Shown: positions 1 to 64,000 of the stretch, in pieces
How the letters are laid out: every line of letters starts with the position of its first letter
Position numbering within the stretch: the stretch's first letter is position 1
NCBI RefSeq assembly: GCF_030028105.1
Contig: NC_092380.1
Span: forward strand, 70,057,717 to 70,121,716
Direction: 5' to 3'
DNA length: 64,000 nucleotides
DNA from: Mobula birostris
Taxonomy: Eukaryota
The notes under the pieces: generated by a model
Seen by the model: the letters and a program-made list of their open reading frames with translations, nothing else
Databases searched by the model: none
Told to the model about the DNA's origin: nothing
Translations under genes and position numbers: made by a program

Positions 1-1066
1 TGCTGGACTGTTCTGCTCCCCTCCTTGTCTTTCCCCCCTTGCCTGACTCTCTGCCTGGATACCCTGTATACCCCACCTGTATCCCTAAAGTTTTACTGCC
101 GGAACAAGACCGGAGCCTTGTTAGGTCAAGATAAGGAACTGTCTTTCGTTGTGTGGAATTGTCTCTCTGTGTCCACGCCTTCGCTAGGTAGGTCCAGCCA
201 TTTGCCATTACCTAGTGTTGGGAACTGTCTCTTGTGTCTTCGCCTTCACTAGGTGGGTTCGGCCATTTGCCGCCACCTTGTGTTGAGATCTGTCTCTTCA
301 TGTTCAGCGTTCTGTGTATGAGTCCCGGACCTACGTCCTGTTCCCAAGGAGGGGTCCCGGCTCTGTGTTCCATGCTCCCGTCTCTTCTAGCCCAAGGCTC
401 CGTGCTCCTGAAGGCCCTCGTCCAGTCCAGTCCTCTCCGAGTCCTGTCCATGTGCCTTTAACTGTCCTCGTGTCTTGCTCTACTCAGGAGTTCCTCACCC
501 AAGCCATGTCCAGTCCCGTAGCCTTGTCTTGTCCTCGCCTAGTTCTGGAGTCCAAGCCCGAGTCAAGTCCCAGATTCTGGGTCCTTGCCCAGTCTCTGGC
601 TCGGAGTCCATACCTCAAGCCTCAAGACCCAAGCCTGTCTCCGAGCCCCCAGCTTCAAGACCCCAAGCCTCCAGCCTCAAGACCCCAGCCTGTCTCCAAG
701 CCTCAAGCCTCAAGACCCCAGCCACGTCCTGTCCTGCAGCCATGTAATGTCTTTGCCTAGTTCTGGAGTCGGAGCCCGAGGCAAGACCCAGGTTCTGGGT
801 CCTTGTCCAGTCTCTGGCTCGGAGTCCAAGCACAGGCACCTAGTTCATAGTTCCTTGTCCTGGTCCCGCTTTCCCAAGCCCAGGCACTTAGTTTGTAGTT
901 CCTTGTCTGGGTTCCCTGTCTAGTCCATGTCCTGGCCCTAGTCCGCGTTCTTGTCCCTGCTCCTTGTCTGTATCCTGTCACGTCCCTATTCTGGTCAAGT
1001 CCTATTCCTTGTACTTCAGTGTCTGTGTCTTGCATTTGGATCCGTTCCCAACGCCCCACTGGGACA
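1..1066 (+). mobile_element. LTR-like repeat (left end outside window) with internal minisatellites
   Basis: Ends ...gtgtcttgcatttggatcc...tgggACA, like fish Gypsy LTR ends. Internal ~60-bp duplication (~170-295), ctcaag/acccca arrays (~610-725) and repeated agtcc units. No PBS follows. Confidence 0.5.
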
Positions 1067-1369
1067 GGAACTGCACTAGCTGAAGTGGGGGTAGTTAGCA
1101 AAACCTCCCTGGGAGAAGGGAAGGTAGTCGGTAGCCTAGGGTCCGGCCAGTGACTCAGAGTAAGCTAAGATGCCTGCACGGCTGAGGCTGGAAAAAGACC
1201 TGAGAAGAAAACAAGCTAGAGCTACGAGAAAAAGAGAAGGACAAAAGAAAAGAAAAGCGTAGCTACGGGGAAAAAGTAAGAGGAGACTTTGAGGTTCATA
1301 GATGGAGGTTCAGTGAGCGCTCATTGTGTACATTGGGTGGATGGGGTGTCAGGGAGGGGTAGCACCTCT

Positions 1370-1527
1370 GGTGGGGTAACATGTCGCGTCCTTTTCAAGG
1401 CGGTTAGTCCACCTTTGGTCCCCACCTGGCACTCAGCTCTCACCTGTGGCTCCCTGTAGCTGTTTGCATGCAACAGCGGCCACACACCGGGCAACGGCTT
1501 CAACAAGCCGGCTAAACCAGGTGAGGG
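1370..1527 (+). ncRNA. Candidate HDV-like self-cleaving ribozyme
   Basis: P2 1439-1446/1518-1525, P3 1447-1450/1479-1482, L3 starting UCC, GG-GCAA 1489-1494, P4 1495-1500/1505-1510, J4/2 GCUAA 1511-1515. P1 1370-1375/1483-1488 pairs 5 of 6. Confidence 0.55.
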
Positions 1528-1904
1528 TAGCTGACGGGTCTCAAACCCTCGGTGAGATAGGGAATTGTCTATCCCTGCACGTGAAGACAGACTCCAGCGG
1601 ATTGAGCGGACGAGACCAATGGAAGGCCCAATGGTCAAGAAGGCAGTCTCTGCAAGAGTCGTGGAACGTGTAGAGCAGGACAAGACACAGAAGGTGTCCT
1701 GGTCATCCACTGCGCCTAGTCCCATCTCCAGCCGTCTCGGCTCTGTCTTGCCACTGGATCCAGATGGGAATTGGGAAGAGAGTGAGGCTGACGCTGCACA
1801 ACTCTCCCTCACTTAAATCCAAGTCACGCGCTAGTCTCGACACCATCAATAATGGTGTCGAGGTCCTCATCGACGTATGATGGACGAACAACAACAACAA
1901 CAAC
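1370..1904 (+). mobile_element. Short non-autonomous RTE-type element with (AAC)n tail
   Basis: GC-rich structured 5' part and a 3' (AAC)6 microsatellite tail at 1887-1904. No coding capacity. Confidence 0.55.
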
Positions 1905-2049
1905 ATTGTGTGTATAAAGAAACTCTGCTTTCTTAACTGTAATTAAAATCCTAAACAGGAAAAATGGGAAGTGCCAGCAGTCGACTGGCTAGCGCTGATC
2001 CTGCTAATAGACCGAAGAGGTCCAGAGGTAAGATGAAGGCTTTGAGCAC

Positions 2050-3290
2050 TCAACTACAGGTAGGAAAAAGACCATCAAAAGATTAAAAAGATAAAATGGC
2101 ACCACCAGAAAATAGGAGACCTTTTTTGGGGCAGGTGTGACCTGCACAAAAAGGACAAGTTGCACTTGAATCCCAGGGGGACCAATATCCTGGCAGGGAG
2201 GTTTGCTAAGACTACTGGGGAGATTTTAAACTGGAATTGTTGGGGGGTGGGAACCGAACTGAAGAGACTGGGGAAGAGGCGGTTGGCTTACAAATAGAGA
2301 AAGCTTGGAGACAGTGTGTGAGGGAGGATAGGCAGGTGATAGAGAAGGGACGCACTCAGATGGACGGTTTGAGATGTGTCTATTTTAACAAAAGGAGTAT
2401 TGTGAACAAAGCGAATGAGCTTAGAGCGTGGATCAGTACTTGGAGCTATGATGTGGTGGCCATTACAGAGACTTGGATGGCTCAGGGACAGGAATGGTTA
2501 CTTCAAGTGCCGGTTTTAGATGTTTCAAAAAGGACAGGGAGGGAGGCAAAAGAGGTGGGGGTGTGGCACTGTTGATCAGAGATAGTGTCACGGCTGCAGA
2601 AAAGGTGGACGTCATGGAGGGATTGTCTACTGAGTCTCTGTGGGTGGAGGTTAGGAAGAGGAAGGAGTCAATAACTTTACAGAGTGATTTTTATAGGCCG
2701 CCCAATAGTAACAGGGATATCGAGGAGCAGATAGGGAAACAGATCCTGGAAGGGTGTAATAATAACAGAGTTGTCATGATGGGAATTTAATTTCCCAAAT
2801 ATCAATTGGCATCTCCCTAGAACAAGGGGTTTAGATGGGGTGGAGTTTGTTAGGTGTGTTCAGGAAGGTTTCTTGACACAATATGTAGATAAGCCTACAA
2901 GAGGAGAGACTACTTGATTTGGTATGGGGAAATGAACCTGGTCAGGTGTCAGATCTTTGTGAGAGAGCATTTTGGAGATAGTGATCATAATTCTATCTCT
3001 TTACAATAGCATTGGAGAGAGATAGGAACAGACAAGTTAGAAAAGCGTTTAATTGGAGTAAGGAGAATTATGAGGCTATCAGACAGGAGATTGGAAGCTT
3101 AAATTGGGAACAGATGTTCTCAGGGAAAAGTACAGAAGAAATGTGGCAAATGTTCAGGGGATATTTGTGTGGAGTTTTGCATAGGTACATTCCAATGAGA
3201 CAGGGAAATTATAATAGGTTACAGGAACCATGTAGGGTACGAAGGCTATAATAAATCTAGTCAAGAAGAAAAGAAAAGCTTATAATAGTA
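2050..3290 (+). mobile_element. CR1 LINE fragment (ORF1 esterase end plus ORF2 APE), degraded
   Basis: HLNPRGTNILAGRF, LRCVYFN..SYDVVAITETW, FYRPPNSNRDIEEQI motifs with frameshifts. Confidence 0.85.
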
Positions 3291-5515
3291 TCTCTGACCA
3301 GTAATGCCACCCCTCCTCCCTTCCCCCCACATCCCTTTTAAAGCACTGAAATCCAGGAATATTGAGAATCCATTCCTGCCCTGGTGCCAGCCAAGTCTCT
3401 GTAATGCCCACTACATCATAATTCCATGTATGTATCCAAGCTCTCAGTTCATCACCTTTGTTCCTGAAGCTTCTTGCATTGAAATACATGCACTTTAGCC
3501 CTTCTACCTTCCTACCTTTACACCATTTATTCTGCTTCTCTTTCCTCAAAGCTCTCTATATGTTAGATCTAGCTTTACTCCATACACTTCTTTCACTGCT
3601 CTATCGCTCCGGATCCCATCCCCCTTGCAAATTTGTTTAAAACCTCCTGAACCATGCTAGCAAACCTACCTGCAAGGATATTCCTCCCCCTCGAGTTCAG
3701 GTGCAACCCATCCAATCTGTACAGGTCCCACCTTCCTCAGAAGAGATTCCAATGATCCAAAAATCTAAAACCCTGCCTCCTGCACCAACTCTTCAGCCAC
3801 ACATTCAACTGCTATCTCCTCCAATTCTTACCATCACTATCACGTAGCACTGGCAGCAATCCTGAGAACGCCACCCTTGAGGTCCTGTTCTTCAGCCTTC
3901 TGCCTAGTTCCCGAAACTCACACTTCAGGACCTCATCCCTCTTCCTGCTTATATCGTTGGTGCCAACTTGTATCACGACTTCTAGTTGCTTTCCCTCTCG
4001 TACCAGGATGTCGTGCACCCAGTCAGAGACATCCCGGACCCTGGCACCTGGGAGGCAACAAACCATGCGGGTGTCCTTCTCACATCCACAAAATCTCCTG
4101 TCTGCTCCCCTGACTATAGAGTCTCCAATGACGACAGCTCTCCTCTTCTCCATCCCACCCTTCTGCACCACAGGGTCAGACTCAGTGCCGGAGGCCCTGC
4201 CACCGTGGCTCACACCTAGTCGGTCATCCAGGACGATAAACTTATTATTCAGGGGAATGGCTACAGGGGTGCACTGCACTACCTGTGTACTCACTGTTAC
4301 GTACCCCGTAAATGGGTTGCCAAACCAGCAGAAATGGACCACTTAGTTGGAGTCTGGATTACTGGAACTAAGAAAGTTTTATTAAAGAAATAAGTAACAC
4401 AGTACTCTAATCGTAAGGATATAAATGCAACAGGTTAGCAATGATAAAACACACATGTACACAGAACTAGGGTAGTAGGAATCAAACAAGCTCTATCGCA
4501 GTCTAGGGGTAAAATGATCAGTCTCAAGTGACGGAGAGTTCAGTTCAGCTTAGTACAGTTCGCAGTAATCGCTGTTGTGCCGTTGGGGAGAGAGAGAGAG
4601 AGAGGATGATATGCAAATCTGATTCAGACAGGCCTTGATGTTGTTCTCAGTTAGCTTTCGGGTGAACCCTTTTATGACTTCTGTGGTCACCGACTGTGAC
4701 CCCTCCGTTCTGGATACGACCGTTCTTCCGCGGTGAACCCGGCACCCAGGCAAGGGCGGACACACACACCAGGTTCCCTCCAATTGTACCTTTTCACCCT
4801 GTGCGTCTATGGTCGGTTCCCGCGACCAGATCTTCAAACTCCCACCAACTTGTGGGGGCACACCGCTGTTCCAGGGTCTTGTTATCTCGTGATCTCGTGG
4901 TGTGTGTCGTGCCTTAGCAAACCTGTTCTTTTTATCCCCCTGCTGGGGTATCGCCTGTCCATCAAACTTCAAACAGTTCAGGTTCAAAGCAACCGGTCTG
5001 TCAATACTCTTAATTGTGTTTCTCTTCCGTTATCTCTCTCTCCTCTCTCATTAACATTTTGAATGCTTCTCCATTGTCTCCCTTATCTCTCTCATCAGTA
5101 TCAATCTTCTCATAACTTGGTTTTTCGTCACATCACCTTCACTTTCCCCCCTCTGACTGTCACCCAATCACCTGCTTCTGGCAGCCTAGGTGTGACTACC
5201 TCCCTGTAGCTCTCATTTATGACTGCCTCATTCTCCCTCACGAGCCGAAGGTCATCCAGTTGCTGCTCCATATTCCTTACACAGTCTTCCCGATCACCCA
5301 GCCGCATGCACTTCTGGCAGATGTGACTCTGTGGAGAGGGGAATTCCCCCAAGACTGCCACATCCCACATGAGAGGCACATCACCGTCTCAGGAGGCATT
5401 GTAAAGACTAATTGGGAGCAAGCTCGTCCGCCGCCTCTTTTCGTCGAATCCTCTCGAGTCAAAGCCTCAAATCACTACTCCTTCACTGGCCCACTCACTC
5501 ACTGGCCACTTTCAG
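3290..5515 (-). mobile_element. CR1 LINE 5' half (5'UTR, ORF1 zinc finger/esterase, start of ORF2), interrupted by a solo LTR
   Basis: CLSCGMW..HICQKC, VIGDSIVRG esterase motif, LKCMYFNARS..VGITETW. ORF1 resumes on both sides of the LTR. Confidence 0.88.
4295..5132 (-). mobile_element. Solo LTR (838 bp) with 4-bp TSD TCAC
   Basis: TGTTACG...CGTCACA termini; TCAC at 4291-4294 and 5133-5136. AATAAA on the minus strand near 4380 suggests the orientation. Confidence 0.85.
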
Positions 5516-6269
5516 TATTCTCTCTGATCCTGGAGACGTGCATGTCTCTCCTCCTCTGTCTCTTCTTCTCTCATCTTTTTTTGTCCTGACTCTTTGATCC
5601 TGGAGTCGTGCATCCCTGGCCTCATCCGATTCTTGTTCTCTCTTCCCGATGACGTTTGGGGTCATCTCTTGACCATAATGTCACCCTTCCCTTTCCACGT
5701 GGCATAATTAGGCTGACCATTTTTTTACCCTAATGCTGGATAGAAGATATGAAGCAGTAATACCAAAGGATGCTGATAATTCTTGATGATTTGGTTGGCG
5801 CTCTCCTAAATGGATGTGATATAGTCACCACTGTTCTTTGACTGCAGCAAAGGGTTTTATGAGTGTCTCGAAGTACATCATTACAATAAGATTTAATTAT
5901 CTCATATTGATGGGTGGCAATTAGATCTGTCCCAATCCTGCACATGCTGATGGGGATTAGCAGAATGTGACCCCTCGAAATAGAGCTGCCCTGCCCTTTT
6001 GCTCCAGTAGGTGTTGCTGCTGAGGCTGGCCGTGTGCATGCGTCGGGCTGTCGCGTCCTGATTTCGGTGATGGCCAATTAGGTGTCGTGTGAAAGCTAGC
6101 CTGTTGATTTTTGGGGAATGAGCGATTTTATGCGAATATATAACCCTGAACTTTGCCTGCATTTTGTAAGTTAGCACATTTTCATTCGATTTAGCCAAAA
6201 AAAGTGCCGCTGTAATGCACTGTTTGCGCTAACTGGAGGTCACAGACAGAACATGAGGGTTTTAGTATT

Positions 6270-6805
6270 ATGCAGTATATTTTAAGTGCGAGGCACACAC
6301 CTCAACCGAGTATGAGGTCTCCAATGGAATTCGGTTTGCAGACATTGTAGCAAAACAGGTGGGCGTTCAGCAACAACCTGTGCTACAGACCCCTCGGATT
6401 GAATCGGGAGGGAAGAAGCTCCCTGTGTGTATTGATGTTCAGCAGCTGCAGGAAGCCCAAAATCTTGCCTCACAGCAAGACAAATGTGCGTGGAGAAAAT
6501 CTGCATGTTACCAGAATACAGGCTATGGCGTCACCGAGACGGCCGAGAAGTGTGCCTGCATAGTTTATTTTTGCCCCTGGCTCACCTGGCACATGGCCAG
6601 GCTCACATGGGCAAAGGAGGGATGCAGCACGCCATCACTCAACAATGGTACGCCCCAGGAATAACAGTAACCATCGAGAAGGTAGGACGAAGTTGTTTAG
6701 TTTGCCAGCAAAACAATAGAGGAAAGTCGCCCGCTAGATTTGATCACCTGCCACAACCGGAAATGCCTTTTGAAAACCTGCAAATTGACTTTGTATCTAT
6801 GCCTG
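6270..6805 (+). mobile_element. Retroviral (class I/epsilon-like ERV) pol fragment: RNase H C-terminus to integrase N-terminus
   Basis: KCEAHT..EVSNGIRFADIVAK (RNase H end), H..HMGKGGM..WYAPGI..CLVCQQNN (HHCC) and PFENLQIDF (first catalytic D). Truncated at a GA microsatellite. Confidence 0.8.
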
Positions 6806-6844
6806 ACTGTGTGAGAGGGAGAGGGAGAGGGAGAGGGAGAGAAG

Positions 6845-7330
6845 TTTGTTTACAATTTTGCAAGGGCACTAGCAGCTACCAAGTTCTTACAGAGAGAGAA
6901 GGGAGGAGCTGCTTGATGGACAGTTGGTGGTCAACATACTCAACCAAAACGTTTCCATAAAGGGCTTCCAGACCGTTTGGGCCGACCGGAAGTGCACCGG
7001 AGAGCGGTAAGCTTAAAGGAGGGGGGCTTGCTGTGCTGGTTAATAACAGATGGTGCAATCCTCATCATATTACGATCAAGGAACGTGTTTGTAGCCCGGA
7101 TATTGAACTTTTTGCTGTTGCACTGCGGCCATATTATTTGCCAAGGGAAATCTCACATGCAATTGTGGTTGTTGTGTACATCCCTCCCTCTGCTAACCCA
7201 ACGTCGGCGTGTAACATCATTTATACCATTGGGCACAGGAGTACATTCAGCCAGAGACTCATTCCATCAGGATGCAGCACTGAGCAACATGGGAAGTCAT
7301 TCCTGCCTGTGGCCATCAAACGTTGCAGCT
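6845..7330 (+). mobile_element. Rex1/Babar-type LINE, internally deleted
   Basis: APE motif CSPDIELFAVALRPYYLPREI..VYIPPSA joined directly to the 3' end motif RSTFSQRLI..KSFLPVAI. Confidence 0.7.
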
Positions 7331-7399
7331 CCTCTCACCCTGGGCCACTGAGCTGGTCCTGGACATATTTCTGTCTGAGGAAAGCGCCCTTTTATGTGT

Positions 7400-8265
7400 T
7401 AACAATTGGCTATTTGATTTAGCTTTTTAGTTGATGTTACCAGCCATCTCAGTGATCTAAATTTGAAACTCCAGGGCAAGAACAAATTGTTTCCTAGCTT
7501 AGTAAATGATATCAATGCATTCAAGATAAACTTAAAACTGTTCACTGTTCGGTAAGAAAATGAGGATTTGAGCTAGTTTCCGCACTTAAAAGAGCAGAGT
7601 GAATGTGCTGAAGATAATGGCGATTTTACAAAATATATTGAAAAAAATAAGTTTATTGCAAGTCATTTTCGTTATTTTGCTAAAGAAGACTGCATACTTG
7701 CATTTATAAACCTATTTTCACTTAGTGAACAAAAAATCATGAAGATGCCTAGTAACATACAAATGGAACTTATTTTCTTGAAAACAAATTCATTATTGAA
7801 CATGAAATTTGATGAGCTTCCCTTAGTCCCAAATGCTTCTGACATGATTAATTTCAGGCGATCATTACCCTGTGAACATTTTCCAGAACAAAGTTTGCCC
7901 AGAGTTATATCTGCTGTTTCAGAATGATGTAGATGTGAACAAGCATTTTCAGCCATGAAATTGATTAAAAACAAAACGAGATTGCGATTGACTGATTCAA
8001 ACTTGAAGAATTCTCTGCTGCTCTCAGTAACTAATTTAACTCCAAACATTAAAATCTTGGCAAAATCAAAACAAACTCAAAAATCTCATTAAGATAAGTA
8101 ATGTTTATCTTGTCTTTATATTCAATCAATATGTCATATAAAAATGCTAAATATGTCTATATTAACATTTTTACAAGAATTGAATAGGGGTACAAGAGTT
8201 GTATGGCGCATCTGTACTCGTGTGGAAAAATTGATGCATCGAATGTAAACAGTTGGCCACCCCTG
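7400..8265 (+). mobile_element. hAT (Charlie/SPIN-like) transposon 3' fragment with right TIR
   Basis: CEQAFSAMKLIKNKTRLRLTDSNLKNSLLL dimerisation-domain motif, stop at ~8090-8092, and terminal gttggccacccctg. Confidence 0.8.
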
Positions 8266-9654
8266 TTCTAGTCCTGTTATATTTAGTCCTACCATCTGAT
8301 TAAAGACTCATGTAGAATCCAAAAGGGGTAACCATTCACAGTTCATCAAAAAAGAAATATTAGTATTTACAATAAGTTCTCTCAATGACAGATTTAACAA
8401 TTAGTCATAGATCTGTAAAGCTCAGATTCAGCCACTCAGATTCTGGAGTACTTTCAATTAGCACCATTCTTCCTCTCAGTACTTACATGGGTTGTGTTAC
8501 ACACAAAGGGAAGGCTCTGGTTTTACAGCCGCTGTAGAAGACAAGACAGATTTTTGATTTTGTTCTGTACTCTCTTCTAAATACTGCCAAGAGAGCTAAT
8601 GCACTGCATCAGAGAAATACTGCAACCAATAGGTTGTGGGCTGGACATCACCCCATATGATTGCTTGATGTGAACTAAGTTAAAACATCAAAAACATACA
8701 AATATGTAGCAAAGATTTCAAATAATACAAACATCATGCAATACTTAATTTTAAGTTAAATAATCAAAAGTATATAGCTTTACATGTTGCTGCCCTGAGG
8801 ATACAACATCCAACCCCATCTACCCTCAGTTCTTCATGTAATTCACCAGAAATTTTTCAAAATATTTGTCATCCTTCAGCACCAAATGCATCTGTCTTAG
8901 CCCAAAACGGACTGTTTGTTCGTTTCCCTGGATGCTGTCTGACCTTCTGAGTTCTTCTAGCATTTTCTGTCAGTTGCTTTAGCTCTTAATCATAGTGCAT
9001 GCATTCTATGTCTAGCAGGACACTAGCCTGGCTTATATTGGTATTATTATGAATGATGAGCACTGCTCCTAAAAGAGTCAAACTTGATTTCTGGCTGCAA
9101 ACAAATGAAAATCTAGATTTCCCAAGTGAATTTTAGTAGTTTTAAGGCTTGAACATTACAGTTTTCGGAGATTTCAGGTTCGTGGTTTTTCCCCAGCCTT
9201 CCTCTTTGGGTTCATAACAGGAACCCCAACAATGTAACTATGCTGTTTTAGGTCAGGCCCAGGATTTCAAAAGAGTGAAGGATGCAAGGTGTTTCTTCTT
9301 ATATATTTTCAGGAACCATGTCATTGTTACAGTAGCTGTCCACAATATCCACCAGATTCACTTCCTTTCCTTTCTTGAATATTGGATCAGGCCCAAATGC
9401 ATGATTCCTTCACTGCCTCACCTCCAATCCTGGTTCCCTCTGCCTTTTACCTCTCCCCTCATGGTTCCCATGATCATCCTCCTTTCTTATCAGATTCCAG
9501 CACTGGTAGCCTTTGTGTTCCTACTTATCATTCTCCAGCAACTGTATCCACCTTCACTCTCCCCACCTCCCTCTTAGCTGTCTGCCTCCATCAATCATGT
9601 CTGTCCACTCCACCTTCCCCTTCCTCTAGCTGGCTCAATCTGCCTGTCATCTTG

Positions 9655-10345
9655 ATTTTTTTTTTGTAATTTATTTTTTAATTAAATTCCATCATCAAAC
9701 ATTTCCATAAGATGTATTTCAGATACTGTACATATATATCATATAATCATATTTGTCACAAATCTCCACATAATATTTATCTGAGGTATACACTTATAAG
9801 AAAGGAGAGGAAAGAAAGAACAATCAAAAGATGAAAACTATGTACAGAGTAGGGAGTGATTTTTTTAACAACATATTCATTGACTTGTGAGAATAAAATC
9901 AGTCCTATGAGGTGTTATGTAGTTAAACCATATTTTTCAGTATGAATAAAATTGTTCCAAGTTATGATTAACAGATGCTGTTTCTTCTCCATTTTGTAAA
10001 TTTCCATTGTAATTTCCATCCATACATTTAAAGTTGGGCTCTCCTGTGACAACCATTTCCTGGTAAGGGTCTTTTTACCAGCCACCAGCAGTACATTCAT
10101 TAAATATTTATCTCTTTTCAACCATTCTTGAGGTATATACCCAAAGTATATGGTCTTACTCTCTAAGGGTATTTCACATTTAAAGACGTCTTGTAGGGCA
10201 TTATGTATCCCAGTCCAATAGTCTTTGATAATGGGGCTTTCCCAGAAAATATGATAATAGTTTTCATTTTGATTTCCACAATTTCTCCAGCAAGCAGGGT
10301 GGTTACTACCATAATGGGATTTCTGAGAGGGTGTAATAAACTGCC
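9655..10345 (-). mobile_element. L1 3' fragment
   Basis: CWRNCG..YHIFWE zinc-knuckle region, ending in an A-rich tail (T-run on the plus strand near 9655). Confidence 0.8.
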
Positions 10346-10789
10346 TGTCACCTTTCAACTCCCTTCTCCCCAGTCAACCAATCACTTGCCGTTTTCTTAC
10401 ATTGGCATTTCCTCTCTCAGTCCTGATGGAGCGTTCAATAATAAATATCAACAATACAGTTCCCTCATCAGATGCTGCTCAACTGACTAGACTCATCCAG
10501 CAGTTTGTTTGTATTTTTTTGCCTCAGTCTTTATTCTTTTGAGTTCCATTTCCATCCTTTTGCAGTGCTTCTGAAGGACCAGTGTATGCAGCCAACACAT
10601 TAGTTGTAAGATGATTAGCTGTACTGATCTAGAACATTTACAGGTCAGTATCAGAAGTGGATTGAACCTACCCACTGTTTGCTGAAATATTTTAAAAATC
10701 TCTCTTTAGACAATTTCTTTCAACTCTGGAACCTGTAATTTTACAAAACAGCTTCTTCTGTTCTGATACATAGTCTCTGTTGTAGTGTC

Positions 10790-11470
10790 ATGAAGAGCCA
10801 TAGAAAAGTACAGCACAGAAGCAGGCTCTTTGGCCCATCTATTCCATGCTAAACCATCTAAACTGCCTAATGCCATTGACCTGCACCAGGACAATAGCCT
10901 TTCATACCCCTCCCATCCATGTACCTATCCAAACTTCTCTTAAATGTTGAAATCAACCTCACATGCACCACTTGTACTAGCAACGTATTCCACACTCTGA
11001 GTGAAGAAGTTCCCCCAATAGTCCCCTTAAACTTTTCACCTTTCACTCCCAACCCATGACCTCTAGTTGTTGTTCTACTCAGCATCAGTAGAAAAAAAAG
11101 CCTGCTTGCATTTACCCTATCTATATGCCTCATAATTTAGTATACCTCAATCAAATCTCTCAATCTTCCATACCTGAAGAAATAAATCCTATCCTATTTA
11201 ATCTTTCCATATAACTCAGGTCTTTCAGATCCAGCAATGTCCTTGTAAATTTTCTCTGTACTCATTTCAACCTTATTTACAACTTTTCTGTAGGTAAATA
11301 ACCAAAACTGCACACAGTACCCCAAATTAGCCCTCAACAACTTCAACATATCATCTCATCAGCCGTACTCGGTACTTTGATTTATGAAAGCCGATGTGCC
11401 AAAAGCTTTCTTTACAGACCTAGTAACCTGTGATGCCACTTTTAATAAACTATAGACCTGTACAATGGCT
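10790..11470 (-). mobile_element. CR1 3' fragment
   Basis: TRGHGLGVKGEKFKG..RVWN..FKRSLDRYMD RT C-terminus plus CR1 3'UTR. Confidence 0.8.
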
Positions 11471-11789
11471 TTCTTAGCTACCCCTCTCCTTTGATTTATA
11501 CCCCTCCAATAGTTTAATCTTTTTCAACTTTACAAAAATAGGGAAAGATTTCTATGATATTTTCAACTTTTATCTTCTCTTTGTAGCCTGGTCTTTATTT
11601 TGGGGTCTGTATTAAGTGTTCAAAGTCAGAGCTATCTTTAACATTCAACAACACTGACATTTTTTGAATAAGCTGAACAATCAAGTTAAATACTGTTTTA
11701 GAGAGTTCTTCCAACAGAATCAACTACATAGCTGAGGATCTTGAGAAACAACCACTAGCCAAGCCGAGCAAGGACAGCAGATATTAGTA

Positions 11790-11935
11790 TCACAAACATG
11801 AGAAAATCTGTAGATACTGGAAATTCAGAGCAATACACATTTCTCCTCTTCATTCGCAGTCCTGATGAAGAGTCTCAGCCTGAAACGTAGACTGTTTACA
11901 TGCCCGAGTTCCTCCAGCATTTTCTGGGTGTTGCA
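11790..11935 (+). mobile_element. Short Penelope-derived element with minimal hammerhead core
   Basis: CTGATGA (11862-11868), short stem II region, GAAAC (11882-11886), then GTA. Confidence 0.65.
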
Positions 11936-12182
11936 GCAGATATTAGCACTGGGGTTTTTGTGACTGTTCTAAAAGTTTCACACCCACATCATGTATATCC
12001 ACTTTTTAACTCAAGGCTTATTTAATCATCCTAAAAAGGTTCACTGCTTCCATTTACATAGTATTAGATAAACTCTCTGCAAATAATCAATAGATCCGAC
12101 AGCACCTGTAGAGAAAGAAACAGAGTTAACCTTTCCATTTAATATCCCTTCATCAAAGCACACTAAGAATTCCACATCAGTT

Positions 12183-12510
12183 GATGTGGATAGGCTTTTT
12201 CCATTGAGAGTGGGGGAGATTCAAACAAGAGGACATGAGTTGGGAATTAAAGGGCAAAAGTTTAGGGGTAACATGAGGGGGAACTTCCTTACTCAGAGGG
12301 TGGTAGCTGTGTGGAACGAGCTTCCAGCAGAAGTGGTTGAGGCAGGTTCGATGTTGTCATTTAAAGTTCAATTGGATAGCTATATGGACAGGAAAGGAAT
12401 GGAGGATTACGGGCTGAGTGCAGGTTGGTGGGACTGGGTAAGAGTAAGAGTTCGGCATGGACTAGAAGGGCCGAGATGGCCCGTTTCTGTGCTGTAATTG
12501 TTATATTGTT
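12183..12510 (+). mobile_element. CR1 3' fragment
   Basis: DRLFPLRVGEIQTRGHELGIKGQKFRGNMRGNFLTQRVVAVWNELP. Confidence 0.85.
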
Positions 12511-13504
12511 ATATAGTTATGGTTATCATACACTTGTTATCTGGGTTTCTCCCAACATTCCAAAGCTTTCCTTGTCTGCTTGCCATGCATCAAAACACAA
12601 GGTTACTTTTCTTATCTCTAAGCTTTTCTGTTATCATTACATTCAGGATCAAAATCTGGTAAGTTTTCTTGCAGTTAGGACACTATGTGTGAACTATGGG
12701 GCCATAGGTAATAGTGACAGCAACAGCCAGCCAGACGAAAACATTAGGACTCAGGACGTTAGGATTCAAGCTTGATAGGGTTCAACCCCATCTCCAGCTT
12801 TGGAAGAGTTGCTGCTATCTGTTTTACTTCAATTATATTAAAAAGACCAACTGATGATCTATTATATCCCAAGTTGCCCTAGCTGCCCAAAACAAGAAGG
12901 GTAAAACCTTCAGTGCTGCATGGGTGTAATAGGTGGGTGTTCCCCAGGAGCTGACTTATGATCTGACTCCCAATTTACTAGTCTAATTGTACTTTTGTCT
13001 TCCATCTTACACCCCACCAATATTTAAATCCTTGGTTCATGTTGAGGAAATGCTTACAATTGACTTTAGTTTAAACTTAATGAAAACAGAACGATGGGCA
13101 GAATTGTTGTGTGTCCAGGTTGCATTTTTCAGGGATTGCTTGGTACCTAGTTTGTGCTGTGTTAACTAAGTGGTTATCTTTAACTTGAATCTCACTGGTA
13201 TAGAATCAGCAGGGTACATTCTTACACAAGAGGAAGAAGGTAGTCTTGAGAGACTTATATATGCCTTCCCCTACAACTAATCCCCCCAATCTGCTCTTTA
13301 TTGAACTACTTAGCACATCATTGTTACCATTATACTTGCATTAACTATTTTAACATATTCCTAGCTGATTGCTCTTATAACATTCATATCTTCGAAAACT
13401 CTGCTATCCTTGCCCTTACTCTTGTCTATCCCGCACTGCCACACTTGCCCATTGTAGAGCCATTCTCCTTTAAAATATTGTGGAATATTGGTAGCTCCAG
13501 TTGG

Positions 13505-13870
13505 CTATTTGGATGTTTGGTCAATTGCTGAGCTTGGCAAATTGTTTGCAAACGTTGTGGCTCCGATCGAGAAGCCATCATCAGTGTGCAGTTAAGGGTG
13601 TTGTCTCCTCAGAATGCCGCCTTATATATTCATCTGGGGCCCAAATGGATCTTGATTAGACGCCAGATCTGGTTGGCTGGTTCAAAACACAGTGAACGGT
13701 TTTGCAGCAGAAGATCCTGATTGGCTGGCTAGCTTCCAGGGAGGTCCGTTGGAAGTGTTTGCTTCACTGTCCAGATCCCCAGTTTACTGGCAATTCATTA
13801 ATTGTTGATGTCGTTGTTTCTCTTTTCTCTGTAAGGGTTTATGTACTGGATCTATGCTGATGTCTTTGTT
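13505..13870 (-). mobile_element. Penelope-like element 3' end (second family)
   Basis: NKDISIDPVHKPL GIY-YIG C-terminal motif and a ctgatgatggcttctcgatcggagcc hammerhead remnant. Homologous to 15400-15760 in the opposite orientation. Confidence 0.65.
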
Positions 13871-13874
13871 AAAC

Positions 13875-15100
13875 CATAAAACATAGGAGCAGAATTAGGC
13901 TATTTGGCCCATAGAGCCGGCTCCACCATTCAATCATTGCTGACCCTTTCTTTTCTCCTCCTCAGTCCCACTCCCTGGTCTTCTCCCCATAACCTTTGAT
14001 GCCGTGGCCAATCAAGAACCCATCAATTGCCACCTTAAATACACCCAAAAACCTGGCCTCTACAGCTGCCTGTAGTAACAAATTCACCACCCTGCAGCTA
14101 AAAAAAATTCTCCATATCTCTGTTTTAAATGGGCACCCCTTTATCCTGAGGCTGTGCCCTCTTGTCCTAGACTCCCCCACCATGGGAAACATTGTTTCCT
14201 CATCTACTTTGTCTAGGCCTTTCAACATGTGAAAAGTTTCAATGAGATCACCCCTCATCCTTCTAAATTCCAGCGAGTACAGGACCAGATCTATCAAATG
14301 TTCCTCATGTGATAACCCCTTCATTTCCGAAATCATCCTTGTGAACCTCCTCTGAATGTTCTCCAATGCCAGCACACTTTTTCTTCCAAAACTGTTCACA
14401 ATAGTGAGGGTGAGGCCTCACCAGTGCCTTATATAGCCTAAGCATCAGATCCCTGCTCTTGTATTCTAGACCTCACGAAATGAATGCTAACATTGCATTT
14501 GCCTTCCTTCCTCACCACTGACTTAACCTGTAAGTTAATCTTTAGGGTGTTCTGCACAAGGACTCCAAAGTTCCTTTGCATTTCAGATTTTTAGATTTTC
14601 TCTGTACTTAGAAAATAGTCTGCACATTTACTTCTTCTATTAAAGTGCATAACCATGCATTTTCCAGCATTGTATTTTATTTGCCACTAGTCACTGGCAC
14701 TCAACCAAAAAAGGATCCTTTTCTTCCCACTTGCTGCCTCTGGCCAATCAGACAATGCTCTAACCATACTAGCAACTTTCTTGTAATACCATGGGCTCTC
14801 AATTTGGTAAGCAGGTTTATGTGTGGCACTTTGTCAAAGGCCTTCTGAAAATCCAAATATACAACATCCACAGTATCCCCTTTATCCATCCTACTTGCAA
14901 TCTCCTCAAAGAATTCCAACAGGTTTGTCAGGCAGGATTTTCCCTCAAGAAAATCATGCTGACTTTGTCCTATCTTGTGCTGTGTCACCACATACCCCAT
15001 AACTTCATCTTGAGCAATTGACTCCAACATCTTCCCAGTCCCTGAGGTCATGTTAATGGTCTATAATTTCCTTTCTGTTGCCTCTCTCCTTTCTTAAAGA
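13875..15100 (-). mobile_element. CR1 RT fragment
   Basis: VVYLDFQKAFDKVPH and ETRTRGHSLRIKG motifs. Confidence 0.85.
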
Positions 15101-15104
15101 ATGC

Positions 15105-15760
15105 AGCTGTTGATAAGATTCTTCTGTACAGAACCACGCTTCAAGAAATACTCGTTCTTGTCTTGTTCTTGCTTGAGTCAAGAGTCTGGCTTGGAATGGT
15201 ATCCTTTTTCATTTTCATGAGATGATACTAGCTAGAGTGGGTCATGACTTCTGCTCACTAGCTGATGCTTTTGTATCCTTGTCAACAGTTTTCTTCCTGT
15301 TTAGCCAGCATAGTACTTGTTGGAGTCAATACACAACATTTTGTAGATAACATTTGTTCTGTTAGTCACATTTTGTTGCCTTTTGAGTGTTGATAGTTTC
15401 ATCCTCAAAGCTGCAGTCGACAAAGACATTGACATAGATCCGGTATATGAACCCTTACGGAGAAATGAATTGCTAGTAATCTCGGTATCTAGACAGTGAA
15501 GCAAACACCTCTAATGGACCTCCCTTGAAGCTAACCAAGCAGAATCTTCTAAACTGTTCACAGGGTTGAACCAGCCAACCAGATCATGACGTCTAATCAA
15601 TATCCATTCGGACCCCTGAGGAGTACATAAGCCGGCATTCTGAGAAGACAACAGCCTAAACTGTGCATTGATGCTGGCTTCTCGACTGGAGTCGAAACGT
15701 CTACAAACATCTTGTCAAGCTTAGCGATCAAACAATCTTCCAAACAGCCATTCTCATGTT
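15105..15760. mobile_element. Penelope-like fragments in inverted arrangement
   Basis: Minus strand ~15105-15260 encodes ERVFLEAWF (GIY-YIG). Plus strand 15400-15760 encodes KDIDIDPVYEPLRR followed by a degenerate hammerhead ...gagtcgaaacgtc. Confidence 0.6.
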
Positions 15761-16179
15761 TGATAATCAAATCCTCCAAATTCACTTCCTATTATACAGC
15801 ACTACAACCTTCAGTTCTGTTCCTCCACTCCGAACTCCTGGTCATCTTTCAATAATAATACTATTAATATTCAAAATCTACATTGGCTATCAACTGCTTC
15901 TAAGTCTGGAATTCAGTTTTTACATTTCTGTTACTCTTCTCCATTTTTCAAAATGTCTATTAAAACCATCACTTTTATTCAATTTATGGTCATCTGTCCT
16001 TGCATCTCATAATGGGCTTTTGGTTAAAATTTAATTTGCTAACACACTTATGAAGGGCCTTGAGACATCTTTGTCCCAAATGGCCTGTATATGCCACTGA
16101 TGTACTGTTGTTTGGGGAGCTATTTTAGAAGTTGGACTTGATCCTTGGAGGCAACAAGTGGAACAAAATCACATTTACC

Positions 16180-16493
16180 TCAAAATGTTAAATGAAACTT
16201 TTGTTCTATTCTTTTGCTTGTCTCTGAGTGAAATATCGTACATCTGACTTCCAAGCCCCGATCAGATCGTTCTGGAGCAAATTCTATGCTGGTTGTTGAA
16301 GAAAAAAGACCACTTGCAGTAATCTGAGGTTGACTATTATTCACAGGTCCTGTGAAGGGTTGTTCTCCTTTGAACCACTTCACTTCAATTTCCAGTGGTA
16401 CATAATTGGTCAGTGAAACTGTGAAAGTAGCCATTTTGTTTTCCTCCAGATGTGTTGGGTTGCACTTGATTTCAGACACAGTGGGGAAATGTC
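16180..16493 (-). CDS. Exon 10: post-TM C1-like Ig domain 6, ending in TGA
   Basis: ttccactttaag|GA CAT TTC...TTT TGA. FTVSLTNYVP..VKWFKG..SGLFSSTTS..VRCTIFH; the B-strand Cys is replaced by V. Confidence 0.87.
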
Positions 16494-17499
16494 CTTAAAG
16501 TGGAACACAACATGGAAATATAGTCAGTCCCATTGACTAGAGCTGATTGTTCAAATTCTGACAAATAAATTTTCCAAAGTTAAGATAAATATGTTGAATG
16601 TAGAAATTTCAAATACTAAAGCTTATACAGTAGACAAGACCGCTATAGATTAAAGCATCTGAGAAAATGATATATCACATATATCCAAGTAAACATTCAA
16701 AACGGCACCGTTTGTAGGCTAAATAAATGTCAGCAGGCCTACATAAATCCTTAATCAGGACGGAATATAGGAGTAGAAAGTGGAAACAACAAAATTTATT
16801 AGATAAAGATATTTTCTAGAGTTTAATAAAAAATTATACACTTTCAGGATGGGCAAATAAAAGCATGAATTACTGAGCAGTCGGAAAAGATGTTAACAGT
16901 TTACATGGGAAACTAGGCTGGTTGTGTTTCTGATGAATAGCCAATAACAAGTGTTAAGAAACATAACTTTTACAATGTAGTATTGAAATGCCTTGAGCAA
17001 CTCTTATTAGTGATTCTAAATATCACATCTGGACCCTTGTTTCCAATGACATCATACATTTACTGAGAGGAGTAAAAGTGGGTAATTGAACAAACTCCAA
17101 TCCTCAAATGGAATATTTGATCCTATTATACCCAGTAATCTCATAGATGAGGATCTATAAAAGGCAGCTAAGAGTTAACATATTGCTTTGGTTCTGGAGT
17201 GTGTATAAGCCAGGTTTGCCAAAATAGTACTCTTCCACCTCCAAGCCCATTAGTAAATCAGATAGGTTTAAAAATGGTCCCATAATTATTTTTTAAAAGT
17301 CCTAAAATTGCTAAGGTGTACTTTGTTCTCAAGGCTACAATAATGTCCCACCTAATTCATATGTTGGAAGGTTCAAAATTTGAAATGTTGAAAAATTAAG
17401 TGAAATATGACACTGATTCAGTCACATGCTCAGCTTTTAACATGGATGTAAAAGTGTACTTGGTTTATTGAGTTATCGAATAATCGGAGCAGCCACTTA

Positions 17500-20420
17500 G
17501 AATCACACAGCCACAGAACACTTCAGCATAGAACCAGGCCCTTTGGCTCATCTAGACCATGCTGATCCATTGATCTGCTTAGTCCCATCGACCTGCACCT
17601 GGACCATAACCCTCCATACCTCTCCCATCCAGATACCTATCCAAATTTCTCTTAAATGTTGAAATCGAACCCGCATCCACCACTTGTGCTGACAGCTCAT
17701 TCCACATTCTCACCACCCTCTCAGTGAAGAAGTTTCCCCTTGTGTTCCCCTTAAAAATTTCACCTTTCACCCTTAGCCAATTACCACTAGTTCTAGTCTC
17801 ACCTAACCTCACTGCAAAAAGCCTGCTTGTATTTGCACTATCAATACTACTCATAATTTTTGTACCTCTATCAAATCTCCCCTCAATTTTCTACATTCTA
17901 GGGAATAAAGTCTTAACCTATTTAACCTTCTCCTATAACTCAGGTCCTCAAGTGTTGGCAGTATCCTTGTAAATTTTCTTTGCACTCTTTCAACCTTATT
18001 GGGCAGGTGGCCAAGTGGTTAAGGAGTTCGTCTAGTTTTCTCAAGGTCGCTAGTTCGAGCCTCAGCTGTGGCGGTGCATTTGTGCCCTTGAGCAAGGCAC
18101 TTAATCACACATTGCTCTAGTCTGTGTGAGCAGTGGCGCCCCGCATAGACTTCTAATCTGCACCTTGTAAGGCATGAAAATGCCCGATGCAGGCCTCTCA
18201 TGGTCTGAGTCGATGTTCCCCCCAATCTTATTTACATCTTTCCTGTAGGTAGGTGACCAAAACTGCACACAATACTCCAAATTAGACCTCACACTGACAT
18301 CTTATACAATTTCAACATAATATCCCAATTCCTATACTCAATACATTGATTAATGAAGGCCAATGCTCCAAAAGCTTTCTTTTAAGACTATCTAAATGTG
18401 ATGCCATTTGCAGGAATTTATGGATCTGTATTCCCAGATTCCTCTGTTCTACTACACTCTTCAGTGTCCTACTGCTCTTCATGTAAGACCGGGTTGGTGT
18501 TCCCAAAGTGCAACACCTCACACTTGTCTACATTAAATTCCATTTGCCAGCTGGTCCAGATCCTGCTACATGCTTTGATAGTCTTCCTTGCTGTCCACTA
18601 CACCCCCTAATCATGGTGTCATCAGCAAAGTGGCTGATCCAGTTTACTGCATTATTATACAGATCATTGATGTAGATGACAAACAACAATAGACCCAGCA
18701 CTAATCCCTGTGGCACACTACTAGTCATAGGCTTCCAGTCAGAGAAGCAACCATTTACTACCTCATCATGAATGCCAAGTGTCTGAGGCTTCTTGACCAA
18801 CCTCCCATGCAGCACTTCATCAAAAGCCTCACTAAAGTCCATGTGGGCAACGTCCACTGTCTTGCCTTAATCAACTTTACTGGCTTGTTCCTTGAAAAAC
18901 TCTATAAGATTTGTTAGACAAGACCTACCATGCACAAAGCCATGTTAACTATCCCTAATCAATCCCTATCTATCCAAATACTTATATATCTGGACCTTTA
19001 GACCACCTCCCAATAACATTCCCACTACTGATTTTGTGGCGTATTCATAGAGCCTTTCGTAAACAATGGAACAACATTAGCTATCCTCCAATTCTCTGGA
19101 ACCTCACCCATACCTAAGGATGTTTTAAATATCTCTCCTAGGGTCCCTACAATTTCTGCTCTAGCCTCCCACAGGGTCCAGGGAAATACCTTGTTAGGCC
19201 CTAGAGATTTATCCATCCTAACTCACCTCAAGATAGCAAACACGTCTTCCTCTGTAATCTGTATACGGTCCAAGACCTCACTGCTGCCTTGCTTCACATC
19301 CATAGACTATGCGTCCATCTTCCAGTTAAATACAAATGTAAAAAAATATCCATTCAAGATCTCCCCCATCTCTTTTGGTTTCACTTATAGATTACCACTT
19401 TCATCCTCCAGAGGAGCAATGTTGGTCCTTTGCTATCCTTTTGGTTTTAATATATCTGAGAAGACCTTAGGATTCTCCTTCACCTTGTCTGCTAGAGAAA
19501 CCTCATGCCTTCTTTTAGCCCTCCTGATTTTCTTCTTAAGTGTTGTCTTGCATTTCTTCTACTCCTCAAGAACCTCATTTGTTCCTGCCTGTCTATAACA
19601 TACCTGCTATGCTCTTCCATTTTTGTCTTAACTAGCACCTGATTATCTTTCGAAAACTTAAGGTTACTAAACCTGTTATCCTTGCCTTTTATTCTGACAG
19701 GAGCATACAAACTGTCCCAATTCACACTTGCCAGATCCTCTCTGATACCATCAGAATAGACCTTTCTCCAAATTAGAATCTCAACCTATGGACCAGATCT
19801 ATCTTTTTGCATATTTACTTTGAAAGCAATGGCTTGTGGTCACTGGATGCAAAGTGTTCTCGTACACAAACTTCTGTCACCTGCCCTGTCTCATTCCCTA
19901 ATAGCAAATCAAATATTGCGCACACACTCATTGGGACTTCTATGTACTAATTAAGGAAACTTTCCTGAACACATTTGACAAATTCTATCCCATCAAGCCT
20001 TTATGGAAGTCCCAGTCAATATGTGGAAGGTTAAAATCACCTATTACAACCTCATGTTTCCTGAAAGAGTCAGCAATCTCTCTACAAATTTGCTCTTCTT
20101 AAATCCTGTGGAGTGTTGGGTGGTCCATAATATAATCCCATTAATGTGCTCATGCCTTTCTTAGTCTTCTGTTCTATGCATAAAGCCTTAGTGACCAAGA
20201 TCTCCTGTCTGACACTCCTCCCTCCTCTAATCCCTCCTGCTCTATCACATCTGAAACAACTTAACTCCAGAACATTGACCTGCCAGTCCTGCCCCTCCTG
20301 CAACAAAGTCTCACTAATAGCTACAATGTCATAATTCCATGTGCTGATCCATGCTCTAAATTCATCCGCTTTTCTACAATACTCCTTGCATTGAAATATA
20401 CGCAGATCAGAACATTAGTG
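17500..20420 (-). mobile_element. CR1 ORF2 (APE-RT), degraded, with a SINE inserted
   Basis: Continuous CR1 motifs (MDFSEAFDEVLHGRL, VPQGLVLG, FADDT, ETRTSGNWLRVKG). Confidence 0.85.
18001..18222 (+). mobile_element. tRNA-derived SINE with ~10-bp TSD
   Basis: Box A TGGCCAAGTGG and box B AGTTCGAGCC. Flanked by caaccttatt (17991-18000) and caatcttatt (18223-18232) inside a CR1. Confidence 0.75.
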
Positions 20421-20459
20421 CAACCATGTTCAAACTACTGATTCCCAATTTTGTATGTA

Positions 20460-23150
20460 GGATTTGGAAACTGTTTATTTTAATGCTAGGAGCATTGTAA
20501 AAAAGGTGAATGAGCTTGGAGCATGGATTGATACCTGGAAGTATGATGTTGTAGTTATTAGTGAAACATGGCTGCAGGAGGGTGTGACTGGCAACTAAAT
20601 ATTCCTGGATTTCATTGCTTCAGGTGTGATAGAATCAGAGGGACGAGAGGGGGAGGTGTTGCATTGCTTGTCAGAGAGAATATTACAGCAGTGCTCTGGC
20701 AGGATAGATTAGAGGGCTTGTCTAGGGAGGCTATTTGGGTGGAATTGAGGAATGGGAAAGGTGTAGTAACACATAGGGGTGTATTATAGACCACCTAATG
20801 GGGAGTGAGAATTGGAGGAGCAAATTTGTAAGGAGATAGCAGATATCTGTAGTAAGCACAAGGGTGTCATTGTGGGAGATTTTAATTTTCCACACATAGA
20901 CTGGGAGCCCATACTGTAAAAGGGCTGGATGGTTTGGAGTTTGGAGTCTGTTAGGGAATGAGATAGTTCAGGTTACGGAGGTCTGTGTTGGGGAGCACTT
21001 CGGGTCCAGTGATCACAATGCCATTAGTTTCAATATAATTATGGAGAAGGATAGGTCTGGACCCAGGGTTGAGATTTTTGATTGGAGAAAGGCTAACTTT
21101 AAGGAGATGTGAAAGGATTTAGAAGAATTAGATTGGGATAATTTGTTTTATGGGAAGGATGTAATAGAGAAATGGAGGTCATTTAGAGGTGAAATTTTGA
21201 CAGTACAGAATCTTTATGTTCCTGTTAGGTTGGAAGGAAAGGTTAAAAGTTTGAGAGAGCCATGGTTTTCAAGGGATATTGGAAACTTGGTTCGGAAAAA
21301 GAGAGATATCTACAATAAATATAGGCAGCATGGAGTAAATGAGGTGCTCGAGGAATATAAAGAATGTAAAAAGTATCTTAAGAAAGAAATTCAAAAAGCT
21401 AAAAGAAGAGACAAGGTTGCTTTAGCAAGTAAGGTGAAAATAAATCCAAAAGATTTCTACAGTTATATTAATAGCAAAAGGATAGTGAGGGATAAAATTG
21501 GTCCCTTAGAGAATCAGAATGGACAGCTATGTGTGGAACCAAAAGAGATGGGGGAGATTTTGAACAATTTCTTTTCTTCGGTATTCACTAAGGAGAAGGA
21601 TATTGAATTGTGTAAGGTAAAGGAAACAGGTAGGGATGTTTTGGAAACTATGATGATTAAAGAAGAGGAAGTATTGGCGCGTTTAAGGAATATAAAAGTT
21701 GTAAGTCTCCGGGTCCTGACAGGATATTCCCCAGGACCTTGAGGGAAGTTAGTGTCGAAATAGCAGGGGCTCTGACTGAAATATTTCAGATGTCATTAGA
21801 AACGGGAATGGTGCTGGAGGATTGGCGTATTGCTCATGTTGTTCCATTGTTTAAAAAGGGTTCAAAGAGTAAATCTAGCAATTATCCGCCTGTAAGTTTG
21901 ACGACAGTGGTGGGTAAATTAATGGAAGGTATTCTTAGAGATGGTATATATAATTATCTGGATAGTCAGGGTCTGATTAGGAACAGTCAACATGAATTTG
22001 TGCGTGGAAGGTCATGTTTGACAAATTGAATTTTTTGAAGAGGTTACTAGGAAAGTTAACAAGGGTAACGCGGTGGATGTTGTCTATATGGACTTCAGTA
22101 AGGCCTTTGACAAGGTTCCACATGGAAGGTTAGTTAGGAAGATTCAAATGTTAGGTATTAATATTGAAGTAGTAAAATGGATTCAACATTGGCTGGATGG
22201 GAGAGGCCAGAGAGTAGTGGTAGATAACTGCTTGTCAGGTTGGAGGCCGATGACTGATGGGGTGGTAAATTGAATTAGTAAGAATGCAGATGATACCAAG
22301 ATAGGTGGCATTGTGGATAATGAAGTAGGCTTTCAAAGCTTGCAGAGAAATTTAGGCCAGTTAGAATAGTGGGCTGAAAGATGGCAAATGGAGTTTAATA
22401 CTGATGAGTGTGAGGTGCTACATTTTGGTAGGACTAATCAAAATGGGACATACATGGTAAATGATAGGGCATTGAAGAATGCTTTAGAACAGAGTGAGCT
22501 AGTAATAATGGTGCATAGTTCCCTGAAGATGGAATCTCATGTGGATAGGGTGGTGAAGAAAGCCTTTGGTATGTTGGCCTTTATAAATCAGAGCATTGAG
22601 TATAGGAGTTGGGATGTAATGTTAAAATTGTACAAGGCATTGGTAAGGCCAAATTTGGAGTACTGTCTATAGTTCTGGTCACCGAATTATAGAAAAGAAG
22701 TCAACAAAATAGAAAGAGTATAGAGAAGATTTACTATAATGTTACCTGGGTTTCAGCACCTAAATTACAGAGAAAGGTTGAACAAGTTGGGTCTTTATTC
22801 TTTGGAGCGTAGAAGGTTGAGGGGGTTAGATAGAGTTGACGTGGATAGGCTTTTTCCATTGAGAGTAGGGGAGATTCAAACAAGAGGACATGAGTTGAGA
22901 GGGGGCAAAAGTTTAGGGGTAACGTGAGGGGAAACTTCTTTACTCAGAGAGTGGTAGCTGTGTGGAACGATCTTCCAGTAGAAGTGGTAGAGGCAGGCTC
23001 GATATTGTCATTTAAGGTAAAATTGGAAAGGAATGGAGGGTTATGGGCTGAGTGCAGGTCGGTGGGACTATATGAGAGTAAGCTTTTGCCACAGACTAGA
23101 AGGGCCCAGATGGTCTGTTTCCATGCTGTAATTGTAATATGGTTAGATAC
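20460..23150 (+). mobile_element. CR1 near-complete ORF2, degraded
   Basis: YFNARSI..VISETW APE motifs through MDFSKAFDKVPHGRL and TRGHEL to the 3'UTR. Multiple stops and deletions. Confidence 0.88.
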
Positions 23151-23239
23151 GATTTACATTTTTCTCCATAACCACTCCACGAACTGTTCCGTGGCCCCCG
23201 CAACTCTAGTTTAAACCATGCCCCCCCCGTGCAACATTT

Positions 23240-24000
23240 GCAAATTTTCCCACTATTTTGGACACTCTCGGAGAACAAAACTCATCAAGAAAAGAGCCAG
23301 GAACTTCTTCCTTCATTCGGGGGCACTACGCCACTTATTTGGGGCAGGAGAATGTTGTCGAAGTTTCTAACTGGCGTCAAATGCATGCACTTGTGTGACC
23401 ATTAGAAGTTACACTGTGCTTGGAGTGAGCTGTTTTTAAGGAGCATCAGTTGAATGTGCTTGTGTTTATAGAGCACTGATTTTTGTCACTGATCATTGGT
23501 GAGAAACAAGCAGTAAGACGATTCAGAACCGTTTTGCTTGCTGTGGTTTCAAGTATTCAGGCTTGGAGATACTAGGAACAGCCAGGAGTGAAAATGAAAT
23601 GATTACACCACTTAACCAAGTTAAGAATGAAAAAGAGTTTGAAGGTATTGACAATCGTATAACGATAATGAAGATTTGGTGATTGCAGTCATCAATAGCA
23701 TTGTATGAAGGCAGCCCATTGTCTGCACTGATTTTGTTCATTTATAATCAATCAAAAGAAGCAGCAATGTACACTGGATGAACTACTAGGAACTAATACA
23801 GTTTTATAGTACTGTAGTGGTATTGAAAGTGTTCTAATTTGTTTTGTATTTCATTTAAATACATAATTTGTTATTCAGTTAAATGGTAGTTTGTCTCTTA
23901 CTATTTCCATGAAACTTAGGCTAATTGGGCAGCCACTTAACTGGACCAAATTGTACTGGTCTGATGTGTCCCAATTAACTGGACTCAATTGTACTTCAAT
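23240..24000 (+). mobile_element. Tigger/pogo-like DNA transposon relic
   Basis: Terminal ...gtcccaattaactgga-like end and a degraded transposase-tail-like segment. Boundaries are uncertain. Confidence 0.45.
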
Positions 24001-24201
24001 TCAAAGCCCATCTTTTCTGCTATTAATACCTTTACTCAAGTAAAGGTTTATAAACTCACCTGGGCCCATGCTGGAAACAAGTATATGAAAACAAATTATG
24101 TTATTCAAAAACAATTAGCAGTTGGTTTTTTTACTCTGATAAATTCAGTTCTTGCTAACAAAATTAATAAACGTATAGGGTTTTGCACCAGTTTAACTTA
24201 C

Positions 24202-24513
24202 CTGGAAGCGGTAAACGAAACTGCTTTTTAATACCATCAGATGAAAGTCCATTTTTCACCACAATGGCAAATTTCTTATTATAATGCAATGCTGTTGGTA
24301 TAAACTCCAGACAGGAGGACAAATGATAAGATCCATCCTTTTCCATTACGGGGCTTGAATTTTTTACTCCTTTTAAGAAGGGTTCCTCATCCATTAGCCA
24401 TTGGGTGGAAATTTCATTGTGAGAAAAACTGGTTACATTACATTTAAGAACAAGAGGCTGGCCATATAATGGATTTTCTGGCTCGAGAATGACATCAGAA
24501 AGCTTTGGAATTC
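24202..24513 (-). CDS. Exon 9: post-TM C1-like Ig domain 5
   Basis: tttttcttcaaatag|GA ATT CCA...CCA G|gtaagt, 312 nt. LKCNVTSFSH..TQWL..KDGSYHLSS; the F-strand Cys is replaced (FAIVVKN). Confidence 0.87.
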
Positions 24514-25249
24514 CTATTTGAAGAAAAAGCAGACACTGTTTACTTACTGCTTTTGCTCTATATTATTTAAGCAACCCTGCCTTCTCCCATACAAATACTA
24601 TTGTAATCAGATGAAATTTTATTGAAGAATAGAATTACCAGAATTCCAGGGAAGGAAAAACACTATTATATTCTGATTTAGGTACACTTTTGGGCTGTTA
24701 ATCTGAAGTTCCCAAAAGAGCTGACTAAATTTAAAACTAATCAACTGACAATATATAAAAACACTTCAAAACAGCTTTTCTATGTGTTTCAGACTTACTA
24801 AATTGTACTTACTTAATTAGCTAGTAATCAAGAAACGGATCCCACTTACCAAAGAAATATTTGGAAAGCAAATAAAGATGCAAATGTTGGAATCTGAGAA
24901 AAGAATGGAACTGCAGGAAGAACTCAGTTGTCAAGCAGCATGTGCGGAAAGAGAAAATGGTTAACGCTGCAGCTGGACAACCCTTCATCAGAACGAAGAA
25001 GTAAACAAAGTTGACGTTAGTTTAAACAGCAGAGGAGATGAGGAAGGACAATGGGTGGAACAAACGGGGTGTAATGTTATTACTATTGAATGAATATTTG
25101 TGTAACACATTGCTAACATTTTGCAGTCTTGGTCCTGTTGATTCATCTGGCTTTCATGCTGAGCAGGCCAGAAAAGAAAATGAAAGAAAGGAAAGGAGTG
25201 GGTGAGAGGATGAAGCAGTATTGAAATTACAAATGGCAAGTCCAGATAA

Positions 25250-25875
25250 AAACAGAAAGAAAAAACAAGTTAACAAAAGTTGGTGGCCAGCCATTTCAAT
25301 TCTACTTCCCATTCCCATACCTACATGTCAGACCATGGCCTCCTCTACTGCCAGAATGAGATCACACTCAGGCTGGAGGAGCAAAATCTTATATTCTGTC
25401 TGGGTAGCCTCCAACCTGATGGCATGAACATTGAGTTCTCTAACTTACGTTAATTGTCCCCCTTCACCATTCCCCAATCCCATTTCCCTCTTTCACCTCT
25501 TTACCTGTCCATCATCTCCCTCTGTGCTCCTCCCCTTTGCCTTTCTTCCATGGTCTTCCAGTATCTATCAGATTCCCCCTTCTCCAGCCTTTTATTTTTT
25601 TTTTATCAATCAACTTCCCAACTCTTTACCCCCCCTTCCCAGTTTCACCTATCACCTTGTACTTCTTCCTCTCCTCCCCTCCCCCCACCTTCTTGCTCTG
25701 ACTTCTCATTTTTTTACCAGTTCTGATGTCCTGAAACATTGACTGCTTTCTCTTTTCCATAGATGCTGCCTGGCCTATTGGATGTGGAGGTATATTGGCC
25801 TTCTACATCTGGCCCTTTTATATTGTACATCCAATAGTCCAGCTGAGTTCCTCCACCATTTTGTGTGTGCTAACT
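25250..25875 (+). mobile_element. Penelope-derived CT-rich element carrying a templated insertion
   Basis: Same family as 58245-58765 and 62285-63180 (cactctggttggaggaa-like segment, CT-rich body, gatgctgcctggcc..gctgagttcctcc tail). Confidence 0.65.
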
Positions 25876-26439
25876 AGAGTTGGACAATTCAATATTGAGA
25901 TTCAACTTGGGTTAGATAGCTGAAACATCTAACGTATTGTCACATGACAAAATTCAGTTCACCTCATTGATGCATACTTATTTTTATCACTGTGTGATAT
26001 TCTTTGTATAATATAAAAGGGCCAGACATTGCAGAGAAGTCTTCATACCCAGAATTATGGTTTGAACTTGTCCCACACATTTGTTTATTTTATCCAGATG
26101 TAGAAGGCCAATCTACCTCCACATCCAATAGTCCAGCAGCAACGGTAACTATACCAGGTCCCAAATCTAAAGTAACCCCAACCATCTATGACAGGCACAA
26201 ATGGAGGCAGAATTTTTACAGGCAGTAAAAACATAAAATTTCTTAAACTTTTTAATGTTTCTAACACCCAGAGTTAATTTAAAAAATTTAATTATACAAG
26301 ATCAAGAATATGAACATAAAACAGTTTAAAGCTTTAAATGGATAAAAATTAATAATAGTGTCAAGATGGTTGTTGTGATGCATCTAGTGTGGTAGTGTTT
26401 GTCACTCTTACTTTCAGCTTCCACCGCTGGCTCACAGTC

Positions 26440-26900
26440 TCGCGAAAAGGATACCCAAATGTGTAAATCTCTCCCTACCAGTACATGGCCTCTCCAACAG
26501 CAAGCCCCAAGCAGTGCCTCCTCATTGCAAACACATGGAAACTGAACTCCTTTTGGACTCGGGCTGAACTACAGATGATGGGGAGGAGGTCTGGTGTCTG
26601 CACACATAGCACGCAGACCCAGCAGCATATAGAAACGCCTTGGTGCTTGTGAACCAGATCCCCAGCTATAAGTAAATAGCCCCATTGCCTTGTGGGCAGC
26701 CTCAGGAGAGACAAAGGCCACGGGAGTAAACCCAGACAGCAAATCCGGAGTGGAGCCCTTAAGGTGGCTGGACAATATTGAACATTCATCCGGCAGCTCC
26801 TGCAGCCATACTTGTGCCAAATGTATTGTTTCATCGGCTTTCCTTTGGACTACACTGGTGAGGCCAAGAGAGGGATCTTGATGACTGGGCATCTCAGGAT
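26440..26900 (+). mobile_element. RTE/BovB-like 5' region fragment
   Basis: ccggagtggagcccttaagg..ggcagctcctgcagcc..gtgccaaatgtatt resembles RTE 5' leader sequence. Recognition only. Confidence 0.45.
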
Positions 26901-27815
26901 CTCCATTATCTTCTGTCCAGGCTTGTGATGATGGTCATCACTCTTTTCCTTCAAGACAGATGGATGCCAACCAATAACATAAAAAGAAAATAATTGATAG
27001 AAGTTCCTTGCCTGCTCTTTAACCCACTTTAAAAAGAATGTGATCTCAGATCCTGAAGCAGGTTGGATCTGACACAGGATTCAAGTGGCAATCCCCTATA
27101 ATAATGCTAGCGAATCTGAAGCAGTGGCTTGAGTCTCTATTCAAACTCCATGGAGAGATCAGTGATGCAGCAAACTATTCCCCAAAATAGCACCAGGGAG
27201 CCCTAGCAACACTGAGTTCCACCACAGGAATCTAGCAATAAGGTGAAGCAATTTCCCAGGAAGATGCCAAGGAATCCATGTAACCTCTAAGTTACATCAC
27301 TGGATTCCATTTGGAGTGCAGTTAAAGAACAAATCAAATCCCCAGAATAACTGCAGGGTATCATCCTGGGCCCTATTAGTAATTCTAAAGCGTCTGCAGC
27401 AGCTGGCTAAACTTGTGGTCTTCAAATCAGCCAGTGACTCTTCACCTTCCATTTTTACAATGTGCACTGAATGTTGTTATTTCCAAACAAAACAGCAAAC
27501 AGTCAGCTGGATCAGGGCATCTCTCTTTTGTTTTTACTTAATTACAGAAATTTTTTAATAAATTCTAATTTCTAATAGTTTAAATGCAATTTCTTTCCCA
27601 AAATTTGACTGACAAGTAGAGAATTTTACCATAAAGTTTGTATATCATGATTTACTACATGTGTATTTGTAGTCTTTTAATAAAAACACACACATTTCAG
27701 TGTAACAATTTTGTACTATTAAATGTGTGAAATTTTGACATGTTGATAGCTATAGAAATATGTAGCTCTCTAAAACAGTATAAATGTAGAAATTAAGAAT
27801 ACATTGAATTCATAC

Positions 27816-28139
27816 CTCCAAGATGCAATGTGTGAAAAATCCTCGTGGGTCTGTGAGAAGTTGGAAAATGAAGAGCCTCAACTTTGAAATCAATTTGACG
27901 ATCTTCTACTGAAATTATGTATTTATATCGACTCTCTCTGTAGAAGAAGCCGGTATTTTTATCTATCTCTGGGGTGGTAGAAATTATTTCATTATCATCA
28001 ATCTTCTTATCATTTTTGAACCACATAAACATGACATTCTCTGGAAAGAAGCCATAAGCAACACATAGGAATGTTGCTTCGTTTCCTGGCTCTGGGTATT
28101 GTGGTTCAACCGTCATGTTGTCCATTAATGGAGAAGATA
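27816..28139 (-). CDS. Exon 8: post-TM C1-like Ig domain 4
   Basis: atttacag|TA TCT TCT...GGA G|gtatga, 324 nt. FLCVAYGFFP..FMWFKN..TGFFYRES; the F-strand Cys is replaced (FKVEALH). Confidence 0.88.
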
Positions 28140-30470
28140 CTGTAAATATCAAAATAAATTGTTAAGTGAAGTGGTTTTACAACCTACTTAAATAACCCAA
28201 ACAAAATTATACAAGAAAACAGTCACAATTATCTTGAATTTGAGCTACTAAGATTAGCATTTCAGCATGAAAAAGTATTGGACTTGCATTACTGAGAAAC
28301 CTTTGGGCTGAGATGAGTCTGTAGCCAGACAAGAGATAGGGAACATGGCAGCTCCATCGCATCCATCAGAAGGTGCAGAATGCAGAATGACATCACATAG
28401 AGCCACTGCCCCTTCTCCCCAGCATGTCTCTTACTGGCCATAACATTCAGAATGCAACCTTAAGCCGCATAATTCAGTGCTAGACAATGATATAGCTGCT
28501 ACACATTCCCTTGGTGTCTCTCTCCAGGTGGCTATGAGGCCATTTCAACTATTTTAATGCTGCTGCAAAAGTCTAGTTTCTCAAAGAGATTTCAAGCACA
28601 GCTGAAATTGGGTGTGTGAAGGGTGGGTGCAGGGGTTTTCTCTGTGTCCCCAACAGAATGGAGCTGCCAATAACACATCCATATACATTCCTATAATAAC
28701 CCATTTTAACTATAATTATTCTACTCGTATTCTCATTCTTGAGAATGTATTGACTCATAAAGCAAGGTGGCAGTGTAGTTTCTCAGTCCACCTCAGTCCA
28801 AACTCTCTTCTCATACTTTGCCCTGATCAATGTCTCAATCACAAAGCCTCACATTTTTTCCTCTGATCTGTTTAAAAAAAACTCTTAATAACTTCTGACA
28901 ATCTCCTTGTCCCTTTGTCTACCACTCCGTACACTTTCACTCTGCTTTACAGACTTGAATTTTCTCCCAGTGCTAAATATTTCCTTTCCCCACTTCCTCT
29001 TTTAATTAGAATAAACATATTTCATTTGTCAGTAGAGTGCTTGCTCACTCAATTTAAGTGTACCATGTCTCAACAGAACAATCTCAAAAGAATGCTAAAT
29101 CCTATGAATCAAGGCCCTTGCTACCCATACAACTTAAATCATAGATTTAATATGTTATTTGCTTGTACCTGTATCAATTTGATCAAGGATAATATAGAGA
29201 ACTCAGCTCAAGTATTTAATACCGATAGATATACATCTAAATCTAACTTCTTAAATTTTCTCAGCAGAACCACATTCTAAACATATTTCATGTTTGATAA
29301 AACCAACAAAGAAAACTGAGCATTCTTCCTCCAGTTTTGCCAGCAGTGAATCCAGAACTTAGAATGGATCGGTGCATCAATCTAATAGGTTACCCATTAT
29401 ACTAACAGTAATTAAATTAACAGTTAACTAATTTGTGTTCTACAAGGGTTAATGAAATTTTGCAAACTAAAGATTTTTAAAATTTGTATCAAACAAACCA
29501 ATGTGCTTGTGAAGCAATAATATTTTACCACATTGCAGATTACCATTATTATGCACTATACCACTCTATGCAGGTAGTGGACATCATGTGACTTTCCATA
29601 ATCACACAGAAAAAAAATTCACTCCTAAAACTATGCACCTTCAGACAGGGAAGTTATAAATAAAGCCAGCACAGAAGATTCAAGAAGCAAACAAGTCTTC
29701 ACCCAACTCACATGGTCTTATTGAAACTGGATACAAATCAGAAAAAAAGTTGCATTTACGGTCAATCGACTTATAAGCCACCCCAACAAGCTGATAGATC
29801 CATAGAGTTAAAGATCAGCTGGATAAAAATGAGGGAGAAAAAAATGGAAGGATATACTATTTTAGATTTAGTGGTAGTGTGTCTGTGCGGATGCTCACAT
29901 GGTATGTTACCAATGGCAAAGGGCCACTGGGGCTGATTGCCCCAATTCTACCATATAGAAGTTTTACTTTATTCTGTAATTGTGATTTTTTAAATTGGCG
30001 TGGCTTTAAAAGTTGAAGAGTTAAGTTCCTCGTATACCTTTTCCAACTTTGTCTCTATAGTAACATCTAATTATCGAACTTATTCTAGCCAACAACCGAG
30101 CAGCCTGCCCGGGATTGGATTTTGACCCTCAAAGATTGCATCCATATCCATATACCTTTCTGCTTTCTTCAAGAAAAAACTCACTGAGATATCTGACTAG
30201 ATTTCAAGTTGTGAAAATAAAAACTTCGAGTGAAAAGATAATTTTCTGGTCCCATAACAAGTGGCCAATCTTAAACTGTCCAAAGTTAGCTTTTCCAGTT
30301 TGACCAGCCATGAAGCTGAAACTAGAATGTATATCAGAATGAACCTGATAGATTATCCATACCACCAACAATAATTTAACAAAAGCTCCTGCATGTATCC
30401 ATTTATGTTCTCTAATGGCTATTGGAATATTGCAAAATAAAAAGTGTTAATAAATAAAACATTTACTCAC

Positions 30471-30782
30471 TCAATTTAAACAATTTACAGCTAGTTTTCT
30501 TGGTGTCTGTCATACTTTCATGCTGGAATTCACACGTTAATAACTTTCCCAAATCTTCTCTTTCAGGAATAAATTTCAAATGACTTGTGCAGCTATAACG
30601 GCCATCTTTTCCCAAGATAGCTTCAGATTCAGCATTCATTTCCTCCAGTATATTATTATCCATTTTCCAGATAACTTTGATGTTTTTTGGGAAGAAGGAA
30701 TATATTCGGCATGATGCATAACCAAATTCTTCTACAATTGGGACTTCAGGAACGATTTTTATATCACCACATTTTGGGATTG
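30471..30782 (-). CDS. Exon 7: post-TM C1-like Ig domain 3
   Basis: ctttgctgcttag|CA ATC CCA...TTG A|gtgagt, 312 nt. ASCRIYSFFPKNIKVIW..KDGRYSCTS..LTCEFQH, both Cys present. Confidence 0.88.
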
Positions 30783-31049
30783 CTAAGCAGCAAAGAAAGG
30801 GAAAAATAAACCGTAAAAGATTGCGACAAACTACAGGTTTTGTTTAAGAACCAGCTTTAGATGGAATCATTAAAAAGAGGATACTGATATACAGTTTGAT
30901 GGGGCTTTTGTAGCACATTCAATAGATCACTGAAGTATTATAGATAGCTGGAGAAATCTGAAGACTCAAGTCCAAACCCTTCATGATACTAGGGAAAATT
31001 AAACTCAGGTAATTAAATAAATCTATACTAACCATAAACAGTACAGAAT

Positions 31050-32135
31050 AGGAACATGCCTTTCACTCCACAATCTTGTGCCAATCAAATTTCATAGTCA
31101 AATGCCTAACAAAACTAATCCATTCTAACATCATGCCAACCACTGAAGTTAGGCTTACTGGCCTATAATTTCACAGTTTTACCTCTCTCCTTTTTAAAAT
31201 GTGGAGCGACATTTATGATTTTCCAGTGCTCCAGCACCACTCCAGAAGGGTCTTGCTATTAACAGTGCCCTGTCCCTTTGCATTTGAATTTTCAAATTGA
31301 AACACATCACATTTGGCCAAAGATAAACTCCATCTGCAACTGATCTATATCCCACTGCATCCTTTGCTAGTCAACTATTTTAACCAAAACACTGCCAATT
31401 TGCATATCATCTACAAACTTCCTAACCCATCCATCTACGATTTCAACCAGGTCATTTAGGTATTTGGCCAATAACAGAGGTCTCAGTATGGATCCACACG
31501 AATACCAGTCACAGACATTCAGCAAGAATAGGTCCTGTCTACCACTATCCTCTCTCTTCTAGGGGCACATAAATTCAGAATTCACCATGGATCCCACATA
31601 TTTATATCTCTTCAATGAACCTCCTCCGAGGGACCTTATCAAATGTCTAAGTAAAATCCATGTAAACAACATCCACAGCTCTATCTTCATCATTTCCTCA
31701 AAAAGACTTAATCGAGCTAGTTAGACACAACTTGCACTGCACAAAGCTGTGCTGATTATCCCTCAATATGGTTTTCCAAATGCTCATAAATCCCATCCCT
31801 AAGAATCCTCATCAGCAAGTTCCCTATTAGTGATGTGAAATTCTCCTGTCTATTGTTAGCAGGATGATTCCCATTTCCTTTCTTAAATAATGGAACCACA
31901 TTAGCTACTTGACAATTCTCTGGGACTTCACATGTGGCTAGAGAGGACATGGTCAAGATCCCAGCAATCTCATTGCTTGCCTTCCTTAATAATCTGAGGC
32001 ATATCCCATCGGGACCTGGGGATTTATCCACCTTAATGTTCTTTGAGAGAACCAATAAACACTTGTTCTTTATCTCAACATGCCCTGGTAAATTAGCATG
32101 CTCCACACTGGTGTCCCTACCCTCCTTGTCCTAAA
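31050..32135 (-). mobile_element. CR1 RT fragments
   Basis: VDKSPGPDGICLRLL..WQVANVVPLFKKG-type motifs. Confidence 0.8.
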
Positions 32136-33071
32136 GCTTTGGTATTCCACCTGAACCTAAGATGAATACCTGGATCCATGGAAATAGACAAGCTTTCTTT
32201 CAGCCTTATATCATCCAATTCCTTGACTCAGCCCAATTTTGGCTTAAACTTTTACTGAGAGACAATAATTCTAGCCTCAACTACTGCAATGATTTGTGCC
32301 CTACCTCTGATTCCTGCATTCAGTAAATATTAGCTTATTTAAAACTATTTCCTGCACCTTAACTCTTGTTCCTTCACCAATAATAACTACTTTTCATTTC
32401 CAGACAGCAGTGTCATTGGCAGTCAGGACTTCAGCCACTTAACTTGTATATGTTATGGAACTTGCTTCAGAAGCTTCTGAGGCTCTGTGTCATCTTGGTG
32501 CCTTACAATTCACCATAAAACCTATCAGATCTTTAGCTTATTCTAGTTATGGAACAATTAAGAGCCTTTGGAAGCATTTCTCTGCAACTCACACATTCCA
32601 ACAGTTCTGTTAATGTAACAACAAGGGTGGCAAATGACGAGAAGATCAGAAACACAGCAGAATAAAAGTGAAGATGAATTTTGCATTAAAACAGAGGGCA
32701 CGCTAAAACATTGGTCAGAAATAATCAATAAATTAATAACTGATATAATTATTTCATATTTTAATTATTACCAAGTTAATACTTTATCCCCACACCTTCA
32801 TCGAGATCTTAAAATATAGATTTATGTTTTTGTTAGCACAAATTAGAGGTCATTGCCTGTGACCTCTACCTTAATATCTTAAAAAAAATCATACCATAAG
32901 AACAATAAATTATTTGGCTGTAAAACAAGGAATTTGGTGTTAGTGCCTAAATTAATATGTTTAAACCTCTAGAAGTTCTTTCTGGGCTGATTCCAAGATA
33001 ACCTAAATATCGTAGTTAAAACAATAGTAAAACATGATACGCAAATATGAACTAATACATTCTGACTGTAC

Positions 33072-33449
33072 CTTTTACGCTTAGTGTAACACCCTTCTGT
33101 ATTTCTGAACCTGTGGACAGATGTTCAGCTTCACAAATATACTCTGTATCATGGTCTTCCTGAATGGTTGGTATAAAAGCAAGAACACTTAAGATACTGT
33201 AAGTATGGTCTTCGTATGTCACCTCATGTAGGGTGTGGGAATATTTGGGAAGATTTGTTTCATTCCCAGCAAAAGTTTCTTGAACTCGTGGTACATATTT
33301 CACAATTTCTTTCAATTTGTCGTTCTGCTTCTGGTACCAAGTGATAGCCAGTGGTCTTGGTTTAAATCCATCAATTGGACAGGACAATGCAATCAATTCT
33401 TCATGAATGATGCAAGGAGGTACTAGAATGTCTGTCATCTTTGGTGCAA
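33072..33449 (-). CDS. Exon 6: post-TM C1-like Ig domain 2
   Basis: aaag|TT GCA CCA AAG...AAA G|gtacag, 378 nt. LSCPIDGFKP..ITWY..DHTYSILS..YICEAEH, both Cys present. Confidence 0.88.
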
Positions 33450-33809
33450 CTTTTTTTATTGAGAAGGGAAAAAAAGGATAGAATATTTAATGTCGTCAGC
33501 ACACAACATTGTCTTATTTTGCAAAAGATAAAATAGACTGAGAGGTTTATTTATTAATTAGATAAATAAACCTTCAGTTTTTTAAAATCTGTTGCAAACA
33601 GAGTATAAATAAAAATACAGCAATTTTAACAGAAGCTGCACCTTTCTGTTAAAATTTACTGCCAAGTACTTCAGGCTTATAAGATTTAACTACAAAAAAG
33701 ACTGCAAATTTTAAAAAAGATATAGTAATACAAAAAAGTCAAAAGACAAAGAGAAAACATGAGTGAAGATCCAACAACTTCAAAAAATCTGTTACTCTAA
33801 GACACTGTA

Positions 33810-34184
33810 TGTGGGGTGATTGATAAGTTTGTGGCCTAAGGTAGAAGGAGTCAATTTTAGAAAACATTGCACTTTTTCAACATAGTCCCCTCCTAAGGTA
33901 GAAGGAGATGAGTTATACAGCTCTCGTTACCTGCACATGCAGTTCACTCTCTGAGTGATTATGCAAAAAGTTTGGTTAATAACTCATCTCCTTCTACCTT
34001 AGGCCAGGAACTTATCAATCACCCCTGCTGTGGACACTTTCTGAAGGTCCAGGATCCATATGCTCCACGACCGCTGGACTAAGTGTATAAATGTAGGAGG
34101 GGGCTATGTTGAAAAATAAATGTGCTAGGTTTTCTAAAATTGATTCCTTCTACCTTAAGCCACGAACTTATCAATCACCCCTCG
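33810..34184. mobile_element. Composite mariner-type MITE
   Basis: TA-flanked. TIR ggggtgattgataagttt.ggcctaaggtagaagga at both ends, plus internal extra TIR copies (~33893 and ~33990-34026). Confidence 0.75.
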
Positions 34185-35639
34185 TACATGGCCATAAATA
34201 TAGGGCTAAAAAGTTATTGTTAACTTACTTATACAAAACCTGTATTCAACATTATAGCTCTTTTACCATATCTCTTACAAACTTCTACTCTCCAGAGCCT
34301 ACAATCAAATTGTCGTACACAACTGAAACTGCCGCTCTTAAAAAGGATTCATCCAACAAGTTAATCTAATACAAATGTGGTCTCACCAGAACTTAGTTGG
34401 GGATCAATCTGAGTACATGGCAGTTATCATCTTCTCCTACCTACTTGCAAACTAAAAGTGTGATACTATCCTGCACAAAAGGTCATGAGAAAGATAACAT
34501 ATGCAACAGTTTACAGACATAAAAAACATATTAGGTAATGTTGCTTTTTGGAATGAACTGGATAGTAGTTGAATTCAATGCTATTCTTACCTACAGTTTG
34601 CAATGCAATTTGAGTGTCTACAACGTGTTAGACTGATAGTTGCAAAGTACAGAAACTTAATTCCCTGTGCCTCTCTCTAATTCTCTCTTGCTGTTCTGGA
34701 GTATTTGCAAAATGCTGAATTTAAGTTGATGAGGATTTATTTAAAGTCAGTTCAGTCAGGAAACAATGCAACTGGAAATCTGTATCCTCCCTTTTATCAA
34801 GCTTTCCACAATCATTCTCATCAGTTCACTGAGAAAATCTAGCCCATAGAATTGTACTTGGCTTAGTTAAATATTTTGCAAAATAGAACTGAATTCAAAT
34901 GACATCAAAAACAGAATATCAATGTGAGTATATCATCTCCACCATAATTGCTGAACTAGAAACAACTGAGCAACACTAGACCTTTGAATCTCTCACCCTT
35001 TTAAAAACTCTGCATTCCTATTTTTTCTACAATGGATGACTTCATATTTTTCTGTATTATATTCCATCTGCTATGTCCTTTCTCTTTCACTTAGCCTATG
35101 CTATATCTAGCAGAGGCCATTCTGTACCTTCCTAACAACTCACACTGCCACCTCCAGCTTTGTTTCAACAGCTAATTATGGATATATTGCACTGGGTCCC
35201 CTCATTCAAATCACTGATATAAATTAGAAATCAGACTTATTATCATTGATATAAGTCATTGCATTTGTTGCTTTGTAGCCGCAGTACTGTGCAGGCATAA
35301 CAAATGTTGGTTGGCTGATCAAAGTAACAAGATGGTTCGTGGATCATTCAGAAATCTGAAGGCAGAGGGGGGAGAAAAAACTGATCCTAAACTGATCCTC
35401 TGAGATGTTGTTGAAACTGTTCACCCTTTCCAGCACTGAGACCACAGCGAGGATTGGTCCATGTTCTCCCGAAGACTACAATCAATTTGCTGGTCATGCT
35501 GATGTTGAATGCAAGGTTGTTGCTGCTTCACCACTCGACCAGTTGATCTATTTGCTCCTTTATGCTTCATGTCTATTCACATTTTTTGCAATATCTTCAG
35601 CTCAGACATTCCTTACAAGAATATTTAAGTAATTCTCCA

Positions 35640-36930
35640 TGTATACAAGACTCTGACCCGTTGGACATTATTTTAAAATGAACCCTTTAGTGAAAGGTTT
35701 TATTCGAAAAATTTAAAATTTACTATTACAACAGGATAACTATCCTTTACTTAAGATTAAGCAAGATTGGGAAAGAGAGCTTAATATGATCTTGATAACA
35801 GAGGATTGGTTGCGAATTCTGAAGTTGGTCAACTCTTCTTCGATTTGTGCCAGTCATTCTCTAATTCAATTTAAAACTGTACATCGTTATTATTTGATAA
35901 AGAAGAGATTGTCTAAGATATTTCCTAATGTAAATAGTCAGTGTGATAGATGTAAAACTGAGATAGCAACATTGACACATATGTTTTGGTCGTGTTCTGT
36001 ATTGAAACAGTTTTGGAAATCTTATTTTTTCTACAATTTCTAAAGCTTTAAAAATCAATTTACAACCTAATAAATTGACAGTTTTGTTTGGTATAATTCC
36101 TCAATATATTCATGGTATTTCTATATCAGACCAACACGTTTGTCACATTATTGGCTAGAAGGGCTATTTTATTAAAATGGAAAGATGCCTCTGCTCCCAC
36201 TTTGATACAATGGTTCTCTCAGGTGACGTTATGTCTTAGTTTGGAAAAAATTAGAAGTCGAACTTTTGATCCTACATTTGACTTCGAGAAAAGGTGGGGG
36301 TCTTTTATCCGTTATTATCATTTGATTTGAGTTAATTAAGGTGGTCCTTTTCTGATGCTTGGATATATGGATTTGGTTGACGGAATGATGTCTTTTTTTA
36401 TGGAAGCTTGTATGGCGTATAGCTCAAACAACAGGAATTCTGCAGATGCTGGAAATTCAAGCAACACACATCAAAGTTGCTGGTGAATGCAGCAGGCCAG
36501 GCAGCATCTCTAGGAAGAGGTGCAGTCGACGTTTCAGGCCGAGACCCTTCGTCAGGACAGGGTCTCAGCCTGAAACGTCGACTGCACCTCTTCCTAGAGA
36601 TGCTGCCTGGCCTGCTGCGTTCACCAGCAACTTTTATGGCGTATAGCTCCCAGTTTGTGCTCCAAATGGTTTTCTTTCCCCCCTTTTTTTGTTATTAGGG
36701 TTTTTTTTTGTTTTAGTTAGTAGGGGTTCTTTTTTCTTTCTTTCCTTTTTCCAAAAAAAATAGCTTTAACATCTTGTTTTTTTTTATTATTATTGATATA
36801 TTGTTCAGTCTTGTTGATAGTTTAACTCTTATTCTACATATGGATATGTTGTCTTGATTATTTTGATGTATTTTTCTTTGTTGTTGATTTTCAATAACAA
36901 TTAATGAAAAAGATTTAAAAATGAAAATGA
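35640..36930 (+). mobile_element. L1 3' fragment interrupted by a fold-back element
   Basis: SICASHSLIQFKTVHR..CDRC..HMFWSC, then a T-rich 3'UTR and an (AAAATG)n tail. Confidence 0.85.
36426..36634. mobile_element. Penelope-derived fold-back insertion with 15-bp TSD
   Basis: TSD tatggcgtatagctc at 36411-36425 and 36635-36649. 76-bp inverted arms at 36473-36548 and 36559-36634. Confidence 0.85.
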
Positions 36931-37509
36931 AAATGCTTTATGTCACCATCTGAGACTCTGCCCACGACAATGGTGTCAGCAGTGAATTATAGATTACACT
37001 TCAACTGTACCTAGCCAGGCTGTCATGAGTGCGGGGGGAGACGAGCAGTGGGCTAAGCACACACTCTTGGGGTACACCTGCGTAGATTGTCAGGAGGAGG
37101 AGATATTAAATTATAAACATCTGATGCCCCAGGATTGATCACTAGAACACTGCAATAGTCGGAACCTCCAAGCCCAAAAATGACCTGCACTCTTTTTCCC
37201 CCTCTCTATTACATAATTCACAATTCATAGATAAACATTGCTTCCAATCGTGTGTGCTGTAATTTTATGTAATAATTGCTCGTTTAGTACAGTACCTATA
37301 GAAAGCCTCTCAAAATCCAAGTATACCTGTCCTCCAAATCAGGTGACACTAGTCCTTGTTGGGATACCAGTCAGTGCATATTGTAATAAAATGGATGATA
37401 GAAAAGTGGAGGGCTATATATGAGGGAAGGCTTAGATTGATCTTAAGAGTAAGTTAAAACATTGTCACAACACATGATGGACTGAAGAGCCTGCCAAGTG
37501 CTGTTATGT

Positions 37510-38400
37510 TCTATGTAATAGCATTTCCTCCTTGCAGACAATCAACACAGGCATACCTCAACTATATGTGCTTAGCCTACCGCTCTAATCCATCTACACT
37601 TATGACTGTGACTAGGTACATCTCAAATGTTATCTCTAAATTTAGTATCACTGTTGAGGGCAGAAACTCAGATGTTGAAAAGGAAGTGTACATGAGTGAG
37701 ATGGATTGGCTGGTTGAGTGCAGTCACAACAACAACTTTGCACAAAGCATCAGCAAGACGAAGGAACTGATTGTAGTCTTCAGGAAGGGGAAGTCGAGGG
37801 AACACGCACTGGTCCTCATTGAACAGTCACTGGTGGAAAGGGTGGGCAGCTTCATGGTCCTGGGTTTCAACAAGTCAGAGGGTCTATCTTGGGCCCAACA
37901 CATTGTTATAATCATACAGAAGGAATATCAGTGACTCTTCTTCATTAGGAGTCTGAGAAGGTTCAGTATGCCACCAAAGACTTGCAAATTTCTACACATA
38001 CTGTATAGAGCATTCTCACTGGTTGCATAACAACCTGACATGGAGCCTCCAATGCCTCCGAAAGAGATCCAGCCAGTTTCTTTGCGGGGATAACCCTCCT
38101 CATCGCTGAGGAAATCTTCAAAAGGAATAGTGCCTCAGAAAGGCAGCATCAATCATTAAGGACTCTCACCATCTGGGACATGACCTCTTCACATTACGAT
38201 CATCCGGGATCAGGTAAAGGAGCCTGAAGACCCATGCTCCATGGTTTAGGAACAGCTTCTTTCTCTCTGCCATCAGATTTCTCAATAGAACACGAACTCA
38301 TGAATACTACTTCCTTACTCGTCTTTCACTCCATTTGTTTATTTTGTAACTTGCAGTACTTTTTATTTCATGAATATGCCAGAGATAATAAGCCTGATTC
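37510..38400 (+). mobile_element. Rex1/Babar-type RT 3' part
   Basis: LVECSHNNNFAQSISKTKELIVVFRK..SWAQH motifs and the family 3' tail. Confidence 0.75.
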
Positions 38401-38687
38401 TGAAATTAAACACTGGTAGTGCAGTGCTTACAAAGCAGTTAAGAATAAACAAGTGGATGGAGAAATTTGTAACTTCGTGTGTTCATTGTAATTTTCTAAT
38501 CAGAATTATGTTTAATATCACTGGCATACTATGCATTGTGAAATTCAAAAGTAGTGCAAAAAAAGAGAGGACAAAGATACCGATCCAGTCATGATCATTT
38601 CATTTTTCGCCCTTCTGAAACCATTCTACAATGAAGTAATTTTACTAATGACAAATATTCAGTTATTTTCATTGCTTTCTTACTTAC

Positions 38688-39110
38688 TTCCTTCAACTTT
38701 TAATGTGATGGTCTTAATAATAGGCTTTCTCAAATTGCTACTATGCAAAACTTGAAGTTTAAGAACAGCTTCATTATCTCTCTCAATTTCAGGGCAGAAG
38801 ATAACTTCACACTTCAGACTGGAGGTACCATCACTGTTGTTTGTGACAGCTGACATCTCAAATGCAAAAGCTTCCACTGGACATTCATAATCTGAAATAA
38901 GTCTCTGCTGATCGATCTCCTCAGGTGCTTTCAAGTTCTCAGACGGAGAAGTCCACTGGTAAATGCTATGTTCTGTTCCGCCATTTATTTGTAGAAACCA
39001 TTGAATAGAAATATTTGAAGGTTTATATCCAGATATCTGACAAGTCAGAACAGTTTCTTCCAAATGTACAATGCGTGGAGGCTGGCTGATATCAGAAACT
39101 TTAGGAGGTA
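38688..39110 (-). CDS. Exon 5: post-TM C1-like Ig domain 1 (with acidic insertion)
   Basis: tttttctag|TA CCT CCT AAA...GGA A|gtaagt, 423 nt. VLTCQISGYKP..IQWF..NSDGTSSL; the F-strand Cys is replaced (LKLQVLH). Confidence 0.88.
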
Positions 39111-40009
39111 CTAGAAAAATATTTTAAAAAGTTATTCTTTTTTGCAAGGCAATTTTGTTACTTTAAAGCTATCAGAATAATTATACAGCTTCACCAAACA
39201 TCTGCTCACATAAATATCACCAGACAATGCATAGTTTAACGCTGCACTAAATAAAAAAGTATGAAACAATTGAGTCTATCCCAATTATGGTGACCTCTAA
39301 GTTTAAAAACAATATAAATATTGACCCACAAGTAGATCAGAGACAAAGATGAAGCCAAAGCAGTGAGAAATGTCAGGACAGAAGAACTGGAAATGCAGAG
39401 GCTACTAATGCACAGTGAAAGATAACAAACCACAAGAGTCAAGAAAAGATAGACACAAACAAAAAAAATAATCGGGTCATGTGTGAGAAATATCAGTTGA
39501 CAGAGAAATCAGGCTGATGCAAGCCAAGTCTTAAGGCACAAGCTTCTAAGAGGGGAGAGAGATAGCAAAATAGAGACAAATTTATTGCATGCAAACAGGC
39601 ATGCTTTAGTGGATTGAGCACAAACAATATAGACAAACCTGTGAGATCAAAAGTTTGGAAGATATTTGTTAGAGTGAGTTTTTTTGGGTAGATAATTTGT
39701 TTACACTTAAATGACTTTGGCCACCAGACTTCTATTTGACAAAGTACTGTGGATTGAGTCCACAACAATGCGCTTCCTAAAAAGGTGTGAATACCAGATG
39801 CTTCTGGTGCCGTAGTTTGACCAGATGCTGTAGTTTCGAAGACAGTATTATCTATACTTTATAAATATTAATTGTCTTCTATGTTAGCACATAAAATGCC
39901 AAATAAATGTATTATGTTTTTAACTTGCATTCCTAAAGGCTGTGGAAACCAACCCAGACATGTTAGCGTCGGAAGGAAAGGATGAATTCAGAAGGTGTGA
40001 TGTTTTGTA

Positions 40010-41455
40010 TGTAGCCTCAAAAGGAAGCATTGTCTATGCATTACCTATAACTTTTTAGGTAGTGATTGCCTTTGCGTTTAGCATATAAATATCGAGCCCA
40101 CATTGGGCTAGCAGCCCTTTCTACCGAAAGCGCCTCCGTCCGTATGATGCCTGCTGTACCTTGTTTTGTTGAATAAAGAAGCTGCTTTGTATCTACCAGT
40201 GGCTCTGTATCTCCAGTGATTTCATCCACACTACAACATCTGGTGTCAGGAGTAGGATGCTTCGTGATCCATCGTGTGGCCAGCATTCCTAGCAGTCTAA
40301 GTTGGTGAGTATTTTTCTAAAATAACACTCACATTTGGATCTGTTCAGTCGGTGGTGCACGGGTACACAAAGTATCACAAACGCGGAGAGCTGAACTGGT
40401 AGATGTAAACGTAGTGTGTGCGTGTGCATGTGTGTTTATTTAAGTGAGGAATCTTTGCATGTTAACTTGGTTAACTTGGTGAGACTTGGACCACCAGTTG
40501 CGAAAGGTGGTAACCAACAGTACAGTTCGAGACGCCAGAATAGGGAGGTGCATACTCGTTCGGGGAGCTGCATTTTAGTGTATGCGTTTGCAAGTGTGAT
40601 GCAAAGGAATACAGCAGGCATCATGAGTTCCGGCACTCAAAAGTGGCAGATTGTGGAATACATACTCTGCGGTTTTATATTTTGCGTACTGTGGGAATTA
40701 GTGTGGGGATATCTCAGGAAGAGGTTTTACCCAGATAGATCTACCAGAATGGCACCTACTGAGATCAAGCAACGTCAGGTTGAGAACCCTGATGATTTGA
40801 GCCAGCCCTTGACCTTGATTATGACTATTCATAAGCCCTTCACCCCCGGGGAGAAACAGAGCATCTTGTCTGAGTTGCCCTCAGTTAAAGTCACCCATGG
40901 GAATTCAGAATTCTGGTGCAAGCTCGAGGAAATGGTTGAAATTCACCAGATGCACCCTAAAGATATACACGTGTTAGTGAAAGCGAAGTGCCCGAGGAAT
41001 ATGTGGGACAAGATGGCCCGGGGGGTGCAGGCTGGTACGTGGGCAACTACCAGGAGCGCCAGTAATGAAGAAAGATATCGCTCTTTTAACGGGGAAGTGA
41101 GGCAGTGGCTGGAGGGAGGCAAGAGTAGCTGGGGAACAATAATGGCAGTGATTCAAAAAGCTGACGAGACAGGTATGGGTTATGCAGAATGTAAATATCG
41201 AGCATATGAGGAGTATTCAGGGTTGGATAATCCAGGGAGGGACGACCCAGTCTTGCTAAAAATGCTGAAGGAAGGCCTGAGCTCAGCCCAACAGGAAGTT
41301 GTAGATTTAGGCATAACGGTGGGGCCCAACTACTCTGCGATAGTTTCGTGGGCCAGTGAGATAGACCAAAGAAAATGCAACAGAAATGATAAAGTGTGTA
41401 TAGTGGATGCAGCTGCTGTGATGTCCCGGAGAGTTTGTTTTGCTTGCCGGCAGTA
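40010..41455 (+). mobile_element. Truncated LTR retroelement: 5' LTR, tRNA-Leu PBS and gag
   Basis: TGTAG (40010)...CTACA (40235) termini, TATAAA at 40084, AATAAA at 40172. PBS TGGTGTCAGGAGTAGGAT (40241-40258) matches the tRNA-Leu(CAG) 3' end as I recall it at 17/18. No pol or 3' LTR. Confidence 0.8.
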
Positions 41456-41522
41456 TTCACTCAAGCATCATCATGTGAAAGCCATTTTCCTTTATAGGAA
41501 TCCACTTTTCTTCACCACTTGA
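40623..41522 (+). CDS. Open Gag-like ORF with N-terminal hydrophobic helix, truncated in the zinc knuckle
   Basis: KPFTPGEKQSILSELP capsid-like N-terminus, MHR-like IQKADETGMGYAECKYRAYEEYSG, and partial CFAC knuckle (41436-41447). The frame then runs into flanking DNA. Confidence 0.7.
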   Translation: MSSGTQKWQIVEYILCGFIFCVLWELVWGYLRKRFYPDRSTRMAPTEIKQRQVENPDDLSQPLTLIMTIHKPFTPGEKQSILSELPSVKVTHGNSEFWCKLEEMVEIHQMHPKDIHVLVKAKCPRNMWDKMARGVQAGTWATTRSASNEERYRSFNGEVRQWLEGGKSSWGTIMAVIQKADETGMGYAECKYRAYEEYSGLDNPGRDDPVLLKMLKEGLSSAQQEVVDLGITVGPNYSAIVSWASEIDQRKCNRNDKVCIVDAAAVMSRRVCFACRQYSLKHHHVKAIFLYRNPLFFTT

Positions 41523-42049
41523 CTAATCGGATCTCATCACACTTTCAACAAATTGCCATGTCCACATTTACAATGAGTACTATCTCTGTAACAAAGCCAC
41601 TTGAAGAAATTTAGCAAACAGGTTCCCACAAATTACTCATAATTCATTCTGAAATATTTTTGCTTTCCAGAGCTAATATTTCTAAAAAAACTGAAATAAG
41701 GAATTTAACAAATAGTCTATTTAAAAATATTCATGAATGCTTTACATTAAAATTATTGGATATGATGCCTGATATACTTGCTCAGCCTCAGCTTGGAAAT
41801 TATCCATTTTATCAAATCTAGGATTTCAATCTTGTGCAAAGCATTGTATTTCCCGGGGTGTATTGGTCACAGTCTGGCCTACCATGAGCTCTTTTTATTC
41901 TCTGTGTAACAGCACATTTCCACTTTTTGCAATCAAGGGATTAACTTTGTGCATTGATTTAGCTATCGGGCAGATCTGCTTTTTTTTCTCTGATCTGTGC
42001 AAGTGTGAAACTGTACAAATTAATCAAAATGCAGCAACTCCCATATGTC

Positions 42050-44690
42050 GTCAGCAGGTGGGGACACAATAATATGGATGCTTTATGTGCATTGCATCCC
42101 TAATGCAATAAAATGTTCCAATCGTCTTCACAGAAGCATTATTAAATAAAATGTGACACAGAGCCACATGGAGTAATTGAGGATAACCCTTAGAATGTGG
42201 CGACATAGGATTGGAAGGCGTAGAATCCTTGTGGGTAGAGGTAAGAAATTGCAAATGTAAAAACACCTTGACAGGAGTTAAATACAGACCTTCGAACAAT
42301 AGCCAGGCTGGAGGCTACAAATTACCATGGAAGATAGAGTAGCAAACGCACGTCAAAAGGGCAATGTTACAATAGTCATGGGGGAGCTCAACATGAAGGT
42401 AGATTGGGGAAGTCAGGTTGGTGCTGGATCCCAGGAGAGATAACTTGGAGAATGCTGACAAGATGGCCTTTTAAAGCAGCTTTTGGTTGAGCTCACTAGG
42501 AAGACTGTTATTCTGGATTGGGTGTTGTATAATGAACCAGTTTTGATAATGGAGCTTCAACTAAAGGAACCCTAGGGAGGCAGTGATAATGTGATAGAAT
42601 TCACCCTGCAATTTGAGAGAGAGAAGTTAAAGTCAGATGTATCAGTATTAAAGAGGAGTAGAAAGGAATTACAGAGTCATAAGTAAGAAACCAAAGTTGA
42701 TTGGAAGGGGACAGTCACAGGGATGACTAGAGAGCAGCAATAGCTGGAGTTTCTGGGAGCAATCGGGAAGGTGCAGGAATAGATACATCCTAAAGATGTA
42801 GTATTCTAAAGGGAGGATAACATAAAGACAGCTGACAAGGGAGTCAAAGGCAACAAAAAAAAAGGGCATATAATAAAACAAAAATTAGTGGGAAGTTAGA
42901 GGATTGAGAAGCTTTTAAAAAACAACAGAAAGCACCAAAAAAGGCCATATGGAGCAAAAAGATGAAATATTAAGGTAAGCTATATCAAAGACAAAACCAA
43001 ACATTTTTCAGATATATACAGAGTAAAAAAAGAGCTGAGAGTAGATATTGGACCACTGGAAAATGATGCTGGAGAGGTAGTAATGGGAGACAACCAAATG
43101 GTGGATGAACCAAATAAGTATTTTGCATCAGTCTTAATTGTGGAAGACACTAGACTATGCCAGAAATTTGAGATCATCAGGAGGCAGAAGCGAGTGCAGT
43201 TGCTATTACTAGGGAGAAGCTGCTTAAAAATCTGAAATGTCTGAAGGTGGTTCAGTCCCTTGCACCAGCTGCACTACACCCAAGAGTCCTGAAAGAGTAG
43301 CTTAAACGATTGTGGCATTAGTAACGATCTTTCAAGAAGCAATAGATTTTGGCATAGTTCCAGCGGACTGGAAAACCGCAAACGTCACTCCACTTTTGAA
43401 GAAGGGAGAGTGGCAGAAGAAAGGAAACTATAGGCCAGTGAGCCTGACCTCAGTATTTGGGAAGATGTTGGAGTTGATTGTTAAGGATGTAGTTTCAGGG
43501 TACCTTGAGACACATGATAAAATAGGTCAACGTTACCTTGTTTTCTTAAGGGAAAATCTTGCCTGACAAATCTGTAGGAATTCTTTGAGGAAATAAATAG
43601 GATAAACAAAGCAAGATCAGTGGATATTGTGTACTTGGGTTTTCTGAAGGCCTTTGACAAGGTGCCATACATGACCACTGCTTATCAAGATAAAAGCCCA
43701 AGGTATTAGAGGAAACACATGGTTAGAGCACTGGCTAATTGGGAGTTTTTTTTTTGATTGGCTGCTGGTGATTAGCAGTGTTCTGCAAGTGTTGGTGTTG
43801 TTACCGCTTCTTTTTATGCTGTACATTAACGATTGGAAGATGGAATTGATGCTTTGTGGCCAAGTTTGTGGATGATATGACAATAGGTGGAGGGACAGAT
43901 AGTGATGAGGAAGCAGGGAGAATGCAGATGGACTTAGACAGATTGGAAGAATAGGCAAGAAAGTGGCAGATGGAATATAGTGTAGGGAGGTGTATGCTCA
44001 TGCACTTTGGTAGAAGGAATAAAGGAGTAGACTATTTCCTAAACGGGGAGAAAATTCAAAAATCCAAGGTGAAAAGGGACTTGGGAGTCCCTGTGCAGGA
44101 TTCCCTGAAGGTTAATTTGCAGTTTGAATTGGTGGTGAGGAAGGCAAATGCAATGTTAGCATTCATCTTGAGAGGACTAGAATATAAAGGCAAGGATGTA
44201 ATGCTGATAATTAACATGGCACAGATGAGTCTCCACTTGAAGTATCATTTTAAGAAAGGATGTACTGACATTGGAGAGAGTTCAGAGGAGGTTCACAAGA
44301 TTGATTCTGGGAATGACAGGCTTATCGTATGAAAGGTATAATTGAAATCCATTGAATACTGAAAGGCCTAGATAGAGTGGATGTGGAGAGCATGTTTCTT
44401 GTGGTGGGGGAGTCTAGGACCAGAAGACACAGCCTCAGATTAGAGGGATGTCTGTTTAGAACAGAGATGAGGAGGGATTTCTTTAACCAGAGTGGTAAAT
44501 CTGTGGAATTCATTGCCACAGTTGCCTGTGGAGGCCAGGTTATTTGGTGTTTTCAGGTAGAGGCTGATAGTTTCCTGATTAGTCAAGGCATAAATGTTAC
44601 GTGGAGAAGTCAGGACAATGGGGCTGAGAGGGAAATGGATCAGCCATGATAAAATATCAGAGCAAACTTGATGGGCCATAATTCTGCTCT
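42050..44690 (+). mobile_element. CR1 ORF2 (APE-RT), heavily degraded
   Basis: DWKTANVTPLLKKG..NYRPVSLTS, FLKAFDKVP and ESRTRRHSLRLEG motifs plus 3'UTR. Confidence 0.85.
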
Positions 44691-44914
44691 TATGTTCTGT
44701 GGTTTTATGGATAGCGGCTAAATCTTGGGCAAATTCATGGCTCTTAAGAAGTATCATAGGGGGACTTCCGGTAGCGCTCATGGAGTGAAGTCGCGTTCTT
44801 GACTCACTCCATTACCTCTGAGTTTTTCTTCTTATGATCAGCTATATTTTAATTAACCATTAAGGCATCGACTTTTACAATACTTTAAAACAAATTGGGC
44901 TCTTCGATAATCGG

Positions 44915-45778
44915 ATGTTTTTAAGGTCTGCTATGTCTAAGAATGGAAAAAACGGGAAGGACGGCAAACCTCCGGGTAGACCGAAAGGTACCGATTTTCC
45001 TCCGACTGAACCACCGGTGACTTTGAAAGCTATATCGGAGCTAATTCAAAGGGAAATTTCAACCTCTATTACGGAGCTGATTCGTGAGGAAATTTCAATT
45101 AGTTTCCAGAAAATTGCCGATTCAATCGAGAAGATACAAATATCTATTACGGAACATCAGTCGGCTATATCTGATCTTCAAAAATCCACGCAACAAAGTG
45201 AGCTCAAGATGGAGAAAATCGAAGAAACAATTAATGTAATGAAGAAGAAACTCGACTTTCTGACCTTTAAAAACTCTCATTTAGAATCCAGAATGCGACG
45301 GCAGAATCTTCGAATGATTGGGGTGCATGAAGCTGTTGAATCTGATAACCCTATGAAGTATTTTTGTCAACTTTTAAAAGATGCATTTCCTACTGTATTT
45401 CCTGACCAACCACCGTTATTGGATCGTGTTCACAGAGTTCCATCATACTTGCTTAGGTCAGATAAACCTCGACATGTCATTTTACGTTTTCATTACTTTC
45501 AAGACAAGGAGAAACTGTTTCGTTTCGTTCGATCTAAAGGTTACATTGATTTTCTGGATCTTAAGTTCCGATTCGTGGAGGATTTCAGTAAACCAATCCG
45601 GGATCAACGGGTTCGTTACAGATCTGTGATGTCGGAACTCTACAAGATGGATTTAAAACCAGCGCTGCTCTACCCTGCACGTCTAAGGATTCGTACGTCG
45701 GATGGAGCCCTCCGTTTTTTTGAATCTCCATCGGATGCCCAGAGTTATCTGGATCAATTTTCACCTTCGACATCTTAA
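44915..45778 (+). CDS. L1 ORF1p (intact; coiled coil, RRM, CTD)
   Basis: LESRMRRQNLRMIGVHE, LDRVHRV..PRHVILRFHYFQDKE and ALLYPARLRI motifs. Start at ATG 44915 or 44933. Confidence 0.9.
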   Translation: MFLRSAMSKNGKNGKDGKPPGRPKGTDFPPTEPPVTLKAISELIQREISTSITELIREEISISFQKIADSIEKIQISITEHQSAISDLQKSTQQSELKMEKIEETINVMKKKLDFLTFKNSHLESRMRRQNLRMIGVHEAVESDNPMKYFCQLLKDAFPTVFPDQPPLLDRVHRVPSYLLRSDKPRHVILRFHYFQDKEKLFRFVRSKGYIDFLDLKFRFVEDFSKPIRDQRVRYRSVMSELYKMDLKPALLYPARLRIRTSDGALRFFESPSDAQSYLDQFSPSTS

Positions 45779-46492
45779 TCGTAATTTTTAACTATCTCCG
45801 TTGATCGGAGGTTGTGAATTTGTCAGTCTTAATTTTGTTTTTGTCCTATATGGGCAGAAAAGTTTATTTTTGATTATTTAATATGATTGCTAAACTTTCT
45901 TTTTTAACTGCGTCATTCCTTTCTTTTTCCCAGGGGATTCTGGGTGGTTATTCCCTCACCGTCATTTTACGTATTTCCTTTGTGGCCTTAAATTTTGTAG
46001 TTTTTTAAATCTACTTTGTTTTGTAGGTTTTCATAATTAGTTTATGTTAATAATCTCATTTTTTTTTGTTTTGTTTACTTATAGGGTTTGGGATTTGTTG
46101 CGGTTTTTTTTATATTTTCTGGCTTTTACTCTGTTATATTATGTGTTTGTTTTAATTGAGTTACCTTTTTTTATTCTCTTACTGTTTTATAATTAGCTGA
46201 TCTTTTTTCATATTTACACTTTTTTTAGGGAGCGTATACCGGAAGTCATGGGGGTAGCTTTAGTGCTTGCTTCTTTCGGGCTGGTCTGCGTTAGATTTAG
46301 CCTTGGGGTCATGGGGTGGGGGGTGGTGGGAGGGGCTTCACGTTTTAGCTTCTTTCTTCTTGGGCTATGTACACTATTGAAGTATTGGTTGCGTTCTTCT
46401 TCCCGGTATCTCTTATTTGTTCTGTTCCCTTTCCAGGTTCGTGGGTCGAGCCTATCGTCAATCCTCCTTGATGCGGGTTGACTTTAGGGTTT

Positions 46493-49400
46493 ATGGAGTC
46501 TATTATTAATTTTGTCTCCTGGAGTACTAATGGTCTCAATCATCCTATTAAAAGGAAAAAAGTTTTTAAAGTGTTCCGGAGACTTAAAGCATAAATTTTA
46601 TTTTTACAAGAGACCCATGTGCGGAGGGGGGACAGACTACGTTTTTTTAAATTCTGGAAGGAACAACAGTTTCATTCGAACTCCAATGCTAAGATTCGAG
46701 CGTCTCTATTTTTATAGACTCCTCAGTTACTTTTATCCAACATGATATTATTTCTGATCCGAACGGTAGATCTCTATTGGTTAGTGGTCTACTATTTAAT
46801 AAAAAGGTAGTTTTGGTTAATGTTTATGCTCCCAATATGGACTGTCCGGAATTTTATAAATTATTATTCAATCAGTTCCCGAATTTGAATGAGTTTTCAT
46901 TGATCTGGGGCGGAGATCTTAATACCTGTTTATCTCCAGCTTTGGACCGTTCGGCTCCTCTACGGACCTTACCTAATAAATCTGCAACTTTGATTAATTC
47001 ATTCCTCTCTGATTCTGGGTCGACGGACATTTGGCGTTTTTTGCATCCTCAGGAAAAAGATTTTTCTTTTTTTTCACATGTTCACCATTCCTATTCAAGA
47101 ATTGATTATTTCTTTATTGATTCTCGTCTTATTTCTTCAGTGATTAAATGTGATTATGACTCTATAACCATTTCGGATCATGCTCCACTTAAGCTTTTTA
47201 TTAAAATTCAGGCCAATACACAAAATAATAGACAATGGCGTTTTAATTCGCTGTTGCTTCAGGACTCGGACTTTGTTAACTTTATGAACTATACAAAGGA
47301 TATTTCTGTGAACATTCTTTGGGATACTTTTAAAGCTTATATTCGTGGTCAGATTATCTCGTATTCTGCTGCTTTGAGGAAGAAGCTGAAGCAGGAGGAG
47401 TTGGCAATCGTGGACAAGGTTAAGAAAATTGATAAGAAATATGTTATAGCTCCTTCTGAGGAGTTATATAAACAAAGAACTGAACTTCAAATGGAACACA
47501 GTTTATTACTTTCGTCCTCGATTGTAAACCAATTAAAGAAAACAAGAAGTGAATTTTATGTACACAGTGACAAAATTGGCAAACTGTTGGCTAATCAACT
47601 GAAGTCTAATTATGCTAAATCTCAAATTAATCAGATTTATAACCAAAATGACCGACTGATACTTGATCATGTGGGGATTAATCAAACTTTCTGTGATTTT
47701 TATTCTTCCTTATATCAATCAGAGTCTCCTCGAGATTCTAAATATATGAATGATTTTTTTAGATAATCTAGACTTCCCTGAGATTTCACAGGATATGTCT
47801 TCTATGTTAGATACTCCCATTACCACGGATGAGATTAAGAATGTTATTTTCTCTATGAATTTGGGGAAAGCTCCTGGCCCTGATGGGTTTACCGTAGAAT
47901 TTTATAAATGTTTCGCACCTTCATTAATCCCTTGGCTCTGTAGGGTTTTTGAGGCTTCATTAAAACTTGGTAAACTTCCTGAATCTTTCAATAGAGCGTC
48001 AATCTCTCTAATATTAAAGAAGGATAAAGATCCTGCTCAATGCGCATCTTATAGACCAATATCTTTATTAAATGTTGATTCTAAAGTTTTTTCTAAGTTA
48101 TTAGCAAATAGATTAGAAAAAGTACTTCCTTTTATTATTTCGGAAGACCAAACGGGTTTTATTAAAGGTCGTTACTCTTTTTATAATATTCGCACACTGT
48201 TAAATATTGTTTATACCCCCTCACAAAATGTTCCTAAGTGTGTTATCTCTTTAGATGCTGAGAAAGCTTTTGATAGAGTAGAATGGCCTTACTTATTTAA
48301 GGTGCTTGAAATGTTTAATTTTAGCTCGAAATTTATATCCTGGATTAAATTGTTACATCATTCTCCTGTGGCCTCGGTCCATACTAACTCTCTAAGCTCA
48401 CCTTTTTTCCCTCTTTTTCGAGGTACTCGACAAGGGTGTCCTCTTAGTCCTTTATTATTTGATATTGCATTAGAACCTCTTGCAATTGCCATTCGAGAAT
48501 CTCCAAATATTACTGGGATAACTCGGGGCTTAAAGTCCCATAAAATATCACTCTATGCTGATGACTTACTTTTATATATTTCTAATCCCCAAAAATCCAT
48601 CCCTGCTGTTTTAGAGTTATTAGCACAATTTGGTCTTTTTTCAGGTTATAAATTAAATCTTAGTAAGAGTGAACTTTTCCCGATTAATAAACAACTTCCC
48701 TTATATCATAACTTTCCATTTAAATTGATTAATAATTATTTTTCATATCTTGGGATTAAAATTACTTCTAAATACAAAGATTTATTTAAGATTAACTTTT
48801 TACCCTTAATTGACCATATTATTCAACTTTCATCTAAATGGTTTCCTTTATATTTAACTTTGATTGGTCGTATTAATGCAGTTAAGATGTTTTTTTTGCC
48901 AAAATTTTTATATATATTTCAGGCATTACCAATTTTTGTTCCAAAATCTTTTTTTGATAAAGTTGACTCCAAAATTTCTTCATTTATTTGGCAAAATAAA
49001 AACCCGAGACTGGGTAAAATAAATTTACAGAAAGCTAAGAGAGATGGAGGTTTAGCATTACCTAACTTTAGATTTTATTATTGGGCAATTAATATTCGAC
49101 ATATGAAATTTTGGTTACTTGACCAGGATATACTATCCATTCCTAAATGGGTAGCATTGGAATTACAATCTGTTCAGGGCTATACACTTGGCTCTATTTT
49201 AGGTTCCTCTCTTCCTTTTGATTTGAAATGCCTTAAACAGGTGTCTAACCCGATAGTTAAATATACCTTACTTATTTGGTTTCAATTCAGAAAATTTTTT
49301 GATCTTAACCAATTTGGGCTAGCGATTCCTATTTTAGGTAACATATTTTTTCCTCCCTCTTTTACGGATCGTGCTTTTCAAATTTGGAAGACTAAGGGTA

Positions 49401-50237
49401 TTTCACGGTTTTTGTATTTTTAGATGGTTCCCTTATGTCTTTTGAACAATTATCTAATAAATATAATTTATCAAGAATACATTTTTTTTTAGATATCTAC
49501 AAGTTAGAAATTTCCTAAGTACTATACTTTCTTCCTTTCCAATGTCTCCTCCTACATACATTTTAGATACTATAATTAACCTTAATCCATGTCAGAAAGG
49601 TGCATCGGCTATTATTTATAATATTATTATGAAACTTAGGAAAGCTCCATTTGATAAGATTAGGTCAGATTGGGAACAAGAATTGGGATCTATTATTTCC
49701 GTGGATGACTGGGGGCAGATTTTACAATTAGTCAATACTTCCTCTATCTGTGCTAAACATTCCCTAATTCAATTTAAAGTTGTCCATAGAGCACATATGT
49801 CCAAAGATAAATTAGCTCGCTTTTATTCTCATATTAATCCTTTTTGTGATAGATGTCCGGGGCAAATAGCTTCTTTAGCTCATATGTTTTGGTCTTGTCC
49901 TACTCTGGAAACTTTTTGGAGAGACATTTTTAATATTATCTCCAAGGTATTGAATATAGATATCTCTCCTCACCCGATTACTGCTATCTTTGGACTACCT
50001 AAAATTTCCAGTAATCTTTCTCCTTCAGCCCGTAGAATGATTGCATTTCTTACTTTAATGGCGAAAAGATGTATCTTACAACATTGAAAAGAGCTTAATG
50101 CTCCAACTACCTTTTTTTGGTTTTCTCAGATGATATTATGCTTGAATTTGGAGAAAATTAGAAGCAATCTTTATGACTCCTCATTTAAATTTGAACAGAC
50201 CTGGAGATCTTTTATTCAATATTTTCATTTAATGTAA
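46493..50237 (+). pseudogene. L1 ORF2 (APE-RT-CCHC), disrupted
   Basis: SWSTNGLN..QETH, SDHAP, GKAPGPDGF, LDAEKAFDRVEW, RQGCPLSPLLF, YADD and CDRC..HMFWSC motifs. Frameshifts near 46560, 47755 and 49420-49500; stop near 50085. Confidence 0.92.
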
Positions 50238-51029
50238 TATATACCCTTCTTGTTTTTTTTTTACTGTTTTTAATGGAGGTCGGGATTGAGGATGTGATTT
50301 TAACTTTTTTAACTCTGTCTGGTTTCAAGTTAGCCCATTGCTTTGCTTTGCTTTTAGTTAGTTGCACGGTGGGTTTTTTTGGGGGGTTTTTTTTTCCTTT
50401 TCTCTATTGATATATATATAAAAATTAGTACACTATTATGTTACCTTGGTACGTTATGTTTAAATTACATTGTTTGTACCATTTTTTTGTATTAATATCT
50501 CCTGTAATTTTATTATATTCTAACAGTGTATTAGTGCCTATATGGCTTACCTTTTTGTATACTTATTCAATAAAAAGATTTACAAAGAAAGAAAGAAAGA
50601 AGTATCATAAAGAAGGAAGGCAAATACATTCAGAGAGCAAATTCCAGAACTGTGTAATCAACAGCCAATGGAGGTAACAAGCTTAAAAGTGACACATAAA
50701 CCTAACTATACAGCATAAAACATAATAGATTTTAGTCAACCTTGTTTCTAAAAGGTAAAATAATGAAAACGGGCCAGGAATGTATCCTTTTTATTTCACA
50801 TGTATTTGTTGTATAGACTTTGTAGCTTTAAATTGAAAAATTCCTAAGTAAACACAAAGTGGCTAATGCACAATACCAAATGTAGTGTTTCATAACATGG
50901 AGAAGTCTAAATTTTACTTTCTAGTAAAAATTATTTTCAGATCAAATTTAATTTAAACTTTAAGATTCTTAATCAAATATACCTATCTTATCAGGTTTCC
51001 ATGCCTAAGTGCTGCAAATAGTGAAGGAG

Positions 51030-51520
51030 TAACTGGGGATGATTTACGAGGATTATTCCTGGAATGCAGGAGCTAACATATGAGGAGCGTTTGTCGGCTC
51101 TTCGACTGTATTCATCAGAGTGTAGAAGAATGAGAGGGGATCTCATAGAAACATTTCGAATGTTGAAAGGGTTGGACAGAGTAGATGTGGAAAGGCTGTT
51201 TCCCTTGGTGGGTGAGTCCAGGACAAGAGGCCACAGTCTTAGAATTACAGGGTACCCATTTAAAACAGATGAGGAGAAATTTTTTTTAGCCAGAGGGTCG
51301 TGGACTTATGGAATTTGTTGCCACATAAAGCTGTGGAGGCCCGATTATTGAAGGTGTTTTAGGAGGAGATTGATAGGTATCTAATTAGTCAGGGTAACAA
51401 GGGATATGGGGAAAAAGCAGAAAATTGCAACTAGTTGGAAGAATAGTTTAGCTCATGGTGGAGTGGCAGAGCAGACTCGATGGGCCGAATGGCCTACTTC
51501 CACTCCTTTGTCTTGTGATC
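51030..51520 (+). mobile_element. CR1 3' fragment
   Basis: RMRGDLIETFRMLKGLDRVDVERLFPLVGESRTRGHSL. Confidence 0.85.
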
Positions 51521-51725
51521 TTGTGAACTGCAATGAGGCCTAGAAGGCGAATTGACGACTCATCACAAAGAAATATATTTTAAACAAATGCTTTCCCAGG
51601 GATCAGCTAAGAATTACCTGTTCAGTAAGATGCACTTAAGGCAATGTAGTGCATTCGAATAAATGTGTGAGACACAGAAAAGGAGTTAATTATTCATGTT
51701 TCTGATGTACTGAAGCATATCTTAC

Positions 51726-51842
51726 CTTTTCTGAAATATCGCAGGTACATCACAAATCCAACGATCATGATCAGTGAACATATCAGTACACTAGCAAATA
51801 CACTGCCAGCTATTATTCCCACTGGCACAACAACTTCTGGCT
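51726..51842 (-). CDS. Exon 4: transmembrane helix EPEVVVPVGIIAGSVFASVLICSLIMIVGFVMYLRYFRK
   Basis: ttttttcacag|AG...AAA G|gtaag, 117 nt, symmetric phase 1-1. About 25 hydrophobic residues followed by RYFRK. Not reported in the ORF track in this frame. Confidence 0.9.
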
Positions 51843-52599
51843 CTGTGAAAAAACAAGCTTTAATAATGAATATTTATATATTTTTAATTTATTCAAAAAC
51901 AATGGTTAATCTTAAAGTTGGAAGATTATTTTGGGTTGGAGATTCTTCAGAATTGCGTTAACATTAATTTATCTTCCTTTGCCATTGATAATTTAAGCAT
52001 TTCTTGACTTTACATAAGCTTTAGAATATTATATTTTTTTAAATCACACTACAAAATAACTTTCATAAATGCACAAAACTAGCAAAACCCATCTGGTTCA
52101 TAAATTCTCTTCACAAGAAGAAATTACTTGGTCTGGCTTATATGAGCTTCCAAACCCTCCAAAGTGATTGACTCTTTTTATGTGCCCTCTAAACAAGTAC
52201 CACAATATGAAAACATTGTAAGCATGAAACAAGTGGACCACCCAGCATCAATATAGGCATCAAAATCAGATGCAGCAAACTAGCTCCCATCTTGCCAACT
52301 TTGCAAAGTCCTCCACACAAAAATATGCTCAGTGGGAGATTTCTCTACAGACTAGCTAATAAACAGCCTTACATAATCATGTGCATGTAATTATACGATG
52401 CCTGATTATTTGACCACAATCCATTGGTACATCCTGTCCACTATCCTTTAAAGAATCCTTCAATATGAGTCTATTAATTAGCAATGTCTCACTACACAAG
52501 GCTAGAACCAAAACAACTAATATCCCAGTTAGTTCAAAAATGACTTGATTCAGACAGCTCTCTCAAATGCATTTGATGAATTTGGTCTGTAGCTACGTT

Positions 52600-52870
52600 T
52601 CAGCGTCATAGAAAAAGTACAGGACAGAAATAGGCCCTAATTCTCATCTCGTCCATGCTGGATCATTTAAGATGCCTACTCTCATTGACCTACACCAGGA
52701 CCATAGCCCTCCATACCCGTACAATCCATGTAACTATCCAAACTTCTCTTAAACAGTGATATCAAGCTTGCATGCACTACTTGTGCATGGTGGCATTTCA
52801 TTCCACACTGTCACGCCAAGTGAAGAAGTTTCCTCTCATGTTCCCCTTGAATTTTTCACCCTTAACCCTT
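52600..52870 (-). mobile_element. CR1 3' fragment
   Basis: Same 3' sequence as 10790-11100 and 17500-17800. Confidence 0.75.
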
Positions 52871-53362
52871 GACCTCCCAGCCACCCAAATTTCATATCTT
52901 ATGTTTGTCTGGTCTCTACTAAAAAAATAACATCCCCCAAAATTAGTACCTTACAAGTTTTTTTTGTTATAAGCTTCCAGTTTGAAGGTTTTTATTATTG
53001 TTTTGTGCTCCAAACATGTATACCAAAACAATGTCTTTCAATTTCTAGTTAAAACCTTGTGATTACAAAAGCTGCTAATGGAAGCATGAAACTGCATTTG
53101 TATGTTTTGTAAATATCCTTGGGATAAAGAAATGTGCCATGCTTATCTATTCATAATTCCAGATCTAGCAATCTGGTAGAATCTTAACTATCTTCTCAGT
53201 CCAGGGACAAATTGGGATGGGTAAAACTTGTCAACATTATCGTTAATGTCCACATCCCATGAACAAAGTAATAAAGTCTCATAACAACATGTTAGCCTTC
53301 ACTTTATGCCTATATTTTCCATTACAAACTTAATGTGCACATAAAGTAAGCTCAACACTTAC

Positions 53363-53683
53363 CTTTTACACTCAGAGTGGTTTCCAACTTTTCACCATTA
53401 CGAAGTGATCTGTGTCTCACAAAGCATATGTAAACATTAGAATTATCTTGGAGCGATGGCCGTAACCTCATACGACTAGAAACACTGTAGGTTCCATCAT
53501 TATTTTTAATTGGGGATCCTGTGCAGAAATGCTTCAAAATCTTTTCTTCTCCATCTTTAGATTTCTTTAACCAGCTCATCTCAATTGCCTTGGGATAAAA
53601 ACTGGTACTGCTACAGCTTACTGATTTTTCAGTACCATTCTCAATTGTGATGGCAGTTGAAGATAATATCACATTTGGTTTGG
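53363..53683 (-). CDS. Exon 3: extracellular IgC1 domain
   Basis: tttacag|CC...AAA G|gtaagt, 321 nt. SVSCSSTSFYP..EMSW..NNDGTYSVSS..YICFVRH is a C1-set signature with both Cys. One N-glycosylation sequon (NGT). Confidence 0.93.
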
Positions 53684-54419
53684 CTGTAAAGATATAATAT
53701 AGTCATAATTTAATATTAAATACCTTTTGCATCTATTGAATCAAACAATTACTGCACATGTTAAAATTTTCACAGTTGAAGATAGCTCTTCCTGATAATT
53801 AAAGTGTAAAGATGTAGGTTAATCACGTCTCTACTCCCAGAACACAAACTTGTGATTTTGCCATTCTGTAGTTTAATGCACAAAATACCAACCATGTAAA
53901 TGGTAATATGAAGTTGAGCATGAATATTAAACATCATCTTATCACTGGGCTGGCTATCATCTTAAAGCTGAGTACACCTGAGACACTCTCCAGCACCAGA
54001 TTTCAATATCTATTGACAGGTTTGTTCCTTCCACACTCATGAATAGAGGTATTCATATAATTATGATAGAGCAAGACAAAATTTATTTAATTTGCAGTAG
54101 AGAGAGCATTTTATATTTTAGGAAAGCATCTTGCAACAGCATTTCCAAAATCTCATTTTGGAGATAATCTGCAACTATATTAAGAAGTTTACAAGTAAAA
54201 TAAATGGCAAAACACTGTTTGAAAATGTACCTTGTTGACAGAATTCTAACTTTCAGCACAAAAAAAAGTCAGAGGACATCACCTTGTGCAGATGCTCTGT
54301 ACATCACTATATTATAGTATAAATTTCACCACCAGTGTTATTTATTAATAATGTTCCAAAATTGCAACTATGGCAACACATTGGTGTAACACTGCTGATT
54401 TAGTTGAAGGATTAGAAAG

Positions 54420-54695
54420 ATTAGCTTTATTTGTCACTTGTACATACATTGAAACATAGAGTGAAATGCATCACTTGCATCAAATCAAATCAGCGAGGAT
54501 TGTGCTGGGCAGCCTTCAAGCGTCGGCACATTTCTGTTGCCAACGTAGCTTATAACTCACTAATCCTAATCTTTGAAATGTGGGAGGAAACTAGGGGGAA
54601 CATACAAACAGTGGTGGGATTGAACCCTGATCTTACAGCTGGCACACTGCAAAGTGTTGCTCTAACCGCTATGCCATCATGCCGTCCCAGCTATG
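54420..54695 (-). mobile_element. tRNA-derived (HE1-like) SINE
   Basis: Box A TGGCATAGCGG and box B GGTTCAATCC on the minus strand near 54620-54680. Confidence 0.6.
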
Positions 54696-54877
54696 TGACC
54701 ATGCATAAAGCCCTCAAAACTTTAAAACTGACTGTTATTTTAAATTTATAGGGGTATCATTAAACTGCTTGCAACTACACGCATAAATATCAGTGAATAC
54801 CTTCCTTGATCAAATATGCTGCCACAGTAATTCGACAGTTTGCATAAGGGGAAGAATTCATGCTTTATTATTTTTAC

Positions 54878-55234
54878 CTGAAACAGTCATGGAAGATTTT
54901 CCTTCTCCATTCTCTGAGTTAATAGAAACAATGCAGGTGTAATCTCCTTCTTCATTAAATTGCACAAGTGGAAGAAAAAGAGAAGCAATTCCCTTCTTCA
55001 ATTCGTTGTCAAATATTTCAGCTCCTTTTCTGTATGGCGTATGCTTGCCTCCAGTGAACTGATATACTTCTTGTCTGTCAGAAGAGTCAGGTTTTTGAAA
55101 GAACCACTGAACTGCAACGCTTCTAAGGTCAATTTCAGTGGCCTTGTAACCAAACACACGGCATTCAAGAAGAACATCTTTATTCACAGTGGCTTCCACA
55201 ATTTTTGTATCCATAGACACTGTTAAGTCACCTT
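54878..55234 (-). CDS. Exon 2: IgV domain, B7-H6/NCR3LG1-like
   Basis: ttgcag|AA...TCA G|gtaaaa, 357 nt. Contains LLEC..VQWF..VYQFTGGKHTPYRKGAEI..LKKGIASLFLPLVQFNEEGDYTC, the B7-family V-set pattern with both canonical Cys and the Trp. Confidence 0.93.
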
Positions 55235-55819
55235 CTGCAATAATTAAGGTCAAAATTATCATTAGTAAGCCAATAATTTTCTAATTTATCTTCCAACTGC
55301 AGGGAAGTAATTTTAGATTGAGGCTGTTTTTGCCTATCAACATGAAGTTATGCTACATTTTTATTATGAAAGTGCTTAACAACTGACACACTTGACAATA
55401 GGCACTCTCATGGGATGACAGGAAATACAACTGGCCTCTACTACCGGCATCTACTGTTAACTAATTATGGTTTTAAAATCCTGAGGAATTTACTAGAACT
55501 TTATTTTAAACAATGCGTTCCTTCCAAAAAACTGAAGAACTATTCCCCCTCTCCTCTCCCTCGACCCTCCCCTCTTTCCTCCCCCTCCATCGGCCCTCCC
55601 CTCTCCTTTGACCCTCTCCCCTTCCATCCCCTCCCCTTCCCTCCCACACTCCCACCCCTTTCTCTCCCCCTCCTCCCTCCCCCCTCAAAAATCGACTTAT
55701 AGATGTGTTTAAAAACGGAATTGATTGGTTACCCAGGGGTGTGCTATACTGAGATGTGACATGGGAGGTGAATATCAGCAGAAACAATGACAAAATACAA
55801 ATGGATGAGATAAGTATCA

Positions 55820-56580
55820 AAGGATCATGGAATCAGAGATATAATACAGAAACGAGCCCTTACAGCCATCCCCATCTATGCCAACTATGATGCCCATACA
55901 CATTAATTTTATTTGCCTGCATTAGTCATATGTCCTTCTATGCCTTTCCTATCCAAGAACCTGTGCAAACAACTTTTAAACACTGGAATTATCTCCACTA
56001 TCTCCTCAGGCAGTCCATTTTAAATAAATACCAGTCTCCATGTGGAAAATCCTCTCTCAAATCTCCCCATCAACTTAAACTGACAGTACTTCTAGAGTCC
56101 CTGTGCCCTTTTCTACAAGGTCACCTCTTTTTCCTACATTCTAGTGAGAATAAACCAATTTCTTTTTACAGCCTACCATTCCATAGAACACCTGGTGAAT
56201 TACTTCTGTACCTGCTCGATTGTTGCTCCATCCTTCCTGTGAAGTAACCAGAACTGTGTACAATACTCTACTCGAGTAAACTAGCCAATGCTTTGTACAA
56301 CTGCAGTTTAATGTCCCAATTCTTATACTCAACATCTCAGCCTACAAAAGCAGGCGTACTAAATTCCTTTTTAACTTCACGTGTATTGCCACTTTCAGGG
56401 AGCTAATGGATTTACACATCAATGTTTCTCCAGCTATCAATATTCCTTAACTCCCTTTCATCTACTCTGTGTCCACACAGAAGTTGACCTCTTCAAGTGT
56501 ATGATCCTCATGCTTGTCTGAATTGGAAGTCCATCTGTCACATTCCACCCAACCTTCCAGTTGATCCATATCCCACAATG
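55820..56580 (-). mobile_element. CR1 3' fragment, degraded
   Basis: RT C-terminal and 3'UTR similarity to the other CR1 copies in the window. Confidence 0.65.
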
Positions 56581-56770
56581 CAAGATAATAAATCTGGTCT
56601 CAACAACAAGTCTAACTATACTATAGGGTCAGGCCAGCACTAGAAGAATGAGAACAAGGGACGAAGAAGAAAAAAATTATTTGGCCAGTTAATGTGCTGT
56701 TTAATACTATGTAACTTCAGGTGACTATTTGTATCAGCATGAGATCAAATCTTTGCATATATCCCATGTA

Positions 56771-57740
56771 CAGTCGGCCCCTCCTTATCCGCGAGGGATT
56801 TGTTCTGAGACCCCTTGCGGATACCAAAAAACGCAGATGCTCGAGTCCCCTATTCAACCTGTCTAAATGCGGTGGACCTTAGAACCCAGTGGTACCCCGG
56901 ACCTTATTGAGCCTGTCTAAATGCAGTGGACCTTAGGACCCAGTGGAACCCCAGACCTTATTTAACCTGTCTCAGAACAGTGGACATTAGGGCCCGGCGG
57001 CGGAGCTCTGAATCCACAGTGTTTCTGTTCACGAAAATAAGCACGATCACGATTGAAAATAAAGTGGAAATAATGAAGCGATCAGAAAGAGGTGAAACGC
57101 CATCGGTCATAGTAAAAGCGTTAGGCTACAATCGGTCAACGATTGGAACAATTTTAAAGGATAAAATGAGAAAGGCCCTGCCCAATTAAAGCTAAAATTA
57201 TTACTAAGCAACATTGGGTTTTGGGGTTTGGGGTTTGGGGTTTTGGGTTTTTGATCCTCCACATCAACCCGGCAGGGATGGAGAGCACTCGGGAGCGGTC
57301 TGTCACTGGATCGAACTCAGGAATTTCCATTCCCGAGCCTGGCACTGAAACATACGTTTCTTAAGTGTTTTATATGCATAGAAAGGTAAAATATACACTA
57401 TATACTAAGACAAACGTTTGACTAACTGACGCTAAATAATACCGGATGTACCTGTTCCAACTTACTTAGTAAGAGAACTTCCGTTTTTTTTCGATCCCGA
57501 TCNNNNNNNNNNNNNNNNNNNNNNNNNNNNNNNNNNNNNNNNNNNNNNNNNNNNNNNNNNNNNNNNNNNNNNNNNNNNNNNNNNNNNNNNNNNNNNNNNN
57601 NNNNNNNNNNNNNNNNNNNNNNNNNNNNNNNNNNNNNNNNNNNNNNNNNNNNNNNNNNNNNNNGGAAGAGCACTTCCAGGTTTTCTCGATTTGTGGTTGG
57701 TTGAATTCGTGCATGAGGAACTCGAGGATAAGGAGGACTG
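56771..57740 (+). mobile_element. Tigger/pogo non-autonomous element spanning the gap
   Basis: TA|cagtcggccctccttatccgcg ... cgaggataaggaggactg|TA termini. CENP-B-type HTH remnant ITIENKVEIMKRSERGE..STIGTILKDK. Internal ~55-bp tandem duplication at ~56850-56990. Confidence 0.8.
57503..57662. other. Assembly gap (160 N)
   Basis: Run of n in the sequence. Confidence 1.
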
Positions 57741-58244
57741 TACCTGATACAACACAATATTTCAAATTTATTTGGCTGAAATGTTAAACTACACTTCACT
57801 CATTGTTTCACTTTTGGGTAAACAAGTTTGCAGAACTGAATATGTCCATTTGTCAGCAATTTCACTTCACGGCCTCATATTGGCATCAGATTGAAGTGAA
57901 CACATCAAATTTCACAAAAAAATGTCATATAATTTAATGCTTAGTGGTATAATATTTTACCTCACAAATTCAAATTTTCTCCTTTTTCCTAAATATTAGT
58001 TCTTACAGTTGTGTTGATTCAATAGCCAAGAAAAAAATCATCAATAGCACGATAGCAATTAAATTTTACAGCATTTTGGTTATGTAAGCTTGGACATGTA
58101 AAGTAGATTAGAGTCCACAATTGTTCTTCCAAATCTGAAACCTGCAATTGCTTTCAAACACTTTTCCTATTACTACATGGATATTTGTTTGTATCCATGT
58201 GATCCACAGAAACGACACGTTGACACAAAATCAAAGCTTCATAA

Positions 58245-58765
58245 CAGAGACACGAGGAAATCTGCAGATGCTGGAATTTCAAGCAACACACATCAAAGTT
58301 GCTGGAGAACGCAGCAGGCCAGGCAGCACCTCTAGGAAGAGGTGCAGTCGACGTTTCAGGCCGAGACCCTTTGTCAGGACTAACTGAAGGAAGAGCTAGT
58401 AAGAGATTTGAAAGTGGGAGGGGGAGGGGGAGATCCAAAATGATAGGAGAAGACAGGAGGGGGAGGGATGGAGCCAAGAGCTGGACAGGTGATTGGCAAA
58501 AGGGATAGGAGAGGATCATGGGACAGGAGGTCCGGGGAGAGAGACAAGCGGGAGGGGAGAGCCTGGAGGATGGGCAAGGGGTATAGTGAGAGGGACAGAG
58601 GGAGAAAAAGGAGAGAGAGAAAAAGAATGTGTGTGTATATAAATAAATAAATAATGGATAGGATACGAGGGGGAGGTGGGGCATTAGTGGGAGTTTGAGA
58701 AGTCAATGTTCATGCCATCAGGTTGTAGGCTACCCAGACAGAATATAAGGTGTTGTTCCTCCAGC
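58245..58765 (-). mobile_element. Penelope-derived element with hammerhead core
   Basis: Minus strand ctgacaaagggtctcggcctgaaacgtcgac near 58345-58378 and a GA-rich body. Same family as the 36426 insertion. Confidence 0.7.
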
Positions 58766-60864
58766 AGAGCACCAACATTTAATGTATAGCCTTGTGAATC
58801 AGCTTCAGGTACATCGACTTCAACACAGAAACATCTACCTCATAACAATTCCCCCAGCAACTCATTAATAGGTCCAACTCCAGCCATCACTCTCAACCTC
58901 ACTCCACCACCCAAGATGCCAACTGCAACACCCCATAATCGTCCAAACATAGCTGTTCCAATGTATTCCCAATTATCTCGAGCCACTCTTGGAATCATAG
59001 AGCAAGGAAACAGGTTTTAGGTCCACTCAGACTGTGATTAACTATTCAGCACGCATTGACTCCAATCACATTTGAATCTCTCCACATTCACATCACCCCC
59101 ACACCCCCCGCCCCAGATTCTGCAATTCACCTGCACACTAGGGGAAACTTATACTAGCCATTTAATCAATTTACCCATTGTTGGGATGTGGGAGAAAACC
59201 AGAGTACTCAGAGGAAATTCAGAATATGACAGGAGAATGTGCAAACTCCACAAAGATAGCACTGGGTATCAGGATTGAATCAGGTGTCTCTGAAGAGCAT
59301 TCTATTGGCCATAACACTGGTGTCTATGTCCCCATGGCAATTTGAATCACCCTGAACTCCAAGTGCCTGAACCTTCTTGGCCAGCCTCCCATGCAGGAAC
59401 TTGTCAAAGGTCTTGCAAAAGTCCATGCAGACAATGTTCACTCTTTTCCTTCATCCAGCGTTCCTGGTAATCTCCTCAGAAATCTTTTTAGGATTAGTTA
59501 AACATGGCTAACAATACACAAGATCATTTTGACTATCCCTAATCAGTTCCTTCTTGACCAGGGCCTCAATATCCCTCAAAAGGCAAGGTTTCTTAAATCT
59601 GTTAGCGATGCATTTTATTCTAACAGAAACATACAATCACTGTACTCTCACAATATTTATATATCCTGTCCTTTATAATACCTTCCAATAATTTACCCAC
59701 TGCTACCCTCAGGCTCACTGGCCTATAATTTCCCAGCTTATTCTTATAGCCGTTCTTGGCAATGGTAAGCATTTAAGGAAAGCAAAGAAAGGAAACAAGG
59801 ACATATTCCCACACATAATGGTTAGATATCACAAGAACAAAAGAGAATAGAAACAAGAGCAGGCCCTTCAATTTTACCCTGGCATTCAACATGCTCATAA
59901 CTGTTCTATCTCACACCTAATTTCCTTTTAGGTGCCACTACCTCCGAGCCCTCAATCACATGTTCTTTCTAAAATGTTTCCATTTCCTCTTGAAACACCC
60001 CCAGTGACCTAGCTTCCACAACCCTCTCTTCCCCATCCATTGTCAAGTTCAAATTTATTGTCATTCAACCATGCATATGTATATCGCCAAATGACAGAAC
60101 ATTCCTCCAGACCAAGGTACACAACACAGTACATATAACACCAAGTAATATTACCACGAGTAAATTAACAATTAATAACGTGCATACCAATCAAAAATAA
60201 CCTACTTTTTCTCTTTCCCAGTTGTGACAAATGATCTTTGACCCAAACATTAATGCTTCCTCTTTACGCAGCTATTGAGAATAATTTTACCATTTTCTCT
60301 TTTTATTCTATTACACCATAGATTCTTAAAAGGCTTGACTCATGCTTGCATGTAGTAAAAGACATGTTTGGCAATGCAGCCATACTCCTGAATACAAAAC
60401 AGGTAGATCTGAGAAACTGCAGAGAGAGGGATACAGCGAGAAAAAGAGACTGCTAATATTTGGTATACATTCATTCAATGTTAAATAATAAAGCAGAAAA
60501 AAATGACATTGCCTTTGGGAGGTATAGTACCAATCACCCAAATGTTTTGCTTCCAGCTCACGTTACAGAAGTGATGGTTCTTCTAAACACTACAGGCCAT
60601 TCCTGGGTAACAAACAAGTTCCACTTTTATGCACGTCCTTAAGTCGACTTTGTCCATAAATCAGAAAATACACAAAAATCACTTGATGTGCTTAATCATA
60701 CATCCATAGCATCATAACGAATGGCATCAAAACCACATAAGAATGATAAGAAAGAATAATTATTAAAAGATGAGAGAGAAGAAACTAGTTTTGCCATCCA
60801 TAGGAATATGTACTCAAATACATTAGACTTTTGAATTTAAAATTATGGAAGTCAATCACACGAG

Positions 60865-61685
60865 GGGGTGTTGTGGATAGTCTGGAGGATTGTCAGATGT
60901 TACAGCGGGACATTGATAGGATGCAGAGCTGGGCTAAGAAGTGACTTCAATCCAGATAAGTGTTAAGTGGTTCATTTTGGAAGGTCTAGTTTGAAGACAG
61001 AATATAATAGGGTGCATATCCATAAGACTCTCAAAGCTGCGGCACAGGTTGACAGTGTTGTAAAGAAGGTGTATGGTGAGTTGGCATTCGTCAACCATGG
61101 GATTGAGTTCGAGAGCCATGAGGTAATATTACAGATATACAAGAGCTTGGTCAGACCCCGCTTGTTCAGTTCTGCTCACCTCACTCAAGATGTGGATACT
61201 ACAGAGAGAGTGCACAGGAAACTTACAAGGATGTTGCCTGGATCGGAGGGCGTACCTTATGGGAATAGGTTGAGTGTACTTGGCCTTTTCTCCTTGGAGC
61301 GACGGAGGATGAGAGGTGACCTGATAGAGGTGTACAAGACGATGAGAGGCATTGATCATGTAGATAGCCAGAGGCTTTTTCCCAGGGCTGAAATGGCTAA
61401 CACGAGAGGCATAGTTTTAAGGTGCTTGGAAAAAAGTACCGAGGAGACGTCAGGGGTAAGTTTTTCACACAGAGAGTGATGGGTACATGGAATGCACTGC
61501 CAGTGGCAGTGGTAGAAGCGGATACAATAGGGTCTTTTAAGAGCATCTTAGGTACATCGAGCCTAGAAAATTGCAGGGCTATGCACTAGGGAAATTCTAG
61601 GCAGTATCTAGATTAGGTAACATGGTTGGCACAACATTGTGGGCCGAAGGGCCTGTAATGTGTGGTAAATTTCTATGTTCTATGT
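60865..61685 (+). mobile_element. CR1 3' fragment
   Basis: LFSLERRRMRGDLIEVYK..NTRG motifs and 3'UTR. Confidence 0.8.
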
Positions 61686-62284
61686 GGGTGCCTGTAAATT
61701 AGGCATTCATAACCTGGAAATGCCTGTGTATGTCTTTTGAGCCTGGCACATTCATTAATGTTACTTTTATGAAAGTTAAGAGGTTAAATTGTTTCAAGTT
61801 GGCCTGGGCTTGGATGATTGATGTGTTAGGCTTGGGCTTTGATGTTTGCTTAAAATAATTAAAAAGCATTCGATGAGATAGATAAATCAAGATTGAAAAT
61901 AACTTTAAAATTAATGCCTGGCCATTCAGGTGATGTCAGAAAACACCACAGCACCTCACGTATAGTGAAGAATAGCCATCCACCAAAAAGGCATTGAAGT
62001 TGAATAGTAAAGAATATGTCAGAACTGCTACCAATAGTCCTTGGACCTCCAGAAAATAAATAAGTCTGGAAATGGAAAATATAGCAAATCTCAGTTAATA
62101 GTAACCAGAAACCCGTTGAAAGTCCTTTTTGATTCACTAAGGTCTTTCAGGGAAGGAAGTACACACAAATTTATTGTGTGTGTTTCACACAAGCATAGAG
62201 CAACTCAAATAAGGATCAATTTCACTGTGAAGAAATGACACAGTATCAGCGTTCCCTTGGTGTCACAAGCACGAAAAAATATCC

Positions 62285-63180
62285 AATCACAAACAAGCAA
62301 ATATCTGCAGATGCTGAAAATCCAAGCAACACACACTAAATGCTGGAGGAACTCAGCTGGCCAGGCAGCATTTATGGAAAAGAGTAAACTGTCTACGTTT
62401 CAGACTGAGACCCCTCAGCAGGACTGCAGAAAAATAGGTGAGGGGTCAGAAGGTGAGGGGAGGGGTGAATAAAGAGCTGGGAAGTTGATTGCTGAAAGAG
62501 ATACAGGGCTGGAGAAGGGGGAATCTAATAGGAGAGGACAGAAGGCTATGGAAGAAAGAAAAGGGAGAGAAGTACCAGAGGGAGGTGAAAGGCAGGCAAG
62601 GAATAAGGTGAGAGAGGGAAAAGGGGATAGGGAATGGTGAAGGTGGGGGGGGGGGAGGGCCATAACGGGATGTTCGAGAAATCAATGTTTATGCATTTAG
62701 ACTGGAGGCTACCCAGATGGAATATAAGGTGTAACTACTCCAACCAGAGTTTGGCCTCATAGCGACTGTAGAGGAGACCAGAGATTGATGTTAGAATGGA
62801 AATGGAAAGTGGAATTAAAATGGGTGGCCACTGGGAGATCCCACTTTTCTGTTGGACAGAGCGTAGGTGCTCGGTGAAGCAGTCTCCCAATCTATATCGG
62901 GTCTTACTGACATAGAGGAGGCCACACCAGTAGCACCACACAGTAGATGACCCCAACAGACTCACAGGCGAAGCATCGCCTCATCTGGAACGACCTCTGG
63001 GGCCCTGAAGGGAGGAGGTGTAGGGGCAAGTATAGCACTTGTCCCTCCCCCAAGCTTCTAACTGACTCCTCATCTTTTTTTCCTCCAGTCCTGCTGGAAG
63101 TGTCTAGGCCCAAAACGTCAACTTGTACTCTTTTCCACAGCCTAGCCTGCTGAGTTCCTCCAGCATTTTGTGTGCTTTGC
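62285..63180. mobile_element. Penelope-like element with inverted terminal repeats and GIY-YIG remnant
   Basis: The 62285-62430 and 63090-63180 ends are inverted copies. The minus strand encodes GLLYVSKTRYRLGDCFTEHLRSV (GIY-YIG). Confidence 0.7.
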
Positions 63181-63703
63181 ATGAAAAACATCCAGTCTTG
63201 TTGTTTCTTTTTAGTGTGGAGGAAAGGGACAAGAGAATATGAAATGACCTAAGGTATATGAAAAGCTCAAGTATCTATAGGCCATCCATAAGATATTAGA
63301 TGCAGACAAGCCTTAGTTATCCATGTGAACTTTACAAGCGAGTAAATTTAAATCAGATGACACCATTGGAGCAACTCCTGAGACCTACACTGACCTTGTA
63401 TTTCTCATGTCTTACTGATCTCCTGGAAAGGGGGTTAAATGTAAACAACGAAACCCAATTCGGTACCTGCCCCTAGTCAATGACCTCGGGAGCACCCAAA
63501 ATCGGGAAGGGAAAACATATAGAAATGTTTCCATACACTTAAAAATATAGAAACCGATATGAGAATCTAACCTGTGACTTAGTGAGAGATTCGCTTTGCC
63601 CTAATCGTGCCTGTAAGTCCCGGAAGTCCATGCAGCAGCCTCGGCATAACCCTCAACCCCGAAGCCTGGATCACTGGATCAGAGCCCCCGTCCCTCGTTT
63701 TAC

Positions 63704-63779
63704 CTGAAAGTCGGAGCAGAGCCAAGAGCGTGACCACCCGGGGTACGAGGCGCGGCGAAAGTTTCCCGGCGCAGGCCAT
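63704..63779 (-). CDS. Exon 1: signal peptide MACAGKLSPRLVPRVVTLLALLRLS(E)
   Basis: ATG in strong Kozak context (gaggccATGG) inside a CpG island. Basic N-region plus hydrophobic core VVTLLALL. Ends TCA G|gtaaaa (phase 1), in frame with the IgV exon. Confidence 0.8.
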
Positions 63780-63826
63780 GGCCTCTTAACTTTCCTGCAT
63801 TTCTCCGTGTGAACGCCTATCGTGGG

Positions 63827-63847
63827 CACTTCCTTTCTTTCACTTTC
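63827..63847 (-). promoter_or_regulatory. IRF-E/ISRE-like plus ETS composite GAAAGTGAAAGAAAGGAAGTG
   Basis: Exact GAAANNGAAA core (63838-63847) abutting GGAAG, about 50-70 nt upstream of the ATG. Confidence 0.6.
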
Positions 63848-64000
63848 GGGAGGGCGAGGCGAGGCGCTGCGCCTGAGCAGTACAGTATAGGTGAGGGTAG
63901 AACCTTGCGCCACCATTTTCATCGTCGGCGGGGCGAGAAAGCCGAGGCAACCCGGACATCGATGAGCTTTCATCCCACGGGTCCAGAACACTTAAAACTC

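Follow-up and report, generated by a model that had tools for sequence, protein, structure and literature searches.

B7-H6 (NCR3LG1) is a key stress and tumour ligand for NK cells. The human protein is a ligand of NKp30 with a short, Gag-related tail, and what is known of its evolution comes mostly from ectodomains. Butyrophilins such as BTN3A1 join a B7-like V-C ectodomain, through one transmembrane (TM) helix, to a folded beta-sandwich on the cytosolic side, and their intracellular B30.2 domain controls the activity of the B7-like ectodomain. C1-set immunoglobulin (Ig) domains usually pair and, to our knowledge, all characterized C1-set domains are extracellular or lumenal.

Within a 64,000-nucleotide stretch of the Mobula birostris genome (the window), we analyzed a minus-strand gene that is the M. 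birostris member of an ancient jawed-vertebrate B7-H6 (NCR3LG1)-like gene family. The manta protein shares with human B7-H6 a signal peptide, an IgV-IgC1 pair, one TM helix, and one phase-1 exon per domain, whereas its tail consists of six C1-set Ig domains in place of the short human one. Butyrophilins are the nearest functional analogue, but their intracellular module is a B30.2 (PRY-SPRY) domain: no exon of the manta gene gave a Pfam match to SPRY or PRY, the precomputed Pfam lists of homologues contained Ig families only, and membership in the butyrophilins was therefore rejected.

UrIg2 and Ig heavy chains likewise have a row of C1-set domains behind their V domain, with a separate exon for each, and UrIg2 is among the PDB matches of the manta tail (PMC12227049). 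In those molecules, however, the TM segment follows the last C domain and all Ig domains are extracellular, whereas the manta TM segment (residues 255-285 of 977) follows the second domain and leaves six Ig domains C-terminal to it, so a UrIg/UrIg2 or heavy-chain type was also rejected. Titin, obscurin, and MyBP-C contain Ig arrays that work in the cytosol and give generic fold matches to the manta model, but these are soluble I-set proteins with neither signal peptide nor TM helix, whereas the manta tail scores as C1-set and, in a protein of the secretory pathway, comes after a TM helix. The accessible literature on cytoplasmic or intracellular Ig domains, on B7H6 in sharks or Xenopus, and on NCR3LG1 with gag yielded no description or function for a V-C1-TM-Ig tail architecture.

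Gene structure and transcripts

The gene comprises ten phase-1 exons, for which all AG acceptors and GT donors were found (Table 1). Spliced together, they encode a 977-aa ORF with a signal peptide, IgV, IgC1, TM segment, and six C1-set domains, identical to RefSeq XP_072128565.1 (M. birostris, "uncharacterized protein isoform X1"). The first-pass annotation, made from the sequence, had proposed exactly this ten-exon reading frame and had guessed that automated annotations of such proteins might already exist; the exon signals and the RefSeq identity uphold the former, and the RefSeq model together with the family entries upholds the latter.

Table 1. Features of the B7-H6-like locus (window coordinates).
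Feature	Position	Strand	Description
Exon 1, signal peptide (SP)	63704..63779	-	Start codon and signal peptide, 25 aa plus 1 base; phase-1 donor
Exon 2, IgV	54878..55234	-	Pfam V-set 4.9e-09; RNA depth; RNA joint 53683->54878
Exon 3, ectodomain IgC1	53363..53683	-	Pfam C1-set 5.8e-12; RNA joints on both sides
Exon 4	51726..51842	-	117 nt: connecting peptide, TM helix, RYFRK stop-transfer; symmetric phase 1-1
Exon 5, D3	38688..39110	-	C1-set 22.4 bits; 95-100% contained in RNA runs X1-X4
Exon 6, D4	33072..33449	-	C1-set; Cys pair in 24/24 and 23/24 sequences
Exon 7, D4b	30471..30782	-	C1-set; Cys pair invariant
Exon 8, D5	27816..28139	-	C1-set; F-strand Cys missing in 24/24 family members
Exon 9, D6	24202..24513	-	C1-set; F-strand Cys retained in 4 amphibians only
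Exon 10, coding part, D8	16180..16493	-	Ends ...HLTF, stop TGA 16182-16180
Probable 3'UTR	15930..16179	-	AATAAA from 15979; inferred by contig-length arithmetic
LINE-type retroelement in intron 4	44915..50087	+	ORF1 and RT ORFs; outside gene product
Assembly gap (N), intron 1	57503..57663	.	Between SP and V exons; touches no coding exon

The signal-peptide exon matches the M. hypostoma orthologue at its N-terminus. Three lines of data speak against a hidden exon within the intron-1 gap: RNA contig X3 reaches 156 nt upstream from the V exon, same-organism RNA runs, X1 among them, contain 63704-63859 (the SP exon plus 5'UTR), and orthologues run colinear through the SP/V junction. A tblastn search with the M. 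hypostoma paralogue matched only exons of the present gene, so exons of a neighbouring paralogue in the window were rejected. A search of the minus strand, in positions 1-16179 and elsewhere, revealed neither another TM exon nor hidden exons for the tail. The D8 C-terminus is common to Pristis, Hypanus, and other batoids, among which the stop position is conserved. A donor-like GGTAAAT directly follows the stop codon of exon 10.

In four RNA runs from the same organism, contig depth fell on exons of the gene only, and the LINE-type element in intron 4 had very high, repeat-type depth. The manta contigs use the exact V/C1 and C1/TM junctions; the 51842->53363 joint, one of two junctions that the first-pass annotation marked for checking, was recovered in all four runs. 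These data show that V, C1, and TM are spliced into one long manta transcript. Beyond the TM donor the contigs extend 2311-3054 nt without a break, and this length, together with the recovery of the D3 exon, suggests that the sequence is D3-D8. In the X1 contig the 2311 nt exceed the 2064 nt of D3-D8 by 247 nt, and we therefore assign a probable 3'UTR downstream of the stop. Read-through of the TM donor as the source of a short-tailed isoform (RYFRKGKICFSTSET-stop) was rejected, because RNA depth at 51501-51700 was zero in all four runs.

Transcripts from other species carry the same layout. The skate RNA contig L001 (3517 nt) has an uninterrupted 958-aa ORF in which TM is joined directly to D3, and the elephant shark protein V9K7L7, derived from cDNA, has the same uninterrupted V-C1-TM-Ig tail. 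Four further skate Logan proteins of 944-958 aa, full or near-full length, fall in the 90% cluster of the TM-containing P0188. The proposed V-C1-TM-tail architecture is supported by transcripts of three species. Its TM-D3 junction is seen directly in skate and elephant shark; in manta the contigs continue unbroken, and the probable identity of what follows is indicated by length and by the recovery of the D3 exon.

These transcripts bear on whether the gene model is an artefact, in which two units, a short V-C1-TM gene and either a distinct multi-C1 gene or a decaying exon array, were chained by their shared phase. The TM-to-D3 intron is indeed 12.6 kb long and full of retroelements, and phase-1 Ig exons join in frame in any run. 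However, the manta contigs run 2.3-3 kb past the TM donor with neither read-through nor a nearby tail exon, the intron-free skate contig and the elephant shark sequence join TM to D3, and both the strong purifying selection on the tail (below) and the conserved batoid stop speak for one gene. We regard the artefact as extremely improbable and close to refuted. The gene is real, expressed, and ancient.

Ectodomain and tail domains

The V-C1 part is most similar to B7-H6. Its best PDB match was human B7-H6 (phmmer 5.5e-32, vs 7e-20 for CD276, the next family), and Foldseek aligned the ectodomain with B7-H6 at a TM-score of 0.90-0.92, an rmsd of about 2 Å, and 31% identity, so that the earlier "B7-H6-like" label stands. 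Membership in the B7/B7-H6 (NCR3LG1) group is supported by a signal peptide and IgV-IgC1 pair most like B7-H6 and with a predicted single-pass type I anchor after the C domain, judged by a TM exon that has a basic C-flank and is included in the RNA contigs. The disulfide Cys of V-C1 are invariant and its sequons conserved; V-C1 must therefore be lumenal.

The tail contains six C1-set-derived Ig domains over about 690 aa. D3, D4, D4b, D5, D6, and D8 scored 22.4-49.8 bits against PF07654 (C1-set), for which the gathering cut-off is 21 bits; the ectodomain C1 exon likewise exceeded its gathering threshold. AlphaFold2 pLDDT was 85-93 across the eight Ig domains; D3, which includes a low-confidence loop of ~25 aa, reached about 80-88 except at residues 347-369. 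On these models, the tail domains are confidently predicted to fold as Ig. The canonical B-F Cys pair of D3, D4, and D4b is kept in 18-24 of 24 sequences, and D5, D6, and D8 lost one partner Cys in the common ancestor. The C-strand Trp is invariant in five of the six tail domains and variable in D3.

Among elasmobranchs, identity was 55-64% in the tail vs 67-70% in the ectodomain, and the two Mobula species shared 94-98%. At the level of sequence, these comparisons show a tail about as conserved as the ectodomain and under strong purifying selection. The nearest solved relatives of the tail are all extracellular (IgA/IgG/IgM CH, SIRP, CD22, and UrIg2), and for it a whole-model Foldseek search returned generic multi-Ig matches only.

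Membrane topology and TM-exon skipping

The TM segment has a typical core of 25 residues with a mean hydropathy of 2.7, and its C-flank carries a charge of +3 to +6 in cartilaginous fishes, in agreement with the positive-inside rule. The 977-aa ORF contains no second strongly hydrophobic segment besides the signal peptide and the TM segment, as the first-pass annotation had claimed in describing a single TM exon followed by RYFRK. From the signal peptide, the single TM segment, and the positive C-flank, we infer a type I membrane protein with its tail in the cytosol.

Glycosylation and cysteine patterns were compared between the two parts. The tail has no conserved sequon, in agreement with a cytosolic location: only position 795 is shared by even 8 of 24 sequences, whereas two positions reach 8/24 in the much shorter ectodomain. 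Non-canonical, non-conserved Cys number 1.46 per 100 aa in the tail vs 0.13 in the ectodomain. Total Cys density, 2.7% in the tail vs 2.8% in an extracellular medaka multi-Ig control, did not discriminate that control and was dropped as an indicator; because it is no higher than in the control, the free-Cys argument for a cytosolic tail is suggestive at most. Counter to a cytosolic tail, the Cys pairs of D3, D4, and D4b are kept as if disulfide-bonded.

This last feature would also fit a non-canonical topology, in which the hydrophobic segment is re-entrant or poorly integrated, or is used as a signal anchor by a leaderless isoform, and the tail is lumenal or at the surface. The uncharged stretch of 31 residues (counting the VVVPVG lead-in) and a RefSeq isoform of 945 aa that lacks the SP exon point the same way. 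However, the ordinary core and basic flank of the segment, the lumenal requirement of V-C1, and the lack of a second hydrophobic segment in the ORF all speak against it, and the intron-1 assembly gap may have produced the leaderless model as an effect of annotation. We judge this topology to be very improbable.

A different alternative places the working C1-like domains outside the cell, with a TM-skipped, secreted eight-Ig protein as the key product: a soluble B7-H6-like molecule on an Ig-constant-like stalk, the cytosolic tail of the anchored variant being incidental or degraded. RefSeq lists isoforms that lack exactly the TM exon in two sharks and one frog (Carcharodon X2, Cetorhinus X2, and Bombina X2). 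The exon is symmetric (117 nt, phase 1-1), so that its skipping would route the same six tail domains into the secretory pathway, and secretion is also in keeping with the extracellular solved relatives and with the conservation, in D3, D4, and D4b, of canonical Cys pairs and Trp pins. On the other hand, IgSF genes as a rule have symmetric TM exons, and skipping at a low level is a frequent form of noise. The four manta runs gave no sign of TM skipping: they assemble the TM-containing path only, and the contigs are unbroken at the C1 donor. The skate Logan proteins cluster with TM-containing P0188, V9K7L7 has the TM segment, and the TM exon is kept and conserved in every lineage. The lost partner Cys of D5, D6, and D8, the many variable tail Cys, and the weakly shared sequon at position 795 likewise count against secretion, which we consider unlikely as the main route.

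The probable product of the main mRNA is thus a type I protein with a B7-H6-like ectodomain outside the cell, one TM helix, and six C1-set domains in the cytosol.

Proposed role of the tail and family distribution

In this probable type I protein, an IgV-IgC1 ectodomain with a fold very near that of the NKp30 ligand B7-H6 would be displayed outside the cell, and the six C1-set domains directly after the TM segment would be placed in the cytosol by standard topology rules. The first-pass annotation proposed a putative intracellular scaffold or sensor. Because C1-set domains usually pair, we take as the likeliest working model a rigid rod, perhaps dimerizing, formed by the tail beneath the membrane. 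Such a rod would cluster the ligand or couple intracellular state to ligand display, much as B30.2 acts on the ectodomains of butyrophilins; clustering and state coupling are purely hypothetical functions. Skipping of the symmetric TM exon in a minor splice form could set free a soluble protein with all eight Ig domains.

A more far-reaching reading is tentative, and we hold it somewhat doubtful: the tail may be the first cytosolic antibody-constant-type array, coupling intracellular state to NKp30-ligand display or clustering; the gene may represent the ancestral B7-H6; and the TM exon may act as a switch between cytosol and secretion. If so, the family would be an ancient, conserved exception to the rule that C1-set domains are secretory or extracellular, and it would become possible to test a new inside-out mode of control over an immune ligand, akin to butyrophilin B30.2 sensing. 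Mammals would later have swapped the tail for a Gag-derived one, and the Gag-like mammalian tail would be the replacement for a lost module.

The family was found in about 20 cartilaginous fishes and in bichir, lungfish, coelacanth, amphibians, and lizards. The search for orthologues with a V-C1-TM-(C1)n layout, proposed in the earlier annotation, thus returned dozens, from Chondrichthyes to squamates. Among the retrieved proteins, 130 (a count that includes isoforms and cluster members) have a single TM segment located at residues 180-360 and, behind it, a tail of 300 aa or longer, and sequence comparison shows the whole architecture to be conserved from chimaeras to lizards. NCBI calls the lizard, axolotl, and some frog members NCR3LG1, and by this naming they would be putative orthologues of the mammalian gene. 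This large, expressed family, conserved over more than 400 million years, stands under a database label that reads only "uncharacterized protein".

Gene structure and domain identity

Ten minus-strand exons, each of phase 1 and bounded by AG acceptors and GT donors, joined into a single 977-aa ORF. The first-pass annotation had proposed such an ORF, with signal peptide, V, C1, TM and Ig tail, and the splice sites, Pfam assignments and database identity all supported it. The joined ORF was identical to RefSeq XP_072128565.1 (handle P0201), a Mobula birostris "uncharacterized protein isoform X1", so the guess that automated annotations already exist was correct. The TM exon translates as PEVVVPVGIIAGSVFASVLICSLIMIVGFVMYLRYFRK; besides the leader, it encodes the sole strongly hydrophobic segment of the ORF, in agreement with the earlier claim of no second TM helix. 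An assembly gap at 57503-57663 lies within intron 1 and affects no exon.

Exons of the receptor gene and mobile-element or probable mobile-element features of the TM-to-D3 intron (D3 to D8, tail Ig exons)
Feature	Position	Strand	Remarks
SP exon	63779-63704	-	signal peptide
IgV exon	55234-54878	-	Pfam V-set
IgC1 exon	53683-53363	-	Pfam C1-set, above curated cut-off
TM exon	51842-51726	-	hydrophobic segment
D3 exon	39110-38688	-	Pfam C1-set, above curated cut-off
D4 exon	33449-33072	-	Pfam C1-set, above curated cut-off
D4b exon	30782-30471	-	Pfam C1-set, above curated cut-off
D5 exon	28139-27816	-	Pfam C1-set, above curated cut-off
D6 exon	24513-24202	-	Pfam C1-set, above curated cut-off
D8 exon	16493-16180	-	Pfam C1-set, above curated cut-off
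LINE-type element, near full-length	44915-50087	+	TM-to-D3 intron; very high repeat-type RNA contig depth
368-aa ORF	40416-41522	+	same intron; Gag-like by eye

The best solved relative of the ectodomain was human B7-H6 (E 5.5e-32), followed by CD276 (7e-20) and TAPBPR, and its AlphaFold2 model superposed on B7-H6 with a TM-score of 0.90-0.92, an rmsd of ~2 A and 31% identity, which bears out the proposed B7-H6 likeness. The tail matched the C1 domains of IgA, IgG, IgM and IgE heavy chains, SIRP, CD22 and shark UrIg2 best (E 1e-10 to 1e-6). Using the 24-sequence family alignment, AlphaFold2 returned eight confident Ig domains at a mean pLDDT of 83.9, with low confidence limited to the leader, the TM region and D3 loop 347-369.

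Its ectodomain and membrane anchor place the manta protein in the B7 family, as a B7-H6-like member. It lacks a B30.2 domain and so is no butyrophilin; nor is it of the UrIg2 or Ig-heavy-chain type, in which the TM segment follows the last domain and not domain 2 as here (UrIg2 is described in PMC12227049). A titin-type I-set protein was also rejected as its identity. Full-text literature searches, the 2012 and 2015 B7H6 evolution papers excepted, turned up no described B7-type receptor with Ig domains on the cytoplasmic side.

Transcript and family evidence for the layout

Logan contigs from four same-organism RNA runs were mapped on 49301-55300. Depth fell only on the V, C1 and TM exons and on retroelement repeats, and the joints 53683->54878 and 51842->53363 were exactly as predicted, the latter being one of two junctions singled out for checking. 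In these four runs no depth was detected immediately 3' of the TM donor, and hence no short-tail form made by read-through. Three contigs (3109, 3857 and 3852 nt) span V-C1-TM and then continue for 2311, 2903 and 3054 nt past the TM donor, outside the mapped stretch; the D3-D8 exons total 2064 nt and an AATAAA lies 200 nt past the stop, compatible with the shortest contig. The D3 exon was 95-100% present in the same four runs, and the SP exon and 5'UTR were present in same-organism runs, run X1 included.

The second junction, TM to D3 (51726-39110 in manta), was seen directly in two other species; in manta it is deduced from contig-length arithmetic. A 3517-nt skate RNA contig (SRR5172151, locus L001) carries an unbroken 958-aa ORF reading ...MYLKILKKVPPKVSEIAKPP..., in which TM is joined directly to D3. 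Elephant-shark UniProt V9K7L7, presumably cDNA-derived, has the same continuous layout and differs from genome models at several residues.

Searched with phmmer against 1.84 billion representatives, the D4 exon had 190 matches; of the best 60, most show a single hydrophobic segment (residues ~230-330) and then several Ig stretches. Scanning the retrieved proteins, isoforms and cluster members counted, yielded 130 with a single TM segment and then an Ig tail. Named members of the family range from Chondrichthyes to lizards: ~20 elasmobranchs, Callorhinchus (two adjacent paralogues), Erpetoichthys, Protopterus, Latimeria, amphibians (caecilian, newt, axolotl, several frogs) and two lizards, Zootoca and Lacerta. 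Among the matches of these non-exhaustive searches, none with this layout came from a bird, mammal or teleost. Members are annotated "natural cytotoxicity triggering receptor 3 ligand 1" in lizards, axolotl, Bombina and Rhinophrynus, and "uncharacterized protein" elsewhere. Orthologues from M. hypostoma (95% identity to the manta protein), Hypanus (87%) and Pristis (77%) share the C-terminal end ...HLTF. We conclude that this architecture is real, and that it is both ancient and expressed.

Compartment and possible role of the tail

In the 24-sequence alignment the tail is about as conserved as the ectodomain (55-64% vs 67-70% identity for V + C1 among elasmobranch orthologues), and its domains are 94-98% identical between two Mobula species. 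This conservation indicates that the tail is functional coding sequence.

A cleavable leader, a single TM helix and the positive-inside rule together predict, by standard criteria, a cytosolic location for the main product's six C1-set domains. Several signals favour this location. In cartilaginous fishes the TM C-flank carries a charge of +3 to +6 and the N-flank -3 to +1; tail N-glycosylation sequons occur at about random density, and a single one (position 795) reaches 8 of 24 sequences; the F-strand Cys is never present in D5 and occurs in D6 only in four amphibians; and the B-strand Cys of D8 is almost never present. Non-canonical, non-conserved Cys also favour it, at 1.46 per 100 aa in the tail vs 0.13 in the ectodomain, a signal that is only suggestive because total tail Cys density (2.7%) is not above that of an extracellular medaka multi-Ig control. 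Speaking against a cytosolic tail, D3, D4 and D4b keep their canonical Cys pair in 18-24 of the 24 sequences.

In the main rival reading, the tail Ig domains have their chief importance in a TM-skipped form that is secreted; a non-canonical topology and a gene-model artefact are less likely than this. RefSeq X2 isoforms lacking exactly the TM exon exist in Carcharodon (742 vs 781 aa), Bombina (1051 vs 1085 aa) and Cetorhinus, making a secreted eight-Ig form plausible in some species. In manta, the TM-containing path alone was assembled; Logan contigs lose rare variants, so a minor TM-skipped form may occur there too.

C1-set domains usually pair, and a cytosolic tail would therefore most likely form a sub-membrane Ig rod, possibly dimerising. 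We infer that such a rod might bring NKp30-ligand-type ectodomains together in clusters or control them from the cytosolic side, much as the B30.2 domain does in butyrophilins. The D3 loop (residues 347-369; window ~38870-38940) is an acidic, low-pLDDT insertion, …SPSENLKAPEEIDQQRLISDYE…, conserved between manta and sawfish; in a cytosolic tail it might serve as a linear motif.

Gene ends and flanking DNA

The M. hypostoma orthologue starts 7 codons upstream (MQESKEAMACA...); in manta that frame is stopped (MQES*EA; window 63788-63802, minus strand), which leaves the ATG at 63779, further downstream, as the manta start codon. At the other end, the D8 stop TGA (window 16179-16183, minus strand) lies immediately 5' of a donor-like GGTAAAT. 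This may be a relic splice donor, since the Callorhinchus paralogue LOC103174895 continues past the equivalent domain through an acidic linker (DGDDDEVDEP...) into a seventh Ig domain.

The intronic LINE-type element encodes a 287-aa ORF1 and reverse-transcriptase ORFs of 329, 557 and 181 aa; the 368-aa ORF probably derives from another mobile element. A tandem paralogue adjoins the gene, with consecutive LOC numbers, in Callorhinchus, Latimeria, Microcaecilia, Amblyraja and M. hypostoma, and no exon of such a neighbour was detected in window 1-2000. That stretch, GC-rich (54%) and with overlapping Pro/Ser-rich ORFs on both strands, is a possible CpG island or repeat.

What the first reader, a model, noticed from the sequence alone, without database searches (positions are those of the whole stretch)
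16180..39110. Disulfide cysteines are lost only in the post-TM Ig domains
Seen in sequence: both pre-TM domains keep the B- and F-strand Cys pair. Of the six post-TM domains, four lack one partner: D1 (F: LKLQV), D4 (F: FKVEA), D5 (F: FAIVV) and D6 (B: FTVSL). All six keep the C-strand Trp and proline motifs. Established knowledge: intradomain disulfides do not form stably in the reducing cytosol, and intracellular I-set Ig domains of titin-type proteins often lack them. Inference: this is independent evidence for cytosolic location and long-term selection on the fold. D2 and D3 keep both Cys and could be redox-sensitive.
Basis: partly seen in the sequence, partly recalled or inferred. Interest (0 to 1): 0.7.

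Follow-up and report, generated by a model that had tools for sequence, protein, structure and literature searches.

The report
B7-H6-like gene with intracellular Ig tail
A manta-ray relative of the NK-cell ligand B7-H6 has its membrane anchor in mid-protein, so six antibody-type domains should lie inside the cell; four of them lost half of their usual disulfide pair over 400 million years ago yet stayed well conserved.

Summary
Ten minus-strand exons splice into one 977-aa ORF: leader, V-set, C1-set, a 117-nt TM exon, then six C1-set-like domains (D1-D6).

- **Cys pattern:** V, C1, D2 and D3 keep the B/F cysteine pair. D1, D4 and D5 lack the F-strand Cys and D6 lacks the B-strand Cys. All keep the C-strand Trp.
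- **RNA:** spliced contigs join V, C1 and TM, and TM runs directly into D1.
- **Identity:** the protein is 100% identical to an "uncharacterized protein" of Mobula birostris. V and C1 are closest to B7-H6/NCR3LG1.
- **Conservation:** the architecture and the position-specific Cys pattern recur in sharks, rays, chimaera, coelacanth, lungfish, bichirs and amphibians. Family-wide, 99/108 pre-TM C1-like domains keep both Cys, against 236/511 post-TM.
- **Fold:** the tail models as six confident β-sandwiches.

A cytosolic tail is the best reading, but Cys loss alone does not prove it:
- The orphan Cys and the D2/D3 pairs are near-invariant.
- Some paralogues keep pairs throughout the tail.
- TM-exon-skipped (secreted) isoforms are predicted in four species.

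The scan met this architecture before, in a paralogue 187 kb away (s1-145062) and in this gene's TM exon (s1-145716). I found no published description.

The parts
63704..63779 (-). Leader (signal peptide) exon, MACAGKLSPRLVPRVVTLLALLRLS, phase-1 donor. An alternative donor at 63572 extends the exon through an in-frame TAA.
   Evidence: Sequence read. tblastn of the Pristis orthologue residues 1-25 hits 63779-63705. Loose ends at the V exon in X13 (canonical donor) and X11 (extended exon).
54878..55234 (-). V-set Ig exon with the Cys25/Cys101 pair intact.
   Evidence: Pfam V-set E=7e-9. Best solved relative is B7-H6, 6yjp, E=2.4e-10. RNA joint 54878/53683 in four runs.
53363..53683 (-). Pre-TM C1-set Ig exon with the B/F Cys pair intact, plus an extra conserved Cys173.
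   Evidence: Pfam C1-set E=6e-12. Best solved relative is B7-H6, E=7.7e-14. RNA joint 53363/51842.
51726..51842 (-). Symmetric 117-nt TM exon, EPEVVVPVGIIAGSVFASVLICSLIMIVGFVMYLRYFRK, with an acidic flank before the TM and a basic flank after it.
   Evidence: Sequence. Present in spliced contigs of X9, X10, X11 and X13. The loose end at 51726 is the reverse complement of the first 30 nt of D1.
38688..39110 (-). D1, a C1-like Ig exon. B-strand Cys kept, F-strand Cys replaced by Leu (LKLQV), a conserved E-strand Cys366, and a long C-D insert.
   Evidence: The insert is the only low-pLDDT stretch in the tail model.
33072..33449 (-). D2, a C1-set Ig exon with both Cys (YICEAEH).
   Evidence: Pfam C1-set E=2e-8. 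Both Cys present in all 12 chondrichthyan orthologues. In the 29-sequence tail alignment the B Cys is invariant and the F Cys nearly so (≥90%).
30471..30782 (-). D3, a C1-like Ig exon with both Cys (LTCEFQH).
   Evidence: Both Cys invariant in the 29-sequence tail alignment.
27816..28139 (-). D4, a C1-set Ig exon. B-strand Cys kept, F-strand Cys replaced by Val (FKVEALH).
   Evidence: Across 31 family proteins the F position is V/M/I and never Cys, and the B Cys is kept in 29/31.
24202..24513 (-). D5, a C1-like Ig exon. B-strand Cys kept, F-strand Cys replaced by Ile (FAIVV).
   Evidence: B Cys kept in 26/27 and the F position is mostly Phe.
16180..16493 (-). D6, the terminal C1-set Ig exon. 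B-strand Cys replaced by Val (FTVSL), F-strand Cys kept. TGA stop at 16180-16182, one codon before a donor-like GGTAAAT.
   Evidence: The HLTF C-terminus is shared with the Pristis, Hypanus and Narcine orthologues. No further Ig exons lie downstream in the window.

Best explanation
This is one expressed gene for a B7-H6 (NCR3LG1)-like type I membrane protein.

**Shown**
- The order of parts is signal peptide, V-set domain, C1-set domain, a single TM helix, then six contiguous C1-set-derived Ig domains that start right after the basic stop-transfer motif (…YLRYFRK|VPPKVSDI…). The stop codon follows D6.

**Inferred**
- By the standard signal-peptide and positive-inside rules, D1-D6 lie in the cytosol in the TM-containing isoform. 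They would form a rod of roughly six Ig domains under the membrane.
- Before cartilaginous and bony fishes split, one partner of the canonical B-F disulfide was replaced by a hydrophobic residue in D1, D4, D5 and D6. The fold no longer needed the bond there. The remaining Cys then stayed on as ordinary conserved core residues.
- D2 and D3 kept both Cys. Possible reasons are core packing, a disulfide formed in the secreted TM-skipped isoform, or a redox role.
- Function, by analogy only: the ectodomain is displayed to an NKp30-like receptor, while the Ig tail scaffolds or senses something inside the cell, as the B30.2 tail does in butyrophilins.
For: - **Single ORF:** all exons are phase 1-1 with AG/GT sites and give one 952-aa frame plus the leader.
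- **RNA:** spliced contigs in three runs of the same organism and one of a sister species show GT..AG joints V→C1 and C1→TM. The loose end after the TM exon matches the D1 start. Single contigs of 3109-3857 nt carry 2311-3054 nt beyond the TM exon, where D1-D6 account for 2064 nt. The same runs hold about 13% of the words of 24100-33500, which matches the exon share of D2-D5.
- **Gene models:** the protein is 100% identical to an NCBI Mobula birostris protein and 77% to the Pristis pectinata model, which has the same exon chain. A 958-aa member encoded on a 3517-nt Logan contig also contains the TM.
- **Ectodomain:** V and C1 are closest to B7-H6 among solved structures.
- **Topology signals:** TM flanks are typically -1 upstream and +3 downstream in 31 family members.
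- **Cys pattern:** conserved by position across sharks, rays, chimaera, coelacanth, lungfish, bichir and amphibians. Family-wide, 92% of pre-TM C1-like domains keep both Cys, against 46% post-TM.
- **Sequons:** no excess in the tail (131 observed vs 123 expected), against a mild excess in the ectodomain (69 vs 52).
- **Fold and selection:** the tail folds as six confident β-sandwiches, mean pLDDT 87.6, and is conserved about as well as the ectodomain.
Against: - No experiment shows the topology.
- The D2 and D3 cysteines are invariant or nearly so (≥90%), among the most conserved tail residues: three of the 13 invariant tail columns are Cys. The orphan Cys are also near-invariant. This fits a disulfide or thiol function at least as well as mere tolerance.
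- D1 and D6 carry extra conserved Cys (366, 859) that might make non-canonical disulfides.
- A sequon in the D1 B-C region (8/12) and one in D5 (11/12, shifting between NVT and NFS) are fairly conserved among chondrichthyans.
- TM-exon-skipped isoforms are predicted in white shark, basking shark, a stingray paralogue and a caecilian. In those isoforms the same domains would be secreted.
- Paralogues with intact pairs through the tail exist: Leptodactylus 6/6 and bichir 10/11.
Confidence: 0.7

Rival explanations
1. D1-D6 mainly work outside the cell. The 117-nt symmetric TM exon is a cassette exon, and skipping it gives a secreted eight-Ig protein. On this view the Cys pattern reflects domain-specific structural solutions, such as a B-E disulfide in D1 or an A-F one in D6, and not a reducing environment.
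For: - Exact TM-exon deletions (37-39 aa) appear in predicted isoforms of Microcaecilia, Carcharodon, Cetorhinus and Hemitrygon.
- The D2/D3 Cys pairs are invariant or nearly so (≥90%).
- Cys366 and Cys859 are conserved, as are the D1 and D5 sequons.
Against: - In the manta runs the assembled contigs run through C1-TM-D1 without a break. No TM-skipping loose end appears among the rows shown.
- The TM exon has strong splice sites. It is conserved at 59% mean identity and has an invariant Cys.
- It is present in the main models of every species examined.
- The tail shows no sequon excess overall.
Confidence: 0.2
2. The tail reaches the ER lumen by a non-standard topology. One route would be translation from the signal-peptide-less transcript made by the alternative exon-1 donor, with the TM then acting as a type II signal anchor because the large folded N-terminus cannot translocate.
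For: - An extended exon 1 with an in-frame TAA is present in a 3857-nt contig of X11.
- The NCBI Mobula model starts at an internal Met without a signal peptide.
Against: - The charge distribution around the TM favours a cytosolic C-terminus.
- V and C1 keep their disulfide Cys everywhere, as expected for lumenal domains.
- The canonical leader is used in the sister species and in orthologue models.
- The extended transcript looks non-productive, with a 66-codon ORF followed by a stop.
Confidence: 0.05
3. Artefact: two neighbouring genes, or decaying pseudo-exons, were wrongly chained together because all Ig exons share phase 1.
For: Phase-1 Ig exons can be joined in frame by any gene predictor. 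A 12.6-kb TE-filled intron separates the TM exon from D1.
Against: - The TM→D1 junction is read directly in RNA contigs, and single contigs span V to beyond D6.
- All six exons are open, conserved and fold confidently.
- No leader exon lies before D1, and no stop or tail exon follows the TM exon in any orthologue model.
Confidence: 0.02

Closest known systems
B7-H6 / NCR3LG1 (B7 family ligand of NKp30)
   Same: It has a signal peptide, an IgV plus IgC1 ectodomain and a single TM. V and C1 each have B7-H6 as their best solved-structure match (E=2.4e-10 and 7.7e-14). One frog member is annotated NCR3LG1.
   Different: By my own knowledge, human B7-H6 has a non-Ig, gag-like cytoplasmic tail. Here the tail is six C1-set-like Ig domains, and up to about 14 in frog paralogues. 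Orthology to mammalian B7-H6 and NKp30 binding were not tested.
Butyrophilins (B7-related, with an intracellular B30.2 sensor domain)
   Same: A B7-type V-C ectodomain is coupled through one TM to a large folded intracellular domain. This is a possible model for inside-out signalling.
   Different: The tail here has no PRY/SPRY domain. Only Ig families are on record for the orthologues.
Titin/obscurin-type intracellular Ig domains
   Same: These are Ig β-sandwiches that fold in the cytosol in tandem arrays, often without a structural disulfide (established knowledge). Titin I65-I70 is the top Foldseek hit for the six-domain model, but this is a generic array match with TM-score about 0.2.
   Different: Those are I-set domains in proteins with no signal peptide or TM. 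The domains here are C1-set by Pfam, and their nearest solved relatives by sequence are Ig constant domains and SIRP.
UrIg / UrIg2 of elasmobranchs (PMC12227049)
   Same: A non-rearranging shark and ray gene with a V domain and a long array of C1-type domains. UrIg2 appears among the sequence and fold hits.
   Different: In UrIg2 all C1 domains precede the TM and are extracellular. Here the array follows the TM, and the V domain is B7-like, not VJ-like.

Membership tests
B7 family, B7-H6 (NCR3LG1)-like | N-terminal signal peptide followed by an IgV and then an IgC1 ectodomain | tested here: met
   Leader exon at 63779-63704. Pfam V-set and C1-set. B7-H6 is the top PDB sequence hit for both domains.
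B7 family, B7-H6 (NCR3LG1)-like | Single-pass type I TM after the C1 domain | tested here: met
   TM exon at 51842-51726 with an acidic flank before and a basic flank after. Spliced into the mRNA.
B7 family, B7-H6 (NCR3LG1)-like | Binds NKp30 (NCR3); orthology to mammalian NCR3LG1 | not tested
   No binding data and no phylogeny against the other B7 members were produced. Only best-hit similarity is available.
C1-set immunoglobulin domain (D1-D6) | Profile match to C1-set and a seven-strand β-sandwich | tested here: met
   Pfam C1-set hits for all six, weak for D1, D3 and D5 (E between 4e-4 and 8e-4). Nearest solved relatives are Ig constant and SIRP C1 domains. The AF2 model gives six β-sandwiches with mean pLDDT 87.6.
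C1-set immunoglobulin domain (D1-D6) | Canonical B-strand/F-strand cysteine pair | tested here: not met
   Met in D2 and D3 only. D1, D4 and D5 lack the F Cys and D6 lacks the B Cys. The pattern is conserved in orthologues.
C1-set immunoglobulin domain (D1-D6) | Invariant C-strand Trp | tested here: met
   Trp is present in all six domains and in all chondrichthyan orthologues except D1 of the two skate-like sequences (P0169, P0170; Cys). It is less constant in D1 across the wider family (16/31).
Titin-type intracellular I-set Ig | I-set profile as best match; protein without signal peptide or TM | tested here: not met
   I-set scores are below C1-set or absent for D1-D6. The protein has both a leader and a TM.
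UrIg/UrIg2 | VJ-type V domain followed by C1 domains, all upstream of the TM | tested here: not met
   Here the TM exon lies between C1 and the six-domain array. UrIg2 layout taken from PMC12227049.
Butyrophilin | Intracellular B30.2 (PRY/SPRY) domain | tested here: not met
   Only Ig-type Pfam families are on record for P0001, P0167 and the other orthologues. The exon-wise Pfam scan gives Ig families.

The most novel reading that the evidence does not exclude
Jawed vertebrates from sharks to amphibians, and at least one turtle, keep a family of B7-H6-like NK-ligand homologues that place classical C1-set antibody-type domains in the cytosol. A cassette TM exon toggles the same six-domain rod between a membrane-anchored intracellular form and a secreted form. 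The invariant D2/D3 cysteine pairs would act as an intracellular redox or stress switch that alters display or clustering of the ectodomain. This would be inside-out signalling like butyrophilin B30.2, built from Ig domains.
Probability: 0.12. Interest if true: 0.9.

Novelty: new variant of a known kind. Interest (0 to 1): 0.7.

Why it matters
C1-set Ig domains are the hallmark of extracellular adaptive-immunity molecules: Ig, TCR, MHC, β2m, tapasin, SIRP and the B7 family. To my knowledge none is known to work in the cytosol.

A family conserved for about 450 million years, with 4 to 14 such domains behind the membrane anchor of an NK-ligand homologue, would be a new use of this fold. Every member is annotated "uncharacterized".

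The family is also a natural experiment on which Ig domains need their disulfide. Four positions lost it once and never regained it. Two kept it in every close orthologue examined.

The system is directly testable by topology assays, thiol mapping and isoform sequencing in shark, ray or Xenopus cells. It may also bear on how B7-H6/NKp30 recognition worked in early vertebrates.

Tried and rejected
- **IgM-to-IgD-type locus (first guess):** I first thought the TM exons of one gene were followed by the C exons of the next. The RNA junction TM→D1 and single contigs spanning V to past D6 reject this.
- **Fused gene models or pseudo-exons:** rejected for the same reason, and by conservation and fold confidence.
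- **A second TM or further Ig exons downstream of D6:** none found by hydrophobicity scan or by tblastn with the D7-D9 domains of coelacanth, lungfish, bichir and chimaera proteins.
- **Fold searches with the six-domain model:** PDB and Swiss-Prot AFDB returned only generic multi-Ig arrays such as titin, IgM/IgE, nephrin and NCAM, at TM-scores of about 0.2-0.3. They were not informative about family.
- **Literature:** five full-text searches and three readable papers gave no description of post-TM or cytoplasmic Ig domains in B7-H6-like genes (25-27, 46). The two most relevant papers are not held and could not be checked: Flajnik et al. 2012, PMC3709836, and Ohta & Flajnik 2015, PMC4594805.
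- **TM-skipping in the manta itself:** could not be quantified.
- **Cys-Cys distances for the alternative pairs (289-366, 859-933):** could not be measured because model coordinates are not exposed.


Full report
**1. What is in the window**

On the minus strand there are nine Ig or TM exons plus a leader.
- All internal exons are phase 1-1 with AG/GT boundaries: V-set 55234-54878, C1-set 53683-53363, a 117-nt TM exon 51842-51726, and six further Ig exons.
- The six are D1 39110-38688, D2 33449-33072, D3 30782-30471, D4 28139-27816, D5 24513-24202 and D6 16493-16180.
- Spliced together they give one open frame of 952 residues. It ends in a TGA one codon before a donor-like GGTAAAT.
- The leader exon (MACAGKLSPRLVPRVVTLLALLRLS) lies at 63779-63704.
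- Pfam calls the first domain V-set and all the others C1-set. The calls are weak for D1, D3 and D5.

**2. Check of the observation**

An alignment of the seven C1-like domains shows which canonical residues each keeps.
- The B-strand Cys is present in C1 and D1-D5 but is Val in D6.
- The F-strand Cys is present in C1, D2, D3 and D6 but is Leu, Val and Ile in D1, D4 and D5.
- The C-strand Trp is present in all. The V domain keeps its pair.

With only eight domains the contrast between pre-TM and post-TM could arise by chance (p = 0.21). The comparative data below are what make it meaningful.

**3. One mRNA, not two genes**

Two sets of probable RNA runs hold only the exonic share of words. This is true both for 51600-55300 and for 24100-33500.

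I laid four runs on 51600-55300.
- All four show GT..AG joints 54878/53683 (V→C1) and 53363/51842 (C1→TM).
- In X10 and X11 the letters beyond 51726 are the reverse complement of TACCTCCTAAAGTTTCTGATATCAGCCAGC. That is the first 30 nt of D1 at 39110.
- Single contigs of 3109, 3857 and 3852 nt carry 2311-3054 nt beyond the TM exon. D1-D6 need 2064 nt.

The TM-included, full-length mRNA is therefore real. The contigs are not broken at the C1/TM boundary in the three runs of this organism.

**4. Identity and family**

- The protein is 100% identical over 945 residues to an NCBI "uncharacterized protein" of Mobula birostris. It is 87% identical to Hypanus, 77% to Pristis, 55-65% to other sharks and rays, and 46% to Callorhinchus.
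- V and C1 each have human B7-H6 (NCR3LG1) as their best solved relative.
- An exhaustive HMMER search with D2 found 193 cluster representatives at E ≤ 0.001. Most are proteins of about 1000 aa with a TM near residue 250, followed by 4 to 14 matching domains.
- Names and species show the spread: elasmobranchs, chimaera, coelacanth, lungfish, bichirs, caecilian, newt, many frogs (greatly expanded, up to 2597 aa) and one turtle. All are uncharacterized except one frog entry called NCR3LG1.
- A 958-aa member comes from a 3517-nt Logan contig, so it looks like an mRNA. It also contains the TM.

**5. The cysteine pattern is ancient and position-specific**

- In all chondrichthyan orthologues that retain six tail domains, the post-TM pattern is [C·x][CWC][CWC][CWV/I][CWF/I][VWC].
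- The same order is seen in coelacanth, lungfish, bichir and amphibians, which have extra domains after D6.
- In a set of 31 proteins chosen for the D2/D3 = CWC pattern, the figures are as follows:

| Domain | B-strand Cys kept | F-strand Cys kept |
|---|---|---|
| Pre-TM C1 | 31/31 | 31/31 |
| D1 | 25/31 | 3/31 |
| D4 | 29/31 | 0/31 |
| D5 | 26/27 | 6/27 |
| D6 | 4/25 | 22/25 |

- Without any pattern filter, in 87 proteins, 99/108 pre-TM C1-like domains keep both Cys. Of the post-TM domains, 236/511 keep both, 160 keep one and 115 keep none. These counts are not phylogenetically independent.
- The losses therefore predate the split of cartilaginous and bony fishes.
- Since then the surviving partner has behaved as a conserved core residue. 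The replaced position varies only among hydrophobics.
No orthologue meets it. A few paralogues nearly do: Leptodactylus 6/6 and a bichir gene 10/11. Cysteine pairs are therefore not systematically purged from these tails.

**6. Evidence bearing on location**

*For a cytosolic tail*
- The protein has a signal peptide.
- The TM has acidic upstream and basic downstream flanks in 31 members.
- D1 starts directly after the stop-transfer motif.
- Sequons are at expectation in the tail (131 vs 123) and mildly enriched in the ectodomain (69 vs 52).
- Frog paralogues have highly charged linkers and acidic C-termini between tail domains.

*Caveats*
- The D2/D3 cysteines account for three of the 13 invariant columns of a 29-sequence tail alignment; the D2 F-strand Cys is nearly invariant (≥90%).
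- Cys366 on the D1 E strand and Cys859 on the D6 A strand are conserved. So are a sequon in D1 (8/12) and one in D5 (11/12) among chondrichthyans.
- Exact TM-exon deletions occur in predicted isoforms of a caecilian, two lamniform sharks and a stingray paralogue. A secreted eight-Ig form probably exists in at least some species.

The same domains may thus see both redox environments. That would explain why some pairs are kept.

**7. Fold and selection**

- AlphaFold2 with the orthologue alignment models the 689-residue tail as six β-sandwiches with mean pLDDT 87.6. Only the D1 insert is disordered.
- Per-domain mean pairwise identity among 11 chondrichthyan sequences is 52-62% for D1-D6, against 63-67% for V and C1.
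- The disulfide-poor domains are as confident and as conserved as D2 and D3.
- By sequence the nearest solved relatives of D2-D3 are Ig constant domains and SIRP C1 domains, not I-set domains.
- Fold searches with the whole tail gave only generic Ig arrays.

**8. Interpretation**

The best reading (confidence about 0.7) is a B7-H6-like type I membrane protein with a cytosolic tail built from C1-set-derived Ig domains. In four of the six, the structural disulfide became dispensable very early.
- Cys loss is consistent with that location but does not prove it.
- The main rival (about 0.2) is that the functionally important context of D1-D6 is the secreted, TM-skipped isoform.
- A flipped topology from a leaderless transcript (about 0.05) and an annotation artefact (about 0.02) are unlikely.
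- The function of the tail is unknown. The butyrophilin analogy, a B7-type ectodomain coupled to an intracellular sensor domain, is an inference only.

**9. Comparison with what is known, and novelty**

- The ectodomain passes the sequence tests for a B7-H6-like molecule. NKp30 binding and orthology were not tested.
- The tail domains meet the C1-set tests except for the Cys pair.
- The protein is not a titin-type I-set protein, not UrIg/UrIg2 (whose array precedes the TM; PMC12227049), and not a butyrophilin (no B30.2).
- Full-text searches found no description of post-TM Ig domains in B7-H6-like genes. The two most relevant papers were not available, so prior mention cannot be excluded.
- The scan has met this before. 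A note on this gene's TM exon (s1-145716) raised the cytosol/secretion switch. A follow-up on a paralogue 187 kb away (s1-145062) reached the same architectural conclusion. Those are AI notes and are not independent evidence.
- New here: the direct TM→D1 RNA junction, the family-wide cysteine counts, the invariance of the orphan Cys and the D2/D3 Cys, the TM-skipped isoforms, and the tail model.

Noticed in passing
window 63570-63779 (-): Exon 1 has two donors. The canonical one at 63704 ends the signal peptide and is used in the sister-species run X13. A downstream one at 63572 adds 132 nt (63703-63572) containing an in-frame TAA and is seen in a 3857-nt contig of X11. The NCBI Mobula birostris model (P0167) starts at an internal Met (MDTKIVE) with no signal peptide, probably because it follows the extended form.
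   Followed up: partly
window 51726-55234 (-), V, C1 and TM exons: Between organism A and the sister species (run X13) the three exons differ at 13 sites: 10 non-synonymous and 3 synonymous (V 6:1, C1 3:2, TM 1:0). This hints at diversifying selection on the ectodomain, as expected for an immune ligand. The sample is very small.
   Followed up: partly
window 16179-16184 (-): The TGA stop sits one codon before a well-formed donor-like GGTAAAT at the end of D6. Coelacanth, lungfish, bichir and some chimaera or frog relatives continue with one to three more Ig domains. No relic of such exons is found downstream in the window. AATAAA lies about 200 nt after the stop.
   Followed up: partly
window 40400-50100 (+), inside the 12.6-kb TM→D1 intron: The intron is filled with transposable elements on the opposite strand: an L1-like LINE with intact-looking ORF1 (44915-45778) and ORF2 pieces (46777-50087), RT fragments at 43312-44649, and a 368-aa gag-like ORF at 40416-41522.
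   Followed up: no
window 52590-52960 and 54330-54700: Very high summed contig depth appears in all four RNA runs, with many short joints and loose ends. These look like expressed dispersed repeats inside the V-C1 and C1-TM introns, not exons of this gene.
   Followed up: no
TM exon and C1 exon (residues 248 and 173 of the leaderless protein): A cysteine inside the TM helix (Cys248) is invariant in 12 chondrichthyan orthologues. An extra Cys in the pre-TM C1 domain (Cys173, HFCTG) is invariant there and 94% conserved family-wide. These are candidate sites for palmitoylation or intermolecular disulfides.
   Followed up: no
related proteins P0003, P0006, P0020, P0046/P0192, P0065 (frogs): Frog paralogues have very long tails, up to about 14-16 Ig domains and 2597 aa in Xenopus tropicalis. 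The domains alternate between Cys-less (LWV) and Cys-paired (CWC), or are nearly identical repeats separated by charged linkers of about 76 aa. This indicates recent tandem duplication of two-domain units.
   Followed up: partly
window 57503-57663: A run of 161 N lies in the leader-to-V intron. I left it untouched.
   Followed up: no
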